Source: a virus
Lineage: Duplodnaviria; Caudoviricetes
IMG/VR virus record: IMGVR_UViG_3300030372_004181
Coordinates: 1 to 61,606 of that record
Length of the DNA: 61,606 nt
Direction: 5' to 3' (one strand)
In this document: one piece after another, positions 1 to 61,606 of the stretch
Position numbering within the stretch: position 1 is the stretch's first letter
Layout: each line of letters opens with the position of its first letter
Program-made: the position numbers and the translations under genes
The notes under the pieces: generated by a model
Told to the model about the DNA's origin: nothing
What the model saw: the letters and a program-made list of their open reading frames with translations, nothing else
Database searches by the model: none

Positions 1-5
1 TTAAC

Positions 6-82
6 TATTGACAGTTGTCCCACATTATGCTATAATGTGGGCAACTTAACAGGAGAAAAAGCAAATGAAAGATCAAATGGAC
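6..82. repeat. Terminal direct repeat / circular assembly overlap (copy 1)
   Basis: 6..82 is identical to 61530..61606 (77 nt, a common assembler k-mer size), so the genome is probably complete and circular or circularly permuted. Confidence 0.9.
8..36 (+). promoter_or_regulatory. Consensus sigma70 promoter embedded in an imperfect palindrome
   Basis: TTGACA(8-13)-17 nt-TATAAT(31-36) with extended TG; inverted repeat AGTTG(T)CCCACATTAT-GCT-ATAATGTGGGCAACT spans 13..46. Confidence 0.9.
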
Positions 83-319
83 GACTTAATGAAACTAGCA
101 GAATCGTGTGTTGCAGCAGCAACTCCAGAGACACTGGAGCCCGAGAAGATACAGTTGGCAGACCTAACACAGCACAACATAAAACTGTTGGAGATGGTAG
201 CGAAACGCGACAACAAGATTGCGGAGCAGAAAGGCCAAATAGATTTCTTGCGCGTGGATCGAGATCAGTGGCGCTCGAAGTACGAACACGCGTTGGCTAT
301 CAACGTCATCAAAGAATAA
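65..319 (+). CDS. Hypothetical early protein (coiled-coil)
   Basis: AGGAG RBS, lies directly downstream of consensus promoter, heptad-like C-terminal half. Confidence 0.8.
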   Translation: MKDQMDDLMKLAESCVAAATPETLEPEKIQLADLTQHNIKLLEMVAKRDNKIAEQKGQIDFLRVDRDQWRSKYEHALAINVIKE

Positions 320-331
320 TTAATTCTTGAC

Positions 332-349
332 TGTGGCATAAATACCACG
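332..349. promoter_or_regulatory. 18-bp palindromic operator-like box (TGTGGCA-N4-TACCACG)
   Basis: Related copies at 54681, 60000 and 60678. Confidence 0.5.
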
Positions 350-377
350 GCCCCCTGCGGGGGGCCAAAAATTTTTT
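349..377 (+). terminator. Putative intrinsic terminator
   Basis: GGCCCCC-TGCG-GGGGGCC hairpin followed by A/T tracts, just after the 65..319 stop. Confidence 0.55.
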
Positions 378-399
378 ATCTTTTTATATTTTTTTCTTG

Positions 400-446
400 A
401 CACAACATATAGTGTTGCGAGCACGCTCGCATACTATATCTAGGGG
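400..446. promoter_or_regulatory. Tandem NrdR-box-like pair
   Basis: ACACAACATATAGTGT (400-415) and ATACTATATCTAGGGG (431-446), starts 31 nt apart; NrdR consensus acaCwAtATaTwGtgt. Confidence 0.65.
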
Positions 447-499
447 GCTCGCTTCGCTCGCCCCTTGCGCGTAGTCGCGCGGCGGCTGCGCCGCCGCGC
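417..499. repeat. GC-rich hairpins / CTCGCT-N-CGCTCG element upstream of terL
   Basis: GCGAG-CACG-CTCGC (417-430), CTCGCTTCGCTCG (448-460), 10-bp all-GC stem (477-499) in an AT-rich genome. Confidence 0.7.
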
Positions 500-621
500 T
501 CCTAGACAGGGTACCTGTAACTATTTGCAAAATACATTGTGTTGTTGTAGAGTGTTGACACCCCCTTTTTTAGCGAGGTACTTTATATGTGTGTATATAT
601 ATAATAATCTAGTCATAGAAT

Positions 622-2100
622 ATGAAGATAAAAGATTTCAAAGACCAAATAGGCGAATTAAATATAGAAGAGCAGAAAGAACTAAGTTTACTTTTAGAGC
701 GTCAAGAAAAAGCAAAGAGGACCCAAAAAGCTCAAGAAAAATTCTTGGACTTCGTAAAATTTATGTGGCCACATTTTATTGAAGGGACCCATCATAGAAT
801 CATAGCCGAAAAATTTGATAGAATAGCAAATGGCACTTTGAAACGTTTGATTGTCAACATGCCACCCAGACATACAAAATCAGAATTTGCATCATTCATG
901 TTACCCGCGTTTATCATGGGCCGTAATCCGATGACCAAGATCATTCAAACATCACACACCGCAGAGTTATCGCAGAGGTTTGGTCGTAAAACAAAACAGA
1001 TGATTGACGGAACAGATTTCAAACAACTCTTTCCACAAACAATGCTACAATCAGATTCTAAAGCTGCCGGTCGTTGGGACACAAGTGCAGGTGGTGAATA
1101 CTTCGCTGCCGGTGTCGGTGGTGCGATTACCGGTCGTGGTGCAGATTTGTTAATTATCGATGATCCACATTCAGAGCAAGACGCCCTAAGTGAAACGGCC
1201 ATGGAAGGTGCGTACGAATGGTATACATCTGGTCCTCGTCAACGTTTACAGCCCGGAGGTGCAATCGTTCTTGTTATGACACGTTGGTCAACGATCGATC
1301 TGACAGGACAGTTACTACAAGCACAAGTTGAACCCAAAGCTGATCAGTGGGAAGTTGTAGAGTTCCCGGCAATCATGGACAGCGGTAAACCGACATGGCC
1401 TGAGTATTGGAAGATCGAAGAACTTGAATCAGTAAAGGCATCACTTGCTATTTCAAAATGGAACGCACAATGGATGCAGAAGCCAACATCAGAAGAAGGT
1501 GCAATATTAAAACGTGAATGGTGGCAGCCATGGAAACACAAAGACAAACCAAACTTACACTACATCATACAAAGTTATGACACGGCGTTTAGTAAAAAAG
1601 AAACTGCCGACTATTCTGCAATTACTACCTGGGGTGTGTTCTCACCTGACGACGCAAGACCGGCTTTAATTTTACTTGATGCGCAGCGTGGTCGATGGGA
1701 CTTCCCTGAACTCAAAGAAATAGCGTCAGAAGAATATAATTACTGGGAACCTGAGATGGTTCTCATTGAAGCCAAAGCGAGCGGTATGCCGTTGTCCGAT
1801 GAACTTCGTCGAATAGGAATACCCGTAACCAATTATACACCATCCAGGGGTAACGATAAACGGACAAGGGTCAATTCAATTGCACCGATGTTTGAATCAG
1901 GCATGGTCTATTATCCAGAAAACAGAACTTTTGCAGAAGAAGTTATTGAAGAATGCGCCGCTTTCCCGTATGGTGAGAATGATGACTATGTCGATACGGT
2001 CACCCAAGCGTTGATGCGTTTTAGACAGTCAGGATTAATTCAACTACGGATGGACTACGAGCCAGAACCCGTAGATAATACAAGGAGAGTATTTTACTAA
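622..2100 (+). CDS. terL: Terminase large subunit
   Basis: Walker A NMPPRHTKS, GGAITGRGADLLIIDDP, C-terminal RNase H-like nuclease (SYDTA, DDYVD). Confidence 0.95.
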   Translation: MKIKDFKDQIGELNIEEQKELSLLLERQEKAKRTQKAQEKFLDFVKFMWPHFIEGTHHRIIAEKFDRIANGTLKRLIVNMPPRHTKSEFASFMLPAFIMGRNPMTKIIQTSHTAELSQRFGRKTKQMIDGTDFKQLFPQTMLQSDSKAAGRWDTSAGGEYFAAGVGGAITGRGADLLIIDDPHSEQDALSETAMEGAYEWYTSGPRQRLQPGGAIVLVMTRWSTIDLTGQLLQAQVEPKADQWEVVEFPAIMDSGKPTWPEYWKIEELESVKASLAISKWNAQWMQKPTSEEGAILKREWWQPWKHKDKPNLHYIIQSYDTAFSKKETADYSAITTWGVFSPDDARPALILLDAQRGRWDFPELKEIASEEYNYWEPEMVLIEAKASGMPLSDELRRIGIPVTNYTPSRGNDKRTRVNSIAPMFESGMVYYPENRTFAEEVIEECAAFPYGENDDYVDTVTQALMRFRQSGLIQLRMDYEPEPVDNTRRVFY

Positions 2101-2324
2101 TGAGTGGTGATAGACCTTTAAAGTTTGAAGACTTCACAAACGTGGGAACAAGTTGGAGTCAAACCAATACGATTGGATATCAATTGCCGGGTAATGATAA
2201 TATATTTGTTCTTAGTGATGTCATACAAATGATTAGGGACTCCGGTGGACTTTTTGGTGGTAAAGCAGATGGGGGTTTGATTGGATATTTTGATGGTGGA
2301 ATTGTTTCGTTGTTAAGGAGGTAG
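2100..2324 (+). CDS. Small hypothetical protein with KADGG / FDGG motifs
   Basis: Start overlaps terL stop; carries the recurrent GG motif. Confidence 0.7.
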   Translation: MSGDRPLKFEDFTNVGTSWSQTNTIGYQLPGNDNIFVLSDVIQMIRDSGGLFGGKADGGLIGYFDGGIVSLLRR

Positions 2325-2325
2325 T

Positions 2326-2964
2326 ATGTCATTTTTAGTAGCAAACGTTCCACCAATAAAAGTTCATGTCAAAAAACAATATCTCTATGATTTACAAAAA
2401 GGTCATGGCGAGTTTACTGAAGGTGTGTGGGTCACATGCAAATCAATACAAGGTAGAGCGTTGTACTTTGAAACCTACTTGCCAGAGTACGGTGCACTTT
2501 ATGATAAACTTCCGATTTCCGCTTTTGTAGCTGAACCTACAGAATTAGATTTACCACTTGAAGAATTAGAATTGTGGGATGCATTTGATTATGGTTTGAC
2601 TGTGATCGAGAAAGCAGCAATATCTGGTTGCAAAACAAAATACTTATCGCCTTCTAAGAAGTGGCATACAGGGGAATATCTGTTTACCATTGACAACTGT
2701 CATCAGGACAAAAATATATTAAACACTGGCTATGCTGAAATACCAGAGGAACATAAGTCGTTTAACATTTTGTTATTGGACAACGAACACTTTGCAGCAC
2801 AGCCTAACAATCGTTGCTTGTTCTATGATAAATCGCTAAGTCCTTCAGAACTAAAGACTCCTGACTTTAAGGTATCCACTATTGAATACAATGTAGAGAC
2901 CGAAAGCAAGTGGACAGCGGGCGATGACGATAATTATTTTTACGGCTTGAAAGAACAGAAATAA
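2326..2964 (+). CDS. Conserved-type phage hypothetical protein
   Basis: Long ORF with AAGGAGG RBS; globular composition. Confidence 0.85.
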   Translation: MSFLVANVPPIKVHVKKQYLYDLQKGHGEFTEGVWVTCKSIQGRALYFETYLPEYGALYDKLPISAFVAEPTELDLPLEELELWDAFDYGLTVIEKAAISGCKTKYLSPSKKWHTGEYLFTIDNCHQDKNILNTGYAEIPEEHKSFNILLLDNEHFAAQPNNRCLFYDKSLSPSELKTPDFKVSTIEYNVETESKWTAGDDDNYFYGLKEQK

Positions 2965-2980
2965 TCGATTATTATATTCG

Positions 2981-3262
2981 ATGATTAACCGTTCACAATT
3001 AGGGAGTACAACAAATATGAGTTCATTTTATGAAAGCAATTTATATCCAAACAAAAAAAAATTAGAGGAAAAAAAGAAAAATAGAAAACCTGGTAGACAA
3101 GCAGATGCAAAAAAGACAGGAGGACGTGTTGGGTATAAAAAAGGTAAATTAGTTGGTGGTCAAAATAAATTAGATGCCAACAAAGACGGTAAAATATCTA
3201 AAGCAGATTTCGCTCTTTTGAAAAAAAAGAAGAAGAAAAAGAAAACTAAGAAGAGCAAGTAA
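2981..3262 (+). CDS. Lys-rich small protein with EF-hand-like loop
   Basis: DANKDGKISKADF loop, poly-K tail, KTGGRVGY motif; N-terminus INRSQL matches the capsid protein; alternative start at 3017. Confidence 0.8.
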   Translation: MINRSQLGSTTNMSSFYESNLYPNKKKLEEKKKNRKPGRQADAKKTGGRVGYKKGKLVGGQNKLDANKDGKISKADFALLKKKKKKKKTKKSK

Positions 3263-3504
3263 TGGGAAAACTTTGTCCAAAAGGTAAAGCAGCAGCAAAG
3301 CGTAAGTTTAAGGTCTATCCTTCAGCGTACGCTAATATGTATGCGTCCGGTGTGTGTTCAGGAAAAATTACTCCAGGCGGTAAGAAAAATAAAAAAGCTG
3401 ACGGGGGAAGAGTTGGTTTAAAGAATGGTGGATCACCAGGTAAGATTGCTAAAGGTTGTGGTGCAATCATGAGCAATCGACGTAAAGTAACCAAGTATGT
3501 CTGA
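3262..3504 (+). CDS. Basic small protein (YPSAYAN motif)
   Basis: Translationally coupled; K-rich; KADGGRVG motif. Confidence 0.8.
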   Translation: MGKLCPKGKAAAKRKFKVYPSAYANMYASGVCSGKITPGGKKNKKADGGRVGLKNGGSPGKIAKGCGAIMSNRRKVTKYV

Positions 3505-3809
3505 TGGCGAAAAAAGGTTTAAGAGCATGGGTCAAAGAGAAATGGGTGGACATTGGAGCACCCAAGAAGGATGGCAAATACCAGCCATGCGGGAGAAGCA
3601 AGGGATCAAAGAGGAAATATCCAAAATGCGTCCCACTTGCAAAAGCCACACGGATGACAAAGTCGCAAAAGGCGAGTGCTGTCAGACGAAAACGAGCTGC
3701 AGGTAATCCAGGAGGCAAACCAACGAATGTAGCTACGTTTGCAAAACGTAAAAAAGCTGCAAACGGAGGATCAATGAGTAATTACAGAAAACATTTACGA
3801 AAACCGTGA
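3504..3809 (+). CDS. Basic small protein (KEKWVD...CGR...YPKC)
   Basis: Coupled to upstream stop; K/R-rich; AANGG motif. Confidence 0.8.
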   Translation: MAKKGLRAWVKEKWVDIGAPKKDGKYQPCGRSKGSKRKYPKCVPLAKATRMTKSQKASAVRRKRAAGNPGGKPTNVATFAKRKKAANGGSMSNYRKHLRKP

Positions 3810-3889
3810 AACCAACAAAGATAGGAAACGAATGGATAACATCCACTTATAAAAACTTTCCTATAAGTAGATTGCAAACAGGAGAATAC

Positions 3890-4024
3890 ATGAAAAATAA
3901 AGTTAAAAAAATAAAAAAAGTTGTAAAAGGTTTAGAAAAAGCATCTAAAACTCATGCTGTTCAAGCCAAAACTTTAAAAAAAGTGATTAGTAATGGCAAA
4001 AGATCCAGTAAAAGGAACGGGTAA
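3890..4024 (+). CDS. Basic small protein
   Basis: Start moved to ATG 3890, downstream of AGGAG; K-rich amphipathic helix. Confidence 0.6.
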   Translation: MKNKVKKIKKVVKGLEKASKTHAVQAKTLKKVISNGKRSSKRNG

Positions 4025-4283
4025 AAAGCCAAAAGGGTCAGGGAGGAGACTTTATACCGATGAAAATCCGAAGGACACTGTACGTATTGCGTTCGCGACT
4101 CCGCAAGATGCCCGGAAGACTGTGGCGAAGGTCAAAAAGGTATCTAAACCGTTTGCGCGCAAAATTCAAATCTTAACAGTTGGCGAACAACGTGCTAAAG
4201 TAATGGGCAAATCAGAAGTTGTGCGTATATTTAAACAAGGAAAAGAAGCTATAAGGAAGAAACATGGCAAGAAAACCAGATAA
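3993..4283 (+). CDS. Basic small protein (RRLYTDENPKDT motif)
   Basis: K/R-rich ORF in the same cluster. Confidence 0.8.
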   Translation: MAKDPVKGTGKKPKGSGRRLYTDENPKDTVRIAFATPQDARKTVAKVKKVSKPFARKIQILTVGEQRAKVMGKSEVVRIFKQGKEAIRKKHGKKTR

Positions 4284-4548
4284 ACAACCACCAAAGACTA
4301 AAAAATATTTTAGATCGACTAAATCGGGTGCAGGTATGACTAAAGCTGGTGTTGCACGTTATAGAAGAGATAATCCTGGTTCAAAACTTAAAACAGCGGT
4401 TACAGGTAAGGTAAAAAAAGGTAGTAAAGCTGCAAAAAGACGCAAATCTTTCTGTGCACGTAGTGCAGGACAGATGAAAAAGTTTCCAAAAGCAGCAGCA
4501 GACCCTAATTCTAGACTACGTCAGGCTCGTAAACGTTGGAAGTGCTAA
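4264..4548 (+). CDS. Basic small protein (RRKSFCAR...RWKC)
   Basis: Motif of a type recurrent in marine phage proteins; AAGGA RBS. Confidence 0.8.
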   Translation: MARKPDKQPPKTKKYFRSTKSGAGMTKAGVARYRRDNPGSKLKTAVTGKVKKGSKAAKRRKSFCARSAGQMKKFPKAAADPNSRLRQARKRWKC

Positions 4549-4551
4549 CGT

Positions 4552-4677
4552 ATGATGTGTCGTAATTGCGAACACGAGTGTCATTGCAGTGATAACGGTC
4601 AGTGTGCTGTATGTGAGTGCTCAAACTGTGAGCATAATGCCTTAGATGAATTTTGGGATAGGCTAAATGAAAAGTAA
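4552..4677 (+). CDS. Cys/His-rich 41-aa metallothionein-like peptide (not in ORF track)
   Basis: Manual translation MMCRNCEHECHCSDNGQCAVCECSNCEHNALDEFWDRLNEK; fills the gap 3 nt after the upstream stop. Confidence 0.7.
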   Translation: MMCRNCEHECHCSDNGQCAVCECSNCEHNALDEFWDRLNEK

Positions 4678-4678
4678 G

Positions 4679-4707
4679 TTGACGCAAAGCAATAAAAACA
4701 GTATTCT
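4679..4707 (+). promoter_or_regulatory. Putative sigma70 promoter for the portal operon
   Basis: TTGACG-17 nt-TATTCT in an intergenic gap. Confidence 0.5.
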
Positions 4708-4732
4708 GAGTTAGCATTATAAGGGTAGTATT

Positions 4733-5092
4733 ATGATAAATAGAGACAAACGTATTAAAGATTCTTCTCGAGGATTAGGAAGCATGATGATGGCTTCAGA
4801 TCCTGAAGAAATGAAAGTTCCAACAGATATGATAGATGATCCTGAAGGTCGTTTTGAATCAGATGAACAAGATATGATTCTGCAGATTCTGGAGTCAGGT
4901 CAATTAACTCAGATTAAAGAATCAATCGATCCTTCTACACTTTCAGAAATTATGTCAATGTATGATTCTGCTGTTGAAGATGGAAGATTTATAGGTTCGT
5001 TTGACGAATTTTTAGCGACCATGGTTGTACAACAAGTAAAACAAAATTCATCAGACATGAACCAAGGTATCATGTCAACAATGAGGGGCTAG
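4733..5092 (+). CDS. Acidic hypothetical protein upstream of portal
   Basis: ORF with AAGGG RBS; D/E/M-rich. Confidence 0.75.
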   Translation: MINRDKRIKDSSRGLGSMMMASDPEEMKVPTDMIDDPEGRFESDEQDMILQILESGQLTQIKESIDPSTLSEIMSMYDSAVEDGRFIGSFDEFLATMVVQQVKQNSSDMNQGIMSTMRG

Positions 5093-5093
5093 T

Positions 5094-7550
5094 ATGGCCA
5101 TTGATAGAGAGATGCCTCTCAAAGAACAAATGAAGTTCGACATGAGAGCAGAAGAAGTAGACATTATGGAAGGTGATCCACAGTTAGATGCTGATGGAGG
5201 AGCTACAATTAATTTTGGACCAGAAAATAAAATGTCTAAAGGTCACTCTGAAAATTTAGCAGAATATTTAAGTGATGGTGATCTTGATGTTATATCAAGA
5301 GATTTAGTAGAAGCTTACGAAGGAGACAGAGACTCAAGAGAGGAATGGTCATCAACTTATGCTGAAGGGTTAGATTTACTTGGTATGAAGTATGAAGAGA
5401 GATCAAATCCGTTTCCCGGTGCGTCAGGTGTATCACATCCGTTACTTGCAGAATCAGTAACACAGTTTCAAGCACAGTCTTATAAAGAATTATTTCCTGC
5501 AGGCGGCCCTGTAAAAACTCAAATTATGGGCATGATTAATCCTCAAGTTGAAGCCCAATCTGGTCGCGTTAAAGAATTCATGAATTATCAACTAACCCAC
5601 GTCATGGAAGAATACGAACCCGAGCTTGATCAAATGCTTTTCCACTTACCCTTATCAGGTTCGGCGTTTCGTAAAATTTATTTTGATAACACACTAGGAC
5701 GACCTGTTTCTAAATTTGTGTCATCAGAGGATTTAGTTGTTCCATACGAGGCAACTGATTTAATGACGTGTGCACGAATTACTCACGTTGTAAAAATGAT
5801 GTCGAATGAACTACGTAAGTTTCAAGTTTCAGGATTTTATCGTGATATAGATTTAGAAGAACCAACAGACGATGATCCAAGTAAAGTTAAAGAAAAAATA
5901 GACGAACTTGATGGTCGTAAAAAAGCTTATACAAAAGACAGTATTCACACTTTATTAGAAATGCATGTTGATCTTGACCTACCGGGTTATGAGGATGCCA
6001 ATGAGGCAGGGGAAGAAACTGGAATTAGTTTACCATACATTGTAACTATTGAAGACAACTCAGGGGAAATTTTATCAATACGTAGAAACTGGAATGAACA
6101 AGATTCACTCAAAACTAAAAAACAATATTTCGTACATTACAAGTTCTTGCCAGGTCTTGGTTTCTATGGTTTTGGTCTCATTCATATGCTTGGTGGTCTC
6201 ACAAAAACCGCAACCTCTATATTACGACAGCTTATCGATGCCGGAACACTTGTTAATTTACCAGCTGGTTTCAAAGCAAGAGGGCTTAGGATTAGGGATG
6301 ATGATCAACCTTTAGTACCAGGTGAATTTAGAGATGTTGATGCACCTGCCGGAGACATTCGTAATTCATTAGTTCCATTACCTTACAAAGAACCATCAGG
6401 AACGTTATTTAATTTATTGGGTTTTGTTATTGAAAGTGGTAAATCATTTGCTGCTGTTGCTGACATGAAACTTGGTGAAGGTAACGAAGTAAATCCTGTT
6501 GGTACGACCATGGCTCTTCTTGAGAGAGGCATGAAAGTTATGTCTGCAATTCACAAAAGAATGCACATGGCTCAAGGAAAAGAATTTAAATTACTAGCTC
6601 AACTGTTTGCAGAAACATTGCCTGATATTTATCCTTATCAAGTTATAGGAGGCAATCAAGCTATTAAAGCACAAGATTTTGATGAGCGCATTGATGTAAT
6701 TCCTGTATCTGATCCAAATATATTTTCAGTTACACAACGTGTGACTCTTGCACAACAACAACTACAACTTGCACAAGCTGCACCAGAGATGCATAATATT
6801 CCTGAAGCTTATAGAAGAATGTATGAGGCAATGGGTGTTCAAAATATTGAGGCTTTGATGCCACCGCCTCCACCTCCGCCACCACCTAAAGATCCTGCAA
6901 CAGAAAATGCAGAACTATTGGCTGGTATGCCCGCGCAAGCTTTTCAAGGACAAAATCACGATGCTCACATTGAAGCACACTTTGCTTTAATGCACAGTAC
7001 AGTGGTTAAAAGTAATCCTGTAGTTTCAGCAAATATTCAAGCTCATATTATGCAGCATATCTCATTAAAAGCTCAAGAGCAGGTGCAGGCAGAGGTTCAA
7101 GAACAAATGCAACAAATGCCGCCTGAGCAACAACAAATGATGCAACAACAAATGATGATGGAAATGCAGAGCAGAGTTGCAGAACTTGGAGCAGAATTGA
7201 TAGCAGAGTTTGTTGCAGAGTATGAAGAGTTATTAAAAGACTCTTCTAACGATCCTTTAGTAGATTTAAAAAAAGAAGAGTTAGAATTAAAAGAACAAGA
7301 TATGGAACGTAAAGCTCAGGAAGCACAATTAAAATTAGAACTTGAAGAACGTAAAGCTGATGATCGAAAAGAAACTGATGAAGATAGAATTGATCAACAA
7401 AAAGATGCACTAGCTATTCGTTCAGCGATTGCTGCAGAAAAATTAGAAAAAGATTCTAAAAATAAAATGATGGATAAAGCAGAAAAGATTACAGCCAATC
7501 TTGAAAAAACAACTGCTAATATTTTAAATCCTAACGGGAGACAACAATAG
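5094..7550 (+). CDS. Portal protein
   Basis: 818 aa, between terL and the head genes; HPLLAESVTQFQAQ and FLPGLGFYGFGLIH motifs, long helical Q/E-rich C-terminal tail typical of podovirus portals. Confidence 0.88.
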   Translation: MAIDREMPLKEQMKFDMRAEEVDIMEGDPQLDADGGATINFGPENKMSKGHSENLAEYLSDGDLDVISRDLVEAYEGDRDSREEWSSTYAEGLDLLGMKYEERSNPFPGASGVSHPLLAESVTQFQAQSYKELFPAGGPVKTQIMGMINPQVEAQSGRVKEFMNYQLTHVMEEYEPELDQMLFHLPLSGSAFRKIYFDNTLGRPVSKFVSSEDLVVPYEATDLMTCARITHVVKMMSNELRKFQVSGFYRDIDLEEPTDDDPSKVKEKIDELDGRKKAYTKDSIHTLLEMHVDLDLPGYEDANEAGEETGISLPYIVTIEDNSGEILSIRRNWNEQDSLKTKKQYFVHYKFLPGLGFYGFGLIHMLGGLTKTATSILRQLIDAGTLVNLPAGFKARGLRIRDDDQPLVPGEFRDVDAPAGDIRNSLVPLPYKEPSGTLFNLLGFVIESGKSFAAVADMKLGEGNEVNPVGTTMALLERGMKVMSAIHKRMHMAQGKEFKLLAQLFAETLPDIYPYQVIGGNQAIKAQDFDERIDVIPVSDPNIFSVTQRVTLAQQQLQLAQAAPEMHNIPEAYRRMYEAMGVQNIEALMPPPPPPPPPKDPATENAELLAGMPAQAFQGQNHDAHIEAHFALMHSTVVKSNPVVSANIQAHIMQHISLKAQEQVQAEVQEQMQQMPPEQQQMMQQQMMMEMQSRVAELGAELIAEFVAEYEELLKDSSNDPLVDLKKEELELKEQDMERKAQEAQLKLELEERKADDRKETDEDRIDQQKDALAIRSAIAAEKLEKDSKNKMMDKAEKITANLEKTTANILNPNGRQQ

Positions 7551-8530
7551 TGACTAAACCTGACGATAAACCAGGAAAACCGGGTGGCGGTATTAATCCA
7601 GGAGGCGGCGGTGCAGGTGGACCTAAAGATCCTTGCCGTCCCTCAGAATATATTTATGATCCTGTTACTAAAAGTATGGTTCCTCCTCCAGGTTGCCCAG
7701 GGGCACCTGATCCTGTCGAACCTACTCCAGAACCATCGCCACCGCCTTTAGGATACAGTCCTATATATACAGACGGAGGTATAGGAGTTTTTGAACCTAA
7801 AGTAAAAACAGGGATTGTTGCTGATCAATATGCTAAACTTTTAGACGTTCCTTACAGAGAGGCTTTTATGCCTGGTGGACCAGAAAGTAGTGTTTTTAGT
7901 GCAAAGAATGTTATGCCTGTTGAGACAAAAGCTGATCCTCGTCCTTACAGTAAAACAAAACAAATTCCAATCCGTGATTTAATAAAACTGCCTATGAGAG
8001 ATGCAACAGATGCTGAACTATTGGCCGTATCAGGAACTCCTGATGAACCAATGATGTCAAAAGATCCTTACAAAACCATGTCCTATCAATTAGATTATGT
8101 ATCATCACCTGGAAGAACTTTTACAGGATCTGGAACTAAACCACCTGGTTCAATAACGGGACCCGTTATTCCTTTGCCAGTCGTAGGTGGATCACCTACA
8201 GGAGGTGTTTTTACACCTAACCCTGGAGGTGGGGGAACTTACACAGGACCTGGAGTTAACTTACCCGGTCCAGTTGTTCCTTTACCAGTCGTCGGAGGAT
8301 CATCAAAAACTGGTGGTAATTTAATTCCTCTTAGTGACGAATTAGGTTTTACAATCGATAATGAAGGCAATAAAATTTATTCTGATTCAGAAGGCAATCC
8401 TGTGTTTGCAGCTGATGGAGGTCGTATTGACAAAATGGACGGCGGCATGATGATTATTGAAGACGGGGTTGCAAATGATGGCATTGGTGGTATATTAAAA
8501 AAATATAAAGAAATAAGATCAGAATTATAA
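7550..8530 (+). CDS. Pro/Gly-rich, probably disordered virion-associated protein
   Basis: Internal repeat GPV(I/V)PLPVVGGS twice; C-terminal AADGGRI motif; GTG start coupled to the portal stop. Confidence 0.75.
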   Translation: MTKPDDKPGKPGGGINPGGGGAGGPKDPCRPSEYIYDPVTKSMVPPPGCPGAPDPVEPTPEPSPPPLGYSPIYTDGGIGVFEPKVKTGIVADQYAKLLDVPYREAFMPGGPESSVFSAKNVMPVETKADPRPYSKTKQIPIRDLIKLPMRDATDAELLAVSGTPDEPMMSKDPYKTMSYQLDYVSSPGRTFTGSGTKPPGSITGPVIPLPVVGGSPTGGVFTPNPGGGGTYTGPGVNLPGPVVPLPVVGGSSKTGGNLIPLSDELGFTIDNEGNKIYSDSEGNPVFAADGGRIDKMDGGMMIIEDGVANDGIGGILKKYKEIRSEL

Positions 8531-8534
8531 AGTA

Positions 8535-8732
8535 ATGGACGGACTATGGTTGAGCGATAAGATACTTCGTATCATTCGCGACAAAAAACAAAAGACTACA
8601 GATTTTGTTATGCAAGGCAGCACGACAGAAAGAGCTGACTATAATTTTATGATTGGTCAATATCGTATCTTAGAAGAAATAGAAGATGAGATAAAAGAGA
8701 TCTTAAAAAAAGGAGAACAAAACGATGAGTGA
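8535..8732 (+). CDS. Small helical hypothetical protein
   Basis: ORF between portal region and GroES. Confidence 0.8.
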   Translation: MDGLWLSDKILRIIRDKKQKTTDFVMQGSTTERADYNFMIGQYRILEEIEDEIKEILKKGEQNDE

Positions 8733-9234
8733 TTTAATATTACCCACGCACATGGCTAAAGCCAGAAAAAAAGAAAAAATAAAAGTTGCAGAAGAAGGAA
8801 AAACAATTGAAGAATTAGAAAAAAACCAAAAGAAAGTAGAAGAAATATATGGAACAAGAGAATCTAAATACCTGGACCCTGATAATATTGACAGCGATAT
8901 TGCTGAAAAACTACCTCGTCCCACTGGTTGGAGGATTTTAATTTTACCTTATTTAGGTGCAGAACGCACAAAAGGTGGAGTTATTTTATCTGATCAAACA
9001 CGTGAAAGAGAGCAGTTAGCAACCGTTTGCGGTTATGTAGTAGCCACTGGCCCTGATGCGTATGGAGATACAGCTAAGTTTCCTGAAGGACCTTGGTGTA
9101 AAAAAGGTGATTGGGTGATCTTTGCCCGTTATGCGGGGTCAAGATTAAAAATTGACGGTGGTGATTTAAGACTCTTGAATGATGACGAAATACTTGCTAT
9201 AATACAGGATCCGACTGACATATTACATATGTAG
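8725..9234 (+). CDS. groES: Co-chaperonin GroES (Cpn10)
   Basis: PTGWRILI...TKGGVIL...VVATGPDAY...GDWVIFARYAG...LLNDDEILA is the Cpn10 signature. Confidence 0.92.
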   Translation: MSDLILPTHMAKARKKEKIKVAEEGKTIEELEKNQKKVEEIYGTRESKYLDPDNIDSDIAEKLPRPTGWRILILPYLGAERTKGGVILSDQTREREQLATVCGYVVATGPDAYGDTAKFPEGPWCKKGDWVIFARYAGSRLKIDGGDLRLLNDDEILAIIQDPTDILHM

Positions 9235-9270
9235 TCATCTTGCAATAATTAACCATGGAGAACAAGAACC

Positions 9271-10230
9271 ATGCCAGAGGCAGAAAAAATACAAGACGAT
9301 AAAATCGTCGACATCGATACCAGCGGTCCTTCCGTTGACATTGAACTAGAAGAATCAAAAGTAAATCCCGTAGAAGAACAGGAAGAAGTAGTTGAAGAGC
9401 AAGCTGCTCCTGCTCCTGCTCCTGAACCAGAAACAAAAGAAGACGAACCAAAGTCAACGGACAAAGGTGAGCACGAAGAATACAGTGAAAAAGTTAACAA
9501 AAGAATTTCTAAACTTGTTGGCAAACTTCGTGAAGCAGAACGTCGAGAAGAGGCAGCCTTAAAATTTGCTGAAGGTTTAAAAACTAAAACTGAAGAACTT
9601 GAAAGTAGTTTAACGAATGTTAATCAACACTATGCTCAATCTATGGAGACAGCCTCAACATCACAAGTTGAAGAAGCAAAACTAAGATTAAAAAAAGCAA
9701 TTGAAGAAAGTGATGTAGAAGCACAAGCAGAAGCGCAAAGTATTTTGGCTCGTGCATCTCTTGACGCTGAACGTGCAAAAATTCAAAAAGAACAACTTGA
9801 GTATCAAGCACAACAGTTTCAACAACAAAAAGAAACACCTCAACCTCAACAATATCAACAGCCACAACAACCTGCACCACAACCTGACGCTAAAGCTCAA
9901 AGTTGGGCGGCTAAAAATGAATGGTTTGGAGCGGACGAGGCTATGACGTATACAGCTTTTGCTGTTCACAGAAAACTAGTTCAAGAAGAAGGATACGACC
10001 CTAAATCTGATGAATATTATGACGAAGTCGATCGTAGAATTAGAGAACAATTTCCACATAAGTTTGAAGTAGAAAAAAGCAAGAAAACAGTTGACCAAAC
10101 TGTGGCCCCTGCTGTAAAATCAGTTTCCAAACAAGGAAAACGCACTGTGAGACTCACACCATCACAAGTTGCGATAGCGAAAAAACTTGGTGTGCCATTA
10201 GAAGAATATGCTAAATACGTGAAGGAGTAA
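9271..10230 (+). CDS. Putative capsid scaffolding protein
   Basis: Acidic N-terminus, long coiled coil, C-terminal VRLTPSQVAIAKKLGVPLEEYAK; upstream of the capsid gene. Confidence 0.75.
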   Translation: MPEAEKIQDDKIVDIDTSGPSVDIELEESKVNPVEEQEEVVEEQAAPAPAPEPETKEDEPKSTDKGEHEEYSEKVNKRISKLVGKLREAERREEAALKFAEGLKTKTEELESSLTNVNQHYAQSMETASTSQVEEAKLRLKKAIEESDVEAQAEAQSILARASLDAERAKIQKEQLEYQAQQFQQQKETPQPQQYQQPQQPAPQPDAKAQSWAAKNEWFGADEAMTYTAFAVHRKLVQEEGYDPKSDEYYDEVDRRIREQFPHKFEVEKSKKTVDQTVAPAVKSVSKQGKRTVRLTPSQVAIAKKLGVPLEEYAKYVKE

Positions 10231-10235
10231 GCATT

Positions 10236-10700
10236 ATGACAAATAAAACAAGAACCTCACGCTCATCTCAAACTAGAGATAAAACTGCCAAAAGGCAGCC
10301 ATGGCGACCACCATCTAGATTAGACGCGCCACAAGCACCTGACGGATTTCAGTATCGTTGGATTCGAGCTGAAGTTATGGGTCAAGAGGACAAGAAAAAC
10401 GTTTCTTCTCGTATTAGGGAAGGTTACGAACTTGTTAGACTTGAAGAATTAGGAGGCTTTGATGCCCCGACTGTTGAAGACGGAGCACATAAAGGCGTTG
10501 TTGCTGTAGGTGGATTACTGCTAGCCAAAATACCAAACGAAATTGCAGACGAGCGAAGAGCTTATTTTGCACAACAAACATCAGATCAACAACAAGCCGT
10601 TGACAATAGTTTGTTGAGGGAGCAGCATCCTAGTATGCCTATAGACAATCCAAATAGGCAAACAAGAGTATCTTTTGGCGGTGCCAAGAAACAAGATTAG
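10236..10700 (+). CDS. Head-module hypothetical protein
   Basis: AAGGAG RBS, position in head operon. Confidence 0.8.
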   Translation: MTNKTRTSRSSQTRDKTAKRQPWRPPSRLDAPQAPDGFQYRWIRAEVMGQEDKKNVSSRIREGYELVRLEELGGFDAPTVEDGAHKGVVAVGGLLLAKIPNEIADERRAYFAQQTSDQQQAVDNSLLREQHPSMPIDNPNRQTRVSFGGAKKQD

Positions 10701-10784
10701 TTTCTAACACACTATTCATTGCCAAAATTAAATTGGATTATTAACAATAACTAATAATTTATTAGTCTAAGGAGGACTATAATT

Positions 10785-11351
10785 ATGGCAAATAAAGACG
10801 CAGCCTTTGGGTTTAGACCTGCAAGGCATTTAAGTGGTGGCGAGATTCGTACTGAAGAGTATGCAATTGCAGCTAACCACGGCACTTCCATCTTCAGCGG
10901 ACAAGTTGTAGAGGCAGTGGCAGCGGGCGGTATTGAGCAAGCAGCAGCTGGAGACACTCAGCAATTGGGTGTTTTTGGAGGTTGTTTTTATACTGATCCG
11001 ACATCAAGTAAACCAACATATAAGGCGTTCTATCCGGCAAGCACTAATGCTTCTGATATCGTTGCATATGTTTACTCAGATCCACATATCGTGTTTGAAG
11101 CACAACATGATGGAACTGGAACAGCAGCTATGAATCATTCGGGTTTTGATTTTGTAGGTACTAGTGGAAGCACTATTACTGGACAATCAACTTCTGAGAT
11201 TGATACTTCTACTTCTGGTACATCAGGTGGTTTTAAGCAAATCGGAATCTCAAAAGATCCTGATAACAGTGATACAGCAAATGCAAACGCTAACGCGTAT
11301 GTAGTGTTTAACACTGGTGAGCATGTGTATAAACTAACAACTGGCGTATAG
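10785..11351 (+). CDS. Putative head decoration / minor capsid protein
   Basis: AAGGAGG RBS; beta-rich, small-residue-rich; immediately upstream of MCP. Confidence 0.65.
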   Translation: MANKDAAFGFRPARHLSGGEIRTEEYAIAANHGTSIFSGQVVEAVAAGGIEQAAAGDTQQLGVFGGCFYTDPTSSKPTYKAFYPASTNASDIVAYVYSDPHIVFEAQHDGTGTAAMNHSGFDFVGTSGSTITGQSTSEIDTSTSGTSGGFKQIGISKDPDNSDTANANANAYVVFNTGEHVYKLTTGV

Positions 11352-11365
11352 GGAGGATTTAAACT

Positions 11366-12271
11366 ATGGCTATAAATAGATCACAACTTGCAAAAGAGTT
11401 GGAACCTGGTTTGAATGCACTATTTGGACTAGAATATCAAGGCTATGAGAATCAACACGCTGAAATCTTCGACACAGAAAACTCTGACAGAGCTTTCGAA
11501 GAAGAAGTAATGTTGTCAGGCTTCGGTTCTGCATCAGTTAAACCAGAAGGTTCTTCTGTTAACTTTGATAGCGCAACTGAGTCTTTCACAGCTCGTTACT
11601 CTCATGAAACAGTGGCACTGGCTTTCCAGATTACTGAAGAAGCTGTAGAGGATAACCTTTACGACAAGATCAGTACTCGTTATACGAAAGCTCTTGCACG
11701 TTCAATGGCTCATACAAAACAAGTTAAAGCTGCAAACGTTTTAAACAACGGTTTCGACTCTAACTTTAAAGGTGGAGACGGTGTGGAGTTATTTTCTTCA
11801 GCTCACCCAACTACATCTGGTAACCAAAGAAATGAGTTAGAGACGCCTTCAGATCTTAATGAGACATCTTTAGAGCAAGCAATGATTGACATTGCTGCTT
11901 TTGCTGATGACAGAGGTCTAAAAGTTGCTGCTAAAGCTCGTAAGTTGATTATACCTTCAGCTCTACAATTCACTGCAGAAAGATTAATGAAATCTGCAAA
12001 CAGAGTTGGAACTGCTGATAATGACATCAACGCATTAGCATCAAAAGGAATGATTCCTGAAGGCTATGTAGTGAACAACTACATAACTGACACAGACGCA
12101 TTCTTTATCAAAACTGATGTGCCTAATGGTATGAAACATTTCCAAAGATCACCGATCGCTACTTCTATGGAAGGCGACTTTGAAACAGGAAATATGAAAT
12201 ACAAGGCTAGAGAGCGTTACAGCTTTGGTTTCTCTGATTGGAGAGGAATGTTTGCTTCTGAAGGAGCGTAA
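11366..12271 (+). CDS. Major capsid protein
   Basis: 301 aa, GGGAGG RBS, followed by strong terminator; MAINRSQLAKELEPGLNALFG N-terminus and GGDGVELFSSAHP motif (Mu gpT-like HK97-fold family). Confidence 0.9.
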   Translation: MAINRSQLAKELEPGLNALFGLEYQGYENQHAEIFDTENSDRAFEEEVMLSGFGSASVKPEGSSVNFDSATESFTARYSHETVALAFQITEEAVEDNLYDKISTRYTKALARSMAHTKQVKAANVLNNGFDSNFKGGDGVELFSSAHPTTSGNQRNELETPSDLNETSLEQAMIDIAAFADDRGLKVAAKARKLIIPSALQFTAERLMKSANRVGTADNDINALASKGMIPEGYVVNNYITDTDAFFIKTDVPNGMKHFQRSPIATSMEGDFETGNMKYKARERYSFGFSDWRGMFASEGA

Positions 12272-12297
12272 TAATTCTTTTCAATAAAGAACTTAGG

Positions 12298-12321
12298 AGG
12301 GGCGCTTCGGCGCCCCTTTTT
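12298..12321 (+). terminator. Intrinsic terminator
   Basis: AGGGGCGC-TTCG-GCGCCCCT followed by TTTT. Confidence 0.92.
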
Positions 12322-12323
12322 AT

Positions 12324-12352
12324 TTGCATATTTATTCTTAAAAGCGTATAAT
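12324..12352 (+). promoter_or_regulatory. sigma70 promoter
   Basis: TTGCAT-17 nt-TATAAT immediately after the MCP terminator. Confidence 0.75.
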
Positions 12353-12358
12353 CGACGC

Positions 12359-12421
12359 ACTGCATATATAAAACAGTCAGCATAGACTCATGCAGTAGAC
12401 AATGTCTCAGACTATGTTGGC
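12359..12421 (+). ncRNA. Candidate pseudoknotted 5' leader RNA
   Basis: P1 12359-65/12390-96, P2 12376-85/12412-21 (with G-U pairs), hairpin 12397-12407; begins at predicted TSS and ends just before the SD. Confidence 0.6.
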
Positions 12422-12437
12422 GGAAAAGGAGACCTAT

Positions 12438-13061
12438 ATGGCAAATTCAACTTTTAGTGGTCCGGTCAGATCAGAAGGTGGCTTTAACGTAATTAATAAA
12501 GCAGCTTCTACTGGCGTGATTACAGAAACTGGTTTTTCAGTTAACTCAACTGGACAACTAGTATCAATGGGAACTAGAAAAATACAATCTTTTGCTGGTA
12601 CATTGGCATCAACAAACGCAGCATCAACTGCTTATGGAGATGGTGATGTCCTTGTTGAATTAGGAACTTTAGATGTTACAGCACCTGACGATTTAGTAAC
12701 ACCTTCTAAGTTTTTTATTCACAGAGCATTAATTGGTATTACAACTGCAGCAGGACAAACTCTTGTTGGTGGTTTATCATTAAGTGCAACATCTGGAACA
12801 GCGACTAACACTGCAGTTGCTTCTGGAACTGAAATTGTTGGTGCTGGTGTAACATCTTTTAACGAACAGTTAAGTGCTACACAATCAATCACAGAGGTTG
12901 ATGTAAACTTTAACAATACTGCTGGTAACTACCACATCTTTGTTCCAAACATTACAGCGGCGATTGCTAGTAAAAACTTATATGCTTTTGCTACTACAGC
13001 AGTAAACGCTGACATAACTGCTGGAAGATTTACAGTAGAATTAGAATACTCAGTATTTTAA
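12438..13061 (+). CDS. Putative virion structural protein (MANSTFSGPVRS...)
   Basis: Start moved to ATG 12438 after AAGGAG; T/A/G/S-rich beta protein. Confidence 0.8.
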   Translation: MANSTFSGPVRSEGGFNVINKAASTGVITETGFSVNSTGQLVSMGTRKIQSFAGTLASTNAASTAYGDGDVLVELGTLDVTAPDDLVTPSKFFIHRALIGITTAAGQTLVGGLSLSATSGTATNTAVASGTEIVGAGVTSFNEQLSATQSITEVDVNFNNTAGNYHIFVPNITAAIASKNLYAFATTAVNADITAGRFTVELEYSVF

Positions 13062-13073
13062 AAATTAACGTTA

Positions 13074-13102
13074 ATGTGGGCCTTCGGGCCCACATGTTTC
13101 TT
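13074..13102 (+). terminator. Terminator / UUCG hairpin
   Basis: ATGTGGGCC-TTCG-GGCCCACAT then GTTTCTT. Confidence 0.7.
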
Positions 13103-13120
13103 AATTAAGGAGGGAAACAC

Positions 13121-13534
13121 ATGGCAGACACAGTAACAGGACCAGAGGTCTTACAAGAAAACGATAAAAGAGTAGCTCTTAAAATAGTTATAGAATCAGA
13201 TGGTACAGGCAGTACAACTGTTTTTTATGACGCTTCAGCACGTACTGTTGCAGGAGCCGCTACACGAGGAGCCTTACAAAGAGTTTGGTTTTGTTGTGAT
13301 ACAGGCGACGGAGGAGATTCTTTTGCTCGTTTAGATTTTGAAGATTCAGATGGAGACAGACCTTTACTTGGTTTAACAGGAACAGGTTATTGGGACTTTA
13401 GAGAATTCGGTGGATTACCACCAAGCACTGACGCCAACACTAACGGTGATATTAATGTGGTCATTCCCGGTGAGGCTGACGACGGTAATATGTACACAAT
13501 TATAGCAGAGTTTATTAAAACTGGCTCAGTGTAA
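13121..13534 (+). CDS. Putative virion structural protein
   Basis: AAGGAGGG RBS; structural-region context. Confidence 0.75.
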   Translation: MADTVTGPEVLQENDKRVALKIVIESDGTGSTTVFYDASARTVAGAATRGALQRVWFCCDTGDGGDSFARLDFEDSDGDRPLLGLTGTGYWDFREFGGLPPSTDANTNGDINVVIPGEADDGNMYTIIAEFIKTGSV

Positions 13535-13547
13535 TAGGGAGTAACGT

Positions 13548-14219
13548 ATGGCTGTATCAGGTTCTACTGATTTTAGCATAGATGCTGCAGAAGTAATTCA
13601 AGAAGCTTACGAACGTTGTGGGTTACAAGAAGTTACTGGAAAAGACTTGCGTACAGCAATACGTAGTATGAACTTGCTGATGTCTGAGTGGGCCAATCGT
13701 GGTCTTAACTTATGGACTATTCAACTTGGAACACAATCAACAACAGCAAGTGATGCTGACTACACTTTAGCCACAAATATTGTAGATGTTTTAGAAGTTG
13801 TATTAAGAGATGCTAATAGTTTAGATACAAATCTTGGTAGAGTTAGTCGTGCTGATTATCACATGCTTCCAAATAAAAGCACCGAAGGTAGACCATCTCA
13901 GTTTTATTTTGAAAGAACAACGACGCCAACTTTGTTTTTGTACCCAACTCCTGATTTATCTACATATACCGTAAGATATTATTACTTAAAAAGACTAGAT
14001 GATCTTGATTTAGCCACAGATGATCCAAATGTTTCATTTAGATTTTTGCCTTGCTTAGTTGCAGGTATGGCTTATTATCTTGCTATGAAAAAAGCACCTG
14101 AAAAAGTTCAACTGTTGAAAGCAGTTTACGACGAAGAATTTGAACGAGCTCGACAAGAAGACAGGGAGCGCTCTAGTTTTAGCGCAGTTCCTGGACGAGG
14201 GTACTTTAACAACTACTAA
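13548..14219 (+). CDS. Putative head-tail connector / adaptor protein
   Basis: EAYERCG...SMNLLMSEWANRGLNLW...GRPSQFY...LYPTPD pattern typical of podovirus adaptors. Confidence 0.7.
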   Translation: MAVSGSTDFSIDAAEVIQEAYERCGLQEVTGKDLRTAIRSMNLLMSEWANRGLNLWTIQLGTQSTTASDADYTLATNIVDVLEVVLRDANSLDTNLGRVSRADYHMLPNKSTEGRPSQFYFERTTTPTLFLYPTPDLSTYTVRYYYLKRLDDLDLATDDPNVSFRFLPCLVAGMAYYLAMKKAPEKVQLLKAVYDEEFERARQEDRERSSFSAVPGRGYFNNY

Positions 14220-14229
14220 AGGAGGATTT

Positions 14230-14340
14230 ATGATTAGTAAGTTACTTTTTATAAAAGATTGGGCGATGAATCTTGATAAGAAGAAAAAGATCATTGCAGC
14301 AGCCATTGTAATCATAATTATTATTGCACTGGTAAAATAA
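14230..14340 (+). CDS. 36-aa membrane peptide in lysis cassette
   Basis: AAAGGAGG RBS before ATG 14230; KKKK followed by hydrophobic stretch. Confidence 0.65.
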   Translation: MISKLLFIKDWAMNLDKKKKIIAAAIVIIIIIALVK

Positions 14341-14762
14341 TGGAACCACGAAATTCAACAGAATTAATCGTTATCCATTGTGCGGCAACAAAAGCTTCTA
14401 TGGATGTGGATGCAGCAACCATAAGAGATTGGCATGTCAATGGCAATGGATGGCGAGATATAGGCTATCACAAAGTAATAAAACGTTCAGGAGAAGTTGA
14501 AGATGGACGAGATATTCGTGATTCAGGCGCACATGCTGCTGGCTATAATCATAAAAGCATAGGTATTTGTCTTGTAGGAGGTATGGCTGATGATAATTCT
14601 GCTGAAAATAATTTTACTGATCATCAATGGATAGCTCTTTTGGTGTTAGTTAAAGAATTACAAGATGAATATCCAGACGCTAATGTTATTGGTCATAATG
14701 AAATAAGTGAAAAAGAATGTCCGTCATTTGACGTTCAAGAATGGAAGAGGGATAATTTATAA
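14340..14762 (+). CDS. Endolysin, N-acetylmuramoyl-L-alanine amidase (T7 gp3.5-like)
   Basis: IVIHCAAT, DIGYH, GAHA.GYN..SIGICLVGG, GHNE...KECPSFDV zinc-amidase motifs. Confidence 0.93.
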   Translation: MEPRNSTELIVIHCAATKASMDVDAATIRDWHVNGNGWRDIGYHKVIKRSGEVEDGRDIRDSGAHAAGYNHKSIGICLVGGMADDNSAENNFTDHQWIALLVLVKELQDEYPDANVIGHNEISEKECPSFDVQEWKRDNL

Positions 14763-15148
14763 TGGGACCATTACTATCAATATTACCTACTGTACTTAAA
14801 ACAGGAGCTAGTGTTTTTGCTAATAAACAAAAAGCAAAAATACTTATGTCCGACGCTGCTTTATTGCATGCACAGAAAATGGCAAATGGAGAAGTGGAGT
14901 ATCAAGCTCAAGTTAGACAATCAAACGACAAAGGATGGAAAGACGAGTTCGTTTTGATTCTCATAAGTTTGCCGATTTTATTGTTGATATGGAGTGTGTT
15001 TAGCGATGACCCAAGCATACAAGAAAAGATAGATGTGTTCTTTGACAAGTTTGCAAATCTGCCTTTTTGGTACCAGAGCTTGTTTATCGGCGTGGTCGCC
15101 TCGATATACGGACTCAAGGGCGCAGATATATTTAAAGGTAAAAAATGA
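14762..15148 (+). CDS. Putative holin
   Basis: Adjacent to endolysin; WKDEF followed by hydrophobic helices, LPFWYQ, basic C-terminus. Confidence 0.7.
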   Translation: MGPLLSILPTVLKTGASVFANKQKAKILMSDAALLHAQKMANGEVEYQAQVRQSNDKGWKDEFVLILISLPILLLIWSVFSDDPSIQEKIDVFFDKFANLPFWYQSLFIGVVASIYGLKGADIFKGKK

Positions 15149-15384
15149 AAATGACTTGGGTCATAACTGCTATGCTACTTTATCATGGCGTAGAAAAACC
15201 TATTATTACTGACTATTTGGTAAAATCGTTTGACACAAAATTTGATTGTTTAGACTATGTTTGGGACAACAAAGTAGATATGATTGATGGTTTATTAGAA
15301 GTACACAGAGAAGTAGATGGTGTTAAACTAAGAACGTTTGCTTTTTATTGTGAAAACAGATTCGTAGAATTGGAAGAAGTATGA
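15145..15384 (+). CDS. Hypothetical protein with hydrophobic N-terminus
   Basis: ATGA overlap with upstream gene; two Cys. Confidence 0.7.
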   Translation: MKMTWVITAMLLYHGVEKPIITDYLVKSFDTKFDCLDYVWDNKVDMIDGLLEVHREVDGVKLRTFAFYCENRFVELEEV

Positions 15385-15455
15385 TAGATTTTTCTGGTTT
15401 TGGTATTTATTTTTTTTATGTAGCAATTATTTTATTTGTTTATGAAGCTCTCTGA
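15381..15455 (+). CDS. Possible 24-aa hydrophobic peptide (not in ORF track)
   Basis: MIDFSGFGIYFFYVAIILFVYEAL; ATGA-coupled, bridges two genes. Confidence 0.35.
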   Translation: MIDFSGFGIYFFYVAIILFVYEAL

Positions 15456-15816
15456 AGACACGACCGTCTCCTTACCATTTAAAAATCTTTTGGCCATTCT
15501 GGCCGCCGTGGCACTTGGCACGACCAGCTATTTTACGGTGGTTGAACGTTTAAACAGTATTGAAACTACATTACAGCTAATGGAAAAAGATTTAGAAGCT
15601 GCTAATATCTTTATAGATTCGGTGCCCAAGGGCGGCATGGTCAGTCCCCAAGTCCAAGAATTATACATGTTGGTTGAGTACCTTGGCGAGAACGTAGACA
15701 AACTAAAAGAACAGATGGAAGCAGAGATACCTATGATATTAAAAAATGATATGGTTATACAGTTTCACGAGGAAAGATTAATAGACTTGGAGTCAAAAAC
15801 AAATGGAAACCATTAA
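15442..15816 (+). CDS. Membrane-anchored coiled-coil protein
   Basis: N-terminal hydrophobic helix then heptad repeats; possible lysis accessory. Confidence 0.65.
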   Translation: MKLSEDTTVSLPFKNLLAILAAVALGTTSYFTVVERLNSIETTLQLMEKDLEAANIFIDSVPKGGMVSPQVQELYMLVEYLGENVDKLKEQMEAEIPMILKNDMVIQFHEERLIDLESKTNGNH

Positions 15817-16024
15817 AGTTGTATTTGCAATACTTATGATACAGAACGGTTCAACAATTGAGATGGTGCCGACTGAGGGACTTAGCGATTGTCTTAAGCA
15901 GAAACGTTTAATTAGCAGACAGATAGGTGAGGAGCAAGATGGAATATACATGCAATGTAAGGAGGTTACGGCTTCTCTCTACGAAGACATGGGCCGACTT
16001 AAGATCAAAAAGATCATAGAATAA
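15803..16024 (+). CDS. Small hypothetical protein
   Basis: GGAG RBS; hydrophobic N-terminus, two Cys. Confidence 0.7.
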   Translation: METIKVVFAILMIQNGSTIEMVPTEGLSDCLKQKRLISRQIGEEQDGIYMQCKEVTASLYEDMGRLKIKKIIE

Positions 16025-16088
16025 CGCCTTGACTAAGGAGTATATCTAAGTAAATTATAATATAACATAAAAGCAGTTCGGGGGGATT

Positions 16089-16799
16089 ATGCTTAAGGGT
16101 ATTTCAATACTAGTTATTGTATTAGTTGGATTTTTATGGATGTTTGGTTCTTTAATGGACTCCGCAATGGCAGACGTCACAGGCGCTGGCTCAACAAACA
16201 ACACACAAAATACATCAGGATCATCAGCTAGTAACACAGCAATTACGGGCGGCTATCACAGTGAGTCCACAACAAACTATCAAGATGGTTCATCATCTAA
16301 TACAACTACAAACAACAGTACTACAAACAATTCTTATACTGGTGATCAACGTACGGTGCCCTCTGCATCTGCTCCGGGTATTTCTGCAATGTCACAAGAT
16401 CTTTGCACTGTAGGTGTATCTGCAGGTTTGCAAAAACCATTGATAGGTGCAAGTCTTGGTATTACAAAACGTGATATGAATTGTGAACGTATGAAGTTAT
16501 CTAAACTATTATTTGATTTTAACATGAAGGTTGCTGCTGTATCCATACTATGTCAAGACAGCAGAGTATTTCAAAGCATGGCACATGCTGGAACACCGTG
16601 TCCGTTTAATGGCAAAATAGGTGATGCTGCATTAGAAGAATGGAATAAATATGACAAAGAAAGACCCGACTACGAAGAGTATGTGGCGTCATTACGATAC
16701 ATGGAAAAAGTAGATAACAAAATCTTGGAGGAGTTAAATGAAGAACCTATTATTGTTGACGGCGATGGCAACGCTGTTATCCTCGGTAGCCAAAACTGA
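16089..16799 (+). CDS. Secreted / membrane-anchored protein
   Basis: Signal-like N-terminus, S/T/N-rich linker, Cys-containing domain (DMNCER...LCQD...TPCP). Confidence 0.8.
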   Translation: MLKGISILVIVLVGFLWMFGSLMDSAMADVTGAGSTNNTQNTSGSSASNTAITGGYHSESTTNYQDGSSSNTTTNNSTTNNSYTGDQRTVPSASAPGISAMSQDLCTVGVSAGLQKPLIGASLGITKRDMNCERMKLSKLLFDFNMKVAAVSILCQDSRVFQSMAHAGTPCPFNGKIGDAALEEWNKYDKERPDYEEYVASLRYMEKVDNKILEELNEEPIIVDGDGNAVILGSQN

Positions 16800-18516
16800 C
16801 GTAGTAGTTATACCAGACACACCAAACGTAGGCGACACAACCACAATCACCACTGTAACAACAGGCAATCCTGTTACAACAGATAATCTTATATCTCACG
16901 ATTGGATTGATGGCAGTTGGGTAGGCACAATGTTTCCAGATTCATCAGACATAAACGAACACATTTATCTTACAGGTAAAGATGGCGCATATGCAGAGAC
17001 TACAATTAAATCAGAAGACTATGTGTCAATAGAAGAAATGAAATTAGGTTTTAGTTCTAACTTTAACGCTGACATACGATGGTGGAACCCAACTGAGTCA
17101 ACAGTCACAATGTATCAAATAGCGTCTAATGGTGTTGACACCACAACACAAAGCACAACATTTGAAGACACAACAAATCACAATTATCAGTTTAATAATT
17201 ATGGCAACACTTTAATAATGAATGCTGACCCAAACATGACACATGGCACACTTACAGCAGGTTTTAGTTTTGATATACTTGGAAATAAAAACTACAACGG
17301 CGGACATGCAGGTGTAGACGTAAAGGACCCAACACTAACCATAGACTACACTGCATTGTCAGCGACAACTGTGACAACAGTTGAATACTGTTGGCAAAAA
17401 AATCCACCAACATGTCCTGGTCAAGACGAAATAGATATTGTTGAGGATATAATAGATGACATCGATACTATTATTTACGACATACCTGATGATTTTTTTG
17501 AACCAGAACCTGTTCCAATAGATATTGAATATTCATTCAATGATGAATACTTTGAAGAAGATTTTGGTATAGAAGATGATTATATGATAGCTGACGAATT
17601 TTTTTTTGAAGACGATTACTATCAAGATGACTTTTACGAAGACATTGAATTGGCATACGTTCCTGAAACAGATATTGACATGGACATGGACATGAACGTA
17701 GATTGGAATAATTCTAATGTAGAACTATTTGATGACCTGCCTCTGGTAGAGGAGGCGGTTATAGATGACATAGTTATGGAAGAGGAAATGTTTGTAGAAG
17801 AATTTACAGAAGAAATGCAAGAAGAGTTTATAGAAGAAGTGTATGAAGAATTCGTAATAGAAACAGAAACTGAACCAATGCCTGAACCAGAGCCGGAACC
17901 TATAGAAGAGGTGGCCATGGTAGAGGAAGAAATTATAGAAGAAGAACCAATCGAAGAGGAAATTATAGATGAAGAAGTTGCAGAGCAACCCAGTAGCGAA
18001 GAAGTTATTGCAGACGAACCAGAACCGACAACAGAAGTTGCCGAACAAGAAGAGATCGTCGAGGAGCCAATTGAAACAGAACCTACTGAAATTGCAGAAA
18101 CAGCAGAGCCAGAATCTACAGAATCAGTGGAAGTTGATATAGATATTAAGGTCGCTGCCATAGAAAAAGCAATACAGAACAAAGTATCAAACGAGATGCA
18201 ACGAGTCAGTTTAACGCTTGATGTAATTAATGAAATTGTGTCTCGTGAGATGACAGCAAAACAAGCCGATATTTCTAGCTATTTTGACACAAATGCTGCG
18301 CTGTTCGATACGCGTCAATTACCAGGCGGTGACCCTATGTTTTTTATGCAGGCTAGTCTAGACAGCTATAATAAAACAATATATGCTAGACAATTAAACA
18401 TCATTGGCTCAGATCCTGTTGTAAAATACGAAAACAGAATGAGAAATGCTAAACAAAAAACAGGCGAAGCCTACTTAAAATTAAAGGAGTTGCTAAATGC
18501 AAGAACTATTCAGTAA
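16738..18516 (+). CDS. Secreted protein with extremely acidic central region
   Basis: Signal peptide MKNLLLLTAMATLLSSVAKT; long D/E/I/P-rich tract. Confidence 0.8.
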   Translation: MKNLLLLTAMATLLSSVAKTDVVVIPDTPNVGDTTTITTVTTGNPVTTDNLISHDWIDGSWVGTMFPDSSDINEHIYLTGKDGAYAETTIKSEDYVSIEEMKLGFSSNFNADIRWWNPTESTVTMYQIASNGVDTTTQSTTFEDTTNHNYQFNNYGNTLIMNADPNMTHGTLTAGFSFDILGNKNYNGGHAGVDVKDPTLTIDYTALSATTVTTVEYCWQKNPPTCPGQDEIDIVEDIIDDIDTIIYDIPDDFFEPEPVPIDIEYSFNDEYFEEDFGIEDDYMIADEFFFEDDYYQDDFYEDIELAYVPETDIDMDMDMNVDWNNSNVELFDDLPLVEEAVIDDIVMEEEMFVEEFTEEMQEEFIEEVYEEFVIETETEPMPEPEPEPIEEVAMVEEEIIEEEPIEEEIIDEEVAEQPSSEEVIADEPEPTTEVAEQEEIVEEPIETEPTEIAETAEPESTESVEVDIDIKVAAIEKAIQNKVSNEMQRVSLTLDVINEIVSREMTAKQADISSYFDTNAALFDTRQLPGGDPMFFMQASLDSYNKTIYARQLNIIGSDPVVKYENRMRNAKQKTGEAYLKLKELLNARTIQ

Positions 18517-18796
18517 ACTCAGTGGATACGCAGCACTTATTGGTGTTATAGGTGCCATTGGTGGAGGTTTTATGGCATGGGGTGAATTTAATAACCGCAT
18601 TGCACAGTTAGAAAATAAAGAATTTATTGTTAATGAAACTGTTGATTTATCAAATATTAATCAAAAAATAGAAGATCTTATTAAAGCAATAGAAGCTGTT
18701 AAAGCTGATGTAAAAATAAATGAAGCGGCGATAAATTTTCTTGATGCAAAAATAAACGAAATAAAAGTAGAACAATCTAATCCACTTGGAGGTTAA
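18497..18796 (+). CDS. Membrane-anchored coiled-coil protein
   Basis: AAGGAG RBS; Gly-rich TM helix, heptads, C-terminal NPL. Confidence 0.75.
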   Translation: MQELFSKLSGYAALIGVIGAIGGGFMAWGEFNNRIAQLENKEFIVNETVDLSNINQKIEDLIKAIEAVKADVKINEAAINFLDAKINEIKVEQSNPLGG

Positions 18797-19120
18797 ATGG
18801 CGTACGCAAGAGGTAAATACGCAAAAGCGATCTCTGATCGAAGTGGGGTTGCATTTCCCTATAAAGAAATGGTAAAAGAATGGAATGGCTCTTTAGTTCA
18901 CAGAACTGAGTATGAAGAAAAACATCCTCAACTAGAGCCTAAACGAGTTCGTTCTGATAAGATATCATTATTAGACGCTCGCCCTCAAGAACAACATGTA
19001 GTGTTTGTGTCTATTGGACGTGGAGCAGAAACTGTTTTTTCTTCCGATACGATGCAGCCCGCAACTGTTGCACAAGACATAACAGCTTTATTTAAGATTG
19101 GAACAGTAACAGTGTCATGA
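18797..19120 (+). CDS. Tail-region hypothetical protein
   Basis: GGAGG RBS; AISDRSG...KEWNG...EEKHPQL motif. Confidence 0.8.
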   Translation: MAYARGKYAKAISDRSGVAFPYKEMVKEWNGSLVHRTEYEEKHPQLEPKRVRSDKISLLDARPQEQHVVFVSIGRGAETVFSSDTMQPATVAQDITALFKIGTVTVS

Positions 19121-19731
19121 CCACATTTACAATATTAAAACAAGATTTAATTGATTTAACAGAGGATAATAGTTCAGCATTTGCAACCGAAAGTTTACAA
19201 TTTATAGCAACAGCAGAATTAAGATTATCTAGAGAACTTGATAATTGTCCTGGACTACAGAAACACGTTACTTCTGCATTAACAGCTAGTGATCCTTTTA
19301 TAACCAAACCATCAGATTATGTTTCTTCTATATCTTTTCAAGTGTTGTCTTCAGCAGCAGCAAGAACACCTCTTGAATATAGAGATGTTAGTTACATTAA
19401 TGAGTATTGGCCAACTAGAACAAGCACCGGCACTCCAAAATATTATGCAGATTGGGACGATAACTTTTTTATAGTCGCACCAACTCCAAGCGCTGGTTTA
19501 AATTTAGAAATTAATTACAGAAGAAGATTTGATGCTCTTGATAGTGATACAGCTACAAATTGGTTAACAGAACATGCTTATGATGCATTACTTTACGGTT
19601 CTCTTATCGAAGCAGCTGTTTATAATAAAAACCCACAACAGCAACAAGTGTATCAGCAACGTTACGTTGACGCTGTACAATCAGTGAATAAAGAACTTGC
19701 ATTAAAACGTGGTGATAACTTTACTAGGTAG
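19117..19731 (+). CDS. Putative adaptor / tail tubular protein
   Basis: FIATAELRL...GTPKYYA.W...APTP...NWL...DALLYGSL pattern. Confidence 0.7.
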   Translation: MTTFTILKQDLIDLTEDNSSAFATESLQFIATAELRLSRELDNCPGLQKHVTSALTASDPFITKPSDYVSSISFQVLSSAAARTPLEYRDVSYINEYWPTRTSTGTPKYYADWDDNFFIVAPTPSAGLNLEINYRRRFDALDSDTATNWLTEHAYDALLYGSLIEAAVYNKNPQQQQVYQQRYVDAVQSVNKELALKRGDNFTR

Positions 19732-19733
19732 TT

Positions 19734-22685
19734 ATGGTTTTAAAAATAGAAGATAGAGTCAGAGAGACCACAACCACAACGGGAACCGGAACATATAGTT
19801 TAGGCGGAGCAGTCAATGGTTTTCAATCTTTTGTTACAGCAATTGGTGATGGTAACACTACTTACTATGCAGTTGTTAATCGTAATGCTGATGAATGGGA
19901 ACTTGGTATTGGTACAGTAGCTGACGCAACACCTGATACCTTAGCTCGTACTACAGTTATCTCAAGTTCTAACAGTGATAGTGCTGTTAGTTTTAGTGCG
20001 GGAACAAAAGATGTTTTTGTAACTTTACCTTCTAGTAAATCAACTTTTATAAATGGTAGTAATAGTCTTGTCATTGGTAATGGAGCAGCTGGTGTTGACT
20101 ACAGTCTTACGTTTGACGGCGAAAGTAATGACGGAGTTATAACTTGGAAAGAAGACGAAGACTACTTCTTGTTCTCTGACGATATATTAATGAACAGCAC
20201 CGAAAAAATTCAATTTGGTGACACTGCATCTTTTATACAACAATCATCTGATGGTACTTTACGTATAGATGGTGAAGCAATTATTGATTTAAACGCAAGT
20301 ACAAGAGTTGATGTATCTGGAGATATAAAAGTTGGTGGTGAAGTACAAACAGCCAATATTGGATTTACAGATGGTGATAATGCCCTCGTTATTGTAGATG
20401 GTGGTGGAGTTACTCTTAGCACAAGTTTAACCTTAGCAAGTGGTTCAACCGTTACATCTATAAAAGATGAGGATGATATGGCAAGTGACTCAGCAACAGC
20501 ACTAGCTACTCAACAATCAATTAAAGCTTTTGTTGCAGCATCAATAACAGCTGAAGATTTAGATATAACAACTGACAGTGGTACGATTGCAATTGACCTT
20601 GACAGTGAAACGTTAACCGTTGCCGGTGGTACAGGATTAGCCTCAAGTGCTTCTTCTAATACAGTTACACTAGCAGTCGATGCAGCACAAACAGGAATTA
20701 CTTCTGTCGTTAATACAAGTTTAGAAATAGGTAGAGACGCAGACAACAGAATTAAATTTGGAACAGACAATCAAATTATCTTTGAAGTGTCTGGTGGCGA
20801 CAATGTCATATTTAAAGCAAGTGGTGAAATCGAAGCGTCTAGCTTAGATATATCGGGAGATGTGGATGTTGATGGCACGTTAGAAACAGATGCACTTTCA
20901 ATTAATGGAACTGCGGTAACATCAACAGCAGCTGAACTTAACATTTTAGATGGTGTAACATCAACAGCAGCTGAATTAAATATACTAGACGGCGTCACTT
21001 CTACAGCAGCTGAATTAAATATTTTAGATGGTGTAACTGCAACAGCAACAGAACTTAATTATAGTGATACAGGAGCATCTGTAGGTACGGTAGTTGCAAG
21101 CAAAGTTGTAACAGCAGATGCTAATAAAGATGTAGCATCTTTTAGAAATATTACATTAACAGGTGAACTTGATGCAGGTTCTCTTGATGTAAGTGGTGAT
21201 GCAGATATTGATGGTACATTAGAGGCTGATGCAATAACGGTTAATGGCACTGCTTTATCTAGTGTAATAGCCGGGACAACAGTTACACTAGCATCTACAG
21301 TAACAGTTACAGACAGCACAGCTAATACGAACTTTCCTGTTGTGTTTCATAATGAATCAAATGGTTTATTAGATGACACCGGTGCACTAAGATATAATCC
21401 AAGTACAGGAGAATTACTCGTACCTAAACTAACTGTAGCAGGTACAACTACGACTGTAGATACAGTTACAATGCAGGCTGAAAATGCAATAATATTTGAA
21501 GGAGCTACTGCTGATGCAAATGAAACTACGCTTACAATTATAGATCCCACTGGAGATAGAACAATTAATCTACCAAACGTTTCAGGTACATTACCTGTAT
21601 TAGCAGCTGCAAGCACAACACAGATTACATCTACACCTGAAGAATTAAACACACTAGATGGTATTACCGCAGTGGTTGGTGAACTTAATGCTCTAGATTT
21701 AGGTAGCACAGCAGTTGGAACAGCGATTGCTTCCAAGGCAGTTATTTTGGATTCTAATAAAGATTATACCGGTATTAGAAACTTAACTATTACTGGTGAA
21801 TTAGATGGAGCAACACTAGATATATCTGGTGATGCAGACATTGATGGAACATTAGAAGCTGATGCTATTACAATTGGTGGCACAGCTATAAATACAGTCA
21901 TAGCTGGTGTTACTGTAACAAATGCTACCAATGCAGCGCACGTATCTGTAGCTGATAATGAAAGCACAAATGAAAATAATTTAATACCGTTTATTGAGGA
22001 TGAGTCTGCTACCGGTAATGTTGGTTTAGAATCGGACGGAGACTTTACATACAACCCAAGCACGGGCAGACTTACAGCGACGCAACTAGCCGGTACACTA
22101 CAAACAGCAGCTCAAGCAAATGTCACATCTTTAGGTACACTGACCACGTTGACCGTAGACAATGTCATAATAAATGGATCAACTATAGGACACACTGGCG
22201 ATACAGACTTAATGACAGTTGCAAGTGGAGTCTTGACTGTAGCTGGAGAAGTGTCCATGACAACTTTAGATATAGGTGGCACTAACGTTACATCTACGGC
22301 GGCTGAGTTAAATATTTTAGATGGCGTTACGTCCACTGCCGCAGAATTAAACATATTGGATGGCGTGACTTCTACTGCAGCAGAACTAAATGTACTCGAT
22401 GGTATCACCGCAGTAGTAGGTGAGCTTAACGCATTAGATCTAGGCAGCACAGCAGTTGGTACAGCTATTGCTTCTAAAGCAGTTATTTTAGACTCAAACA
22501 AAGATTATACAGGTATTAGAAATTTAACTATTACAGGTGAACTAGACGGAGCTACATTAGACATATCCGGTGACGCAGATATAGATGGCACATTGGAGGC
22601 AGATGCCATCACAATAGGCGGCACATCAACAGATACACTATATGCATCTCCGGGGTTCGCAGTTGCGATGGCAATCGCTCTGTGA
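19734..22685 (+). CDS. Long tail fibre protein
   Basis: N-terminal DRVRETTTTTGTG, TSTAAELNILDGV repeats, duplicated 77-aa block, C-terminal AVAMAIAL. Confidence 0.85.
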   Translation: MVLKIEDRVRETTTTTGTGTYSLGGAVNGFQSFVTAIGDGNTTYYAVVNRNADEWELGIGTVADATPDTLARTTVISSSNSDSAVSFSAGTKDVFVTLPSSKSTFINGSNSLVIGNGAAGVDYSLTFDGESNDGVITWKEDEDYFLFSDDILMNSTEKIQFGDTASFIQQSSDGTLRIDGEAIIDLNASTRVDVSGDIKVGGEVQTANIGFTDGDNALVIVDGGGVTLSTSLTLASGSTVTSIKDEDDMASDSATALATQQSIKAFVAASITAEDLDITTDSGTIAIDLDSETLTVAGGTGLASSASSNTVTLAVDAAQTGITSVVNTSLEIGRDADNRIKFGTDNQIIFEVSGGDNVIFKASGEIEASSLDISGDVDVDGTLETDALSINGTAVTSTAAELNILDGVTSTAAELNILDGVTSTAAELNILDGVTATATELNYSDTGASVGTVVASKVVTADANKDVASFRNITLTGELDAGSLDVSGDADIDGTLEADAITVNGTALSSVIAGTTVTLASTVTVTDSTANTNFPVVFHNESNGLLDDTGALRYNPSTGELLVPKLTVAGTTTTVDTVTMQAENAIIFEGATADANETTLTIIDPTGDRTINLPNVSGTLPVLAAASTTQITSTPEELNTLDGITAVVGELNALDLGSTAVGTAIASKAVILDSNKDYTGIRNLTITGELDGATLDISGDADIDGTLEADAITIGGTAINTVIAGVTVTNATNAAHVSVADNESTNENNLIPFIEDESATGNVGLESDGDFTYNPSTGRLTATQLAGTLQTAAQANVTSLGTLTTLTVDNVIINGSTIGHTGDTDLMTVASGVLTVAGEVSMTTLDIGGTNVTSTAAELNILDGVTSTAAELNILDGVTSTAAELNVLDGITAVVGELNALDLGSTAVGTAIASKAVILDSNKDYTGIRNLTITGELDGATLDISGDADIDGTLEADAITIGGTSTDTLYASPGFAVAMAIAL

Positions 22686-22707
22686 TATAAAGAAATAGGA
22701 GAAAAAT

Positions 22708-23040
22708 ATGGCACAAGATTTTGAATCAAATGGTAAAAGAATAACAAATTCAGCTACCACTATCTTTACAGCAGACAGCGATGATGCGGTTGTAGGTCTT
22801 CGTTTTGCTAATATTCTAACCACAACAGACACACTAGATGTATTTATTACAGATGCTGGTGACAGTAACAATACTAGATATTTAATTAAAGGTGTTAGTG
22901 TTCCTGTTGCTTCATCTCTTGAAGTTATACAAGGTGGTGCAAAAATTGTTATGCAAAATGGTGATGTGTTAAAAGCGCAAAGCGGAACAGCTAACGGTTT
23001 TGATTGTTGGGTTAGTAGAGTAGATTCGATTAGTACATAA
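22708..23040 (+). CDS. Tail-fibre-associated small protein
   Basis: AGGAG RBS; beta-rich; follows the AMAIAL-ending fibre. Confidence 0.75.
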   Translation: MAQDFESNGKRITNSATTIFTADSDDAVVGLRFANILTTTDTLDVFITDAGDSNNTRYLIKGVSVPVASSLEVIQGGAKIVMQNGDVLKAQSGTANGFDCWVSRVDSIST

Positions 23041-23049
23041 GGAGTAACT

Positions 23050-23232
23050 ATGGCATACAAAGAAGAAATAGGTGGTCCGTTATTTGTTGGATCAGGTGGA
23101 ATGGCATCAGAGGTTATACCTGAACACGATGCTACTGTTGATGTTAATCAAGTTGTAGGTCATGCAGTTCTTGCAGGACCAATTACATTTAACGCCATCG
23201 TAACCATAACAGGTGTCGTGGTGGTGATGTAA
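23050..23232 (+). CDS. Tail-fibre-associated small protein
   Basis: AAGGAG RBS; AGPIT motif. Confidence 0.7.
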   Translation: MAYKEEIGGPLFVGSGGMASEVIPEHDATVDVNQVVGHAVLAGPITFNAIVTITGVVVVM

Positions 23233-25208
23233 TGCCTTTAGAGTTTGACGGCGTTAACGGTATAATTAAGAACAGCACTAGCGATGGTGATGTAACTATT
23301 AAAGGTAATGATGGTGGTAGTGAGATATCATTATTAGCTTTTGATGTATCTGCCGAAGGCACCGCGGTTTTTAATTCTACTGTTACAGTTGGCTCAAGCT
23401 TATTAATTAATGGAACAACTCCCACACTTACAATCGGTGATGCTGGAGCGGAAGACACTAAGATTGTATTTGACGGCAACGCACAAGATTTTTATATAGC
23501 TCTAGACGATTCTGCTGATGATTTAATAATTGGTAGAGGTTCAACAGTAGGCACAAGTGCTGACATACAATTAAACGCTGACGGTGATATAGGTATTGCA
23601 ACAGCTCCTAACAATGTAGACTCAGGCAGAACACTACACATTAAAGGCCATAACTCTGATGGTGCTAACATAAGATTACAAAGCACCGGTGACACTGCTG
23701 ATACTGATGACATGGTTATTCAAAAAAATGACACTGTAGGTTTTATAAAATTATTTGGTGGTGACACTTTTAAAGTATTTACATCTGGCGCAGAACGATT
23801 AGCTATTGATGCTGATGGAGTGGTGGCAATTACAACTTCTGGTAACGGCGATAACCTTCAATTAATATCAACAGATGCTGATGCTAATATTGGACCTAAC
23901 TTAAGACTATATAGAAATTCTGGTTCACCTGCAGATAGTGACAGTTTAGGTATGATTGATTTTGAAGGTCGTAACGATAACTCACAAGACGTAATATACG
24001 GACAAATAGAAACTTTAACTACAGATGTTAGCGATGGAGCTGAAGATGGTTATATGAATCTTTCTGTAATGCTTGCTGGAACACTACGCAGTAGAATAGA
24101 AATGGATTCAGGTGAAACTGTTATTAACGAAGCATCTCAAGACCTAGACTTCCGAGTAGAATCTAATGGTAATGCCAATATGTTATTTGTTGATGGTGGG
24201 AACAATAGGGTTGGAGTTGGTTGTGACCCAAGTGCAGATTTTCATGTTGACTCATCTGGTGGTGGTGTAATTAGAATAAGTAGAAACGGTACTAGTACAT
24301 CAAATTTCATGGCATTAGAATCAGATGGAACTAATGGAACTGTTAAAGCAATTCAATCATTAATAATTTCTACTGGTGGTAGTGAATCTATGAGAATAGA
24401 TAGTTCTGGTAATATATTTGTAGCAAAAACATCAGCCGCTACAAGCACAGTTGGTCACGAACTACAAGCAAATGGAAAAGCAGTATTTACTCGTGCTAGT
24501 GGAACAGTTGTAATTGTGCAAAGAAATACAGATGATGGGGAGTTAATTAAATTTCAACAAGATGGTTCACTTGAAGGTAATATTTCAGTAAGTGGTTCAA
24601 CTGTTTCTTATAACGGTTTTACTGGTTCTCACTGGTCAAGACTTGCTGATAATTCTAAACCAACAATACTTCGTGGAACTATAATGGATTCAATAGATGA
24701 GATGTGTGACTGGTATCAAGCTGTTGCAGAAGTAGCAGAAAGCACAGATGATGAAGGCAACGTAACACCAGCACACACAGTAAAAGAATCAATAGCTTTA
24801 GGTGATAAATCTGTTGGTGATGCAATTACATTTACATCTAATGGAACTGAGTACACAGGCACTATTGTTAAAGAAGGTGATGTAAAGCATACTAAATGTA
24901 AAGTCTCTGACACAGCAGATAGTAAAAAGGTCTATGGCGTATTCTCAAATTGGGATGATCAAGATGACGGACTTGATGGTGATGTTAATGATATGAATAT
25001 CGCACAAGTTGGAACATATATTATTAGAGTTAATAAAGATGTAACTGTTTCTGCTGGTGATCTTCTTGTATCTAATGGTGATGGCACAGCTAAGAAACAA
25101 GATGATGATATTATAAGAAGCAAAACAGTTGCCAAAGTAAATTCAAATATTAAAGTAGAAACGTACAGTGACGGTAGTTATACCGTGCCTTGTACGTTGC
25201 ATTGTTAA
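23232..25208 (+). CDS. Tail fibre with putative C-terminal chaperone/autocleavage domain
   Basis: DFRVESNGNANMLFVDGG and MRIDSSGN fibre repeats; C-terminal YNGFTGSHW...VPCTLHC domain shared with the next gene. Confidence 0.8.
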   Translation: MPLEFDGVNGIIKNSTSDGDVTIKGNDGGSEISLLAFDVSAEGTAVFNSTVTVGSSLLINGTTPTLTIGDAGAEDTKIVFDGNAQDFYIALDDSADDLIIGRGSTVGTSADIQLNADGDIGIATAPNNVDSGRTLHIKGHNSDGANIRLQSTGDTADTDDMVIQKNDTVGFIKLFGGDTFKVFTSGAERLAIDADGVVAITTSGNGDNLQLISTDADANIGPNLRLYRNSGSPADSDSLGMIDFEGRNDNSQDVIYGQIETLTTDVSDGAEDGYMNLSVMLAGTLRSRIEMDSGETVINEASQDLDFRVESNGNANMLFVDGGNNRVGVGCDPSADFHVDSSGGGVIRISRNGTSTSNFMALESDGTNGTVKAIQSLIISTGGSESMRIDSSGNIFVAKTSAATSTVGHELQANGKAVFTRASGTVVIVQRNTDDGELIKFQQDGSLEGNISVSGSTVSYNGFTGSHWSRLADNSKPTILRGTIMDSIDEMCDWYQAVAEVAESTDDEGNVTPAHTVKESIALGDKSVGDAITFTSNGTEYTGTIVKEGDVKHTKCKVSDTADSKKVYGVFSNWDDQDDGLDGDVNDMNIAQVGTYIIRVNKDVTVSAGDLLVSNGDGTAKKQDDDIIRSKTVAKVNSNIKVETYSDGSYTVPCTLHC

Positions 25209-25217
25209 GGACAAATT

Positions 25218-27083
25218 ATGACAAGTGAAATAAAAGTAGACACGATCAGCGAACAGACATCCGCGAACGGTGTAACCATTGATGGTCTAACCATCAAAGA
25301 CGGTAACATTATCGGGGACGTTGCATTAGCTGGTACTACACCTACATTTACAATAGGCGATGGTGGTGCTGAAGATGCGGCTCTTATCTTTGATGGTAAC
25401 GCAGTTGACTTTGTTGTAGGACTTGATGACTCAGCAGATGAATTTAGGATTGGTGTTGGAAGCGGTTTAGGTTCTGATAGAGTATTTGAAATTAATTCAT
25501 CAGGAGATACAACTTTTCAGAAACCTGTTTTTTTTGCTGGAAGTTCACCATCAGTAACAATCGGTGATGGCGGAGCAGAGGACACAAAGCTAGTCTTCGA
25601 TGGCAACGCACAAGATTTTTATATAGCTTTAGACGATTCTGCTGATGATTTAGTAATTGGAACAGGCTCTACTGTAGGTAGTAATGTTAAAATGGTTATT
25701 GAAAACGGAGGTAATGTTGGAATCGGAACTGCATCGCCTTCACAAACGTTGTCTGTTGCAGGGAATATGGATATTTCTGCAACTTCAAGACTATATCTTG
25801 ATGGTGGTGGAGATACTTTTATTGAAGAAGTTTCAGGAAATACAATAGCTATTACTACCAACAACACTGAAAGAATGCGTTTTTTTAGTGGTGGTAATGT
25901 TTCAATAGGTACAACAACTGATCCAGCAAAATTAGCAGTTAGAACTTCCGATAGTACAGCAGGCCCAAATTCTGACGCAGATGAATTATTTTTAGAGTCA
26001 AATGGAAATGCTGGAATGACTATAGGTTCTAGTACATCAACTTCAGGTAACATACATTTTGCTGATAATGGTGCAGCTAATAGAGGAATTTTAACTTACG
26101 ACCATGGTGCAGACGAAATGAAGTTTGGTACTGATGGTTCTATAAAGGGAAGGTTTGATAGTTCTGGTCACTTCTTGGTAGGTAAATCATCACAAGGCTC
26201 AGGCACTGCAGGTGGAGAAATTCTTTCAAGTGGTCTTGTTATAGGTACAAGGTCGGCAAATGTTGCTGCGCTTTTTAATAGACTTGCAGATGATGGTACT
26301 ATTGTATCGCTAAGACAAGCAAGTACAGAAGAAGGAACAATCTCAGTATCAGGTTCAACAGTTTCTTATAACGGTTTTACTGGCTCTCACTGGTCAAGAC
26401 TTGCTGACAACTCCAAGCCAACAATTTTACGTGGAACTATAATGGAATCAATAGATGAAATGTGTGATTGGTATCAAGCTGTTGCAGAAGTACCTGCAAT
26501 TTTATGGACTGCTGAAGATAAAGAAACTCAAGATACTCTTTGGACAGAAGATAACACTTTACCCGATGATGTTGAAGTTGGTGATGTAAGATGGGCAGCA
26601 ACTCAAACTGTTGGTGATGTTAAAGAAGCAGCATATACAATAAAAGAATCAATAGCGTTAGGCAGTAAAGCTGTGGGTGATGCAATCACTTTTACATCTA
26701 ATGGAATTGAATATACAGGAACTATTATAAAGGAAGATGACATTAAGCACACTAAATGTAAAGTATCTGATACAGCGAATAGTAAGAAAGTTTATGGTAT
26801 ATTCTCAAACTGGGATGATGCTGATGATGGGCTTGATGGTGATGTCAATGATATGAACATTGCACAAGTTGGTACATTTATTGTAAGAGTTAGCAAAGAT
26901 GTAACTGTAGAAGCTGGTGATTTACTTGTTTCTAATGGTGACGGCACAGCAAAAGTATTAGAAGGAAGCACATCAATAACAGCGGATGTTCAAAGTTCTA
27001 TAGTTGCCAAGGTAAATTCAAATATTAAAGTAGAAACGTACAGTGATGGTAGTTATACTGTTCCATGCACGTTGCATTGTTAA
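25218..27083 (+). CDS. Tail fibre (paralogue of 23232..25208)
   Basis: GNVGIGT repeats; near-identical C-terminal domain. Confidence 0.8.
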   Translation: MTSEIKVDTISEQTSANGVTIDGLTIKDGNIIGDVALAGTTPTFTIGDGGAEDAALIFDGNAVDFVVGLDDSADEFRIGVGSGLGSDRVFEINSSGDTTFQKPVFFAGSSPSVTIGDGGAEDTKLVFDGNAQDFYIALDDSADDLVIGTGSTVGSNVKMVIENGGNVGIGTASPSQTLSVAGNMDISATSRLYLDGGGDTFIEEVSGNTIAITTNNTERMRFFSGGNVSIGTTTDPAKLAVRTSDSTAGPNSDADELFLESNGNAGMTIGSSTSTSGNIHFADNGAANRGILTYDHGADEMKFGTDGSIKGRFDSSGHFLVGKSSQGSGTAGGEILSSGLVIGTRSANVAALFNRLADDGTIVSLRQASTEEGTISVSGSTVSYNGFTGSHWSRLADNSKPTILRGTIMESIDEMCDWYQAVAEVPAILWTAEDKETQDTLWTEDNTLPDDVEVGDVRWAATQTVGDVKEAAYTIKESIALGSKAVGDAITFTSNGIEYTGTIIKEDDIKHTKCKVSDTANSKKVYGIFSNWDDADDGLDGDVNDMNIAQVGTFIVRVSKDVTVEAGDLLVSNGDGTAKVLEGSTSITADVQSSIVAKVNSNIKVETYSDGSYTVPCTLHC

Positions 27084-27092
27084 GGATAAACT

Positions 27093-29969
27093 ATGAGTGA
27101 AATAAGAGTTGATACTATATCAGAAAAAACCAGCGCCAATGGTGTAGCCGTTGACGGTGTAACATTAAAAGATGGGCAAGTTGATTTAGCGGATAGCAAA
27201 AAAATACTATTAGGTGATTCAGATGATTTAGAAATCTATCACGATGGTTCTAACTCTATTATATCAGATGCGGGAACTGGTAGTATTGAAATTCAATCCA
27301 ATGGAACTGGTGTTTTTTTACAAAAAAGTGCTTCTGAATATTTAGCAAGATTTTTAACAGATGGTGCTGTTGAACTGAGACATGATAATGCAGCTAAATT
27401 AACTACAACCTCAACAGGCATAGACGTAACAGGATCAATAGTAACTGATGCTGGTGGTACAATAGGTGCAACAGGCACAGCCACTACTGTTGCAGGTATT
27501 ACATTTTTTAGTGATACAACTAATAATTCTATTTATACTCACGATGTATCAGGTACAGATGATACAGCGGCTAATAATACTGCTTACGGACTAACGGCAC
27601 TTGATGCAATAACAACGGGAGATAACAACACAGCTTTGGGATATAGTGCTGGTGGTGGTTTAACTTCTGGCACATCTAACACATCTGTTGGTAATGAGGC
27701 CATGGGGGCTGGAACTGTTACTGGTTCTGAAAATGAAGCATTTGGTAGAAGAGCATTAAAAAATCTTACAAGTGGTGCTGGTAATGTTGCCGTGGGAACT
27801 GAAACATTATTAGACACTACTTCTGGTAGCCAAAACGTGGCCGTAGGTAAACAGGCTTTAGAAAATTGTAATAGTGGTGGCAACAACGTAGCTGTTGGTT
27901 ATCAAACTTTAAGAAACACCACGGGCACTGGTAACATAGCTATTGGTAAAGAAACTGCAAAATCTAATACTTCAGGTGTAAGAATAATAGCAATAGGTGC
28001 TGAAGCGTATGATGCTGCTGACACTGAAAACGATAACCTTGCAATAGGTGAAGGTGCATTGGGTGGATCGGTTGCTGGCGGAGAATACAACGTAGCCGTT
28101 GGAAATTATACTTTAGATGCTTTGACTTCTGGTGATTTTAATACTGCTATCGGTTACATTTCTGGTAGTGCAATAACCACAGGTAGTAATAACACAGGAA
28201 TAGGAAATCAATCATTAGAATATCTTACTACGGGTTCTGATAATACTGCTGGAGGTTCAGGTGGTTTAAATGCACTTACTGAGGGTTCAAGTAACACAGC
28301 ATTTGGTAGAGCTGCTTTAGGAGCTGTTACTACCGCTAGTAATAACACAGCACTTGGTAATCACGCTGGACTTGGAATTACTACTGGAGCAGATAATATT
28401 GCTATAGGTTATCAAGCTATTGATGCTGCTGATACTGAGGGTAATAACTTAGCAATTGGTAAAGCCGCACTAGGTGGTTCTGTAGCAGGTGGAGAATATA
28501 ATGTAGCCATTGGTAACTACGCACTCGATGCTTTGACTTCTGCTGACAATTGTACTGCTGTTGGTTACGGAGCCGGTACTGCAATTACTACTGGTGGTAG
28601 TAATACTTTAGTTGGATATAATGCTGGTGAGGCTATTGCAGATGGTGATGGAAATGTTTGCGTAGGAACTAATGCTGGTAAAGATATTACTTCGGGTGCT
28701 AATAATATAGCTGTTGGTCAAGACGCATTAGCTCAAACAACTACTACTGATGCAAATATAGCAATAGGAAGAAACGCATTACAAATTCCTGATACTGAAG
28801 CAAACAACTTGGCTATTGGTCATACAGCAATGTCAGGTTCAATAGCTGGTGGAGAATATAATGTTGCTGTCGGTAACTTTACTTTAGATGCTTTGACGTC
28901 TGCTGATAGTAATGTGGCTATTGGTTATGAAGCTGGAACAGCAATTACAACAGGTTCTTCAAATGTAATAATAGGTGCAGACGCTGCTGAAGCAATGACA
29001 GAAGGACACAGTTCTGTAATAATTGGTCAAAATGCTGGTGCGTCTTTAACCACAGGAAATAGTGTTGTATTTGTTGGACAAGCTGCTGGTGACGGACACG
29101 ATACTGAAACAAACAATGTAGGAGTTGGTCGAGCAGCTTTAGGTGGTGCAATAGCTGGTGGTGAATACAACGTAGCAGTAGGTAACTACACTTTAGATGC
29201 TTTGACTTCTGGTGATGGTAATACCGCTTTAGGATATAATGCTGGCTCAGACAATACAACTGGAGTACAAAATACATTTATTGGTTATGAAACTGGATTT
29301 AATGCAACAACTGGAGATGGTAATACTTTTGTTGGGGGTAGAGCTGGATATGATGCCAATATAACTGGAAATGAAAATACAGGAATTGGTAATTTTGCTT
29401 TATACAGGCTTACTTCTGGTGCATCTAATACTGTTGTAGGTTATGATGCCGCAACATTAATAACAAGTGGTGGTAATAATATATGTATTGGAATGGACGC
29501 TGGAGTAGCAGCTTCACCATCTGGTTCTATAACAACAGGTAGCAATACAATATGTTTAGGCAATAACAACATAAGTGATTTTTTCTGTGCTGATACTTCT
29601 ATTTCTTCTTCTGATAAAAGAGATAAGACTGATATTGAAAATTTTAACGTAGGTTTAGAATGGATTGAAAAATTACAACCTGTAACTTATAGATGGGATA
29701 GAAGAACTTGGTATGGAGATGAGAATAATGCTTTTGGAACTCCCGATGGTTCTAAAAAGAGAGACAGGTTACATTTAGGATTTTTAGCACAAGATGTTTT
29801 AGAGGTTGAAAAATCTTTTGGCTATGCTGAAAAAAGAGAGGATATGCTTACAGTTAATTTAACTGAAGATGGCAGTTCTTATGGAATGAAATACGAAAGA
29901 CTAGTAACAGTCTTGGTAAATGCGGTAAAAGAGCTTTCCGCAGAAGTTAAAGCTCTAAAAGGAGAATAA
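27093..29969 (+). CDS. Tail fibre/spike with beta-roll repeats and peptidase S74-type intramolecular chaperone
   Basis: Many ~14-aa N.A(V/I)G..AL repeats; SSDKRDKTDI...L.PV.Y.W...GFLAQDV...LVNAVKELS. Confidence 0.88.
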   Translation: MSEIRVDTISEKTSANGVAVDGVTLKDGQVDLADSKKILLGDSDDLEIYHDGSNSIISDAGTGSIEIQSNGTGVFLQKSASEYLARFLTDGAVELRHDNAAKLTTTSTGIDVTGSIVTDAGGTIGATGTATTVAGITFFSDTTNNSIYTHDVSGTDDTAANNTAYGLTALDAITTGDNNTALGYSAGGGLTSGTSNTSVGNEAMGAGTVTGSENEAFGRRALKNLTSGAGNVAVGTETLLDTTSGSQNVAVGKQALENCNSGGNNVAVGYQTLRNTTGTGNIAIGKETAKSNTSGVRIIAIGAEAYDAADTENDNLAIGEGALGGSVAGGEYNVAVGNYTLDALTSGDFNTAIGYISGSAITTGSNNTGIGNQSLEYLTTGSDNTAGGSGGLNALTEGSSNTAFGRAALGAVTTASNNTALGNHAGLGITTGADNIAIGYQAIDAADTEGNNLAIGKAALGGSVAGGEYNVAIGNYALDALTSADNCTAVGYGAGTAITTGGSNTLVGYNAGEAIADGDGNVCVGTNAGKDITSGANNIAVGQDALAQTTTTDANIAIGRNALQIPDTEANNLAIGHTAMSGSIAGGEYNVAVGNFTLDALTSADSNVAIGYEAGTAITTGSSNVIIGADAAEAMTEGHSSVIIGQNAGASLTTGNSVVFVGQAAGDGHDTETNNVGVGRAALGGAIAGGEYNVAVGNYTLDALTSGDGNTALGYNAGSDNTTGVQNTFIGYETGFNATTGDGNTFVGGRAGYDANITGNENTGIGNFALYRLTSGASNTVVGYDAATLITSGGNNICIGMDAGVAASPSGSITTGSNTICLGNNNISDFFCADTSISSSDKRDKTDIENFNVGLEWIEKLQPVTYRWDRRTWYGDENNAFGTPDGSKKRDRLHLGFLAQDVLEVEKSFGYAEKREDMLTVNLTEDGSSYGMKYERLVTVLVNAVKELSAEVKALKGE

Positions 29970-29970
29970 T

Positions 29971-30126
29971 ATGGTTAAAAAAAATGGAAGTGGTAAAGAC
30001 GTTTTTAAAGTTAGAGACATAACTGGTAAAATTATTGAAATTGACACAAGTAAAATGATGACAGATAAACCACCTGGCCGATCAAAAAAAAGAACAGTAC
30101 ATAAAAAAGGCGGAAGAGCAAAATAA
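29971..30126 (+). CDS. 51-aa basic protein (not in ORF track)
   Basis: AAAGGAG RBS; MVKKNGSG...VHKKGGRAK. Confidence 0.65.
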   Translation: MVKKNGSGKDVFKVRDITGKIIEIDTSKMMTDKPPGRSKKRTVHKKGGRAK

Positions 30127-30202
30127 ATAAAAACCGTAAAAGAGTTGTCGGTTAAAATAACAACTCTACAACAATAAATAAAAACCATAAAAGGAGAATA
30201 AT

Positions 30203-30505
30203 ATGGCAGTGACTAAAACATGGGTATCAGCTAAACCAAAAAAGAATGCTGATGGTAATGTAACAGAATGGTCCGTTGAGTATAAATATACTGATGGTGA
30301 CTTTTCTCATACATTCAGTAAATCTGAAAAGATAGACACACCATCAAAAGCACCGGGTAGCTATACTAAAACTGAGATACTAGCACTTATGGACGAGGCT
30401 CATTGGGATGATATGTTTGCAAAAAAACATAACGTATACAAGAACCCACCGGCAGTAGACACTATTGACAATTCGTTCGATGTAAGTACATTAAGCGATA
30501 GTTAA
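30203..30505 (+). CDS. Hypothetical, possible tail fibre assembly protein
   Basis: AAAGGAG RBS; follows the fibre genes. Confidence 0.75.
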   Translation: MAVTKTWVSAKPKKNADGNVTEWSVEYKYTDGDFSHTFSKSEKIDTPSKAPGSYTKTEILALMDEAHWDDMFAKKHNVYKNPPAVDTIDNSFDVSTLSDS

Positions 30506-30528
30506 TATAACTTACGAAAGGTATAGAA

Positions 30529-30705
30529 ATGGACGAAAAAACTCAAAATTATGTGAACGGTCTTATAAGTATGCTGACTAAGCAAAGAAACCAAGCACTT
30601 GATGTTAATGCAAAACTTCAAGCTGAATTGGATGTGCTTAGAGCGGAGACTGCTGCACAAAATAAAGAAACTGAGGAAAAGTCAGAAGATCCAGAGGCTG
30701 AGTAA
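30529..30705 (+). CDS. 58-aa coiled-coil protein (not in ORF track)
   Basis: GAAAGG RBS; MDEKTQNY...EDPEAE; stop overlaps next start. Confidence 0.7.
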   Translation: MDEKTQNYVNGLISMLTKQRNQALDVNAKLQAELDVLRAETAAQNKETEEKSEDPEAE

Positions 30706-30941
30706 TGGCTACTGAACATTGGTCACCGGTATACGTTCTTTCGGCTATATCAACCGACCTTGTTCAAAAAATAGAAACTTCTACTTTTGGTGAAAACGCT
30801 TTTGGTGTAGTATCATTTGCAGGTAGCGTTGACACTTCAGTCGAATTATGGACAGAGATCAGCGCATCAGGGACAGGAGAAACATGGTCAACGGTCAACG
30901 CAGGTGGCACGGGTGAATCATGGACATCTATTAGTCCGTAA
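30705..30941 (+). CDS. Small tail-region protein
   Basis: W-T/S repeats; TAATG coupling. Confidence 0.7.
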   Translation: MATEHWSPVYVLSAISTDLVQKIETSTFGENAFGVVSFAGSVDTSVELWTEISASGTGETWSTVNAGGTGESWTSISP

Positions 30942-30950
30942 GGAGATATT

Positions 30951-31373
30951 ATGGCAATAACACAAGCACTATGTAATTCATTCAAACAAGAACTTCTACA
31001 AGGTCTACATGATCTTGATGGTCATACATTGAAGATGGCATTATTTACATCAAGTGCTACACTTGATGCAACGACTACGGCCTATTCTACAACAAACGAG
31101 TCAAGCGGCACAGGGTACACGGCTGGCGGTGCAACACTTGCAAACGTTGCTGTATCATTATCAGGCACTACGGCTTTTGTTGATTTTGATAATGTATCTT
31201 TTACAAGTGCAACAATTAGTGATGCTGCAGGAGCTTTGATATACAATTCATCTGCTAGTGATAGAGCTATAGCAGTCATAGATTTTGGTGCTACAAAATC
31301 AGTATCTAGTGGCACATTAACAATAACATTACCAACAGCGTCAGCGACAACAGCATTAATAAGGGTGAGCTAA
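30951..31373 (+). CDS. Tail structural protein
   Basis: MAITQALCNSFKQELL...GYTAGG...GALIYN motif; AAGGAG RBS. Confidence 0.75.
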   Translation: MAITQALCNSFKQELLQGLHDLDGHTLKMALFTSSATLDATTTAYSTTNESSGTGYTAGGATLANVAVSLSGTTAFVDFDNVSFTSATISDAAGALIYNSSASDRAIAVIDFGATKSVSSGTLTITLPTASATTALIRVS

Positions 31374-32878
31374 TGCCTTTATCAAAAATACAATTACAAC
31401 CTGGAATTTTTACAGATGACACTGTTTATTCGCAAGAAGGTAAATATATTGATTCTGATAAAGTTCGTTTTATGAAAGGCCGACCTGAAAAAATAGGTGG
31501 TTGGGCAAAACTAGACACAGACAATATTGCAAGTGGAGTGGTTCGAGCATTACTTCCATATCGCGCCAACAACTCAAAACGTTATATTGGTATTGGTACT
31601 CACAGTCATTTATATTTGTATGATGATGGTGCAGGTAGTTATATAGATATTACACCAGCTTCAAATTACACAGCCGGCGCACAACACACAACGATTAGTT
31701 CAGGTACGTATACTTATAATACTATGTGGACATTAGATATGTTTGGTGAAGATTTAATTGGTGTCAACGGTATTGGTGGGCGACTTGTAAGATTAGATAC
31801 AAGTGCTTTTCAATCAAATGCAGCGACTAATGCTGTAACAGAAACAACCACAGGAGTTCCGGCTTCTGCAAATGGTGTGATTGTAAACTCTGCATCGAGA
31901 CAAGTTGTGTTGTACGGAGCTCATGATGGCACAGCAGCAAACCCTATGAATGTAGCTTTTTCTGATCTTGCAGATATTTCAGATTTTGTTGCGGCTACTT
32001 CTAATTTTGCAGGCGCACAAGTATTGACAGGAGGTAACTTATTACTTGGAGCTATACGTACACGAGGTACAATATTAATATTTTCTGATACATCGGTATT
32101 TACCATGACCTTTGTCGGTCAACCTGATGTATTTGCATTTCAACAAGTTGCAGAAAACGCTGGCATTGTTGGACCACAAGCAGCAGCCGAGTTTAATGGC
32201 ACTGTATTTTGGATGGGTAACGATGGCTTTTATCAGTTTTCTGGTGGAGTACAACAAATACCATGTTCCGTTGAACGTCATGTGTTTGATAACTTAAGTA
32301 AACAACAAAAGATGAAATGTTTTGCAGGTATAAACCCTAAGTTTAATGAAGTATGGTGGTTTTATCCTATAACAAATGATATAGCGTCCGATGATATTAC
32401 TAAGTATGTAATTTATAACTACAAAGAACGAGTGTGGTCTATCGGTTCATTAGTTAGAGGTGCTTGGGCACCTGAAGGTATTTACGATAACCCAATTGCA
32501 AGTTCAGTTTCTGCAACATCGTCATACATCTACAAACACGAGTTTGGCACTGATGATGAATCGTCGGCCATGTCTTGTAGTTTAACATCCGGTGATATTG
32601 ATTTACCGCAAGATGGTGATGATATTATGTTTATTGATAAAATTGTACCTGACTTTGATGATCAAGTTGGTTCAGTCAGTATGAATTTAAAATTTAGATT
32701 GTACCCGAACGCTTCTCAATTAACAGAGGCAACTGAAACACTTGCAACATCAACTGAGTTTGCAAGTATAAGAGCACGCGGACGACAGATGTCTATGATT
32801 CTATCAAGTAATGCAACCAGTTCACATTGGAGACTTGGTGACATTCGTTTGAATATTCAACCTGACGGTAAACGATAA
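31373..32878 (+). CDS. Putative tail nozzle / P22 gp10-like stabilisation protein
   Basis: ~500 aa beta-propeller-like; D.DKVRF..G.PEKIGGW N-terminus and PDGKR C-terminus. Confidence 0.7.
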   Translation: MPLSKIQLQPGIFTDDTVYSQEGKYIDSDKVRFMKGRPEKIGGWAKLDTDNIASGVVRALLPYRANNSKRYIGIGTHSHLYLYDDGAGSYIDITPASNYTAGAQHTTISSGTYTYNTMWTLDMFGEDLIGVNGIGGRLVRLDTSAFQSNAATNAVTETTTGVPASANGVIVNSASRQVVLYGAHDGTAANPMNVAFSDLADISDFVAATSNFAGAQVLTGGNLLLGAIRTRGTILIFSDTSVFTMTFVGQPDVFAFQQVAENAGIVGPQAAAEFNGTVFWMGNDGFYQFSGGVQQIPCSVERHVFDNLSKQQKMKCFAGINPKFNEVWWFYPITNDIASDDITKYVIYNYKERVWSIGSLVRGAWAPEGIYDNPIASSVSATSSYIYKHEFGTDDESSAMSCSLTSGDIDLPQDGDDIMFIDKIVPDFDDQVGSVSMNLKFRLYPNASQLTEATETLATSTEFASIRARGRQMSMILSSNATSSHWRLGDIRLNIQPDGKR

Positions 32879-33576
32879 TGTCAGGATCACGATTTAGATC
32901 GTTACCACGATTTTCAGCGCTCGACGGACAACCGACAACGGACGCTTTAGGTGAACATATAAATCTTCTTACAAGTGTAATTGAGCAAAACATTCTTGAA
33001 ATAGACCGTGCTGTAGCAACGGAAGACTTAGACCTTGACACTGGTTTTGAAGCACCGGCAATCGGTACAGCGACAGTGAACAACGCACAAGTTGGCTCGT
33101 CAGCTGATATAGCTATAACAAAATTAGACCTTGCTGGAGCTACAACTCAAGGTGATGCAATCAATAATGATGACGTATTTTTTATGTTGGATTTAAATTT
33201 AGGTACAGATACATACGCTAACAGTGATAATAAGAAGGTTAGGGCCTCAAGAATTAAAACTTATGTGTCAGATTTAACGTTGACCACAGCCGCGCAGACT
33301 GCTATAACTAGTGTAGGAACCTTGACAGGTTTAACTGTCACAGCTTCTGGTACTGCTGCAAAACTACAATATACAGGGTCTAGCGGCAACCCCTGCGTAA
33401 CATTGGATCAAGATGATGCCGATGCTCCATTTATAGACTTTGACGGAACTGCTGGTGCAGCAAACACAAATAGTGTTGTGACTACAACAGGTAATGTTTC
33501 AGGAGGTATAAATAGATTTATAAAAGTTAAACAAGGTGGCACTACGTATTACATGCCACTCTATGCAGCGAGTTAA
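32878..33576 (+). CDS. Putative tail needle / short fibre protein
   Basis: N-terminal helix, ITSVGTLTGLTV fibre motif. Confidence 0.6.
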   Translation: MSGSRFRSLPRFSALDGQPTTDALGEHINLLTSVIEQNILEIDRAVATEDLDLDTGFEAPAIGTATVNNAQVGSSADIAITKLDLAGATTQGDAINNDDVFFMLDLNLGTDTYANSDNKKVRASRIKTYVSDLTLTTAAQTAITSVGTLTGLTVTASGTAAKLQYTGSSGNPCVTLDQDDADAPFIDFDGTAGAANTNSVVTTTGNVSGGINRFIKVKQGGTTYYMPLYAAS

Positions 33577-33581
33577 TATTT

Positions 33582-34712
33582 ATGGGTATTGGAAGCAAAA
33601 TAAAAAAGAAACTTAAGAAAATTATACCAAAAGAGGTAGGTGTTGTTGGAAAAGTAATAGCACCTTTTAATCCAATTTTGGGAGCAGGTTTATCAGCTCT
33701 TGGCGGTTATCGTTCAGGAGGATTTAAAGGAGCTTTAACAGGAGGACTCGGTGCTTATGCCTTGGGACAAGGAGCACGTTTTTTAGGAGGAGCAGGATTT
33801 CAAGGAGCTCCAAAATTTTTAGGTGGTTCAGGAACGGGTGGACTTGGTTTAAGTTCACCACTTGGAACAGACACGGGAATAGGTAAATTATTAGAAAGTT
33901 TTAAACAACCAGCAACTTCTCCTGATTCGTCTTTAACAAAAAGTCGTTTCTTTGATGGCAAAGCTCCCGATGCTGTTAGTGGAGTAACGAAAGCAACAAA
34001 AACAGCTGCTGAAAAAAAAGGATTGTTGGCTAGAGCTAAAGCAATATTTGATGGCATGACAGTGAGTCAAAAAATAGCTCTCGGAGTAGGTAGTGCAGCA
34101 GCCTTAGCTGCTTTGTTGGAGGGCGGAGGCGAAGGCGGTATTAGTAATCTTCAGGTAGGTAATCAATTAGGTTATATGGATCCTAATATAAGGGGAACCA
34201 GTGATATGTTTGTCAATGTAAATCCTAAATTTAAAAACACAATGTACGATAGTAATAAAGTATTCACTACAGTTCCAAATGCAAAAGACGGAGGACGAAT
34301 AGGCTTTAAAGATGGGATGTTCGTGGGACTACAAGGAAATGTAAAAATTTCTCCTGGTATTAGAGAAGCGATAAACAGCACATATTATGGTAAATCAAGA
34401 GATTTTATGCTTAAAGAAATATTTCCTAAATTAAATCTTGATCCAACAGCAGGAAGATTTATTGCAGGAAGTGCAGACGGTGGTATTATTGGTCTAGCAA
34501 ATGGAGGCGAACCAGCAATGGAAATGGATTATAGAGGCGGTGGTTTTATACCTGTAGGCTCCAAAGAAAGAGCGGATGATGTACCAGCAAGATTATCAAA
34601 AAATGAATTTGTAATGACAGCGGACGCTGTTCGTGCAGCCGGTGGAGGAAGTGTAGACGTTGGCGCACAAAGAATGTATGATCTAATGAACAATTTGGAG
34701 GCACAAGCATAA
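33582..34712 (+). CDS. Putative internal virion (ejection) protein
   Basis: Gly-rich hydrophobic N-terminus, several xDGG/xNGG motifs, C-terminal ADDVPARLSKNEFVMTADAV domain. Confidence 0.7.
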   Translation: MGIGSKIKKKLKKIIPKEVGVVGKVIAPFNPILGAGLSALGGYRSGGFKGALTGGLGAYALGQGARFLGGAGFQGAPKFLGGSGTGGLGLSSPLGTDTGIGKLLESFKQPATSPDSSLTKSRFFDGKAPDAVSGVTKATKTAAEKKGLLARAKAIFDGMTVSQKIALGVGSAAALAALLEGGGEGGISNLQVGNQLGYMDPNIRGTSDMFVNVNPKFKNTMYDSNKVFTTVPNAKDGGRIGFKDGMFVGLQGNVKISPGIREAINSTYYGKSRDFMLKEIFPKLNLDPTAGRFIAGSADGGIIGLANGGEPAMEMDYRGGGFIPVGSKERADDVPARLSKNEFVMTADAVRAAGGGSVDVGAQRMYDLMNNLEAQA

Positions 34713-35485
34713 TGGCTACGATGGAAGAATTAACACAGCAGGATTACGCAAAATATATAATGCCGGGCTATCGAGAAATGATAGATCCAAGAAATGTGCC
34801 CACTGGACAACAACTTGCTCCAGGACTAACTCAGTTACAACAAGATGCAACAGCATTAGCTAAAGCTGGCATAGGTTCATATCAACCATTTTTAACAGCA
34901 GGTACTCAAGCTTTGCAAGCAGGACAAGCAGCTTTGGGACCTGGTGGCGCTCAAGCTTACATGAATCCGTTTATCTCTCAAGTTAGAGATACTACAATGA
35001 AAGATCTAAACAGAATGTTTGGACAACAAACAGCAGCTCAACAACAACGGGCAATTAAATCAGGAGCATTTGCAGGATCAGGCACTCGTGATGCAATTAT
35101 GTCTGCTGAATTAGCAAGAGGTCAAGCAGATACCGCAGCTAAAACATTGGGTAGTTTAAATATGCAAGGATTTCAAGCTGCGCAACAAGCAGCTCTTAAA
35201 GGTGGACTTGGTCAGTTACAAGCAGGTCAAATGTTTGGTAGATTGGGACAACAAGCACAACAAGGTATGGGAAGAGACATTAGCACATTATACGGTTTAG
35301 GAGAAAATCAAAGACAAATTATAGGCGCTCAAAATTTAGCAACTTATAAAACTCCTTTCTTTGGATTGGGTCAGTATGCTAGTGCTTTAAGAGGAGCTCC
35401 AACATCGGCTCAACAGTTTCAAGCACCTAATCCCATTTTAACAGGTATTCAAGCTGGAATAGGGGCACTATCAGCGTTTCAGTGA
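34712..35485 (+). CDS. Putative internal virion (ejection) protein
   Basis: Q/A/G-rich helical protein with YMNPF motif. Confidence 0.7.
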   Translation: MATMEELTQQDYAKYIMPGYREMIDPRNVPTGQQLAPGLTQLQQDATALAKAGIGSYQPFLTAGTQALQAGQAALGPGGAQAYMNPFISQVRDTTMKDLNRMFGQQTAAQQQRAIKSGAFAGSGTRDAIMSAELARGQADTAAKTLGSLNMQGFQAAQQAALKGGLGQLQAGQMFGRLGQQAQQGMGRDISTLYGLGENQRQIIGAQNLATYKTPFFGLGQYASALRGAPTSAQQFQAPNPILTGIQAGIGALSAFQ

Positions 35486-35486
35486 T

Positions 35487-37241
35487 ATGGATAAAACTTT
35501 AAACAGAAAATTATTTAAAAAAATTAAACACAATCATCGTAGTTCTGGTATAGCTAGTGGATTGGCCTACAGACCAGGGTACAAGGTTGGCGGACGAGTC
35601 GGTTATTCTAACGGCAACAGAGTCAATCCGAAACTATCTTTACCTGAAACTGAAGGAGTACCTGATTATATTACGGGAGCAGTTGATTATAGATTAGATA
35701 GAAACAGAGTTAGAAGACCGATGCCTAATTTTGACATAGCTCTAGGTAAAAATAAAGTTCCATTTTATGAAACGGGTTTAGGCAAAACTGTCGATTTTTT
35801 TACTCCAGATTATTTAATAGGTGATGAACTAATTCCTAAAAAAAGAAAAAAATTTGAAAAAGAGCTAGAAGCCGCTAAATCTTATGATGAAGATACTATA
35901 ATTAAATTAGCTAAAAAAACTCCTGTAAAAGATAAACTAATAACAAATAAAATTAATGACGAAGAAAAAGACAAAGCTTTAGGTAAATTTGATTCTGTAA
36001 AACCAATAAAAGAAACTACAAAACCTAATATTGATGCCAAAGCAAAATCACAAACTAGTAAGATGTATGAGGATCTTATGGTAAAACAAAAAAATCTTTT
36101 GTCAAACAGAGAATCTTTAGATAATGAACTTCAAACTTTGAGAGAAAAACAAAGAAAAGACAACAGATTAAACATAGCTTTAAAAACAGTTCAAGCTATG
36201 AATGATCCTAATTTAAGAGTTGGTCAGTCTAGAGTTGCAGCTGGTGTAGACGCCTTTACTGACGAAGTTATAGCTACTAATAAATTAAAAGCTGAACAAG
36301 AGACAGCTGATATGTTGACTAAATATAACAGGCTAGAAGACGACATAACTCGTAGCAAAAATATGGAAGATTATTTTTTAAAACAAGATTACACAAGAAA
36401 GTACGGATCTTCAGGTGAAAGAATGGAACAATTATCTTTTTTATTAGCGGCTAACGGAGCAGAACCTGGAACAGATCTTCATAAACAATTAACAAATGCA
36501 TTCTTTATTGGAGTTCAAAAACCAAAAGATTTAAGCGCAGTAAGTGAAAAAATATCTAATAAAATTATAGAGATAAATGACCCTAGTAGTTTTAGTGAGT
36601 ATACTCCTAATCAATACAGAATTCAGATAGCAGGAACGGAGCCTTTATATTTAGATGCTGAAGGTCAACTTACAACAGAAGTAACAGAGACAGAGGCTCC
36701 TTTGACTATGGCAAGAGAAGGAAGGATTGTTATTGAACGTATGAAAGGCGGTTATCAATATGCTAAGGGCGGACGAGTTGGTTTTAAAACAGGAGGACGT
36801 GTTGGGTATAAAGAAGGTGAACTAGTTACAGAAGAACAAAAAGAAGAATTAATTCAACCTATTTCTAAAAAAGCGCCTATGGTTATGACCAAAGATCAAT
36901 TAAGAAAAAAACTTCCAGAATTTATAGACGATGAAATAGTTAGTTTAATAGCGTATAGTCCCGATGCTTTTGCAGATTTTGCATCAATTCAAACACGAGG
37001 AGACGCAGATGATTTTAATGATAAATATGATGTTAGATTACAGTTACCTGAAATAAACCAAATGGATTTTAGTAGAGTAGAAGAAAAAATGTCTGCACCT
37101 GCTATGCCGATAACCGCTCCTACTGCGGTTCCAGCTCAACCAAACACAGCAACTCAGACGGGGGCGGGAGCAAATTTAACTCCAACAGAAGTTGCTTTAC
37201 TGGATCCAACGGAACAAGCCATTAGAATGAGAAACAGTTAA
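35487..37241 (+). CDS. Putative internal virion protein
   Basis: Helical; repeated YxxGGRVG motifs. Confidence 0.7.
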   Translation: MDKTLNRKLFKKIKHNHRSSGIASGLAYRPGYKVGGRVGYSNGNRVNPKLSLPETEGVPDYITGAVDYRLDRNRVRRPMPNFDIALGKNKVPFYETGLGKTVDFFTPDYLIGDELIPKKRKKFEKELEAAKSYDEDTIIKLAKKTPVKDKLITNKINDEEKDKALGKFDSVKPIKETTKPNIDAKAKSQTSKMYEDLMVKQKNLLSNRESLDNELQTLREKQRKDNRLNIALKTVQAMNDPNLRVGQSRVAAGVDAFTDEVIATNKLKAEQETADMLTKYNRLEDDITRSKNMEDYFLKQDYTRKYGSSGERMEQLSFLLAANGAEPGTDLHKQLTNAFFIGVQKPKDLSAVSEKISNKIIEINDPSSFSEYTPNQYRIQIAGTEPLYLDAEGQLTTEVTETEAPLTMAREGRIVIERMKGGYQYAKGGRVGFKTGGRVGYKEGELVTEEQKEELIQPISKKAPMVMTKDQLRKKLPEFIDDEIVSLIAYSPDAFADFASIQTRGDADDFNDKYDVRLQLPEINQMDFSRVEEKMSAPAMPITAPTAVPAQPNTATQTGAGANLTPTEVALLDPTEQAIRMRNS

Positions 37242-37247
37242 TGACTC

Positions 37248-40200
37248 ATGGCTCAAAAAAAAGATAATTATTTATACGGAGATTCAGGAACTCAAGGGTT
37301 AAAGTTCTACGAACAAATTGGTCTTGGACTCGGTTCCGGTCTTTTAAAAATAGGTGAAGGTATAGCAGAACTAGGTGCCGGTTTTTCTGACTACGCTCTT
37401 GATACTGATTTTTTAGAATATTTAGAAGAAAATTATCCTAAAATAAACGTAGATGATGGTCTTGGTAAACTAGTTGAAACAGTTGTTCAGTACGGTGTGC
37501 CTTATGGAGCGGCTTTAAAAATAGCAAGCAAAGTATCTAAAGTAAAAAAACTAGGAGAGGTGGCAAAAGCCGGAGGCATAAAAGGCACAGCGGCTAAATT
37601 AGGATACTATGCCTTACCTGCAGTAGTTAGTGAACCGATAGCTGCAACATCTCGTGATGCAACTTTAGGTCAAGCGTTTGGCCTGTACTCTGATGAGTTT
37701 ATGCAAAGATTAGACCCTACTCAATATGAAGGTAGAGAAAGAGCTTCGGCTCAGTTACAACAAAAGTTATTGTTTGGATTAGAAGCAGGTCCTGTTGTTG
37801 GTGGTATAACAACTTTCATAGGTCCAGCAATAAAAGGAACAGCGAAAGCAGCAGCAACTGTGGGCGGTCCCGTTGTAAGAGCATCTGGAAACTATGTTTT
37901 AAATCCTTTAGCTAATGTTTTAAAAAGTGAACGCACCGGAGTTCCTCAAACAATAAGAGCGTTAAGCGCAGGAAGAATTAAAGCAGGAGAAAAATTAGGA
38001 GTACCAAAATACCAAGATTGGAGATTATTTAACACTCGTTCTGAAAATACAAAAGAAAGAATATTTAAAAGAATAGATAACGTTTTAGCTAGTATTAGAA
38101 CATCAGGCAAAATGGATGTTGAAGTTCAACCTTTGTTAGCAAAAGGATATGATACTGTAGAAGCTTACAAGAAAGCAGCCACTGTTCATTTAGATAACAT
38201 TGATCGTATAGCTAATAATTTAGCAAAAGAAGCTGGCATAATAGCTAAAGGTGAAACAACCATTTACAAAAATAATATGTTTGAAAACATAGGAAAATTT
38301 ATTACTGGTAAAAAAATAGGTAAAAACAAAAGTGCTTTAAGTGCATTGCCTAATAAAGAAATAAAAGATGCTGCTAAAAGTTTAAAGAAATTTTTTAATA
38401 TTTTAAAAAATGATATAAAAGATTTAGGAATAGACGCTGACGAATTAGATTCTTTATTTAGAGGAGATATAAATAAATATCTAAACAGAACATACGAAAT
38501 TGTTAGAAGTTCTCGTTATCGTGTTGACCCTAAAGATAAAGAAGCTGCGGTAAGTTTGTTTTCTAAAATGTTAGGAAAAACAGATGAAAGTGGAAATATT
38601 TTATTAAAAGAATTTAAAGACAATCCTGCTTTACTTAGAGAAACAGCAGAAGCTCATGTTGATGAGTTAATTGATTTAGGTGTTGCTGAAGGTAAATCTA
38701 CAGAAAATTTAATTAAAAGAGCGGCAGAATACATTGAGGGAGAGATAGGAAGTGTAAAAGGTTTTTTAAGTAAAAGAGAAGAACTGCCTGATGCCATTAG
38801 AAAAATTTTTGGAGAATCGGTAGACAAGCGAGCTCAAATTTTAGATACAGTTGCAGAATTTGGTACTATTCAAGGAAAGAAAGGAACGTTTGATGAATTG
38901 GCAAAAGTGTTGGGAGAAAAAGGAGTTTTAATTGAAGCCAGTAGTAAAGCCGCAGCTAAATTAGCTTTTAGAAGAAACACTGGAATACGTTCGTATCAAC
39001 TTGAAAAAATAACTGATCAAGGAGTAAGTAAAATACTTGGCAAAAATATCATAGGTAAATATACAACGCCTGAAATAGCTCAAGCATTAAAGGGTCAAAC
39101 TTTAGCTACCGACATACTTTTACAAAGTTCTATCTATAAATCTTTTTTAGCTACAAAAGGTATTTCTCAATTATCTAAAACTGTTCTTAGTCCAACAACA
39201 CAAATAAGAAATGTAGAGTCAGCGGCCATGTTTGCATTGGCCAACGGTCATTTTGGAAGAGGAGCTAGTCTTCGTGATTCTATGAAGTTAGTATTTGAAG
39301 ACGTGATAGGTCCTAAAGGAGCGTTTGACGTAGAAAGATTGGTTGCTAAGGGAGAAGAGTACAGGAGAAGAGGAATAACAAATTCTAATATTATTACTAG
39401 AGAAGTAACGTCATTAATTGATGACATTGTTAAAAGCACAGAATCAACTGGAAAATTAGGAACTACCGAAGCTATTCTTAAAAGTCTTCAAGATAACTCT
39501 ATACTAAGTAACGCTACAAAAATATACCAAGGAGGTGACGATGTTTGGAAAATATTTGGTTATGAATTTGAAAGATCAAAATTATTAAACATTATTAAAG
39601 GTGGATTAGATGAAAATGGAGTAGCGAGACATGTTGATGATGCTAAAAAATATTACAGAGAAGTTTTTGGAAGACAATTTAATGAGTATATGCCAGATGG
39701 CAAATCAATAAAAACAAGAGAAGAAATAATAGGAGAGATTGCTGCTGAAACAATTAAAAACACATATCCTAACTATTCTTACGTACCAACTTTAGTTCAA
39801 AATTTAAGACGATTGCCCCTTGGTAACTTTATTTCATTTCCAGCAGAAATGTATCGTACAAGTTTTAACTTAATTAAATTTGGTTTAAGAGAAATGCAAT
39901 CAAGTGATCCTTTTGTTCGTCAGTCGGGGGCTAAAAAATTAATAGGTTTTAGTTCAGCGCTGGCTGCTGGAAAAGTTGCACAAGAAACAGCTATGAATTT
40001 GGTGGGAGTTAGTGAAGAACAATTAAATGCAATGAGAGAATCTTTTGTTGCACCTTGGAACAAAACAGGTCCGCTAGTGCCTGTATCTAAAAGAACAGAA
40101 GGAGATCAAACTGTTTATAAATTTATAAACTTTGCTTATCAAAGTCCGTATGATGTTTTAAGCGCTCCATATTACGCAGCTATGGGTCAAATTAATAAAG

Positions 40201-41006
40201 GTCGTTTAGAAGAAAAAGAATTAGATGACATAATGTTTAAGGCATTTTTTGGAGATGCTGATGGTCCGGGTGCTTTTACAAGTTTGTTATCTCCATTTTT
40301 AAGTGAATCAATAATAACAGAGAAGATAAATGATTTAGTTATTAGAGGTGGTGTAACATCTTCTGGTAGAAAAATATTTAGTTCAGAAGATACTGCTTCA
40401 GATGCCGTAGTAAAAGGTGTGTTTCACATTTTAAACGGACTAACTCCGGGAGCATTTACGCAAGTTACTAATATGGCTAGAGGTGTTGTAGGAGAAAAAG
40501 GAACCTATAAAGATTTTAACGCTTCAGACGAAGCCTTAGCTTTAATTGCAGGTATAAGAATTAACGAAACAAATGTCGGTAATTCTTTAGGGTTTAATGT
40601 TAATAGTTTTTTAAATGATCAAATAGAAGCTAAAAGATTATTAACAAGTTCTTTTGCAAAAGCTAATGTTAATCCTGAAACTATTTATAGAGAATATGAA
40701 AGATTGTTAGAAAATAAATATAGAAATTTTGCTGAAATTAGAAAAATATTTAAAGATGCTGAAAAACTTGGATACGAAAAAAAATATATTTTAAGACAAA
40801 TTGGTCGAAGAATATCTAAAAAAGATTTAGCTATAATTTTTAGTGGTAAATTTAGAGCAGATAATTTTAATTCTTTATTAAATGACAAAAGATTTAGAAA
40901 TGTTTTAAGAGCAAGAGGACTTAAATTTAGTGATTTTATAAATAGAGACAGATTAAGAGAAATATATTCTCAATACGATGGTCTCGTTTTTGCAGAAAGG
41001 TTTTAA
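37248..41006 (+). CDS. Large internal virion (ejectosome-like) protein
   Basis: 1252 aa, helical, at end of virion module; KTVLSP.TQ.RN and GNF.SFPAE motifs. Confidence 0.7.
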   Translation: MAQKKDNYLYGDSGTQGLKFYEQIGLGLGSGLLKIGEGIAELGAGFSDYALDTDFLEYLEENYPKINVDDGLGKLVETVVQYGVPYGAALKIASKVSKVKKLGEVAKAGGIKGTAAKLGYYALPAVVSEPIAATSRDATLGQAFGLYSDEFMQRLDPTQYEGRERASAQLQQKLLFGLEAGPVVGGITTFIGPAIKGTAKAAATVGGPVVRASGNYVLNPLANVLKSERTGVPQTIRALSAGRIKAGEKLGVPKYQDWRLFNTRSENTKERIFKRIDNVLASIRTSGKMDVEVQPLLAKGYDTVEAYKKAATVHLDNIDRIANNLAKEAGIIAKGETTIYKNNMFENIGKFITGKKIGKNKSALSALPNKEIKDAAKSLKKFFNILKNDIKDLGIDADELDSLFRGDINKYLNRTYEIVRSSRYRVDPKDKEAAVSLFSKMLGKTDESGNILLKEFKDNPALLRETAEAHVDELIDLGVAEGKSTENLIKRAAEYIEGEIGSVKGFLSKREELPDAIRKIFGESVDKRAQILDTVAEFGTIQGKKGTFDELAKVLGEKGVLIEASSKAAAKLAFRRNTGIRSYQLEKITDQGVSKILGKNIIGKYTTPEIAQALKGQTLATDILLQSSIYKSFLATKGISQLSKTVLSPTTQIRNVESAAMFALANGHFGRGASLRDSMKLVFEDVIGPKGAFDVERLVAKGEEYRRRGITNSNIITREVTSLIDDIVKSTESTGKLGTTEAILKSLQDNSILSNATKIYQGGDDVWKIFGYEFERSKLLNIIKGGLDENGVARHVDDAKKYYREVFGRQFNEYMPDGKSIKTREEIIGEIAAETIKNTYPNYSYVPTLVQNLRRLPLGNFISFPAEMYRTSFNLIKFGLREMQSSDPFVRQSGAKKLIGFSSALAAGKVAQETAMNLVGVSEEQLNAMRESFVAPWNKTGPLVPVSKRTEGDQTVYKFINFAYQSPYDVLSAPYYAAMGQINKGRLEEKELDDIMFKAFFGDADGPGAFTSLLSPFLSESIITEKINDLVIRGGVTSSGRKIFSSEDTASDAVVKGVFHILNGLTPGAFTQVTNMARGVVGEKGTYKDFNASDEALALIAGIRINETNVGNSLGFNVNSFLNDQIEAKRLLTSSFAKANVNPETIYREYERLLENKYRNFAEIRKIFKDAEKLGYEKKYILRQIGRRISKKDLAIIFSGKFRADNFNSLLNDKRFRNVLRARGLKFSDFINRDRLREIYSQYDGLVFAERF

Positions 41007-41234
41007 ATGAGCGACGAAACAAAAGCAGCTTTAGAAACACACTTAGCAGAATGTCAACTGCGTTATCAAGTATTTGAAGAGAAGCTTGATAATATGCAGG
41101 CACAGCAAGAACGTATAAATAAACATACATTTGAACTAAGACAGATGATGACTTGGTTTATGGGAGCAGCAGCATCATTTGCAGCCATATCAATGTTACT
41201 TGGAATAATATTTATCATATCTGAAATAATTTAA
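41007..41234 (+). CDS. Small coiled-coil plus C-terminal TM protein
   Basis: H..EC..RY motif, hydrophobic C-terminus; GAAAGG RBS. Confidence 0.7.
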   Translation: MSDETKAALETHLAECQLRYQVFEEKLDNMQAQQERINKHTFELRQMMTWFMGAAASFAAISMLLGIIFIISEII

Positions 41235-42697
41235 ATCCAATCCTTAAGATCTTCACCTAATATTTCGTTTGCAATATTAACTTTGTTGCGTAATGCTTTT
41301 ACAATTTTTTCATCGACAGTCTTTTCACATATCAGATCAACGTATGTAACTTTGTTTGTTTGACCAATTCTGTGTGCTCGATCCTCTGATTGTAATCTTT
41401 TTTCCAAGTCATAACTGTTTGAGTAGTATACTACAGTGTTAGCCGCTGTAAGTGTGATTCCATACCCTCCAGTTTGTGGATTTCCAACAAAATAGCGTGT
41501 AGGGCCGTTTTTCTCTTGAAATAGCGTGATTTGCTTCTGGCGGACCCTAGGGTCCACTGCACCGTAATATGCCACTGTAGAGGCTTCTCCGTAAGCTTTT
41601 TTTAACTCAACAACTATATTTTCTATGTCAGAAACGTAAGTTGCCCATATTATAACCTTGCCTTCGGTTTCTTCCAACAACGACATCAATTCTGTTAATC
41701 GATTATTTTTTAAATGTGTAACTGACCCATCATCCGTTTTCAAATGACCACAAGTGATTTGATGAAGACGTAAAAGTTGTGTCAGTACATTTACAGTTGA
41801 ACAAAGTTTGCCATCAAGTTCTGCCAGCGCCATCTGTCTCATAGTTGTGTACGCACGTTGTTGCTCTGGTGTCATTTCAATTATTCTTTTTTCAAATACT
41901 TTGTCCGGTAAATCAAGACAGTCTTCTTTTAATATTCGATAGGAAAATTTACTAACAATATCTGACAGTTCTCCAAGGTTACGATAACTATTATTGGGTC
42001 TAACAATATTCACCGAACGACCGCCAACGTTAATTGTCTGCATGTTGGCATAGCGTGCTCTAAATGTATAGTAAGAACTATGCCCTAACAATTCTTCATT
42101 TAAAAACTCACATTGTGAGTATAAATCTAAAGGACTTTTGGTGACAGGACTGCCTGTCATGATGCGTTTGTAATACGCATAACGGCTAACGGACACTATA
42201 TTTTTGGTGCGTTTGGCCGATGGTGTCTTTATTGTAGTGCTTTCATCAATTGCCATCATTGACTTGTAACACATTAAAAAACTTTGAGCTGCTTCCATTC
42301 CAGGTTTAGATGAGAAGGCTTCTATGTTCATAACAAACAAAGTCAAAGAGGGGTCTCTTGTTTGTACATACAGTTGATCTAATAGTTCTTGATCTTGTTT
42401 AGATCTAGAGCTTGGAGCAGACCACTGAAACGTCCTACAATCAATGTGTTCTGGTAAGTGTGTAGGTATTTCTTGCTCTATCCAGTTTTTATAAACACCT
42501 TTTGGTGCAACAATAATAGCTGCTTCAATCTTACCTTCGTCATACAACATAGCAATATTATCTAATAATATTTTTGATTTGCCTGTTCCCATTTCACAAA
42601 ACAATGCAAAATTTTTCTTTTTATAACTAACTTTTAACGCATCAATTTGATGTTGATATGGTTTTGTTTTAAAGCGGTAGTCCATGGTTTCTGCCAT
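41231..42697 (-). CDS. SNF2-family helicase
   Basis: EMGTGKS (Walker A), IDEST, MTGSP, GITLT, QSEDRAHRIGQ; start placed at ATG 42697. Confidence 0.92.
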   Translation of the reverse strand: MAETMDYRFKTKPYQHQIDALKVSYKKKNFALFCEMGTGKSKILLDNIAMLYDEGKIEAAIIVAPKGVYKNWIEQEIPTHLPEHIDCRTFQWSAPSSRSKQDQELLDQLYVQTRDPSLTLFVMNIEAFSSKPGMEAAQSFLMCYKSMMAIDESTTIKTPSAKRTKNIVSVSRYAYYKRIMTGSPVTKSPLDLYSQCEFLNEELLGHSSYYTFRARYANMQTINVGGRSVNIVRPNNSYRNLGELSDIVSKFSYRILKEDCLDLPDKVFEKRIIEMTPEQQRAYTTMRQMALAELDGKLCSTVNVLTQLLRLHQITCGHLKTDDGSVTHLKNNRLTELMSLLEETEGKVIIWATYVSDIENIVVELKKAYGEASTVAYYGAVDPRVRQKQITLFQEKNGPTRYFVGNPQTGGYGITLTAANTVVYYSNSYDLEKRLQSEDRAHRIGQTNKVTYVDLICEKTVDEKIVKALRNKVNIANEILGEDLKDWI

Positions 42698-42737
42698 TTC
42701 TGCTCTTAATTCTTTCTTTATAAAATATAATAGTTTT

Positions 42738-42785
42738 CTTTCTTGATTTATTATATAATACATGCTATATAATTTGTCAAGAAAG
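42738..42785. promoter_or_regulatory. Overlapping divergent promoters
   Basis: + strand TTGATT-17-TATATA; - strand TTGACA (42780-75)-17-TATATA; flanked by inverted repeat CTTTCTTGA/TCAAGAAAG. Confidence 0.55.
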
Positions 42786-42790
42786 TTAGT

Positions 42791-43141
42791 ATGACTGTAT
42801 ACTGTATACAAGAACCGAGAGGAACTGCCGATGGCGTTCCTAAATACGACGTGTTAGAAGCGTCACCATACGGTGAAGTAAAATTTTTATTTTCTGAATT
42901 TGCTCAGTTAATGAAAAGTTCGGGTGCGGCCATAAACTCGTTAAGAAAGAAACTAAAAGGTTTTAACGATGGTGACTACTTGATAGCTGCTGGAGATCCA
43001 GGATTAATTGCTATATCCTGTCTAGTAGCAAGTGATCTTAATTTTGGTAGAGTAAAACTATTAAAATGGGATCGCAGAGATAGAAAGTATTATTCATTAT
43101 CGATAGACCTTTATAACAAGGAGAAAGAAAGTGATGAATGA
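42791..43141 (+). CDS. Hypothetical replication-module protein
   Basis: A..YGE, DYL...GDP and LKWDR motifs; first gene of the replication operon. Confidence 0.8.
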   Translation: MTVYCIQEPRGTADGVPKYDVLEASPYGEVKFLFSEFAQLMKSSGAAINSLRKKLKGFNDGDYLIAAGDPGLIAISCLVASDLNFGRVKLLKWDRRDRKYYSLSIDLYNKEKESDE

Positions 43142-43715
43142 AATTGATTATAACGGTGATACAATAGACTTTGAAAAGGATCAATTGGAGAGAGTGAATG
43201 ACTCTGGTCTCCTGAGCATCGCGGATTGTTGTCAAAGATTGGTCGATCTTGAGAACGAAGCATCCACCCTCGAGAATCAATTGAAACACATTAAAGAAGA
43301 AATGTTAAGTGTCAGGAATGAAAAAATACCTGCATTAATGCAAGAAAAGAACTTGACACAACTTAAATTAAATGATGGTAGTGCAATAGAAATAAAGAAT
43401 TTTTACGGAATTAGTGTGCCAAAAGATCCCGATGAACGGGCAACGGCATATCAATGGCTTCGTGACAATAACTTAGGAGATATTATCAAGAATGAAATAT
43501 CAGCTAGGTTTGGTCGTAACGAAGACGGGAAGGCATTGGAGTTTTCCAAGTTAGCCACCGCCAATGGGTACGAGGTTCAACAAGATTTAAAAGTTGAACC
43601 AATGACTCTGAAAGCAACTCTTCGGGAACTGCACGAAAAAGGTGCAGAGCTACCACCCGAGGATATTTTTAAAACGTTTGTTGGTAGGCAAGCAAAAGTT
43701 ACAAGGAAAAAATAA
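43131..43715 (+). CDS. Hypothetical replication-module protein
   Basis: Coiled coil, then WLRDNNLGDIIKN...VEPMTLKA. Confidence 0.8.
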   Translation: MMNEIDYNGDTIDFEKDQLERVNDSGLLSIADCCQRLVDLENEASTLENQLKHIKEEMLSVRNEKIPALMQEKNLTQLKLNDGSAIEIKNFYGISVPKDPDERATAYQWLRDNNLGDIIKNEISARFGRNEDGKALEFSKLATANGYEVQQDLKVEPMTLKATLRELHEKGAELPPEDIFKTFVGRQAKVTRKK

Positions 43716-43717
43716 TA

Positions 43718-44497
43718 ATGAATAAAGTAGCAAAAACAACGAAAAACGAAATAGCGTCAGTAGACACAAATATGTTCATGGCTGACGCAGAAACACAGAG
43801 CGGTCTTGAGAACGTAAGTTCCACGGACGATTTAGCACTTCCATTTTTGAAAGTGTTAAGTCAACTCTCTCCTCAATGCAACAAGACAAGTAATAATTAT
43901 GTCGAAGGTTCAGAGCCGGGCATGATTTACAACACTGTGTCTGGCAACTTGTACGATGGAGAACAAGGTATAGACATTATACCTTGCCACTATAAACGTG
44001 AGTTTATAGAGTGGGGCGAGCGCGGTAAAGGCAGCGGTGCACCCGTAGCAATACATGGGGCTGATTTTGATATCAGTCAAGCACCTCGTGATTCTAACTA
44101 TCAAAACAGAATGGCTAACGGTAACGTCATCGATGAAACTGCAAATCATTATGTTTTAGTAGTTAGTGAAAATGGTTACGAGCAAGCGCTTATTACTATG
44201 AAAGCTACGCAAAGAAAAGTTTCACGTAAGTGGAACTCCATGATGCTTGGTTTGAAGATGCAAGGTAAGAACGGACCTTTTACACCGCCGTCTTATAGTC
44301 ATACTTACAAGCTGAGAACTGTACCACAGTCCAATTCAAAAGGGACTTGGTTTGGGTGGGACATTCAAAAGATTGGTCCCGTTAGTGATAAAGGCATTTA
44401 CGAAGCAGCTAAATCTTTCTCACAAGCAGTGGGTAAAGATACTGTTAAGGTGTCACATGAGGAAGAAGCGCAAGCAGCGGCTTCTAATTCATACTAA
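43718..44497 (+). CDS. Putative single-stranded DNA-binding protein
   Basis: DLALPFLKVL..LSP, beta-rich core, acidic/aromatic tail; position before primase; own terminator. Confidence 0.6.
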   Translation: MNKVAKTTKNEIASVDTNMFMADAETQSGLENVSSTDDLALPFLKVLSQLSPQCNKTSNNYVEGSEPGMIYNTVSGNLYDGEQGIDIIPCHYKREFIEWGERGKGSGAPVAIHGADFDISQAPRDSNYQNRMANGNVIDETANHYVLVVSENGYEQALITMKATQRKVSRKWNSMMLGLKMQGKNGPFTPPSYSHTYKLRTVPQSNSKGTWFGWDIQKIGPVSDKGIYEAAKSFSQAVGKDTVKVSHEEEAQAAASNSY

Positions 44498-44501
44498 GAT
44501 T

Positions 44502-44526
44502 AAGGGCGGCGCAAGCCGCCCTTTTT
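44502..44526 (+). terminator. Intrinsic terminator
   Basis: AAGGGCGGC-GCAA-GCCGCCCTT then TTT. Confidence 0.88.
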
Positions 44527-44541
44527 ATATAAAGGGACACG

Positions 44542-46089
44542 ATGAAAGACAAGTTTATAGAGATATTTAGTGGGTTGAATATTGCTTATGGTAAATTTAT
44601 ACCCGAAGATAAAAATGATGCAGGTAAACTGCAAGGGAAGAATCAAATTATTAGAGAGCCAGAGGGTCTACCCGAACATTTGTGGGAAGATCATTTAAGT
44701 GGCAAAACAAGTTTAGGAATTATACCAATTGATGAAAATAATTCTTGTAGGTGGGGATGTATTGACATTGATATTTACAATGGTTTTAGTCATATTGATT
44801 TAATTAAAAAGATTAGAAAGCATGGGCTACCTTTGATTGTGTTTAGATCAAAGAGTGGTGGAGCTCATGTCTTTATGTTTTTCACTGTCCCTGTGAAAGC
44901 TGGTCTCGTGCAGTCCAAGTTAAAGGAGTTTGCTTCTTTTTTGGGTTGTGCGGGATCGGAGATATTTCCAAAACAAACTAAGTTGTTATTGGATAGAGGA
45001 CAAACAGGGAACTATCTAAACCTTCCATACTTTAATTGTGAAGATAGTCAGAGATACGCTTTAGATGACGATGGTAATCCTTGTAGTATAGAACAGTTCT
45101 ATACACTGTATGATATTTACGCACAAGATGGAGCAGAAAAAGAATATTTAAAACTAGAGGATTTCTTTGTTGGAGGCCCGCCATGTTTAAATACACTGTA
45201 TTCCAATGGCATACCAGAGGGTGGTCGTAATGAGACAATGACAAACATAGCTGTTTATTATCAAAAGTCTGGTGAGAAAAAAATTAAATTAAAATTGTTA
45301 ACGGTCAACGAGGATATATGTGATCCGCCATTAGATGAAAAAGAAATTGATATTATAGTTAATTCTATAACTAAAAAAGAATATGACTATGGCTGTAGTA
45401 AAGAACCTTTAGCATCTAATTGTAATAAGAAAGAATGCTACAAACGCAAGTATGGCAAAGGTAAAGTTGATCTTGAGATTACTCCTGCCGGTTTAGAACG
45501 ATTTGGAGTTGAACCTCCTATATGGTTCATGACTTTAGATGGAGGCACAACCTTAGAGCTTACAACGGATGATCTTCAATTACAAACACGTTTTCAAAAA
45601 GCATGTATTGAACAGTTAAAGATTATGCCAGGAACTATACCGGCCCCACGTTGGGCAGAAAAAATCAACGCATTACTTGGTGAATCAACCGATAGTCCTG
45701 GTATAACAGGTACAAGTAATACAGAGATATTTATAGATTATCTAAAAGAATGGTGCACAAACAAAGGTGCAGCAGAAACTAAAGAAGAAATTAGTTTAGG
45801 TAAACCATGGTTAAATAGAGAGGCCAATACTAATCGTAAACATCATTTTTTATTAAAAGATTTGGAAGATTTTTTACAAAAGAAAAAGTTTAATGCATTC
45901 AACAGAACAAAAATTACTTTTGTTTTAAAAGATAAATTAAAAGGAGAGAAGATAAGTTTACGAATGAACTCGTCTGGGGACAAAGACAAAATTATAAAGG
46001 TATGGTCCATACCTGAATTTGTAGATGAAATGGAAGATATTGAAACTGTTATCCCTGATATGAAAGACAAGAAAGAGTATGAAGCATAA
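44542..46089 (+). CDS. DNA primase (AEP/prim-pol type with PriCT-like domain)
   Basis: WGCIDID, RSKSGGAH, EIFPKQ, GNYLNLPY; EGGRNE...N...PPL. Confidence 0.85.
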   Translation: MKDKFIEIFSGLNIAYGKFIPEDKNDAGKLQGKNQIIREPEGLPEHLWEDHLSGKTSLGIIPIDENNSCRWGCIDIDIYNGFSHIDLIKKIRKHGLPLIVFRSKSGGAHVFMFFTVPVKAGLVQSKLKEFASFLGCAGSEIFPKQTKLLLDRGQTGNYLNLPYFNCEDSQRYALDDDGNPCSIEQFYTLYDIYAQDGAEKEYLKLEDFFVGGPPCLNTLYSNGIPEGGRNETMTNIAVYYQKSGEKKIKLKLLTVNEDICDPPLDEKEIDIIVNSITKKEYDYGCSKEPLASNCNKKECYKRKYGKGKVDLEITPAGLERFGVEPPIWFMTLDGGTTLELTTDDLQLQTRFQKACIEQLKIMPGTIPAPRWAEKINALLGESTDSPGITGTSNTEIFIDYLKEWCTNKGAAETKEEISLGKPWLNREANTNRKHHFLLKDLEDFLQKKKFNAFNRTKITFVLKDKLKGEKISLRMNSSGDKDKIIKVWSIPEFVDEMEDIETVIPDMKDKKEYEA

Positions 46090-47588
46090 TGGCTGAGGTT
46101 ATTAAACTATTAGGTCCTCCGGGAACAGGAAAAACTACAACTCTTTTGGATTATGTAAAAGAAGAGATGGAAAAGAATGACATTGATAAGATAGGTTACT
46201 TTTCTTTTACTAGGAAAGCAGCACACGAAGCAAGAGATAGAGCTATGGAAAAGTTTGATCTTGAAGCAAAAAGTTTTAAATGGTTTTCTACGTTACATTC
46301 TTGTGGCTATCATTGTATAGATTTAGAAGGTAGAGCGGTTATGGGCAAAGCTCAGTATAAATCTTTTGGTGATAAAATAGGATTAAAAGCAAAACTTTCT
46401 GTAGATAAAGAAACAGGGTTATCTGACAATATATATTTAACTCATCATAATTTAGCTAGAGCAAGAGGCATATCACTACAAGAGCATTACAAAAAGTATG
46501 TTGACTCATCTGTTGTGGAATGGAAGTTCTTAGAATATTTTTCTCAAGCATACGATCAATACAAAGAGGTCAACGGTTACATTGATTATTCTGATATGTG
46601 CTACGAAGCAGTTAATGAAAACTTATTACCTCAACTTGATGTGGTTTTTATAGATGAAGCTCAGGACTTAACTCCTTTGCAATGGTCTATGGTAGAACAT
46701 TTTGCATCAACAGCAGGGAAACTTTATCTTGCAGGTGATGATGACCAAGCGATCTACAGATGGTTGGGCGCAGACGTTGAAAGATTTATAGAGTACCCTG
46801 CTACAGAAATAACACTTCCTCAATCTTATAGAGTTAAAAAACAAATACAGGAATTTGCTGATGGTATAATTAAAATAACAAAGAACAGAATTGAAAAAGA
46901 TTGGGAACCAAGAGAAGAAGAGGGTTTACTAAAGTATCACCAAACCATTGAAAGTGTTGATCTTTCTGTTGGCAACTGGTTGATACTAGGAAGAGATAAA
47001 TTTATTTTAAACAAACTAGAAGAGGCTTGTCGTAATCAAGGTCTATGGTATGAAAAACAAGAATTTAAAAACAACGTTCGTCCAATACCTCAAAGAATGT
47101 TTGAAGCAGTTATAGGTTGGAATGAATTAGTTGAAGGTAATCCGGTAGACAAAAAAACAATTAAGAAAATATTTTATTATAAGAAAGTTGCAGAAGGAAC
47201 TAATGATAAAATAGATATAATGAACGACAGTCATTTATACGACATGGACACTTTGAAAGTTTTATTAGGTCCTTTTAGTGTGGGTGAATGGCATCAAGCA
47301 TTGGACAAAATTAATCTTAAAGATAGAGCATATCTATTACGTCTTGGTCTTGGAGAAGAAGATATAACTAAGAAACCTCGCATAAAAATATCTACAATTC
47401 ATGGTGCAAAAGGTGGCGAATCTGATAATGTATTACTTGCGACAGATATGAATTTAAAAACATACAACGCGTATCAGAAAGACTCAGACGATGAACAAAG
47501 AGTATTTTATGTTGGCGCCACAAGAGCAAAGGATGAACTACATGTACTATTACCACAAACGAATATGCACTTTAGGTTTGCGTTATGA
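46089..47588 (+). CDS. UvrD/Rep-like SF1 helicase
   Basis: GPPGTGKT, IDEAQD, GDDDQAIY, QSYR, STIHGAKGGE, FYVGATRA. Confidence 0.93.
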   Translation: MAEVIKLLGPPGTGKTTTLLDYVKEEMEKNDIDKIGYFSFTRKAAHEARDRAMEKFDLEAKSFKWFSTLHSCGYHCIDLEGRAVMGKAQYKSFGDKIGLKAKLSVDKETGLSDNIYLTHHNLARARGISLQEHYKKYVDSSVVEWKFLEYFSQAYDQYKEVNGYIDYSDMCYEAVNENLLPQLDVVFIDEAQDLTPLQWSMVEHFASTAGKLYLAGDDDQAIYRWLGADVERFIEYPATEITLPQSYRVKKQIQEFADGIIKITKNRIEKDWEPREEEGLLKYHQTIESVDLSVGNWLILGRDKFILNKLEEACRNQGLWYEKQEFKNNVRPIPQRMFEAVIGWNELVEGNPVDKKTIKKIFYYKKVAEGTNDKIDIMNDSHLYDMDTLKVLLGPFSVGEWHQALDKINLKDRAYLLRLGLGEEDITKKPRIKISTIHGAKGGESDNVLLATDMNLKTYNAYQKDSDDEQRVFYVGATRAKDELHVLLPQTNMHFRFAL

Positions 47589-47797
47589 CAGATAATGTAA
47601 ATCATCCACCACACTATAAACAAGGAGACATAGAGTGTATTGATGCAATTAAGTCTGCACTTGGAGATAGTTTTAAATTTTATTTACAAGGTAACGCTAT
47701 AAAATATTTATGGAGACATCAACATAAAGGGAAAGTCATAGAAGACTTGGACAAAGCAATATGGTACATTAACAAATTAAAAGAAGAATATGAATAA
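47585..47797 (+). CDS. DUF3310 / T7 gp1.7-like nucleotide kinase
   Basis: DNVNHPPHY...IECID...GNAIKYLWR...K...EDLDKA.WY. Confidence 0.85.
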   Translation: MTDNVNHPPHYKQGDIECIDAIKSALGDSFKFYLQGNAIKYLWRHQHKGKVIEDLDKAIWYINKLKEEYE

Positions 47798-49643
47798 GTT
47801 TGTATACAACGCACCAACTGAATGGACACCGAAAGATTATTATCCTGACTTGTCTAATGAAAAATTAATTGCGATTGACTTAGAAACGTGCGATAGAAAT
47901 TTAACAACTCACGGTTCTGGTTGGGCAACGGGCGATGGTTATGTAACCGGTATCGCTGTGGCGACTGCTGATTGGCAAGGTTATTATCCAATAGCTCATG
48001 GAGGCGGAAACCTCAATAAAAAGAAGGTGTTAGACTGGTTTAAGGGCGTAGCAAAACTTGATTGTGATAAAATTTTTCATAATGCGTCGTACGATTTAGG
48101 ATGGTTAAGAAGTCTAGGGATAACGGTCAACGGTAAAATACATGACACGATGATATCAAGTGCATTGATAGATGAAAACAGATATTCATTTACGTTAAAT
48201 AGTTTGGCAAAAGAAAAATTAGGTGAAACAAAGAACGAAGATTTATTAATCAAAGCTGCAAAAGAATTTGGTGTTGATCCAAAAAAAGAAATGTACAAGT
48301 TGCCATCAATGCATGTAGGCGAGTACGCGGAATACGATGCACGGCTAACGTACGATTTATATATATTTAATAAAAAAGAAATAGAAGCACAAGAACTGCA
48401 TGATATTTATGATTTAGAAACAAGATTACAGCCTTGTTTGATTGACATGAGAGCAAATGGTGTACGCGTAGATTTGGAGCAAGCAGAAGTTGCTAAAAAG
48501 TTATTGTCAAAAAAAGAAAAAGAATTGATGCAACAAATAAAAAAAATGTGTGGCATGGACATAGAAATATGGGCCGCAGCTTCTATTGCAAAAGCTTTTG
48601 ATTATTTAAAAATACCTTACCCAAGAACACCTAAGAGTGGTGCACCAAGTTTTACAAAGAATTTTTTATCTAGTAATGAACATGAGATAGCTCAAAAGAT
48701 TGTGGAAGCAAGAGAAATGAATAAAGCTAACACAACATTTATAGAAACTATTTTAAGACACCAACACAAAGGACGCATACACTCTGAGATACATCAGATG
48801 AGAAGTGACGATGGTGGTACAGTAACAGGTAGATTTAGTTATAGTAATCCTAACTTACAACAAATTCCCGCACGTAACGAAGATATTAAAAAGTTAATTC
48901 GTAGTTTGTTTATACCTGAAGAAGGTAAACAATGGGGCATGTTTGATTATTCACAACAAGAACCAAGATTAGTTGTTCATTATGCTTTTTGTGACAACTT
49001 GGATGTGCACTCAATTATAAGTGGTTACCGTGAAGGCGATGCTGACTTTCATCAAATGGTTGCAGATATTGCACAGATTCCTCGCGGACAGGCCAAGACA
49101 ATAAACCTGGGGCTATTCTATGGTATGGGCAAAAACAAATTGATGAATGAACTGGGTATTGAGAGTGTAGAGGCCGAAGAAATAATAAATACATATCAAA
49201 GTAAAGTTCCTTTTGTAAAACAATTAACATACAATGTTATGGACAAAGCGTCAGCCAGGGGAGAGATTAAAACTTTACTTGGTAGACATTGTCGTTTCCC
49301 TTTCTACGAACCAAGAGAGTTTGGCAAGAAAGGTTTTTACAAAACAAAAGAAGAAGCAATTGATGCACTAGGTCATGGTAATTACAAGCGCGCAGGTACG
49401 TACAAGGCAATGAACAAGTTAATTCAAGGGTCTGCAGCCGATCAAACAAAGAAAGCAATGGTGGACTTATACGAACAGGATGGTATCATACCTCATATAC
49501 AAGTGCATGACGAACTAAACATATCTGTTGAAAACAAAAGCGAGGCACTTAATATAAAAAATAAAATGGAAACGTGTGTTGATCTACATGTACCAAGCAA
49601 AGTCGACTATGCTATTGTAAAGAACTGGGGAGAGGCAAAATGA
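47790..49643 (+). CDS. polA: DNA polymerase family A with 3'-5' exonuclease
   Basis: DLET, HNASYD, YAEYD exonuclease motifs; TGRFS..NPNLQQIP, DYSQQEPR, AKTINLGLFYG, QVHDEL. Confidence 0.95.
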   Translation: MNKFVYNAPTEWTPKDYYPDLSNEKLIAIDLETCDRNLTTHGSGWATGDGYVTGIAVATADWQGYYPIAHGGGNLNKKKVLDWFKGVAKLDCDKIFHNASYDLGWLRSLGITVNGKIHDTMISSALIDENRYSFTLNSLAKEKLGETKNEDLLIKAAKEFGVDPKKEMYKLPSMHVGEYAEYDARLTYDLYIFNKKEIEAQELHDIYDLETRLQPCLIDMRANGVRVDLEQAEVAKKLLSKKEKELMQQIKKMCGMDIEIWAAASIAKAFDYLKIPYPRTPKSGAPSFTKNFLSSNEHEIAQKIVEAREMNKANTTFIETILRHQHKGRIHSEIHQMRSDDGGTVTGRFSYSNPNLQQIPARNEDIKKLIRSLFIPEEGKQWGMFDYSQQEPRLVVHYAFCDNLDVHSIISGYREGDADFHQMVADIAQIPRGQAKTINLGLFYGMGKNKLMNELGIESVEAEEIINTYQSKVPFVKQLTYNVMDKASARGEIKTLLGRHCRFPFYEPREFGKKGFYKTKEEAIDALGHGNYKRAGTYKAMNKLIQGSAADQTKKAMVDLYEQDGIIPHIQVHDELNISVENKSEALNIKNKMETCVDLHVPSKVDYAIVKNWGEAK

Positions 49644-49891
49644 CTGATAAAAATGTTATTAATGTATGCCTGTGTCCAGGGTGTGGCAATCTAACAACTA
49701 TGAAGAAAGTAGTAGATGACACTTTCTTTTGTAAACTTTGCCATCAAAAATTTAAACAGTATAAGAATGGTAAACTAATTTATGTTCCTTTACCGGTTGC
49801 TAAAGCAATGGAAGATAGTGAAATAATATTTGAATCTGATGCTGATTTGGATTTAGATATACAGTTTGATTTTGATCCAGAAGATTCTTAA
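49640..49891 (+). CDS. Zinc-ribbon protein with acidic tail
   Basis: CPGC...CKLC; ATGA overlap with polA. Confidence 0.75.
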   Translation: MTDKNVINVCLCPGCGNLTTMKKVVDDTFFCKLCHQKFKQYKNGKLIYVPLPVAKAMEDSEIIFESDADLDLDIQFDFDPEDS

Positions 49892-50196
49892 TTCTTAAAC
49901 TCGATAGCGTTAAACACCTCACCAACAATGGTCGACGGTCTACCGTCACTGTGGTATGTAGCGCAAGACTGTAGTTCTTCGAAAGGCACACCGTGTTGTA
50001 ATGCAACAGAAACCAATCTTCCAAACTCAGTTAATATATCAAACTTCTCTGTTCCAACTTTACCACCTCCACTTATCCATATCTCTTTAACTTTCTCGTC
50101 TTGAAACGAAACAGCGAGCCTGTAAGGCGTTCCTCCACTGTCAGTTATTTGGAAAGCGTACGCCGGACGACGGTTATCTAATTCTGTTCTACTCAT
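49888..50196 (-). CDS. Stand-alone NrdJ C-terminal (TSCPD-like) domain protein
   Basis: R..L.NRR...EI.I...K.G...SVALQHGVP.EEL...DGRPS pattern recalls class II RNR C-terminal region; no catalytic RNR domain. Confidence 0.65.
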   Translation of the reverse strand: MSRTELDNRRPAYAFQITDSGGTPYRLAVSFQDEKVKEIWISGGGKVGTEKFDILTEFGRLVSVALQHGVPFEELQSCATYHSDGRPSTIVGEVFNAIEFKN

Positions 50197-50365
50197 GTTC
50201 ACCGTTCTCTTTCTCCCATTCGTTGTAGTTTTCCCATTTATTTTTTAAATTAATCACTGATTTTTTTTGAAAGGGTTTTAATTTATCAAAAATATATGGG
50301 CGCATAACTTTTTTATAATGATGTTTTGCGCAAAAAATATCATATTTAGTAATTATATGAGGCAT
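50189..50365 (-). CDS. 58-aa hypothetical protein (not in ORF track)
   Basis: MPHIITKY...EKENGEHE; AGAAAG RBS; stop overlaps start of the TSCPD-like gene. Confidence 0.6.
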   Translation of the reverse strand: MPHIITKYDIFCAKHHYKKVMRPYIFDKLKPFQKKSVINLKNKWENYNEWEKENGEHE

Positions 50366-50402
50366 GGTAAGTCTTTCTTTCTGTTTATTTTTTTTTACAT
50401 AA

Positions 50403-50449
50403 TAACAATATTTTGTTGACAGTCAATAGTATATTACTATATCTTGTGG
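50403..50449. promoter_or_regulatory. Tandem NrdR-box-like pair over divergent promoters
   Basis: TAACAATATTTTGTTG (50403-18) and TTACTATATCTTGTGG (50434-49), 31 nt apart; central TTGACAGTCAA supplies back-to-back -35 hexamers. Confidence 0.65.
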
Positions 50450-50479
50450 TAGATTATAATAAAATATGGAGGAATCTAT

Positions 50480-50644
50480 ATGGATGATAATTGGGTGCCC
50501 CACATAATGGGCAACGATTTTGAGACAACTCGTTTACATGAAGAAAACAAGCTGTTGAAACTACAGGTTGAAGAGCTTCAAAAAACGATAAATAGTCTTA
50601 AGGTATCTTTTGTCCAAGAGACCGGTCGAGAAATCGCAGTATAA
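50480..50644 (+). CDS. 54-aa coiled-coil protein (not in ORF track)
   Basis: GGAGG RBS; MDDNWVPH...GREIAV. Confidence 0.65.
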   Translation: MDDNWVPHIMGNDFETTRLHEENKLLKLQVEELQKTINSLKVSFVQETGREIAV

Positions 50645-50664
50645 AACAAAAAAGAAAGAAGGTA

Positions 50665-50850
50665 ATGATGCCAGACATCACTAAATACTCATCTGTTTCT
50701 ATTTCGAAAACAGCATACAAAGAACTTAATTTAATAAAAGAAAAACTGTCAGATGATTTAGGTGTATCCTTTTCATTGGCAAAACTCATTGAACATTTAG
50801 CAAAAGAAAAAGTAAAAAAGTTAAAGCTCAATGGTCATGCAGGAAAGTAA
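50665..50850 (+). CDS. Small putative DNA-binding protein (ribbon-helix-helix-like)
   Basis: YSSVSIS strand followed by two amphipathic helices. Confidence 0.6.
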   Translation: MMPDITKYSSVSISKTAYKELNLIKEKLSDDLGVSFSLAKLIEHLAKEKVKKLKLNGHAGK

Positions 50851-51544
50851 CGAACCAAAATCGTTAATTACAGAAAGATATTCTTACGGGGATGTTAAAC
50901 GTAAAACAATTAATGGCCGACGTCATTATGAAGGCGAGGGAAAGTTTCTCCCGTCCGTTACAACAATCATCTCCACCACCAAGAGCCAAAAAGATAAAGA
51001 AGGTTTACTTAGGTGGAAAGAGCGAGTTGGCGAAACGGAGGCTGAGGCGATTAAAAGCCAGGCGGCGTCTGTAGGTACAGCTATGCATAAATTCCTCGAG
51101 TGTCATATAAAAGGGCTTGGCTACGATGACCAAACAAACATTGGTATCATAGCCAAGCGAATGGCACAACTAATCGTTAGGAATGCCTTGCCATCAATGG
51201 ATGAATATTGGGGCACCGAAATCCCCCTTTTCTACCCCACATTCTATGGTGGCACGGCCGATTGTACAGGAGTTTGGCGTGAACAGCCAGCAGTTATTGA
51301 TTTTAAACAAACCAACAAACCTAAAAAAGATGAATGGATTGAAGATTATTTTATACAACTTGCGGCTTACATCATGGCTCATGACGCATTATATAAAACA
51401 AAGATGGAAGCGGGTGTTATACTTATGGCGTCACGAGGTATGACATTGCAAATGTTTACATTGAACGGTGATAAACTTGATGACTACAAATACAAATGGT
51501 TAAAACGTTGCGAACAATATTATTTAGGAGAAATGAATGGTTAA
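50831..51544 (+). CDS. PD-(D/E)XK exonuclease
   Basis: PSVTTI, W.ERVG, GT.MH, E..L, GTAD, IDFKQ, YF.QLAAY. Confidence 0.88.
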   Translation: MVMQESNEPKSLITERYSYGDVKRKTINGRRHYEGEGKFLPSVTTIISTTKSQKDKEGLLRWKERVGETEAEAIKSQAASVGTAMHKFLECHIKGLGYDDQTNIGIIAKRMAQLIVRNALPSMDEYWGTEIPLFYPTFYGGTADCTGVWREQPAVIDFKQTNKPKKDEWIEDYFIQLAAYIMAHDALYKTKMEAGVILMASRGMTLQMFTLNGDKLDDYKYKWLKRCEQYYLGEMNG

Positions 51545-51752
51545 ATGGACAACTAAAGAATTAGTAGCGAGGTTAGAAAAATTTTGTGCAAGCCCAGAGG
51601 GCGCGAACGCTCGCGTGTCTCTTGCTGTGCCGATGGGGTTTGGTTCTAATCCGAACACGTCGTTTGATATAAAAAAGATTGATCTTGTGCCTAATACTAT
51701 TATAGGTGCTAAAGAAAAATATCGTTTGATAATTGTAATCCAGGAGCTGTAA
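51537..51752 (+). CDS. Hypothetical protein
   Basis: AGGAG RBS, overlaps upstream stop. Confidence 0.7.
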   Translation: MVKWTTKELVARLEKFCASPEGANARVSLAVPMGFGSNPNTSFDIKKIDLVPNTIIGAKEKYRLIIVIQEL

Positions 51753-51753
51753 T

Positions 51754-51960
51754 ATGATACCGTTATATACTAGAATGAGAAAGATCGAATTGTTTTTAGA
51801 TCGTGATTATTTACCCGAGGATATTAAACGAATATTTAAAGGACATTGGAACAGGCTCAACGAACAACGGACAATGAAAGCTAAAGAAAGAAACTTGGAG
51901 AGTGAAGCATTCTTTGCACGTCTAGGCGGTGTGATGGGACAAGACAATGAGGAAAGCTAA
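51754..51960 (+). CDS. Hypothetical protein
   Basis: AGGAG RBS. Confidence 0.65.
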   Translation: MIPLYTRMRKIELFLDRDYLPEDIKRIFKGHWNRLNEQRTMKAKERNLESEAFFARLGGVMGQDNEES

Positions 51961-52090
51961 AGCACATTACGAACACACACGTGGACCAAAGAAACGCACG
52001 AGCATTGGCAACAGCATACGTTCACGTCCTAAAAATAAACACAAGCGACGTAATTTTAAAAAGTACCGAGGCCAAGGCAAAAAACGCTAG
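51947..52090 (+). CDS. 47-aa basic peptide ending KKYRGQGKKR (not in ORF track)
   Basis: Manual translation; overlaps both neighbours. Confidence 0.75.
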   Translation: MRKAKAHYEHTRGPKKRTSIGNSIRSRPKNKHKRRNFKKYRGQGKKR

Positions 52091-52527
52091 TGGGCTATAA
52101 AGACAAAGCAAAAGAAAAATTAAATCGTGTGCAATACATGAACACCGAACACGGGTGGCTTACAGTTAAATACAATGATTTAAAAAAAACTTGGAAACGT
52201 AAACCCCACCGAAAAGAATTTAAGGATGTTTTAACGAAAGAAGAGTTTTTTCAATCTTGGAAGGAACACAAAGAAAAACACGATTGGAATTGTTATTATA
52301 CGGGCGAACCTATGACAATAGGCAGACCTTTATCAGAGAACGGAGTACATAATAGAAACTCAGCAGACCCAAACAAAATGTCAGTAGATAGGTTTGATTC
52401 AACGAAAGGCTACACCAAAGACAATATAGTTTTTTGTTGTTGGTCTTTTAATAATCGCAAGGGCCCAATTACATTAGATGACTGTAAAATTATTTTACAA
52501 AAAGCACTTGACAGAGAGACCACATAG
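52090..52527 (+). CDS. HNH-like (beta-beta-alpha-Me) endonuclease
   Basis: CYYTG..M...SVDR.DS.KGYT.DN...CC...N..K. Confidence 0.8.
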   Translation: MGYKDKAKEKLNRVQYMNTEHGWLTVKYNDLKKTWKRKPHRKEFKDVLTKEEFFQSWKEHKEKHDWNCYYTGEPMTIGRPLSENGVHNRNSADPNKMSVDRFDSTKGYTKDNIVFCCWSFNNRKGPITLDDCKIILQKALDRETT

Positions 52528-52626
52528 CATTATATAGGATAGTAATTGTTCCCGTTTTGGCTTTAGTAATGCGGCAATGCTTGGCATGAAAACCCAGAAC
52601 GGGACAGCGCGAAGAAAGACAGAAAG

Positions 52627-52770
52627 ATGATTATAGATACACGAAAATGTATAAGGTGTGATAGCGAGTTCACTATAACCCGTTGGCAGAAATCGAAAAA
52701 ATATTGTTCCGATAAGTGCTCAAATGGTTATTATAAGAGCACCAACGCAAAACTGAGGAAGAAAAAATGA
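52627..52770 (+). CDS. 47-aa zinc-finger peptide (not in ORF track)
   Basis: CIRC...F...KKYCSDKC; AGAAAG upstream. Confidence 0.7.
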   Translation: MIIDTRKCIRCDSEFTITRWQKSKKYCSDKCSNGYYKSTNAKLRKKK

Positions 52771-52922
52771 AAACATTATTTCTATTCGGTATTTTTGTAT
52801 TGTTGACATCTATGTCGATCAATCAATACCGGTATCTTGACGTTAACTGGTGCTCATCTGAGATACAGATACTGCGCGATCAAGTAAGTGATATATGGTT
52901 TTACTATGGCCTTGATGATTAG
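52767..52922 (+). CDS. 51-aa protein with signal/TM helix (not in ORF track)
   Basis: MKTLFLFGIFVLLTSMS...; overlaps both neighbours. Confidence 0.6.
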   Translation: MKTLFLFGIFVLLTSMSINQYRYLDVNWCSSEIQILRDQVSDIWFYYGLDD

Positions 52923-53277
52923 ATTATTAATCTTACTTTTATTGACAACTACAGCGACAGCCGACATTTATTGTTACGATGGTGACACCTGCTATGTCAA
53001 CAGAGAGCCTATAAGACTACTCGGTGTCGATACACCAGAGATTCGGGGTGCTAAGTGCAGCCTGGAGCGTATCAAAGCACTGGAAGCCAGAGATTTTTTA
53101 AACGATACCATTGATGATGCAAAAGAAGTGGCAGTCCATGTGTCAAAAGTTCGTGGGCATTACGGTCGTATGCTTGGATATGTGTACGTTGATGGCGAAA
53201 ATATGTCCGATGTGCTTATTAGAAAGGGCTACGGTGTGAAATATGATATGTATAACAAGGAGGATTGGTGCAAATGA
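52915..53277 (+). CDS. Thermonuclease (SNase family) with signal peptide
   Basis: YDGDT...IRLLGVDTPE...YGRMLGYV.VDG...LI.KG; N-terminal MIRLLILLLLTTTATA. Confidence 0.88.
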   Translation: MIRLLILLLLTTTATADIYCYDGDTCYVNREPIRLLGVDTPEIRGAKCSLERIKALEARDFLNDTIDDAKEVAVHVSKVRGHYGRMLGYVYVDGENMSDVLIRKGYGVKYDMYNKEDWCK

Positions 53278-53477
53278 CTTATAAACCATTAACAGCAGGC
53301 GATATACGGTGGATTGAGGCTACTACAGAGCGTGATATGGGCGCTAAAGAGTCGGTAAAGAGCACCGTTCGAAAATTAGAGGCTGAAAACGAGCGAAAAA
53401 TGGAGCGTATATCGGTATCCGGTGACTTTTATCGAAGGTTAAGGGGCAAGGTTCAAGGGACAATGGACAACGGTTAA
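53265..53477 (+). CDS. Hypothetical protein
   Basis: AAGGAGG RBS. Confidence 0.65.
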   Translation: MVQMTYKPLTAGDIRWIEATTERDMGAKESVKSTVRKLEAENERKMERISVSGDFYRRLRGKVQGTMDNG

Positions 53478-53540
53478 CGGACAACGTATAAGGGATATCT
53501 TGAGTAGTTATAAAAAATATTTTTTTACTGAGTAGACCCT

Positions 53541-53641
53541 TCTACACCTACTACACTTACTACAAAAGTATAAAATATAATAATATCAATAATATAGATA
53601 GTGTAAAATGTAGTAACTTTGTAGTAATTGTAGTAACTACA
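53541..53641. repeat. Inverted iteron array around an AT-rich core (origin-like)
   Basis: (TTA)CTACA x3 facing TGTAGTAA x3 in a ~240-nt non-coding gap. Confidence 0.6.
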
Positions 53642-53721
53642 TAATGACATTTTACGTATAACAATTAAAAAACCAAAAAATATTCTAGAAAGTAGTCGAA
53701 ATATACACTATAGTATTCGAT

Positions 53722-54117
53722 ATGAAAGTTACGAAAACGAAACCAAAGAAAGTTGATACACCTAAAGGGTTCCCGGAATCAGTCAAGGTAGGTTATAGAG
53801 ATCTCAAAATCGAATGGATTGCACCAGATTTTAAAACAGATAATCTTACAGATTGTTACGGACACTATAAAGCTAGAGAAGGGCTTATTCAGATACAGCA
53901 TGACTTGTGTGGCCAAGAACGAAGCAATACTTTGTTGCATGAAGTGTTGCATGCATGCGTTTATGGATCCGGACTTAATCAAGCTGAAGGACCTTTGAAG
54001 GAAGATAATGCTGAAGAGTTAACTGTAAATCAACTTACTAATTATTTGATGGGTGTATTTAGAGATAATCCATGGTTTTTGGACTACATTAAAAAGGGTG
54101 TGAATGATTCAGAATAG
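53722..54117 (+). CDS. Zincin-like metallopeptidase domain protein
   Basis: TLLHEVLHA (HExxH) with downstream EE. Confidence 0.75.
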   Translation: MKVTKTKPKKVDTPKGFPESVKVGYRDLKIEWIAPDFKTDNLTDCYGHYKAREGLIQIQHDLCGQERSNTLLHEVLHACVYGSGLNQAEGPLKEDNAEELTVNQLTNYLMGVFRDNPWFLDYIKKGVNDSE

Positions 54118-54585
54118 TTAGTCTTTAACTTCTTCTGAATCAACTTCTATTACGTTCATCTTACTCATCAAATCAGATATTCTTTCTTGTACTTCTGCGT
54201 CTGTAAGTTGATCTATCTTACCATGTTTGACATGCATTTCATTGATGTATAATCCTGCCGCCTTACCACGCGCAACTTCTGCCTGGACTGCTGCTGAATA
54301 GGATTCTTTTTCGACAGCCGCGTCTCTTATTTTTTGTAGTTCTTTAAAGTGTCTATCTATTGTTACGTTATATTTCTTTTGCACTTCTTCGCGCACACGT
54401 TTGATTTCTTCACAAACCAAAGGATAATATTTTACATTTTGTAGTTTTGAGGCATGATGTCTTGCAGATGACTCTGGGTAACCGGCACGTATGGCAGCTT
54501 CAGTTGCCGTTATCCGCCCTTCATTACTAATTAATTCGTGAACAAAAATAATTTGTTTTTCGGTTAGTTTCTTTGGTACTCCCAC
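54118..54585 (-). CDS. terS: Terminase small subunit
   Basis: LTEKQ..F...ATEAAIRAGY..SA...AS.L HTH pattern; AVQAEVARGKAAGLY; GTG start with GAAAGG RBS. Confidence 0.85.
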   Translation of the reverse strand: MGVPKKLTEKQIIFVHELISNEGRITATEAAIRAGYPESSARHHASKLQNVKYYPLVCEEIKRVREEVQKKYNVTIDRHFKELQKIRDAAVEKESYSAAVQAEVARGKAAGLYINEMHVKHGKIDQLTDAEVQERISDLMSKMNVIEVDSEEVKD

Positions 54586-54663
54586 GCTTGAGCCTTTCGC
54601 TTGATGCTTTTTTCACGCTTGCGCCTTCAGTTTTCTATTTTTTTCGCGCTTGCGCCTTCGGTT
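54585..54663. repeat. CGCTTG(A/C)GCCTT repeats upstream of terS
   Basis: Copies at 54585, 54616 and 54647 (31-nt period) plus a partial copy at 54598, separated by T tracts. Confidence 0.7.
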
Positions 54664-54680
54664 TTTTGTTTTTTTCCAAA

Positions 54681-54698
54681 TGTTGCAAAAATATCACA
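54681..54698. promoter_or_regulatory. 18-bp operator-like box (TGTTGCA-N4-TATCACA)
   Basis: Related to copies at 332, 60000 and 60678. Confidence 0.5.
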
Positions 54699-54736
54699 AA
54701 AATAAAAATTTTTCAAGTTTGGTTGTTTTTTGTTTG

Positions 54737-54785
54737 ACACAATATGTAGTGGTTTGATGGCTTTCATAAACACAAGATATAGTAT
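54737..54785. promoter_or_regulatory. Tandem NrdR-box-like pair
   Basis: ACACAATATGTAGTGG (54737-52) and ACACAAGATATAGTAT (54770-85), 33 nt apart. Confidence 0.65.
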
Positions 54786-54856
54786 GTTGATAACTCTAAG
54801 TCAATAGCAAAATAATATAAAATGCTATTGACAATTAGAAACAAATCATTTATACT
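54776..54856. promoter_or_regulatory. Divergent promoters (terS side / early genes side)
   Basis: + TTGACA(54828)-17-TATACT; - TTGACT(54804)-17-TATATC; 10-bp inverted repeat GTCAATAGCA/TGCTATTGAC. Confidence 0.7.
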
Positions 54857-54906
54857 AAGAACTAATTAAGATAAGCGACAAGTATATTCAAACTGAAAGA
54901 TAAAAA

Positions 54907-55089
54907 ATGAAAGATAAAATTACTAGCAAAAAAATCAATCAAAAACAAATAAAAATTATAGATGAGCATTTAGAATTAGAAAGTTTAGATGATTTATATG
55001 AAGAAGAAGAAGAAATCGAGCCTTATGAAACAGTTTATGAAAATGGCAAGTGGAAAAGCTCAAGGTATCGAATTAGTTTTAAGGATTAA
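54907..55089 (+). CDS. Small acidic hypothetical protein
   Basis: First ORF after promoter; GAAAG RBS. Confidence 0.65.
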
Positions 55090-55091
55090 AA

Positions 55092-55763
55092 ATGGGTAAA
55101 GTAAAAACAAAATACAAAAAATGTGATGACTGTGATGTTATTCTTGCTTATACTTTTAAGAAAAAATCAAAATGTTTAAGTTGTCGAAAAATATATCATA
55201 ATTATAGAAGAAAAGAATATGATAAAAAGTATTTAGAAAACAATCAAGAGAGAATTAAAGAATTTAAACGTAATTATTATTTGAATAATAAAGATTTAAT
55301 AATATTTAGGCAAAAAAATAATCCAAACACTAAAACAACACAGCGAAAAACATATCAAAAAAACAAATATAAAATACTCGAAAAACAGAAAATTTATAGA
55401 GCCAAAAACAAAGATAAATATAGCATAACAGCGAAATTATATCGAGACAAAAATAAAGAAAAACTTAAAAATTATTATAATAAATGGAGAATAGAAAATA
55501 AGCACATAATAAAAGCTAACTGTAAAAAGCAGAAGTTATCTAGGCTCAATAGAATTCCTAAATGGACTAACTTAAAAAAGATAAAAGAAATATATAAAAA
55601 CTGTCCTGAAAATTATCATGTAGATCACATTATACCTTTGAAGGGAAAAACAGTAAGCGGATTACATGTTCCCTCTAATTTACAGTATTTAACAGCTAAA
55701 GATAATTTCACTAAGAAAAACAGTTTTAAAGAAGAATATTTATTAATTAACGGATTAGGTTGA
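55092..55763 (+). CDS. HNH endonuclease (possible free-standing homing type)
   Basis: N-terminal CxxC pairs, Y/K-rich helical repeats, [20 protein letters not shown]...N. Confidence 0.88.
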
Positions 55764-55768
55764 AATTT

Positions 55769-56011
55769 ATGGGTAAAGTAAAAGATCAAGGATATATTGA
55801 AGCAGAATTATTTATTGATGAGACTGTCAAAAATATTCACCGAGAATTAATAACAGTACAAGAGGCAATAGAAATATTAAAAGAAAATTCACTTGTAACA
55901 ACATTTTTTAGTGATGATGATATTGATTTAATAGTTGACTTTGAAACTGACCTCTCAATAGATCATCAAGATATAGATTGTATGATAGATGACGAAGGGA
56001 CAATTCATTGA
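55769..56011 (+). CDS. Acidic hypothetical protein (MGKVK start)
   Basis: Same MGKVK N-terminus as the HNH gene, consistent with HNH insertion at this gene's start. Confidence 0.7.
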   Translation: MGKVKDQGYIEAELFIDETVKNIHRELITVQEAIEILKENSLVTTFFSDDDIDLIVDFETDLSIDHQDIDCMIDDEGTIH

Positions 56012-56229
56012 TGGCAAAAGTGATGGAGCAAAATAAATGGTGGAAACTTCACGGCGGTAGATACAACAAAGAAGGCTATGACCGATTAGGAATACATAAA
56101 GATAGTGCGAGAAGAAAAGAGCAAGACAAACAATTTAAAAAAGATTTTGCCTATATGGAGTGGAAAATAAATATTAGAAAAGAATTAGGAATAAAACCGA
56201 GAAAATTTTTTAAAGATAAAGATGAATAA
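56011..56229 (+). CDS. Basic hypothetical protein
   Basis: TGATG coupling. Confidence 0.65.
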   Translation: MAKVMEQNKWWKLHGGRYNKEGYDRLGIHKDSARRKEQDKQFKKDFAYMEWKINIRKELGIKPRKFFKDKDE

Positions 56230-56914
56230 ATTAGAAAGATTAATATTTAAAGACTTAACCAAAAATAATTTTACTTTGAAAAAAGCAAAAGAATTGACGG
56301 GTGGTGGCATAACAAGTCAAAATAAAAAAATGCCATTTTATAATTATGACCTATCAGCTTATGATTGCATTAAAGGTACAGCATTGAGACAAGTTAAAAA
56401 TTCAGTTTGTGCGAGTTGTTATGCAACAAAGGGCAATTTTCATTATCCATCAGTTAAGGCCAGCCATCAATATCATTTAAAAAGTTTAGACAATGGCTTT
56501 CAATGGGTGTTAGGTATGGCATATCAAATTATTAAAACACAAACAAAATATTTTAGATTTCATGCAAGCGGTGATTTACAAAGTGTTGACCATGCAATTC
56601 AAATTATTAATCTGGCAAAATTAACCCCGTCTTGTAAATATTGGATACCGACAAGAGAAACAAAAATTTTAAAAGACTTGAAAGAGCAAAATATAATTAT
56701 TCCAAAAAATTGTGTGTTTAGAGTTTCAGCGCCTTTAATTGATGGCTTTCTTAATAGTAAAGTTTTTAAAAATACAAGCGCAGTTATTTCAAATAAAGAT
56801 AAAGCAAGAAACAAAGATAAAAATTGTCCGAGTTTAAGTCAAGGGGGACAATGTTTAGATTGCAGAAATTGTTGGGATAACAGAATTAAAAATATTAATT
56901 ATTTAATCCATTGA
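56222..56914 (+). CDS. Gp88-like Cys-rich protein
   Basis: KMP...L.A..C..G...VC..CYA.KG...FRFH.SGD...WIPTRE...C..CR.CW. Confidence 0.75.
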   Translation: MNKLERLIFKDLTKNNFTLKKAKELTGGGITSQNKKMPFYNYDLSAYDCIKGTALRQVKNSVCASCYATKGNFHYPSVKASHQYHLKSLDNGFQWVLGMAYQIIKTQTKYFRFHASGDLQSVDHAIQIINLAKLTPSCKYWIPTRETKILKDLKEQNIIIPKNCVFRVSAPLIDGFLNSKVFKNTSAVISNKDKARNKDKNCPSLSQGGQCLDCRNCWDNRIKNINYLIH

Positions 56915-56939
56915 CAGATAGCATTTCATAGTATATAGT
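56911..56939 (+). promoter_or_regulatory. sigma70 promoter
   Basis: TTGACA-17-TATAGT. Confidence 0.7.
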
Positions 56940-56968
56940 GAGGATAATAAAAAAGAGAAAGAATAAAA

Positions 56969-57286
56969 ATGATAGCAACAAAAGAAACAATAGAGAATAT
57001 AGTAGGCAATAAATTTTTCTACATATCCTATTTTAAAAAAGATGGCTCATTGAGAAAAATGCAATCAGCAAGATTAAATGTCAAAAAACATTTGAAGGGT
57101 GGAATAAATAGAAATCCAAATATAGGAAAAAATCAATTAATAGTATTTGATAATAATATTTCAGAATATCGAACTATTAATTTAGATAAAATATATAAAA
57201 TAAAATGTGGTGGAATTGAACTAATTGACAATCTAACGCAAGATATATTTAAAGAATTAAATCAACATGAGAAAGAGAGGGCATAA
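56969..57286 (+). CDS. SH3-like beta-barrel (WYL-like) protein
   Basis: F.KKDGS.R.M..RL.VKK..KGG...VFD...YR.IN. Confidence 0.7.
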   Translation: MIATKETIENIVGNKFFYISYFKKDGSLRKMQSARLNVKKHLKGGINRNPNIGKNQLIVFDNNISEYRTINLDKIYKIKCGGIELIDNLTQDIFKELNQHEKERA

Positions 57287-57553
57287 ATGAGTAAGGCGAA
57301 ATATTGTGCAAATTGCGGGTTTAAGTTCTATCCAAACGCATATAGTTCATATCCACAACCTGAGTACGAATTTAACTCGGAAACTAGAGAAACTAATCGT
57401 TATCAAGTAGCGCCAGCACACAAACATTTCCATTCACAAAGTTGTATGAAAAGTTGGATTGCAAAAAACTCTCAATCTTTTTCAAGATTAGTTGATGAGA
57501 TTGAATATATTAATAACAATAACAATAACAATAACAATAGAGAAAGGGCATAA
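57287..57553 (+). CDS. Zinc-finger-like protein with poly-Asn tail
   Basis: YCANCG...FHSQSC. Confidence 0.7.
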   Translation: MSKAKYCANCGFKFYPNAYSSYPQPEYEFNSETRETNRYQVAPAHKHFHSQSCMKSWIAKNSQSFSRLVDEIEYINNNNNNNNNRERA

Positions 57554-57557
57554 AGCC

Positions 57558-58577
57558 ATGAGTAAAATAAGAATGAATGAAGAATATAGAACTAAAATTC
57601 TTAATAGGTTCGTCGAACATATTGAGGGCGAAGAAACACAAGAGAAAACAGCGTATCTAAATGCGATTGCAAATATGGAAAATATTTATCAATCAACATT
57701 TGAAGTCGCAAAAAAAGTTGTTGAAAGAGCATATCCAAAAGAAGATGTTGAAACTTGCAAGACATTAAAAGAAAAATATGGTTCACCTCTTGATGTTGTT
57801 GCAAAAGATAAATGTTTTTACTTTTCAAGAGCAAAAGAAATGAATGAAGAAATCGATCAATATTCAGATGACCATTCAGAACATTTTGATTTTGGCTTGT
57901 TTGGAGCAACAAACAATAGTGAATATAGTTATGATGAGGGAGGCAAAAAATTCGCATATGCTTACATGAGAGATCACTTAAAAGATAAAGGATTAAACCC
58001 AGATATAATTGCACAACAAAAAGATAATCAAGATAATCCTTATAAATCTCAATGTATAAACGAAAATGATGAGGCACTAGGCAGAAACGGGAGGTATTCA
58101 CGCTATAATTCAGATAGAGATAATAGTAATGGAATAACCAAACAATTTGATGAGGCTTTTTATTTAGATATAATTGGAACTTCACATTGTAGATCAAGAA
58201 CTATTGATTGTACTAGTGAAGAATTTGAAACATTTAAAATTTTTAAAAGTGCAAAATCAAATGTTGCCAATACTCACCAGATTTGGATTGATACCATTCT
58301 TAAACAAAAAGAAATGATTAAGACGGGCTTAAAAGCATATCGAACATTAATTGAAGGTGTTGAGCTTATGCAAGAGTTGGGAATTGAAATTGATGAGGCG
58401 GATTTAGTCAAGGTTAATTCAACGGGCTTAACCATGTATAACCCCGTCAATTTAGCAGACATGATTAAGGGCATGAAGAATAAAACAATGACAAGAGAGC
58501 AAAAGATCGCAGAAAGAATTAAATATGAAAGCGATCATGTTGTAGTTGTTGACAATTCTTCAAGTGCGGTAAACTAA
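57558..58577 (+). CDS. Hypothetical early protein
   Basis: Long ORF; start moved to ATG 57558 after GAGAAAGGG. Confidence 0.85.
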   Translation: MSKIRMNEEYRTKILNRFVEHIEGEETQEKTAYLNAIANMENIYQSTFEVAKKVVERAYPKEDVETCKTLKEKYGSPLDVVAKDKCFYFSRAKEMNEEIDQYSDDHSEHFDFGLFGATNNSEYSYDEGGKKFAYAYMRDHLKDKGLNPDIIAQQKDNQDNPYKSQCINENDEALGRNGRYSRYNSDRDNSNGITKQFDEAFYLDIIGTSHCRSRTIDCTSEEFETFKIFKSAKSNVANTHQIWIDTILKQKEMIKTGLKAYRTLIEGVELMQELGIEIDEADLVKVNSTGLTMYNPVNLADMIKGMKNKTMTREQKIAERIKYESDHVVVVDNSSSAVN

Positions 58578-58578
58578 T

Positions 58579-58767
58579 ATGATGTTGAATGACTTTATAA
58601 TTCAAGATCATGGAACATTGGTGGGGTTCGTCCCCACTAATGAGAAAGGTAAAAAATGGTGGCAAGATCATGTTGAAAATTGCACACAAAGAGGTTCAGT
58701 CTTTCTTGTTGAAAGACGTTATGCAAGATTAATTATAAGTGGTATTGAACACGATCTGGAAGATTAG
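58579..58767 (+). CDS. Small hypothetical protein
   Basis: DHGT...P...W...VERRY motif. Confidence 0.7.
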   Translation: MMLNDFIIQDHGTLVGFVPTNEKGKKWWQDHVENCTQRGSVFLVERRYARLIISGIEHDLED

Positions 58768-58770
58768 AGT

Positions 58771-58947
58771 ATGAGCAAAATTGATAAGGGTTATATATTT
58801 GAATATGATAGACATGAGAGCTATGAAGAAAATTTTAATGTTTGGCGACGACGCAACAATCGAGAACGGGAAAGCTTTGGTTTAGAAAGATATACAGACG
58901 AAGAGGCGATTAAAGTATTTGATGATATATTTATTGATATAAAATAA
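58771..58947 (+). CDS. 58-aa hypothetical protein (not in ORF track)
   Basis: MSKIDKGY...SYEENF..W...ERESFG; fills the gap. Confidence 0.65.
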   Translation: MSKIDKGYIFEYDRHESYEENFNVWRRRNNRERESFGLERYTDEEAIKVFDDIFIDIK

Positions 58948-58950
58948 TAC

Positions 58951-58979
58951 TTGTAATTTATACTATATTATGCTATAAT
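58951..58979 (+). promoter_or_regulatory. sigma70 promoter (extended -10)
   Basis: TTGTAA-17-TATAAT, with ATTATGC before -10 as in other early promoters. Confidence 0.7.
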
Positions 58980-59006
58980 AAGATATTAATTAAGAGAAAG
59001 AATTAT

Positions 59007-59225
59007 ATGATAAATCAAGAAATATTAAAACCCATTGTTGATTTAATTAAAACACTATCCAACAAACAAATTGAATTAAGCACAGAAATATTAAAAATTA
59101 GATATGAAAATTTGGAACTACTTAAAATATTAAAATCAAGTTCAGTTTTAAATCAAGATGAAATTATTAAAATATATAAGAAGGGGGAGGATTATGAAAA
59201 TTCAAAAATCGAAACTAGAAATTAA
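59007..59225 (+). CDS. Small hypothetical protein
   Basis: GAGAAAG RBS after promoter. Confidence 0.65.
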   Translation: MINQEILKPIVDLIKTLSNKQIELSTEILKIRYENLELLKILKSSSVLNQDEIIKIYKKGEDYENSKIETRN

Positions 59226-59325
59226 TTTGCTGAAACAAATCCAACAAAAAGTGAAGGACAGAATAAAGAAAGATTATAAAAATATAAATCTATCACCATT
59301 TTTTAGACAGCGAGGCAGATCATGA
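59194..59325 (+). CDS. 43-aa basic peptide (not in ORF track)
   Basis: GGGGAGG RBS. Confidence 0.55.
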   Translation: MKIQKSKLEINLLKQIQQKVKDRIKKDYKNINLSPFFRQRGRS

Positions 59326-59420
59326 AAAAGATAATTAGACAATTAACATTTGAGGGGTGGTTTGTTGTATTTGCATTTGGCTATATCATTTCTCAAGTGA
59401 TAAGATATTTTATACAATAA
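59322..59420 (+). CDS. 32-aa membrane peptide (not in ORF track)
   Basis: GAGG RBS, ATGA coupling, hydrophobic core. Confidence 0.5.
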   Translation: MKKIIRQLTFEGWFVVFAFGYIISQVIRYFIQ

Positions 59421-59541
59421 TTAAAATATTCCTTAGACGTCTTTGGATAGAGAGAGTGTCAAAACTATGTATGCACACGCTTTTTGATACTCTTTCGCTT
59501 AAATATATTGCTTATTTTTTCAAGTGTTGTTATCTTGAAAA

Positions 59542-59940
59542 ATGGCTATCAAAACCGAGTCAAAACTATGGCTCTTAATTAAAAAAAACACCCCATCAAT
59601 TTGTTGGAATAGATTGGAAAACAGTATTAATGCTGGCCTGCCTGATTTAATCGGCTCTATTCAAGGACATAATTTTTTCACTACTGAATTAAAGATAACC
59701 CACGACAACAAAACAATTCGATTTTCACCTCATCAAATAGCTTTTCATAAAGTCAATCATGGTATTAAATTTATTATGGTTGCGCCCCTCGACCTCTCAT
59801 GCCTAAAACTTTTTGACCATCAAATAGCCGTCGTCCCTCGACCATTGATCGCTGACTATGAACCATTGATAACGATCAATGACACAACGGACAAAAGACA
59901 ATGGACAAAGCTCATTAAAATAATTCAAAATAAATGCTAG
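59542..59940 (+). CDS. PD-(D/E)XK nuclease, VRR-NUC / Holliday junction resolvase-like
   Basis: ES.LW...W.RLEN...G.PDL.G...ELK...FSPHQIAFH. Confidence 0.78.
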   Translation: MAIKTESKLWLLIKKNTPSICWNRLENSINAGLPDLIGSIQGHNFFTTELKITHDNKTIRFSPHQIAFHKVNHGIKFIMVAPLDLSCLKLFDHQIAVVPRPLIADYEPLITINDTTDKRQWTKLIKIIQNKC

Positions 59941-59947
59941 AAAGTGC

Positions 59948-59976
59948 TTGACAAGATTAGATTTTCATGATATAAT
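59948..59976 (+). promoter_or_regulatory. Consensus sigma70 promoter
   Basis: TTGACA-17-TATAAT; no credible ORF directly downstream. Confidence 0.8.
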
Positions 59977-59997
59977 ACATGGTATAATAGGGGGAGA

Positions 59998-60019
59998 AGT
60001 GTTGCATTTTTGCAACACT
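59998..60019. promoter_or_regulatory. Perfect palindromic operator-like box
   Basis: AGTGTTGCA-TTTT-TGCAACACT. Confidence 0.6.
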
Positions 60020-60103
60020 CGCTGCGCTCGTGGGTTGGCGCTTGCGCGCTCGCTGGCGCTCGCGGGTTCACCTCCAGCTCGCTCGCTTGCGCTCGCTCGC
60101 TTG
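60018..60103. repeat. GC-rich GCTC / CTCGCT-N(1-2)-CGCTCG repeat island
   Basis: Multiple copies; paralogous island at 60696..60749. Confidence 0.8.
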
Positions 60104-60121
60104 TCCGTTATTCCTGGAAAG

Positions 60122-60130
60122 TTATCCACA
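60122..60130 (+). promoter_or_regulatory. DnaA box
   Basis: TTATCCACA, perfect consensus, intergenic. Confidence 0.6.
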
Positions 60131-60148
60131 ATTAATGCTAGAAAATGC

Positions 60149-60177
60149 TTGACAACGGACCACGAATAGTTTATAAT
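60149..60177 (+). promoter_or_regulatory. Consensus sigma70 promoter
   Basis: TTGACA-17-TATAAT; shares upstream AATGCTAGAAA(G/A)TGC with the 59948 promoter. Confidence 0.8.
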
Positions 60178-60209
60178 ATGGGGTGGCGGGGCGGGATAAA
60201 ATAAATATT

Positions 60210-60225
60210 TGTTTCACGTGGAACA
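60210..60225. promoter_or_regulatory. parS: parS site
   Basis: TGTTTCACGTGGAACA; reverse complement TGTTCCACGTGAAACA fits chromosomal consensus TGTTNCACGTGAAACA. Confidence 0.8.
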
Positions 60226-60234
60226 AATTAACCG

Positions 60235-60263
60235 TTGACAGCTGTGCTTTATTATGCTATAAT
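60235..60263 (+). promoter_or_regulatory. Consensus sigma70 promoter
   Basis: TTGACA-17-TATAAT with ATTATGC before -10. Confidence 0.85.
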
Positions 60264-60296
60264 TAATTAAATTAAACAAAGAGAAAGAGAAAGCAA

Positions 60297-60590
60297 ATGA
60301 AACAAACACTAACTGAATTTGAATTTTGTAATCAATTTAAAAAAATAAGACCAGACAATTTTACATATGAGGGATTGACTGCATTGTTCGCATACTTCGA
60401 ACAATGGGAAGCGGACACCGGTCAAGAGATGGACTTTGATCCAATAGCTTTTTGCTGTGAATGGGCAGAGTATAAAGACATGGAAGAATTAAACGAGGAC
60501 TATAATGCCGACTATGATTTTGAATCATTGTGTGGTGACACTCAAGTCATAGCAATGAGCAATGGCGGTATTATAGTACAAAAATTTTAA
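60297..60590 (+). CDS. Acidic early protein
   Basis: R.DNFTYEGL.ALF.Y.E...FDPIA.CCEW.EY; own promoter and RBS. Confidence 0.8.
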   Translation: MKQTLTEFEFCNQFKKIRPDNFTYEGLTALFAYFEQWEADTGQEMDFDPIAFCCEWAEYKDMEELNEDYNADYDFESLCGDTQVIAMSNGGIIVQKF

Positions 60591-60596
60591 CATATT

Positions 60597-60662
60597 CCCG
60601 GCGCTTTTATTTGCTTTAGCGCCGGGCTTTCTCGCGTCCTGGGTTGTTTAGTTCCCAGGGCG
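60597..60662 (+). terminator. Twin hairpins / putative terminator
   Basis: CCCGGCGCT/AGCGCCGGG (60597-60626) followed by CTTTCT; second stem 60635-60662. Confidence 0.55.
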
Positions 60663-60677
60663 TAGAAAAAGCTTGAC

Positions 60678-60749
60678 TGTTGCAAAAATGCAACGGCTCG
60701 CTGCGCTCGCTAGTTAGCGCCAGCTCGCTCGCTGCCGCTCGCTCGCTCG
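60678..60749. repeat. Operator-like box plus GCTC repeat island (copy 2)
   Basis: TGTTGCA-AAAA-TGCAACG followed by CTCGCTGCGCTCG...GCTCGCTCGCT. Confidence 0.75.
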
Positions 60750-60784
60750 TTTATTATTTTTTTTTAAAAAAAAATTAAAAAAAT

Positions 60785-60793
60785 TTATTCACA
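60785..60793 (+). promoter_or_regulatory. DnaA box-like site
   Basis: TTATTCACA fits TTWTNCACA; same relative position (after GC island, before promoter) as 60122. Confidence 0.45.
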
Positions 60794-60811
60794 AATTAAT
60801 TTATTTTATTA

Positions 60812-60840
60812 TAGACAACAATCCCATAATATGCTATAAT
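60812..60840 (+). promoter_or_regulatory. sigma70 promoter
   Basis: TAGACA-17-TATAAT, extended TG. Confidence 0.8.
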
Positions 60841-60869
60841 GATTCTCAACTAAACAAGGAGAAAGCAAA

Positions 60870-61121
60870 ATGAATCAAGAACAAAAAATAATAGAAGCAG
60901 CTCTAGAAGAATTTCAAATAAAAGATGTGAGAGCAGAGACAGTGTGCCAGGCTATGAAATGTATTTTTCTAGTGTGTTGTACTCGCGATGATAAAAACTT
61001 AAGTAAGATGGCAACGAGCGACCTCGGTCTTTCGCTATTAAAACTTGCTCAATTTTATGGTGAGTCTGGAGAAACTAATCGAAGAGATTTTATTCTCGCT
61101 GCCGCTCGCTGGAGAAACTAA
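60870..61121 (+). CDS. Hypothetical early protein
   Basis: AAGGAG RBS; own promoter. Confidence 0.7.
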   Translation: MNQEQKIIEAALEEFQIKDVRAETVCQAMKCIFLVCCTRDDKNLSKMATSDLGLSLLKLAQFYGESGETNRRDFILAAARWRN

Positions 61122-61137
61122 TCGAAGAGATTTTATT
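61066..61137. repeat. 29-bp direct repeat
   Basis: CTGGAGAAACTAATCGAAGAGATTTTATT at 61066-94 and 61109-37, flanking CTCGCTGCCGCTCG. Confidence 0.85.
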
Positions 61138-61142
61138 AACTA

Positions 61143-61184
61143 TTGACAGTTGTCCCACATTATGCTATAATGTGGGCAACTTAA
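61143..61184 (+). promoter_or_regulatory. Consensus promoter plus palindrome (repeat of the 8..49 cassette)
   Basis: Identical to 8..49 and 61532..61573. Confidence 0.9.
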
Positions 61185-61206
61185 AACTAAACAAGGAGAA
61201 AGCAAA

Positions 61207-61524
61207 ATGACACACGATTATAGAAAACGATTAGAACCGCAAGACTCACAAAAAACTGTGCACGTTGGTACAAGTGACACCAGCGGAGACGTTAAGGTAG
61301 CGGACTTACAACTTAGCCTAATGTATCGCGCATTGCTGGCGCATCCAAGGAAGTTAACGCGCACACAGCCGCCGGCCCTGGCATGGTGGAAACAGGTCTT
61401 TGGACTGAAGGGCAACAAAGAAAAAATAAAAGCCGAAGCTAAAAAGATATGGCTGGCAAGACTAGGCCCACAGGACGACGGCTACAAAGACCGAGTGTTA
61501 AAAGTTACAACCTCCGGTGAGTAA
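61207..61524 (+). CDS. Hypothetical early protein
   Basis: AAGGAG RBS; GLKGNK motif; flanked by identical promoter cassettes. Confidence 0.8.
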   Translation: MTHDYRKRLEPQDSQKTVHVGTSDTSGDVKVADLQLSLMYRALLAHPRKLTRTQPPALAWWKQVFGLKGNKEKIKAEAKKIWLARLGPQDDGYKDRVLKVTTSGE

Positions 61525-61529
61525 TTAAG

Positions 61530-61606
61530 TATTGACAGTTGTCCCACATTATGCTATAATGTGGGCAACTTAACAGGAGAAAAAGCAAATGAAAGATCAA
61601 ATGGAC
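61530..61606. repeat. Terminal direct repeat / circular overlap (copy 2)
   Basis: Identical to 6..82. Confidence 0.9.

Follow-up and report, generated by a model that had tools for sequence, protein, structure and literature searches.

The NrdR tetramer carrying ATP and dATP binds two 16-bp boxes that are 15 to 17 bp apart and represses transcription; NrdR carrying ATP only cannot bind DNA. Phage promoters can be wired to a global repressor of the host, as exemplified by LexA-controlled phage genes. The bacterial NrdR operators (Rodionov and Gelfand 2005, as reported in the available part of PMC12051234) are tandem 16-bp palindromes with spacers of 15 to 17 bp, and the same source, as far as its available text goes, states that binding is strongest at 15- to 17-bp spacers, that repression is lost at 18 to 24 bp, and that NrdR makes two sharp DNA kinks, one per box (citing Rozman Grinberg 2022). 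Some viruses contribute genes of this circuit. According to the accessible portions of the respective articles, pelagiphage HTVC022P carries nrdAB (PMC12753301), and ORFs annotated as NrdR occur in cyanophage S-SRP02 and other viruses (PMC8790148, PMC5894146). The phage analyzed here shares with nucleotide-supply phages a concern with dNTP need and the NrdR/RNR circuit, but carries only a non-coding operator and would rely on the repressor and RNR of its host.

The whole stretch of DNA analyzed (61.6 kb; the window) is the complete, AT-rich genome (29 to 44% GC) of a marine phage related to the HTVC023P-type SAR11 phages. The genes and ORFs that matter for its gene content are as follows.

622..2100, plus strand: terL, large terminase, which opens the structural block (PF17289, E 1.4e-11)
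54118..54585, minus strand: terS, small terminase, a lone minus-strand gene (PF03592, 34.9 bits against a cut-off of 26.1)
49888..50196, minus strand: TSCPD-domain protein of 102 aa (PF12637, E 4e-7)
49640-49891: zinc-ribbon ORF of 83 aa, CxxC...CxxC

The terL gene is 72% identical to that of HTVC023P at the nucleotide level over 566 nt. The terS product is a small terminase, as it exceeds the PF03592 cut-off and has its partner terL in the genome; it also matches phrog_51 (E 9.5e-17). Six-frame searches of the window retrieved no RNR of any class (PF02867, PF00268, PF13597), no ATP-cone (PF03477) and no NrdR (TIGR00244, nothing even at E values up to 1), in agreement with an earlier note on this DNA that had reported no nrdR, nrdA/B or full nrdJ. 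The partial nrdJ at which it hints is the 102-aa ORF, which has in common with class II RNRs only the domain found at their C terminus. The zinc-ribbon ORF aligns to SAR11 NrdR over 5 residues only (E 0.39).

Six boxes were scored by counting mismatches to ACACWATATATWGTGT, a consensus quoted in the earlier note and not a published matrix.

400..415: strong box of pair 1, ACACAACATATAGTGT, 1 mismatch
431..446: weaker partner in pair 1, ATACTATATCTAGGGG, 4 mismatches, 15-bp spacer
50403..50418: weak box of pair 2, ATAACAATATTTTGTT on the plus strand and CAACAAAATATTGTTA on the minus strand, 5 mismatches
50434..50449: second box of pair 2, TTACTATATCTTGTGG, on the minus strand CCACAAGATATAGTAA, 4 mismatches
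54737..54752: box of pair 3, ACACAATATGTAGTGG, 2 mismatches, conserved in terS-linked relatives
54770..54785: box of pair 3, ACACAAGATATAGTAT, 2 mismatches, 17-bp spacer, conserved in relatives

Start-to-start distances of 31, 31, and 33 nt correspond to spacers of 15, 15, and 17 bp in pairs 1, 2, and 3, so that all three pairs have the NrdR-type spacing of about 15 to 17 bp (three helical turns centre to centre). All lie between called genes, in the gaps 331-621, 50366-50479, and 54586-54906. The six 16-bp sites in three intergenic pairs announced earlier were thus recovered with every position and distance unchanged. To estimate chance occurrence, 300 dinucleotide shuffles of the window were used. 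Three sites with up to 2 mismatches were observed, as compared to a shuffle mean of 0.20, and no shuffle reached this number. Two pairs spaced by 31 to 33 nt had summed mismatches of up to 6, and none of the 300 shuffles contained any such pair; at summed mismatches of up to 9, five register hits came from the three loci (mean of the shuffles 0.22; five reached in 0/300). The comparison with shuffled controls that had been proposed was therefore favourable both for single palindromic boxes and for pairs. The bacterial operators and the phage sites have in common the 16-bp palindrome and the core positions that are conserved in it. What differs is the genes, as the phage sites flank terS, terL, the TSCPD-domain ORF and nuclease genes rather than nrd genes.

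The likely host was approached through a relative with 67% TerL identity, whose 62-kb contig belongs to the single-cell genome of a member of the Pelagibacteraceae. nrdR was identified (TIGR00244 above cut-off) in 54 of the 61 genomes of the family to which this single-cell genome belongs, whereas the single-cell genome itself, which may be incomplete, gave no match. The expected host nrdR was thus found at the level of the family and not in the phage-bearing genome; a cognate NrdR is probably present in the infected cell, with the host assigned from the relative's contig. All 34 nrdA upstream regions (from 32 genomes) carry [AC][CT]ACAACAT[ACG]TAGTTG, and the best partner of this box is found exactly 31 nt upstream in 17 of them. 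At up to 1 mismatch, the host box occurs only at nrdA in four of the five whole genomes, the fifth having 2 mismatches. Over its first 14 nt, box 400 matches the main box of SAR11 nrdA, ACACAACATATAGTTG, perfectly. The density differs largely, with three pairs in a 61.6-kb phage and the host-type box confined to nrdA in SAR11 genomes of 1.1 to 1.3 Mb.

Pair 1 is situated some 175 to 220 nt upstream of terL, between the terminator-like element given below, which precedes it, and GC-rich hairpins.

349..366, plus strand: terminator-like GC hairpin at the end of the previous block, 34 nt upstream of pair 1

The strong box is a conserved island in all three close relatives inspected (L001-L003), in which, unlike in the window, a weak half-box sits 31 to 32 nt upstream of it, echoing the SAR11 nrdA layout of a weak half-box and a strong box at 31 nt. 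Recurrence upstream of terL is patchy, with further pairs 110 to 270 nt upstream of the gene in L190, L187, L228, and L247. Core pairs were found at four loci in 34.5 kb of upstream sequence, as opposed to none in 100.7 kb of terL coding sequence. The earlier placement of a pair upstream of terL is thus correct, but the promoter scan called no promoter overlapped by pair 1, and the best candidate for a late promoter comes about 150 nt after it.

Pair 2 coincides with promoter-like elements on both strands.

50399..50426, minus strand: promoter-like site TTGACT-16-TATTAT with TG, 10 of 12
50416..50445, plus strand: promoter-like site TTGACA-18-TATCTT, 10 of 12
50189..50365, minus strand: 58-aa ORF, the first gene below pair 2 (the TSCPD-domain gene being the second), missing in relative L082

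Box 50403 falls within the spacer and -10 element of the minus-strand site (50426->50399), which faces the 58-aa ORF and the TSCPD-domain gene, and box 50434 overlaps the -10 element of the plus-strand site, which reads toward a 54-aa ORF at 50480 and then exonuclease/nuclease genes. The emphasis that had been placed on packaging genes does not apply to this pair, which is next to neither of them and overlaps two face-to-face promoter-like sites. Taken alone, pair 2 is weak (summed mismatches 9); it was accepted because of its conservation and because the 14-mer CACAAGATATAGTA is common to pair 2 and box 54770, read on opposite strands. Box 50403 is kept at +31 in 6/6 close relatives. Of 10 TSCPD loci, 6 retain the distal box and 4 have it altered symmetrically to a palindrome; in relatives with 73% TSCPD identity, box 50434 is replaced by CTACTACATGTAGTAG or CTACTAGATGTAGTAG.

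The Pfam family PF12637 is marked by conserved cysteines and a C-terminal TSCPD motif. The 102-aa ORF belongs to it by score (30.6 bits against a cut-off of 22.8), but contains only one cysteine, lacks the TSCPD motif and ends in ...SCATYHSDGRPSTIVGEVFNAIEFKN; the consensus of its close family ends in G..LD.L. This ORF family comprises 129 representatives, mostly of 100 to 115 aa, and 46 of 60 aligned members match PF12637; a family profile search found no solved structure. Pair 2 thus fronts a gene whose only domain also occurs in RNR, namely, in the C-terminal region of class II enzymes, in a phage without the catalytic core. An RNR-related role of this ORF is only a lead, considering its one cysteine, the missing motif and RNR core, and the fact that the host TSCPD gene (280 aa) is unlinked to nrd genes. 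No site with up to 4 mismatches adjoins the host gene at the three loci inspected. The 58-aa ORF had no Pfam or PHROG match.

Pair 3 belongs to the terS control region, which contains the following elements.

54583-54675: three 31-nt direct repeats that abut terS, conserved in relatives, 62 nt from pair 3
54688..54716, minus strand: promoter-like site TTGAAA-17-TATTTT with TG, toward terS, 9 of 12
54754..54783, plus strand: promoter-like site TTGATG-18-TATAGT, 9 of 12, bracketed by the pair 3 boxes
54828..54856, plus strand: strongest promoter-like site, TTGACA-17-TATACT, 11 of 12

Box 54770 holds the -10 element TATAGT of the bracketed site. The site directed toward terS is downstream of both boxes, and relatives share its ACTTG and TGTGATA elements; the strongest site overlaps no box and serves a low-GC block of small ORFs. 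Promoter overlap consequently differs among the pairs, from the core elements at pair 2 through the bracketed site at pair 3 to none at pair 1. Pair 3 (two boxes with up to 3 mismatches, 31 to 33 nt apart) was found in 16 of 19 terS-linked relatives, which answers positively the question of whether the paired spacing is conserved; L103 adds a looser pair, resulting in 16-17/19. Among 14 distinct pair 3 operators, positions 3, 4, 6, 8, 9, 11, 13, and 14 are fixed in 13 to 14, and the outer ACAC/GTGT arms and the 31- to 33-nt spacing are conserved although the spacers (15 to 17 bp in relatives) drift in sequence.

The distribution of the boxes was uneven among related phages. Sites with up to 3 mismatches numbered 0 in HTVC023P, 1 in HTVC027P, 0 in G062, 1 in G063, and 2 in G064, as compared to 6 in the window, and the boxes are limited to sub-lineages of the group. 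The cultured HTVC023P and HTVC027P have no boxes, so that phages of this type can dispense with the wiring. A scan of viral contigs, considering the matches listed, returned at least 117 in-phase pairs and 31 out-of-phase pairs; the same motif class and spacer bias occur in many unrelated contigs among these matches, in which few in-phase pairs adjoin RNR genes and several adjoin terminase genes.

We infer, as a probable but by no means certain reading, that the six sites serve host NrdR as three operator pairs in a phage devoid of RNR and nrdR. Mimicry of the host operator is well supported by sequence comparison, and the NrdR-type reading proposed in the earlier note rests on the motif, the 15- to 17-bp spacers, the near-identity to the host nrdA operator, the presence of nrdR in the host family and the conservation in relatives, all of which agree. 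The phage probably reads host nucleotide status to time its late genes. Early in infection, the pairs would be occupied by host NrdR, which would repress the face-to-face promoters at 50.4 kb, that is, the TSCPD unit leftward and the recombination/nuclease genes rightward, and would also act at the terS control region (54.7 kb) and at pair 1, before terL. Once dATP falls through phage DNA synthesis and the operators gain in copy number, NrdR would be released and these units turned on. Packaging functions would in this way be coupled both to replication and to dNTP status, and the host nrdA operator would be freed as a side effect of this release. The logic is that of LexA-type wiring, in which the phage copies the operator of a host sensor and its genes follow the host signal, except that the sensor would be NrdR (dATP/ATP) instead of LexA (DNA damage).

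The same pairs might instead act mainly as a decoy that soaks up host NrdR, derepresses host nrdAB and replaces a phage RNR gene, effects on phage promoters being secondary. In favour of this are the lack of an RNR in the phage and the lack of any called promoter under pair 1; moreover, with the host motif restricted to nrdA at up to 1 mismatch in the genomes checked, it would be outnumbered by the three pairs that each phage copy brings, and some titration would in any case follow automatically if NrdR binds at all. We nevertheless consider a decoy unlikely to be the main function and favour regulation of phage genes, since a sponge needs neither the exact position of pair 2 on promoter core elements nor the fixed place of pair 3 relative to terS across relatives, and three pairs are few for a dedicated sponge. 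Its necessity is weakened by HTVC027P, which has neither boxes nor nrd genes: during its infection host nrdA rose 3.1- to 8.9-fold and nrdB 2.5- to 5.8-fold, according to the available part of PMC12753301.

Binding by a phage-encoded regulator, with the NrdR likeness convergent or with competition for the same sites, appears quite unlikely. The confinement of boxes to sub-lineages would suit a lineage-specific regulator, and candidates could be sought in the 83-aa zinc-ribbon ORF or among the many small unannotated ORFs (of those between 54.9 kb and the window's end, most lack any hit in Pfam or PHROG); however, no HTH, RHH, or NrdR-like protein was recognized among the phage ORFs, and such a regulator leaves unexplained the run of 14 bases shared with the host nrdA operator, the NrdR-typical spacers and the same motif in unrelated viral contigs. 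Very improbable in our view is an architectural use, in which host NrdR would bend the DNA near terS to assist replication or the start of packaging instead of repressing transcription. The kinks reported in the accessible text of PMC12051234, the two pairs flanking packaging genes and the proximity of pair 3 to the direct repeats, where a pac site is expected, are in line with it, but a pac role of the repeats is conjecture, pair 2 sits on promoters and not near a packaging gene, and a literature search found no precedent. That no specific binder exists, and that back-to-back -10-like hexamers (TATAGT/ACTATA) of AT-rich promoter sequence resemble boxes, is barely credible: the boxes do contain such hexamers and lie in promoter-dense regions of an AT-rich genome, but the shuffles, the conserved arms and spacing between drifting spacers, and the absence of core pairs from terL coding sequence all argue against it.

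LexA-like GTTC-N7-GTTC sites occur in the window at chance level (2 found, 1.7 expected). The SAR11 nrdA promoters also bear this repeat, which could explain the rise of host nrdAB during HTVC027P infection.

The IMG/VR record contains the whole virus (61,606 bp; CheckV completeness of 100%). Within terL, a 566-nt stretch shows 72% identity to Pelagibacter phage HTVC023P; HTVC027P, another cultured pelagiphage, is matched by stretches elsewhere. The phage is a member of the HTVC023P-type group. The gene layout, established from a map of open reading frames (ORFs) and from Pfam and PHROG scans, is as follows.

622-2100: terL, then a structural block to ~41.2 kb
41231-42811, minus strand: helicase
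Up to 49643: primase, helicase and DNA polymerase A
50365 to 49888, minus strand: unit of a 58-aa ORF and a TSCPD-domain ORF
50480-54117, plus strand: exonuclease and nuclease genes
54118-54585, minus strand: terS, lone
54907 to the window end, running on into 1-330: low-GC block of small unannotated ORFs

The region 54001-60000, in the small-ORF block, has a GC content of 29-31%, as compared to 32-44% elsewhere in the genome. No tRNA genes were found in the window. The earlier note had described a phage without ribonucleotide reductase (RNR) or nrdR, and six-frame searches of the window agreed with this, being negative for all RNR subunits sought (large subunit, small subunit, class III enzyme), for the ATP-cone and for NrdR. 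An 83-aa ORF at 49640-49891, convergent with the TSCPD gene, combines a CxxC...CxxC zinc ribbon with a tail that is strongly acidic (…DADLDLDIQFDFDPEDS). This ORF was considered as an NrdR-like binder and rejected, its sole alignment to NrdR spanning 5 residues (E 0.39).

All six 16-bp sites reported in the earlier note are present, at 400/431 (pair 1), 50403/50434 (pair 2) and 54737/54770 (pair 3), with 1, 4, 5, 4, 2 and 2 mismatches, respectively, to the consensus acaCwAtATaTwGtgt that it had quoted. The spacers of pairs 1, 2 and 3 measure 15, 15 and 17 bp. With the same consensus, the pairs of the window exceeded what was seen in 300 dinucleotide shuffles (the note had proposed shuffled controls): three sites with at most two mismatches in one genome were reached by 0 of 300 shuffles, and pairs 31-33 nt apart with summed mismatches of at most 6, of which the window has two, did not occur in any of the 300. 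A weaker control, counting sites with up to three mismatches, gave 6 observed sites against a shuffle mean of 2.33, and 6 were reached in 2 of 100 shuffles. Pair 2 is weak by score alone (sum of 9, with 0.22 expected per shuffled genome); on the minus strand, the better of its two boxes has the 14-mer CACAAGATATAGTA in common with box 54770. The six-site observation holds and lies far outside chance expectation.

NrdR is a nearly universal bacterial repressor of RNR genes. Passages of PMC12051234 describe its sites as pairs of 16-bp palindromes, which are bound by NrdR tetramers carrying ATP plus dATP and not by ATP-only forms. Binding is strongest with spacers of 15-17 bp and peaks again at 24-27 bp, spacers of 18-24 bp abolish repression, and high-affinity binding requires both boxes (passages of PMC12051234). 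In these passages, box pairs derived from the consensus are also bound by four NrdRs, which come from three phyla.

One terL relative (67% identity) is located on a 62-kb contig of an uncultured Pelagibacteraceae single-cell genome; 11 other terL matches, in metagenome bins from scattered taxa, are taken to be binning noise. The presence of nrdR in the host, raised in the earlier note, was found at the level of the likely host family, with NrdR above the curated cut-off in 54 of 61 genomes, but not in the single-cell genome itself, where NrdR had no match. The RNR large subunit was likewise detected in 54 of the 61 genomes. We inspected the sequence upstream of nrdA in 32 genomes, two of which were counted twice (34 regions), and the box [AC][CT]ACAACAT[ACG]TAGTTG was present in all 34, ~35-50 nt 5' of the start codon. 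In 17 of the 34, the distance to the best partner box, searched 18-45 nt upstream, was exactly 31 nt, the partner usually having a good right half (e.g., ATATAGTAT). At one mismatch or fewer, the nrdA-type box was found only at nrdA in four of five whole genomes searched; the fifth has its nrdA box at two mismatches, and one genome has five other two-mismatch sites. The first 14 bases of phage box 400 (ACACAACATATAGTGT) are identical to the host nrdA box, and the two differing bases shift it toward the general consensus. Just 5' of the NrdR boxes, the SAR11 nrdA upstream regions also carry a conserved GTTC-N7-GTTC direct repeat (e.g., ATGTTCTATTAATGTTCT), which we take to be the alphaproteobacterial LexA motif; this arrangement suggests that SAR11 nrdA is under dual control by SOS and NrdR.

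The conservation of paired spacing in relatives, another point of the earlier note, was observed for pair 3 and for pair 2 (in 6 of 10 TSCPD relatives), whereas pair 1 is patchy. Twenty terS relatives (65-97% identity) were compared for pair 3; among the 19 with upstream sequence, 16 contained two boxes with at most three mismatches each, 31-33 nt apart. Locus L103 of this set has a looser pair, 32 nt apart, L098 and L099 have kept one good box, and in L107 and L108 four boxes, corresponding to two adjacent tandem pairs, are found upstream of terS. Across 14 distinct versions of the pair-3 operator, positions 3, 4, 6, 8, 9, 11, 13 and 14 were fixed in 13-14 of the 14, and positions 1, 2, 7, 10, 12, 15 and 16 as well as the spacers were variable. 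Pair 3 flanks the plus-strand promoter-like site TTGATG-18-TATAGT (9/12) on both sides and is located 43 nt upstream of the strongest plus-strand promoter-like site (11/12) and 21 nt upstream of a conserved minus-strand promoter-like site facing terS. A minus-strand TTGACT-17-TATATC, outside the rules of the promoter scan, was noted by eye, with its -10 within box 54770. Whichever promoter is controlled, the conserved feature of pair 3 is its linkage to the terS side. In the box-less HTVC027P (locus 15254-15944), terS (gp29) is on the minus strand directly after gp30, which PMC12753301 calls ArfA-like and places in a temporal cluster of its own (early and late). Adjoining the terS start, three tandem 31-nt direct repeats (CACGCTTGNGCCTT..., then a T-run) occupy 54583-54675, and the motif GAAGGCGCAAGCG (terS strand) is present in 3-5 copies at the same place in relatives; possible roles of the repeats are those of a pac site, a binding site for TerS or a structured leader.

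Ten TSCPD relatives were compared for pair 2. In the six closest (88-100%), the distal box is kept with small changes and the weak box is kept at +31. The four relatives at 73% have a palindrome at the same place without a partner, namely CTACTACATGTAGTAG in L088 and CTACTAGATGTAGTAG in L087, L089 and L090. Since the L088 version is a perfect palindrome, both arms of the box have changed together, a coordinated change that fits a dimeric binder. Pair 2 is placed on two overlapping, oppositely directed promoter-like sites.

Minus strand: TTGACT-16-TATTAT with an upstream TG, spacer and -10 covered by box 50403
Plus strand: TTGACA-18-TATCTT, -10 covered by box 50434

Judged from these predicted promoter elements, pair 2 has the classical arrangement of a repressor site. 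The 102-aa ORF below it matches PF12637 with 30.6 bits (cut-off, 22.8), and its family comprises 129 representatives at E ≤0.001, mostly of 100-115 aa, with a TSCPD match in 46 of 60 aligned members. The ORF itself has one cysteine and no TSCPD motif, and sequence and profile searches of the protein against solved structures returned nothing useful. HTVC027P gp20 was tried as a TSCPD homologue and rejected, no alignment being found. Pair 2 thus precedes a gene in which the sole domain recognised is one that is also present at the end of class II RNR; an RNR-related role of the gene is unproven. In the likely host family, 56 of 61 genomes have a TSCPD protein of their own (~280 aa), whose gene is unlinked to nrdA, and in the three loci inspected no site with up to four mismatches was found beside it. 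In one such locus (L172, TSCPD gene at 1189-2031), a class II tRNA-synthetase gene (Pfam tRNA-synt_2 and GAD) lies alongside.

The strong box of pair 1 was present only in the three closest (85-98%) of the 80 best terL relatives, which have a half-box 31-32 nt upstream of it, not downstream. With a looser search for the box core, 4 of 72 loci with at least 150 nt of upstream sequence had pairs ahead of terL, as compared to no pairs in the terL coding sequence searched (100.7 kb). Among the matches listed in the viral pattern scan, four more relatives (terL 63-70%) had pairs 110-270 nt upstream of terL. Sites with up to three mismatches numbered 0 in HTVC023P, 1 in HTVC027P and 0, 1 and 2 in three complete uncultured relatives, as compared to 6 in the window, and no box pairs were found in the first 50 kb of HTVC027P. 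The box trait is patchy across the phage group. Pair 1 is downstream of a terminator-like hairpin (349-366), amid GC-rich hairpins, and the promoter scan called no promoter around it; a conserved TTGACA...TACTTT block at ~555-585, noted by eye, is the likelier late promoter. The GC-rich hairpins form a run at 340-505, where the small-ORF block has ended and terL has yet to begin, in a genome that is otherwise AT-rich; the 15 bp separating the two boxes of pair 1 likewise form a hairpin (TGCGAG-CACG-CTCGCA). Relatives have the strong box fused to a hairpin of the sequence GTGTTGCA-TAAA-TGCAACAC, a box-plus-hairpin module that occurs twice in the related locus L002.

We scanned the viral collection for two box cores (ACTANATNTWGT, ACWANATNTWGT) 19-21 nt apart, equivalent to spacers of 15-17 bp, using one of two core variants. 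Such in-phase pairs were observed in at least 117 viral stretches, whereas a complete scan with the same cores and spacers of 20-22 bp gave 31. Among the matches listed, 80 loci contained 87 matches, 82 of them outside long ORFs, and the 84 distinct pairs had spacers of 16 bp (42 pairs), 15 bp (33) or 17 bp (9). The positions left free by the pattern followed the NrdR consensus in these listed matches, with C/T at position 2 in 159 of 168 boxes and G/A at position 15 in 160 of 168. Neighbours were defined as the first ORF of at least 70 aa starting within 350 nt on either side (89 among the matches listed), only this first flanking ORF being scored.

Pfam families of neighbour ORFs among the matches listed (number of ORFs per family)
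Terminase_2 (small terminase): 4
Terminase_6C (large terminase): 3
Portal: 2
DUF5681: 2
ATP-cone: 1
NRDD: 1, the only RNR among the 89
12 further families: 1 each

By tblastn, three large and two small terminases beside listed pairs are of the window's phage group; the small terminase of L198, which starts 33 nt from its pair, is not. No homologue of SAR11 NrdA (class I RNR) was found by tblastn in the 80 listed loci (707 kb), classes II and III being judged solely by the Pfam tally of first flanking ORFs. Near-identical tandem pairs (ATACTATATATAGTGT...ACACTATATATAGTAA) were observed beside small unannotated ORFs in several contigs of ~95-155 kb from one collection entry, which look like another phage group with the same motif. 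The motif matches suggest that operator copying may be present well beyond the window's lineage.

The best reading of these sequence data is that the phage lineage has copied the host NrdR operator into three of its control regions. Host NrdR probably binds the phage pairs; a binder encoded by the phage itself is possible. Bound NrdR would repress the TSCPD unit, terS and possibly late units, and replication, by lowering dATP and multiplying the operator copies, would relieve this repression, a scheme that we consider somewhat more plausible than its opposite. Titration of NrdR would follow automatically from its binding to the phage pairs, which does not show titration to be their purpose. 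According to passages of PMC12753301, HTVC027P has no nrd genes, and at 9-15 h of infection host nrdA rises 3.1-8.9 fold and nrdB 2.5-5.8 fold, with host SOS genes also up. Such a mid-to-late opening of host nrd genes in infection by this phage type fits a timer. Since HTVC027P lacks the boxes and host nrd genes rise anyway, this rise does not require a decoy, and for want of pairs its transcriptome is no test of the window operators. In view of the GTTC-N7-GTTC repeat at SAR11 nrdA promoters, the published rise may be SOS-driven.

Phages are known to meet their need for dNTPs with RNR genes of their own. The present complete genome has neither RNR nor NrdR; at its packaging and TSCPD genes it contains instead what appear to be conserved copies of a host operator. 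Provided that these sites are bound, the phage would obtain a readout of the dATP/ATP state of the cell from a few dozen non-coding bases, with packaging timed to replication, and host RNR may be freed too. We only tentatively entertain, as the less probable case, that operator copying is a widespread phage strategy, in which NrdR, released jointly by replicating DNA and falling dATP, would time packaging and late genes to replication, the same release opening host RNR genes and sparing RNR-less phages an enzyme of their own; it is considered because the excess of in-phase over out-of-phase pairs, the consensus-like free positions and the terminase and portal neighbours in the viral scan point there. 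Our literature searches yielded no account of NrdR boxes at terminase genes or in phages lacking RNR, nor of phages copying the host NrdR operator; the words ribonucleotide, NrdR, TSCPD, promoter and "terminase small" do not occur in PMC9599517, and passages of PMC8790148 and PMC5894146 mention some phage ORFs annotated as NrdR.

LexA-type boxes were at chance level in the phage window (2 found, 1.7 expected), and LexA control of the phage was rejected on this count. An iteron-like cluster of the 7-mer TGTAGTA, which is similar to half an NrdR box, was observed at 53549-53636, inside the intergenic region 53478-53721. It consists of two inverted and three direct copies, the latter 9-11 nt apart, and could represent an origin or some other control region.

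Follow-up and report, generated by a model that had tools for sequence, protein, structure and literature searches.

The question raised by this locus is what occupies the short interval between a phage major capsid protein gene and the gene that follows it. The element found there belongs to HTVC023P-type pelagiphages. The capsid gene in the window (the whole 61.6-kb stretch of DNA that was analyzed) has ∼70% nucleotide identity with those of HTVC023P, HTVC027P, and 023Pt_psg01, and its product matched PF25209 (Phage_capsid_4; E = 8.5e-14) and PF10124 (Mu-like_gpT; E = 1.5e-7) in Pfam and phrog_371 (major head protein) in PHROG. The element starts 88 nt past the capsid gene stop codon, and its parts and surroundings are collected in Table 1.

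Table 1. Coordinates of the leader element and of the neighboring features in the window
Feature	Position	Strand	Comment
Major capsid protein gene, Mu gpT-like	11366..12271	+	Upstream neighbor; ORF and profile matches
Terminator-like hairpin GGGGCGC-UUCG-GCGCCCC, then U run	12299..12325 (stems and loop, 12299-12316)	+	Read directly in the sequence
Predicted sigma-70-like promoter TTTGCA-18-TATAAT	12323..12352	+	10/12 consensus matches
Helix a, 5' strand (P1), ACTGCAT	12359..12365	+	Pairs with 12390-12396, 7 bp
Helix b, 5' strand (P2), GTCAGCATAG	12376..12385	+	10 bp with 12412-12421; ends in G12385, the G of GAC-1
GAC-1	12385..12387	+	Invariant in alignment A1
Helix a, 3' strand, ATGCAGT	12390..12396	+	Within the 10 nt separating GAC-1 from GAC-2
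GAC-2	12398..12400	+	Invariant in alignment A1
Helix c, 5' strand, GUCUC	12404..12408	+	Between GAC-2 and GAC-3; pairs with GAGAC 12429-12433
GAC-3	12410..12412	+	Subgroup: GAC 70/72, UAC 2/72
Helix b, 3' strand, CTATGTTGGC	12412..12421	+	First base, C12412, is the C of GAC-3
Shine-Dalgarno AAGGAG (12426-12431) and helix c, 3' strand, GAGAC (12429-12433)	12426..12433	+	3-nt overlap
207-aa protein, probable capsid cement/decoration protein	12438..13061	+	ORF; true start is ATG 12438 after the Shine-Dalgarno
Terminator-like hairpin closing the one-gene unit	13074..13095	+	9 bp, 6 G-C, then T-rich tail

The terminator-like hairpin behind the capsid gene is kept within the leader subgroup to which the element belongs, and the same subgroup conserves the −10 box and the TTGCA of the predicted promoter. 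This hairpin was absent from the list given by the terminator scan, though it is plain in the sequence, and terminator-bearing small RNAs of Rfam align weakly over it. An initial annotation of this DNA had placed a promoter right after the capsid gene terminator and a transcription start near A12359. A sigma-70-like site is predicted at this place and gives a predicted +1 at approximately 12359, in agreement with that proposal, and we infer that the site acts as a promoter. Helix a starts 6 to 7 nt past the −10 box, at the predicted +1; if transcription begins there, positions 12359 to 12433 would constitute the entire 5' untranslated leader of the cement-like gene. That gene, with its own predicted promoter and its own terminator-like hairpin, forms a unit of one gene. 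Contigs from four seawater metatranscriptomes gave fragmentary cover of positions 11300 to 13200, derived from relatives. Contig ends lie at 12297 or 12327 in some cases, and contig starts at 12371 or 12384 in others, but contigs cannot show transcript ends; depth was near zero from 12324 to 12387, a gap that sequence divergence could explain.

The initial annotation had described two crossing helices, P1 and P2 (helices a and b here), with P2 ending 4 nt before AAGGAG. Both helices, their crossing, and this spacing were found in the sequence, and helix b contains two G-U pairs (12377-12420 and 12380-12417). A hairpin, AGAC-AAT-GTCT (12397 to 12407), had been proposed to complete a three-stem pseudoknot. 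The crossing of P1 and P2 stood, but the third stem was wrong: helix c (12404 to 12408 with 12429 to 12433) is conserved instead, and its 5' strand overlaps the GUCU strand of the proposed hairpin. Duplex energies of −7.9, −11.7, and −5.0 kcal/mol for helices a, b, and c, respectively, are plausibly compatible with the proposed fold. The nested minimum free energy of the single sequence, −18.8 kcal/mol, was not exceptional (z = −1.34; 23 of 200 shuffled sequences folded equally well). The nested structure omits P1 and instead pairs the 5' end with the start-codon region; this pairing was rejected because it is impossible in other subgroups, where the helix a sequence differs. The layout GAC-N10-GAC-N8/9-GAC with a flanking helix of at least 6 bp occurred once in the 61.6-kb window (both strands) and in 0 of 200 shuffles.

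Conservation of the helices was assessed in related leaders. Among the matches listed, 131 dereplicated leaders were collected, which is a lower bound, and 72 leaders of the element's own subgroup were counted. Sixty-three of the leaders collected were classed as pseudoknot type and 51 as simple form. Alignments were made with MAFFT, blind to structure, and comprised 47 leaders or, with the element's own subgroup excluded, 39 leaders. In the 47-leader alignment, helix b was 93.7% paired and showed compensatory changes at 9 of 10 pairs; the corresponding values for helix a were 76% and 5 of 7. The covariation check in homologous leaders thus upheld both P1 and P2. Helices a and b together were 79.1% paired, compared with 59.1% in shuffles and 28 to 38% in slid controls, and their covariation score was 0.536, compared with 0.201 when shuffled (0 of 500 shuffles as high). 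When the element's own subgroup was left out (39 leaders), helix b was 95.1% paired (9 of 9 pairs compensatory) and the equivalent of helix c was 77.2% paired (6 of 7 pairs compensatory); again, 0 of 500 shuffles scored as high. When cognate partners were compared with permuted ones in a register-free test, 0 of 20,000 permutations paired as well as the cognate strands did, whether for helix a, b, or c. The low pairing of helix a across subgroups (57 to 76%) is due to MAFFT, which misplaces its 5' strand there. Within the subgroup, helix a is complete (7 bp) in 72 of 72 leaders, including those with the ACUACAC/GUGUAGU variants, and helix b is represented by 21 distinct strand pairs.

Summed over the listed pair types, helices a and b contained ∼75 G-U cells in the 47-leader alignment. 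Each of these would be an A-C mismatch on the opposite strand, which points to RNA-level structure on the plus strand, as had been concluded earlier from the G-U pairs of this leader; the covarying helices bear that conclusion out. A covariance model built from the 39 leaders of other subgroups had its top match in the 61.6-kb window at 12361 to 12440 (+), with 26.6 bits and an E value of ∼0.0014 (rough, given a short calibration), and its next-best match there reached 16.5 bits. This leader is a member of a GAC-junction pseudoknot class with the helix order a-b-a'-c-b'-c', defined by three helices, conserved GACs, and a fixed position beside the start codon.

Outside the helices, the three GACs are the only conserved unpaired or junction bases. 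They are spaced 13 and 12 nt apart, with one GAC at each strand exchange, and the 13-nt spacing between GAC-1 and GAC-2 was found in 45 of 48 parsed leaders. All three GACs were present in 101 of the 131 dereplicated leaders. Another 8 of the 131 carried AAC..GAU, a compensated variant, since it keeps the pair between the first base of GAC-1 and the last base of GAC-3 (G1-C3; G12385 with C12412 in this leader) as A-U, and a U-A version of this pair (UAC..GAA) is found in the record of phage DSL-LC04. We interpret the GACs as forming a three-way junction in which G1-C3, C1-G2, and C2-G3 pairs surround three unpaired adenines. The G1-C3 pair is firm, whereas C1-G2 and C2-G3 are putative pairs that never vary, so that covariation says nothing on either. 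The UAC that replaces GAC-3 in two subgroup leaders would break C2-G3. That the G-C orientation of the junction is strictly invariant suggests that some factor recognizes it.

Comparison with Rfam, which the initial annotation had considered as a source of a known identity, gave a divided answer: there was no match on the window, but in relatives the corresponding position is taken by simpler leaders that are RF03012 (Mu-gpT-DE). The RF03012 model gave nothing at E ≤ 10 on positions 11800 to 13000 and no match at the gathering score (49 bits) in the whole window; its best match in the genome (7.7 bits) was at an unrelated place. Four leaders of the same gene family (L075, L081, L055, and L061) scored 58 to 74 bits against this gathering score of 49. 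In 20 pseudoknot-type or intermediate relatives, no match was obtained at the gathering score, with L131 alone reaching 17 bits.

The element is an elaborated pseudoknotted variant, a larger relative, of the orphan motif Mu-gpT-DE, and the kinship is seen in three shared features: (i) both occupy one and the same slot, with a Mu gpT-like capsid gene immediately upstream and an M..TTFSGP gene immediately downstream, and the N-terminus MANSTFSGPVRS of the gene at 12438 fits the M..TTFSGP of genes after RF03012 matches; (ii) both have three GACs at helix ends, with the outer helix closed by the G of GAC-1 and the C of GAC-3 (RF03012 consensus, CCUGAC..CUGAC..GACAGG); and (iii) in both, the Shine-Dalgarno is engaged in pairing and the 3' end lies at the AUG, in which the Rfam model ends. 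The two differ in their arms. Arm 2 of Mu-gpT-DE is an ordinary hairpin between GAC-1 and GAC-2, whereas in this leader arm 2 consists of 10 nt (12388 to 12397), of which 7 pair with 12359 to 12365 and none form a local hairpin. In Mu-gpT-DE, the 3' strand of the outer helix is itself the Shine-Dalgarno (GAC-AGG-AG), and the loop of arm 3 is able to pair with the start codon; in this leader, the 10-bp helix b lies upstream of the Shine-Dalgarno, and helix c reaches the Shine-Dalgarno instead. Rfam lists RF03012 as "Gene; sRNA" with function unknown. Mu-gpT-DE was reported in Weinberg et al. 2017, whose main text holds no description of it, and the one work found in the literature that names it has a single passage on it, which does no more than list the family.

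The gene behind the leader encodes a protein whose first ∼30 aa form a conserved N-terminal arm and whose C-terminal domain is swappable; relatives share the N-terminal motif M..TTFSGP but differ in their C-terminal parts. Only residues 1 to 32 were matched by phrog_36974. The product had no match in Pfam and, by tblastn, none in GenBank phages. An AF2 model of the product (pLDDT 68) is a beta-sandwich, for which the best VIA structure matches were 7eel_H (Pam1 capsid; Z 8.7), 8h89_J (GP4 capsid; Z 7.8), and 7dou_4 (trimeric cement protein of KHP40; Z 7.4). In phage DSL-LC04, this slot is occupied by a gene that shares the N-terminus and carries the annotation "cement protein." The product is probably a capsid cement or decoration protein, consistent with the earlier statement that the leader precedes a structural gene. 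A second start at an in-frame ATG (12402) was rejected, as this codon is not conserved and relatives have ACG or TTT.

We favor, with moderate confidence, a reading in which a compact double pseudoknot fills the 5' untranslated region of the cement gene and hides part of its ribosome binding site, thereby controlling translation. Helix b would close a 26-nt loop, the first half of which (a') would pair back to the seven bases that begin the transcript (helix a), while the second half (c) would pair forward to the GAGAC in the Shine-Dalgarno (helix c). With part of the ribosome binding site hidden in the folded RNA, translation of the cement gene may be throttled or gated, and base pairing at the 5' end may protect the mRNA as well. 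In 43 of the 63 pseudoknot-type leaders, the conserved third helix has the Shine-Dalgarno or the start codon as its pairing partner; its 3' strand (c') overlaps the Shine-Dalgarno by at least 2 nt in 30 of the 63 and the start codon in 12. In the remaining 20, c' lies off the Shine-Dalgarno and ends 0 to 5 nt upstream, so simple occlusion is not the whole story for every member. Of the three functions guessed at in the initial annotation (translational operator, riboswitch-like element, and packaging-associated RNA), the translational operator fits best.

Within this leader, just the GAG of AAGGAG is paired, through a 5-bp helix, and the outermost pair of helix c is mismatched in several subgroup members (UUCUC or AUCUC with GAGAC). 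UUUCU/GGAAA was rejected as helix c in some subgroup members on grounds of geometry, as it would sit directly after helix b. Among the 51 leaders of simple form, the sequence of the arm-3 loop follows that of codon 2: a GCC loop occurs with AUGGC in 44 and a CCC loop with AUGGG in 4, and three GCC loops occur with AUGGGC, where the pairing register is shifted (Fisher p = 1.4e-4, without correction for phylogeny).

The leaders also bear on whether the element is instead mainly an mRNA stabilizer, with the paired 5' end and compact leader resisting 5'-end-dependent decay and the overlap with the ribosome site being incidental. Such a role would suit a helix a (helix b in the simple form) that starts at the predicted +1, and a −10 box was found in 29 of 63 leaders, with a gap to helix a of 6 nt in 13 and of 7 nt in 7 (20 of the 29). 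It would also suit a one-gene unit with its own terminator and predicted promoter. However, the other 34 of the 63 have no −10 box by the criterion used, and many of these lie directly behind a hairpin, where the element would sit inside a longer mRNA. Nothing about a stabilizer requires that its 3' end stay at most 18 nt from the AUG or that a loop covary with the Shine-Dalgarno or codon 2, and we judge this role unlikely.

It is also conceivable, though we would give it only a slim chance, that the GACs form a junction of three-fold pseudo-symmetry to which a phage capsid protein binds, with unassembled protein holding the fold closed over the ribosome binding site and capsids titrating that protein away. 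The most attractive candidate would be the N-terminal arm of the (probably trimeric) cement protein, with the capsid protein as the alternative. If this were true, cement synthesis would be coupled to capsid assembly by a new kind of RNA operator, in the ocean's most abundant pelagiphage group.

The invariance of the junction bases amid freely covarying helices could also be expected of a riboswitch, in which a small ligand or ion at the three-adenine junction would stabilize the fold and switch translation off. Helix c overlaps the Shine-Dalgarno as an expression platform would, and the architecture resembles that of Shine-Dalgarno-sequestering pseudoknot riboswitches. Against this, a pocket formed by only nine conserved junction bases would be very small, and the regulated gene encodes a capsid accessory protein and has neither a metabolic nor a transport role. 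No conserved anti-sequestering fold was found, the sole candidate being the hairpin of the initial annotation, which is kept in 6 of 47 leaders. The riboswitch reading is weakly supported and very improbable.

That hairpin was itself the core of the original model, in which a local AGAC/GUCU stem lies between P1 and P2 and leaves the Shine-Dalgarno free. It can form in this leader (−2.1 kcal/mol) and in 52 of 72 subgroup leaders. In the 47-leader alignment, however, the stem is only 42.3% paired, and those 6 of 47 leaders are the ones that keep its A-U, A-U, and C-G pairs; in the 20 of 72 subgroup leaders that are unable to form it, the c region still pairs downstream over at least 4 bp. Its GUCU strand is the strand that pairs with GAGAC, and its AGAC includes the invariant junction triplet. 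The complementarity of AGAC and GUCU arises because c' contains AGAC, and we find a local hairpin with a free Shine-Dalgarno scarcely credible.

A trans-acting small RNA made downstream of the capsid gene and acting elsewhere, which would accord with the Rfam type of RF03012, is extremely unlikely, given that in 131 of 131 collected leaders the element immediately precedes a member of one gene family, that it contains the Shine-Dalgarno of the gene, that the Rfam model itself has AUG at its end, and that neither sequence reading nor the terminator scan found a terminator between the element and the ORF at 12438 in this leader. The packaging-associated RNA had no support, as the element always adjoins a start codon and contains a ribosome binding site; a phi29 pRNA-like packaging RNA was rejected on the same grounds.

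Control of translation by the double pseudoknot, the reading we prefer, has counterparts in known systems. The leaders of phage T4 gene 32, E. coli rpsO (S15), and the alpha operon (S4) are autoregulatory pseudoknots in which the bound protein blocks or traps the 30S subunit. The likeness, by analogy, is a 5' leader pseudoknot that includes or adjoins the ribosome binding site; unlike those leaders, the element has the a-b-a'-c-b'-c' topology with a GAC junction. A match of Alpha_RBS in one relative (L162) was dismissed as noise (16.1 bits compared with a gathering score of 38; E = 7.8). In the SAM-II and preQ1-II riboswitches, folding competes with translation because a pseudoknot helix overlaps the Shine-Dalgarno with its 3' strand, and the 3' strand of helix c would be analogous in its overlap. 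In contrast to these riboswitches, the element has no Rfam match and a conserved core that is far smaller, and the gene downstream is structural, not metabolic. Coronavirus frameshift elements are three-stem H-type pseudoknots with an inserted hairpin, located at a slippery site inside an ORF. P1 and P2 likewise cross in H-type fashion, and loop 3 allows a hairpin to be drawn, but here the hairpin is not conserved, the element lies in a leader, and the third helix makes a second pseudoknot. An HDV-like ribozyme topology requires P3/L3 between the 5' strand of P2 and the 3' strand of P1; it was rejected because only 4 nt, with no P3/L3, are present there. A literature search found no work on pelagiphage pseudoknots or on translational repression of phage cement proteins, and the best 10 matches of a broader search held nothing on pelagiphage RNAs.

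The orphan motif Mu-gpT-DE is now tied to a specific downstream gene, encoding a probable cement protein. It is modular, with hairpin or pseudoknot arms built upon one fixed GAC junction, and its loops track the Shine-Dalgarno or the start codon; with these three properties, an "unknown sRNA" becomes a testable element of translational control. The a-b-a'-c-b'-c' fold around a symmetric junction is also an attractive small target for RNA structure determination. At least 114 of the 131 collected leaders carry either the pseudoknot or the simple form in front of the same gene, and the element is also present in a Roseobacter phage and a freshwater phage.

The leader element lies between the capsid gene and a 207-codon ORF in a complete virus record whose 61,606 bases make up the window. 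The real start of the ORF is the ATG placed 6 nt past AAGGAG; an in-frame ATG within the leader, which lengthens the listed ORF to 219 aa, was rejected as the start, being without a Shine-Dalgarno sequence and absent in relatives. The capsid gene shows ~70% nucleotide identity to 023Pt_psg01 and Pelagibacter phages HTVC027P and HTVC023P. The initial annotation had placed a promoter right after the terminator, with a start near 12359. The hairpin with its U run and the promoter-like site are both seen in the sequence, and the latter places the +1 at ~12359; the hairpin is absent from the list of a terminator scan, though plain in the sequence. Within the structural module, promoter-like site, leader, cement-like ORF, and terminator-like hairpin together make up a self-contained unit.

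Features of the leader element and its surroundings in the window
Feature	Coordinates	Strand	Remarks
ORF four genes 5' of the capsid gene	8725-9234		
Capsid gene	11366-12271	+	matches Pfam Phage_capsid_4 and Mu-like_gpT
GC-rich hairpin, UUCG loop and U run	12299-12325		precedes promoter-like site; read from sequence
Promoter-like site, TTTGCA-18-TATAAT	12323-12352		10/12 matches
Cement-like gene unit	12323-13095		
Helix a (P1)	12359-65 / 12390-96		7 bp
Helix b (P2)	12376-85 / 12412-21		10 bp including two G-U pairs
GAC-1, GAC-2, GAC-3 (junction triplets)	12385, 12398, 12410		
Small hairpin, AGAC-AAT-GTCT	12397-12407		
In-frame ATG	12402		rejected start
Helix c, GUCUC / GAGAC	12404-08 / 12429-33		covers three Shine-Dalgarno bases
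Start ATG of 207-codon ORF	12438		
Terminator-like hairpin	13074-13095		closes cement-like gene unit
137-aa ORF			beyond 207-codon ORF
SU10-type head-tail adaptor			follows 137-aa ORF

Every coordinate of the initial annotation was right when checked against the sequence: its two stems, P1 and P2 (here helices a and b), are present as claimed, they cross, and AAGGAG begins 4 nt past the end of P2. The single-sequence fold of the window leader is unremarkable, with a nested MFE of −18.8 kcal/mol (z = −1.34) and 23 of 200 shuffles folding equally well; this fold retains P2 and drops P1. With duplex energies of −7.9, −11.7, and −5.0 kcal/mol for helices a, b, and c, respectively, the knotted state can compete with the nested MFE.

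Relatives were collected from IMG/VR via the capsid protein, via the downstream protein's conserved N-terminus, and via the core of the window's own subgroup, with at least 80 loci from each search; five GenBank phage stretches were added. Dereplication left 131 distinct leaders of the downstream gene. Sixty-three had the pseudoknot form seen in the window and 51 had a simple form resembling Rfam RF03012 (Mu-gpT-DE), with no overlap; 11 of the remaining 17 were, by eye, variants of either form. In a structure-blind MAFFT alignment of 47 leaders, in which three GAC triplets are invariant, both stems covary: P2 was 93.7% paired and P1 76.3%, and compensatory changes affected 9 of 10 and 5 of 7 pairs, respectively. 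The whole structure was 79.1% paired in these leaders, compared to 59.1 ± 0.9% in shuffles and 28 to 38% with slid partners, and none of 500 shuffles matched the observed covariation. The ~75 G-U cells summed over P1 and P2 in this alignment fix the strand as +, in agreement with the RNA-level structure proposed for it. When the window's subgroup was left out (39 leaders), helix b was 95.1% paired with compensatory changes at 9/9 pairs, and 0/500 shuffles scored as high. Within the subgroup set of 72 distinct leaders, all seven pairs of helix a were present in 72/72 (including ACUGCAC/GUGCAGU and ACUACAC/GUGUAGU variants), its 3' strand being partly fixed by the search pattern, and helix b was built from 21 different strand pairs. 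The structure is real.

The initial annotation had counted three stems, two of which were right; the third, a small hairpin, gives way to another helix. The hairpin exists in the window but was 42.3% paired across the 47-leader alignment, with its A-U, A-U, and C-G pairs kept in 6/47. Common to the leaders, and missed previously, is helix c, in which the stretch from GAC-2 to GAC-3 pairs with a segment in or adjoining the ribosome binding site. In the 39 leaders outside the subgroup, helix c was 77.2% paired with 6/7 pairs compensatory, and 0/500 shuffles scored as high. Because its 3' strand, c', does not sit at a fixed place with respect to the Shine-Dalgarno sequence, a register-free test was run, in which the longest cognate duplex was compared with the longest obtained when partners were permuted across representatives of the distinct sequence types. 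Cognate duplexes averaged longer than permuted ones for helix a (6.18 versus 4.42 bp), helix b (8.32 versus 5.02 bp), and helix c (5.60 versus 4.26 bp), and for each helix 0 of 20,000 permutations reached the observed sum. Within the subgroup, the c region had at least 5 bp of downstream pairing in 67/72 leaders; the hairpin can form in 52, and in the other 20, c keeps at least 4 bp. The hairpin's complementarity arises because c' (GAGAC) holds the same AGAC as the junction.

Of the 63 pseudoknot-type leaders, c' shares at least 2 nt with the Shine-Dalgarno sequence in 30 and 1 nt in 1, overlaps the start codon in 12, and ends upstream of the Shine-Dalgarno sequence by 0 to 4 nt in 5 and by 5 nt in 15. 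In this last group, c' is flanked by a covarying GG..CC pair, so that a loop-loop kiss may be the mode of contact. One subgroup (L009, L010, L012, L034, L040, and the like) has covarying sequences on either side of c' (GGUC..GACC, GGUU..AACC, or GAUC..GAUC), and the Shine-Dalgarno sequence itself is unpaired; these flanks suggest that c' may be presented there in a small hairpin and kiss the arm-3 loop, which precedes GAC-3.

The three GAC triplets are spaced nearly constantly, by 13 nt and then 11 to 12 nt, and all three surround the flanking helix in 101/131 leaders. The G of GAC-1 and the C of GAC-3 form the final pair of P2; another 8/131 leaders read AAC..GAC..GAU, a double change that preserves it as a pair. 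By analogy, we propose that pairs between the C of GAC-1 and the G of GAC-2 (C1-G2) and between the C of GAC-2 and the G of GAC-3 (C2-G3) would create a three-way junction in which three adenines stay single. C1-G2 is present in Rfam's own structure for the simple form; neither pair varies, so covariation is blind to both. In 2/72 subgroup leaders (L272 and L196, near-identical), GAC-3 reads UAC with no visible compensating change, which counts against a strict C2-G3 pair. The window has a single instance of the descriptor GAC-N10-GAC-N8/9-GAC, both strands counted, with a 9-bp flank; with a flank of at least 6 bp, it occurred in 0/200 shuffles. That the junction bases stay strictly the same in helices that otherwise vary freely hints that a protein or ligand may recognize them.

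A search of Rfam gave no match to the window leader at E ≤ 10 and none at the gathering score in the entire window. Four simple-form leaders in the same slot of relatives (L075, L081, L055, and L061) match RF03012 at 58 to 74 bits (gathering score, 49). The RF03012 consensus, CCUG-A-C[hairpin]G-A-C-AcUAGCCAc-G-A-CAGG-AGAUuaACAUG, shares the three GACs and the downstream gene family with the window element; the 3' strand of its outer helix is the Shine-Dalgarno sequence, and the model stops at AUG. The RF03012 model fails to detect pseudoknot forms, and a covariance model built from the 39 leaders of other subgroups found the window's leader as its top match in the window (26.6 bits, with a rough E of ~0.0014; next match, 16.5 bits). 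Thus, the window element lies outside RF03012 as Rfam defines it; it is a larger form built on the same junction and adds a new, pseudoknotted version to a known orphan motif. Mu-gpT-DE is not discussed in the main text of Weinberg et al. 2017, whose supplement may treat the motif.

The simple form may also be pseudoknotted, as its 9-nt arm-3 loop could base-pair with the AUG and the codon after it. GCCA forms the loop core opposite AUGGC in 44 simple-form leaders, and CCCA or CCCU opposite AUGGG in 4, which have four different arm-2 sequences; three GCC loops lie opposite AUGGGC, where a shifted register gives UUGCC/GGCAA. The association of loop with codon 2 was significant with relatedness ignored (Fisher p = 1.4e-4). 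This candidate pseudoknot (GCCA/UGGC or CCCA/UGGG; e.g., L075:2969-3030, L055, L081, L042, and L152) is omitted from the RF03012 model. A GAC-junction leader of simple form also precedes the equivalent gene in Roseobacter phage CRP-901, and phage DSL-LC04 from lake water has a pseudoknot-form leader with UAC..GAA at the equivalent positions, U:A replacing the GAC-1 G:GAC-3 C pair; the element is therefore not confined to SAR11 phages. The GAC junction is absent from L070 and L077, both leaders of the same gene family; ~90 nt before the ATG they have in common another conserved sequence, with complementary segments of its own (GGGCAU..AUGCCC and UUGCAC..GUGCAA), which may represent a further class of leader.

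In the downstream protein, the first ~30 residues form a conserved arm (consensus MANTTFSGPVRSExGF), beyond which C-terminal parts are unrelated and total lengths range from 134 to 306 aa. No Pfam family was found for the 207-aa protein, a PHROG of unknown function was matched by its first 32 residues only, and among the best 120 of 1170 homologues every source name was "hypothetical protein" or a bare gene call. The AlphaFold model (15-row alignment, pLDDT 68.3) is a beta-sandwich with weak Foldseek matches to jelly-roll capsid proteins. On VIA re-alignment, where a Z of 7 to 8 is common, the top matches were cyanophage Pam1 capsid chain H (Z 8.7, rmsd 3.2 over 109 residues), Ralstonia phage GP4 capsid chain J (Z 7.8), and the trimeric cement protein of phage KHP40 (Z 7.4). 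At this slot, DSL-LC04 has a gene that shares the N-terminus and carries the annotation "cement protein." The product is probably a cement/decoration protein whose conserved arm would anchor it to the capsid and whose outer domains are exchangeable. Leader types and C-terminal types have been shuffled independently of each other across loci L004 to L163; the window, L014, L040, L056, and L075 combine one protein with four leader forms.

Of the readings offered by the initial annotation, a translational operator is the best supported: the third or outer helix tracks the Shine-Dalgarno sequence or AUG, and the 3' boundary of the fold never lies more than 18 nt from the start codon. In the simplest reading, the folded leader would limit 30S binding, acting either as a fixed throttle on cement-protein output or as an operator whose junction is read by some factor. 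A paired 5' end might add protection from decay. A −10 box (at least 5/6 matches, at most 15 nt upstream of helix a) was found in 29/63 pseudoknot-type leaders, with a gap to helix a of 6 nt in 13 and 7 nt in 7; in the window the gap is 6 nt, so that the transcript would start at the first base of helix a. Such a box is missing in the other 34, many of which directly follow a hairpin. Elsewhere in the window, the ORF four genes 5' of the capsid gene occupies the slot in which a GroES co-chaperonin is annotated in HTVC023P, HTVC027P, CRP-901, and DSL-LC04.

Follow-up and report, generated by a model that had tools for sequence, protein, structure and literature searches.

Between its terminase genes, a marine phage carries strong promoters together with motifs resembling binding sites for host regulators, which raises the question of whether these sites serve the phage's own genes or draw off host proteins. 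The window, a complete 61.6-kb marine virus record (61,606 nucleotides), is related to Pelagibacter phage HTVC027P. A sequence-only reading of positions 54586-61606 had proposed a non-coding decoy array in which clustered sites, rather than phage proteins, take over the host. Promoters, parS, NrdR-type pairs, palindromes and GC islands are indeed present, whereas the DnaA box occurs at chance level. The span is best explained as a variable stretch of an HTVC027P-like marine phage genome, bounded by terS and terL and transcribed by the host RNA polymerase, and its sites for host regulators most likely time phage gene expression.

A gene-dense span between the terminase genes

The term non-coding does not hold for the span: ORFs cover 5666 of its 7021 bases (81%). 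There are 18 small ORFs, several with family matches, and 14 are tightly packed in one block (Table 1). Comparison of seven ORFs with L003, the closest relative, gave 43, 26 and 137 substitutions at codon positions 1, 2 and 3, a third-position bias. The region is best described as gene-dense and host-transcribed, with about four fifths encoding small proteins, rather than as a non-coding decoy. The available text of PMC12753301 reports that HTVC027P lacks an RNA polymerase gene and uses the host enzyme throughout infection, and the phage of the window is likewise best explained as being without its own RNA polymerase. A helicase and a DNA polymerase A are among its genes. A six-frame domain search of the whole record returned no ParB_N, ATP-cone, Bac_DnaA or RNR large-subunit domain, which agrees with the proposal that the cognate host proteins are not phage-encoded. 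Because nearly all genes lie on one strand, GC skew of the window is uninformative.

At the terS border, the core CACGCTTGnGCC of the 31-bp phased repeats is invariant in L003 and L004; these repeats may be bent DNA, a packaging signal (TerS/pac site) or a regulatory element. At the terL border, the area of GC island 3 (396-520) has an RNA fold z-score of -4.11.

Table 1. Features of the span, its borders and the related locus outside it (window coordinates).
Feature	Coordinates	Strand	Remarks
RNR-associated TSCPD-domain gene	49888-50202	-	next to third NrdR-type pair
Third NrdR-type pair	50403..50449		15-bp linker; outside span; divergent promoter region, adjoins TSCPD-domain gene
terS, small terminase	54118..54585	-	left border; PHROG 51 E=9.5e-17; Pfam Terminase_2 E=2.8e-8
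Three 31-bp phased repeats	54583..54675		core CACGCTTGnGCC then T-tracts; directly upstream of terS
NrdR-type pair, terS side	54737..54785		ACACAATATGTAGTGG, 17-bp linker, ACACAAGATATAGTAT; six-position rule
Promoter TTGACA-17-TATACT	54828..54856	+	ahead of first ORFs; conserved in L003, L004
Block of 14 tightly packed ORFs	54907..59940	+	includes the named ORFs at 55092-59940
HNH endonuclease	55092-55763	+	within block
GP88-family protein	56222-56914	+	within block
WYL_2-like protein	56969-57286	+	within block
Conserved 339-aa protein	57558-58577	+	within block
Small resolvase-like protein	59542-59940	+	end of block
Promoter PA	59948..59976	+	family TGCTAnAnAnTnCTTGACA-17-TATAAT; consensus scan
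Palindrome	59999..60018		GTGTTGCA-N4-TGCAACAC; operator of the sequence-only reading; repeat scan
GC island 1	60018..60108	+	A-poor, GCTCGC/CGCTTG-rich array between PA and PB
Perfect DnaA box	60122..60130	+	TTATCCACA; ends 18 bp before PB -35
Promoter PB	60149..60177	+	consensus scan; relative alignment
G-run element	60177..60197	+	TATGGGGTGGCGGGGCGGGAT; start of predicted PB transcript
Perfect chromosomal-type parS	60210..60225		9 bp before PC -35
Promoter PC	60235..60263	+	first of promoter-RBS cassette family; repeat and consensus scans
97-aa ORF cassette	60297..60590	+	unrelated ORFs in its place in L003
Two GC-rich hairpins	60597..60662	+	after 97-aa ORF; putative terminators from reading of the sequence
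Second module copy	60677..60840	+	palindrome, GC island 2, A/T tract, TTATTCACA, promoter
Two single-gene cassettes	60870..61524	+	ORFs 60870-61121 and 61207-61524; promoters 60812, 61143 ahead
Last promoter cassette and start of 84-aa ORF	61532..61606	+	ORF resumes at window 65-319
NrdR-type pair, terL side	400..446		ACACAACATATAGTGT, 15-bp linker, ATACTATATCTAGGGG; 222 bp before terL start codon
GC island 3	417..510	+	strong hairpins; upstream of terL
terL, large terminase	622..2100	+	right border; PHROG 38 E=3.7e-108

Consensus promoters head exchangeable cassettes

Allowing one mismatch to TTGACA-17-TATAAT, the window has nine sites where 1.15 would be expected, and none of 100 shuffles reached nine. 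All nine are on the plus (coding) strand, within 54828-61560 or at window 8. Five perfect promoters stand where they had been reported (59948, 60149, 60235, 61143 and 61532) but represent four distinct sequences, not five, since 61143 and 61532 share one 29-mer and the one at window 8 repeats 61532 through the identity, read from the sequence, of 6-82 with 61530-61606. Copies of a promoter-RBS cassette lie at 58943, 60227, 60804, 61135 and 61524. These PC-type cassettes repeat with RBS and ATG at constant spacing, and the perfect promoters precede RBS and ORFs, again at a fixed distance. The consensus sigma-70 sites are thus best explained as probable working gene promoters of two kinds, the PC-type cassette and the PA/PB tandem. 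Promoter type, together with the available text on HTVC027P (PMC12753301), suggests that the genes of the span are expressed early.

PC-type cassettes are common to the window and L003, and the ORFs between them are unrelated. In metagenome contigs, sequence is joined or replaced at the cassette borders that also bound the swaps between window and L003, with joints at 60292/60293 to 60587/60588 flanking the 97-aa ORF cassette. The best explanation is that a ~75-bp promoter-plus-RBS cassette heads single-gene units and is probably also the point where such units are exchanged, lost or acquired. The stretch 60587-60670, which contains the two hairpins, is conserved in L003 (83.7%); a terminator scan did not flag the hairpins.

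A conserved tandem module with variable host-type sites

Nine contigs, the window included, share the arrangement PA, G-run, repeat array, PB, G-run, PC. A GCT[CT]G array occupies the position of GC island 1 in every relative, with units that vary between a 7-mer, a 12-mer and GCTCGC. A G-run follows 14 of 15 PA/PB-type promoters; the element TATGGGGTGGCGGGGCGGGAT is invariant across four aligned loci and has exact copies in eight IMG/VR contigs. The PA/PB pair is best described as flanking a fast-evolving, A-poor short-repeat array, each promoter starting at a G-run. In L003 the palindrome after PA retains its stem and has its loop flipped.

The sequence-only reading had seen the order of box, GC island, DnaA box and promoter twice, and we recovered the module at 59999-60177 and 60677-60840. 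The second copy consists of a palindrome (60677-60696), GC island 2 (60697-60749), a pure A/T tract, a relaxed DnaA box TTATTCACA at 60785 and the promoter TAGACA-17-TATAAT at 60812; the relaxed box likewise ends 18 bp ahead of the -35 hexamer. This copy was not found in L003.

The parS at 60210-60225 reads TGTTNCACGTGAAACA on the minus strand, with no mismatch to the consensus given in the available text of PMC7022226. Counted on both strands, this one site makes two matches against 0.01 expected, and none of 100 shuffles had two. It is present in two of nine module-bearing contigs (the window and L003) and missing from the other seven, which means that it can have no essential role. The single perfect DnaA box compares with 0.65 expected, and 45 of 100 shuffles held at least one. 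Its position before PB is occupied in L087 and holds a near-match in L002, and most PA/PB promoters have no box. The survey of relatives therefore does not support co-conservation of the sites: parS is confined to two of nine contigs and the second module is absent from L003.

NrdR-type box pairs at the terminase genes

According to the available text of PMC13584703 and PMC12051234, NrdR operators comprise two partially palindromic 16-bp boxes; the former gives predominant linkers of 15-16 or 26-27 bp, with spacing being crucial. We defined a pair by C4, A6, A8, T9, T11 and G13 in both boxes (PMC13584703, available text). This rule identified three pairs in the window (54737-54785, 400-446 and 50403-50449), and none of 300 simulated sequences held a six-position pair with a 15-16 bp linker. 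Three boxes fell within two mismatches of the NrdR consensus, against 0.20 expected.

In our own reading, the terS-side pair appears to overlap a minus-strand promoter-like site aimed at terS. It recurs with a 17-bp linker in L003, L004 and L088 and with a 14-bp linker in L089. No recognisable promoter overlaps the terL-side pair. Its equivalents are pairs in L002 and L003 (16-bp linker) and L042 (15-bp linker), and single boxes in L004 and 023Pt_psg01. In the terL spacer, a phage-specific palindrome and GC hairpins invariably border the NrdR-type box, and together they make up a repeated composite element. The third pair, which overlaps the divergent promoters at the TSCPD gene, is kept strictly in four of six related loci, the other two having one conserved position altered. 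One L003 box is identical in every letter to the synthetic NrdR box derived from the logo, the latter as inferred from a mutant listed in the available text of PMC13584703. No pair was found in the whole genome of HTVC027P or in the examined stretches of 023Pt_psg01 and DSL-LC04, indicating that the NrdR wiring is clade-specific.

Host regulators as probable inputs to phage genes

We consider it fairly likely, judging from sequence and placement, that the host regulators NrdR, ParB and DnaA are co-opted as cis-regulatory inputs to phage genes, and that there is no decoy array. Their operators would be embedded in short spacers beside strong promoters, with NrdR-type pairs at both borders, one over the terS promoter and one upstream of terL, a further pair at the RNR-associated TSCPD gene elsewhere in the genome, and parS and the DnaA box beside PB and PC. 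Host NrdR loaded with ATP plus dATP would bind DNA and repress both the TSCPD gene and the packaging genes until a shift in nucleotide state during phage replication, and ParB and DnaA may modulate the tandem promoters where their sites occur. The sites would work on the phage's own DNA, not as sponges. Because the NrdR-type pairs lie where operators lie, regulation of phage genes is favoured over titration of host proteins. Against the model stand the terS-side pair, whose 17-bp linker falls outside the predominant published lengths, the terL-side pair, over which no promoter is recognisable, the lack of any pair in the HTVC027P genome, the chance-level DnaA box and the patchy occurrence of parS; the model also explains the function of neither the G-run element nor the repeat array.

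That multiplying phage DNA instead titrates host NrdR, ParB, DnaA and RNA polymerase is quite improbable, as is the proposed outcome of derepressed host ribonucleotide reductase, disturbed initiation and segregation, and soaked-up RNA polymerase; titration of NrdR, the least improbable of these, is a minority possibility. In favour of titration, the sites themselves are real, parS and the NrdR-type pairs far exceed chance expectation, no RNR large subunit, NrdR, ParB or DnaA is encoded by the phage, and replication would raise the number of copies of the three NrdR-type pairs in each genome. In middle and late HTVC027P infection, host nrdAB increases 3- to 9-fold (available text of PMC12753301), and a pneumococcal phage induces the NrdR regulon as well (PMC6755750). 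However, HTVC027P, the source of the measured induction, has no NrdR-type pair, and therefore induction needs no decoy. Titration also fits poorly with the coding share of the span, with one parS and one chance-level perfect DnaA box per genome, with the restriction of parS to two of nine contigs and with the lack of the duplicated module in L003. The pairs sit at phage promoters in the manner of operators, and each PC-type promoter drives an ORF. The earlier observation is confirmed in part: host-regulator-like sites exist as had been seen, but neither the non-coding nature of the span nor co-conservation of the sites was borne out. The takeover interpretation is only partly supported, and the NrdR-type pairs are placed like phage operators. 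A purely accidental likeness, in which the palindromes are operators for phage proteins or functionless, is highly improbable: the chance-level DnaA box, the HTVC027P parS-like site inside an ORF, possibly a coding by-product, and the composite element of the terL spacer would agree with it, but the perfect parS, six positions in both boxes at three places with no canonical-linker pair in 300 simulations, the synthetic-box identity in L003 and the pair adjoining an RNR-associated gene all argue against it.

It is unlikely, though less so than the two alternatives above, that the PA-array-PB module, with its DnaA box, parS, A/T tract and G-run, is a replication origin or a genome-end/packaging region. 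The arrays would then be iterons for an initiator or terminase, the DnaA and ParB sites accessories, and the G-run after a strong promoter the seed of an R-loop primer. The array stands at the same place in all nine module-bearing contigs, adjoins the same resolvase-like ORF in HTVC027P and 023Pt_psg01, and shares its CGCTTG core with the 31-bp phased repeats by terS. Two more distant relatives have six and seven perfect DnaA boxes, including pairs 11 bp apart, in the 2.7 kb that precede terL. In L088, RNA of the array shows unusually little structure (z +3.74), which points to a role at the DNA level or as a single strand. Three of the eight contigs bearing the G-run element break inside the array, but tandem repeats commonly break contigs during assembly and molecule ends cannot be seen in Logan contigs. 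The repeat unit moreover differs among close relatives, no cognate binding protein was identified for the array, the phage encodes helicase and DNA polymerase A itself, and GC skew offers no guidance.

Comparison with known systems

The E. coli datA locus titrates DnaA, and such loci are dense non-coding site clusters. The window shares with datA the idea that DNA sites can reduce the free level of a regulator, but its sites are few, scattered among genes and located at phage promoters. Phage T7 has tandem host promoters A1, A2 and A3 at its early end, and the window similarly places three consensus host promoters within ~290 bp in front of its first small ORF and near short-repeat arrays. Unlike in T7, the genome ends are not known to lie at these promoters, and a phage without RNA polymerase has no later hand-over to a phage enzyme.

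NrdR pairs of RNR operons have the six conserved positions in both 16-bp boxes, as here (available text of PMC13584703 and PMC12051234). Two of the three window pairs also share the 15-16 bp linker, and one lies in the promoter region of the RNR-associated (TSCPD) gene. In contrast, the putative window sites belong to a phage without RNR large subunit or NrdR, and two of the pairs go with terminase genes; one of these has a 17-bp linker. The 16-bp parS consensus of chromosomal ParABS (available text of PMC7022226) is identical to the window site, which differs in being single, between two strong promoters, in a phage without ParA or ParB, and in just two of nine contigs with the tandem-promoter module. 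Promoter-early stem-loop (PeSL) cassettes are found in the hyperplastic regions of T4-type phages (PMC2839356 and PMC4122927, available text). The window comes from a roughly 61-kb HTVC027P-like phage rather than a T4-type myovirus, a stem-loop overlaps the -10 (CCCACATTATGCTATAATGTGGG) in two of five window copies, and the putative terminator hairpins form elements of their own. As with PeSL, a variable region has strong sigma-70-type promoters repeated among small ORFs of unassigned function, repeats bound the replacements and indels seen between close relatives, and hairpins accompany these repeats (PMC2839356 and PMC4122927, available text).

Coding content of the region between terS and terL

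The 61,606-base IMG/VR virus record is rated complete by CheckV, and the sequencing runs that contain this stretch are marine metagenomes. The TerL of the window is 61-65% identical to the TerL proteins of the Pelagibacter phages HTVC027P and HTVC023P and of phages 023Pt_psg01 and DSL-LC04; these phages, not T4-type myoviruses, are its nearest relatives. The ends of the record overlap (61530-61606 equals window 6-82, with a mismatch at position 5), so the promoters at 61532 and at window 8 are one site on the circular map. The comparison covered 80 of ~597 TerL relatives, and in 37 of these the sequence upstream extended for 1.7 kb or more. The closest of these is the IMG/VR contig L003, with a 98% identical TerL and 7.3 kb of upstream sequence. 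Four marine runs were also compared as Logan contigs, which show joints but neither where transcripts start nor where molecules end. The span had no megablast match in the phage collection, and the whole window had no match to an Rfam family.

The sequence-only reading regarded positions 54586-61606 as a non-coding landing pad or decoy array for host DNA-binding proteins. The span has eighteen plus-strand ORFs, preceded by ribosome-binding sites, that together take up 5666 of its 7021 bases (81%), which contradicts the non-coding part of that claim. Substitutions relative to L003 in seven ORFs fell at codon positions 1/2/3 as 43/26/137, and family matches among the ORFs were to HNH endonuclease, Pfam GP88, a WYL_2-like fold and three PHROGs. 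The longer non-coding gaps are listed in the table.

The ORF at 59542-59940 has a PD...ELK motif and resembles a small Hjc/VRR-NUC/RecU-type nuclease, which we take as a lead only; Hjc, VRR_NUC and RecU are the named clusters closest to it. Its counterparts are at ~16190-16500 in the relative L001 and at ~6010-6400 in L090 (phage 023Pt_psg01), and a GCTTG-type repeat array always comes after it. HTVC027P seems to have this ORF without annotation, and its annotated minus-strand gp32 overlaps the array. The HNH endonuclease ORF (55092-55763) is precisely missing from L003, and one contig of marine run X7 has 49 other letters instead; judged by these comparisons, it behaves like a free-standing mobile endonuclease. 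The 339-aa ORF at 57558-58577 aligns to several distant relatives, HTVC027P included, and is a widely shared gene. Summed contig depths (window 57556-58571, four marine runs) were 10- to 100-fold higher over this ORF than over the adjoining ones.

Coordinates of features in the window and, for the DnaA-box clusters, in two related contigs
Feature	Position	Detail
terS	54118-54585	- strand; left border of region
terL	622-2100	right border of region
Non-coding gaps >100 bp	54586-54906, 59421-59541, 59941-60296, 60591-60869	plus 320-621 before terL
NrdR-type pair	boxes 400/431, 400-446	15-bp linker; adjoins terL
NrdR-type pair	boxes 50403/50434, 50403-50449	15-bp linker; outside span
NrdR-type pair	boxes 54737/54770, 54737-54785	17-bp linker; adjoins terS
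Contig joint	60292/60293 to 60587/60588	
Contig joint	54834 to 55765	49 other letters between
Contig joint	61093 to 61136	
DnaA-box cluster, L028	5486-7760	TerL identity ~65%
DnaA-box cluster, L057	1652-4038	TerL identity ~65%

NrdR-type box pairs at the terminase genes

PMC13584703 describes an NrdR site as a pair of 16-bp boxes with conserved positions C4, A6, A8, T9, T11 and G13; binding needs both boxes, and the linker between them measures either 15-16 bp or 26-27 bp. NrdR from E. coli and from S. coelicolor is reported to bind heterologous sites. Three pairs in the window fit this six-position rule, bearing out the NrdR-like pairs of the sequence-only reading, and all six positions are conserved in 6 of 6 boxes. 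Single six-position boxes number 27 in the window vs 18.3 expected, so pairing alone is informative. First-order Markov simulation, run 300 times, gave no pair with a 15-16 bp linker. The pair at 400 is outside the span proper, where it continues to terL, and the 50403 pair is elsewhere in the genome.

Pairs border terS in the window, L003, L004 and L088 (17-bp linker) and in L089 (14-bp linker). At the terL border, pairs were found in the window (15-bp linker), L002 and L003 (16) and L042 (15), and single boxes in L004 and 023Pt_psg01. No NrdR-type pair was found in HTVC027P, nor in the examined stretches of DSL-LC04 and 023Pt_psg01. One L003 box, ACACAACATCTAGTGG, equals the logo-derived synthetic NrdR box as inferred from a mutant in PMC13584703. 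The 17-bp linker of the terS-side pair is outside the optimum published there.

Read by eye, a promoter-like site on the minus strand is directed toward terS, and the terS-border pair overlaps its -10 and start region; L088 and L089 have the same arrangement. The terL-side pair overlaps no recognisable promoter. The 50403 pair lies within a 114-bp spacer between divergent genes, and its boxes overlap promoter-like hexamers on both strands, again by eye. Four of the six related IMG/VR loci retain this pair in its strict form and differ at non-conserved positions only; in the other two, one conserved position is changed. The gene at 49888-50202 (minus strand) encodes a stand-alone TSCPD domain (PF12637, E=4.4e-7), a domain known from class II ribonucleotide reductases. 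Collectively, the pairs are candidate operators, with a geometry that would suit repression of phage genes by host NrdR. For these and the other candidate sites, we infer protein binding from sequence.

parS and DnaA boxes

PMC7022226 gives the chromosomal parS consensus as the 16-bp palindrome TGTTNCACGTGAAACA. The proposed parS was confirmed as an exact match on the minus strand at 60210-60225 (0.01 expected). Among 9 contigs with the PB module (promoter PA, G-run, array, promoter PB, G-run, promoter PC), parS is present only in the window and L003, short of the conservation expected of a functional site. Matches within one mismatch occur in L007, where the sequence reads as spacer, and in HTVC027P, inside the nuclease-like/resolvase-like ORF; by our estimate, fewer than 0.1 would be expected by chance in the ~0.8 Mb scanned. 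Its position inside a resolvase-like ORF in HTVC027P weakens parS as a family-wide feature.

The claim of DnaA boxes held for one perfect TTATCCACA at 60122 but not beyond chance, with 0.65 expected and no cluster. A relaxed box at 60785 is ~660 bp from it, and each has an 18-bp gap to a -35 hexamer. L087 has a DnaA box at the equivalent position and L002 a near-match there, but most PA/PB promoters have none. The more distant contigs L028 and L057 have 6 and 7 perfect TTATCCACA boxes, respectively, within 2.7 kb upstream of terL, some paired 11 bp apart and beside GC-rich hairpins.

Promoter cassettes and gene replacement

The five perfect TTGACA-17-TATAAT promoters are present. Allowing one mismatch, nine promoters were counted where 1.15 were expected, a number that none of 100 shuffles attained; all are on the plus strand and within the region. 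They form two families, the PA/PB type and promoter-RBS cassettes. The cassette has five copies (58943, 60227, 60804, 61135 and 61524), each ahead of one small ORF. The copies with promoters at 61143 and 61532 have an inverted repeat across the -10, and separate hairpins lie at 60597-60662; a terminator scan flagged neither. The cassettes and the hairpins at 60587-60670 are common to the window and L003, and the intervening ORFs are unrelated. Contigs of four marine runs have joints at the same borders as these window/L003 swaps (examples in the table).

A GC-rich insert of 14 bases lies between two exact direct copies of a 29-bp stretch (61066-61094 and 61109-61137) and alters the C-terminus of ORF 60870-61121. 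The insert-free form was found in one contig of marine run X9, with the last joint of the table. The 16 bases at 61095-61110 equal 60728-60743 of GC island 2. GC segments seem to be copied around the genome.

A conserved module of tandem promoters, G-run and repeat arrays

PA (59948) and PB (60149) have a common upstream motif, TGCTAnAnAnTnCTTGACA. Fifteen PA/PB-type promoters were found in 9 contigs, with a G-run directly after 14 of them. The PB version of the G-run, TATGGGGTGGCGGGGCGGGAT, is invariant in four aligned loci and has exact copies in 8 IMG/VR contigs. An A-poor, GCT[CT]G-based array lies between PA and PB in every contig with the module, its units being CGCTTGA heptads, GTTCGCTTGTAG 12-mers or, in the window, GCTCGC. 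In HTVC027P and 023Pt_psg01, too, an array of this kind comes after the homologous nuclease-like ORF. GCTCGC occurs 18 times on the plus strand of the window vs 5 for its complement, nearly all in spacers, and 7 of the 8 CGCTTG copies are in spacers. In 023Pt_psg01 (L090 6400-6440 and 8770-8850), the G-run complement CCCACCC[AG]CCCC was seen at three plus-strand places, one within the array.

The palindromes and GC islands of the sequence-only reading are real, and the order palindrome, island, DnaA-type box, promoter does occur twice; the second module copy (60677-60840) is missing from L003. The palindrome at 59999-60018 keeps its 8-bp arms, and its central A/T run is TTTTT in the window and AAAAA in L003 and L087. 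GC island 1 was rejected as coding sequence (73-aa frame, 59948-60169) because relatives have 7-mer or 12-mer arrays in its place. Structured RNA was likewise rejected for the GC islands, with fold z-scores of -1.71 (PA leader), -1.67 (L004) and +3.74 (L088 array). The hairpin-containing terL spacer was the only clearly structured RNA among the tested stretches (fold z -4.11). A Rho-loading site, boxA-like antitermination, Chi-like sites and -35 mimicry were considered for the arrays and G-run, and none is claimed.

At the other end of the region, three 31-bp phased repeats (CACGCTTGnGCC plus T-tracts, 54583-54675) abut the terS start. L003 and L004 have the core unchanged, and L088 and L089 also carry it ahead of terS. 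Such repeats may serve as a TerS/pac site or as bent DNA with a regulatory role.

Discussion

The region as a whole, with its variable early-type gene content and its promoter cassettes, is of a familiar kind. Phages borrow host transcription-factor sites, for example LexA and DnaA sites. Less familiar are the canonical NrdR-type pairs that an RNR-less phage carries beside its terminase genes, the perfect chromosomal parS on a ParB-less phage and the conserved G-run and array module. Literature searches returned no description of phage terminase genes with NrdR operator pairs, nor of chromosomal-type parS on a phage without ParB.

As the sequence-only reading stated, the cognate proteins are not phage-encoded: no ParB_N, ATP-cone or Bac_DnaA domain was found, and the phage has no RNR large-subunit domain. 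That replicating phage DNA titrates a scarce repressor is possible in principle, and PMC12753301 describes a 3- to 9-fold rise of host nrdAB during HTVC027P infection. Yet HTVC027P induces nrdAB with no NrdR-type pair in its genome; the induction therefore needs no decoys, and NrdR decoys were rejected as its cause. Nor does the mostly coding span form a decoy array, as it holds one parS, one perfect but chance-level DnaA box, one NrdR-type pair (54737) and promoters that each serve an ORF. Co-conservation across relatives, the check named by the sequence-only reading itself, was not found, with parS in 2 of 9 contigs and the second module absent from L003. Taken site by site, NrdR-type pairs recur, whereas parS and the DnaA box are mostly missing in relatives. 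For the sub-region of PA, array and PB, the main rival to an operator role is a replication origin or genome end, which would be compatible with operators there. GC skew was rejected as an origin marker; its rise is almost monotonic because nearly all genes are on one strand.

A narrower form of host takeover, partly through DNA sites, would be a dual-use device in which the NrdR operators of an RNR-less phage gate phage genes and then titrate NrdR. NrdR would gate the packaging genes early in infection. As genome copies rise, the operator pairs would titrate the scarce NrdR, host nrd would be derepressed and phage DNA synthesis would be fed. The parS would load host ParB clamps onto phage DNA, with ParB and DnaA operators carried in some lineages only. 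We regard such a device as improbable.

If NrdR does bind the candidate operators, the timing of DNA packaging would be tied to the host dNTP sensor. The phage group is abundant, marine and fully dependent on host RNA polymerase, and the region offers a testable handle on its early/late gene order. The analysis also defines a conserved non-coding module of tandem promoters, G-run and heptad or 12-mer arrays.

The closest known parallel to the cassettes is with the PeSL cassettes of T4-type phages, for which PMC2839356 and PMC4122927 describe the same swapping behaviour. As with PeSL, a strong sigma-70-like promoter recurs among the small ORFs of a variable region, the replacements and indels between the window and L003 are bounded by cassettes, and the joints in metagenome contigs agree. 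PeSL cassettes come from T4-type myovirus genomes, whereas the window phage is related to HTVC027P, extending PeSL-style cassette shuffling beyond T4-type phages.
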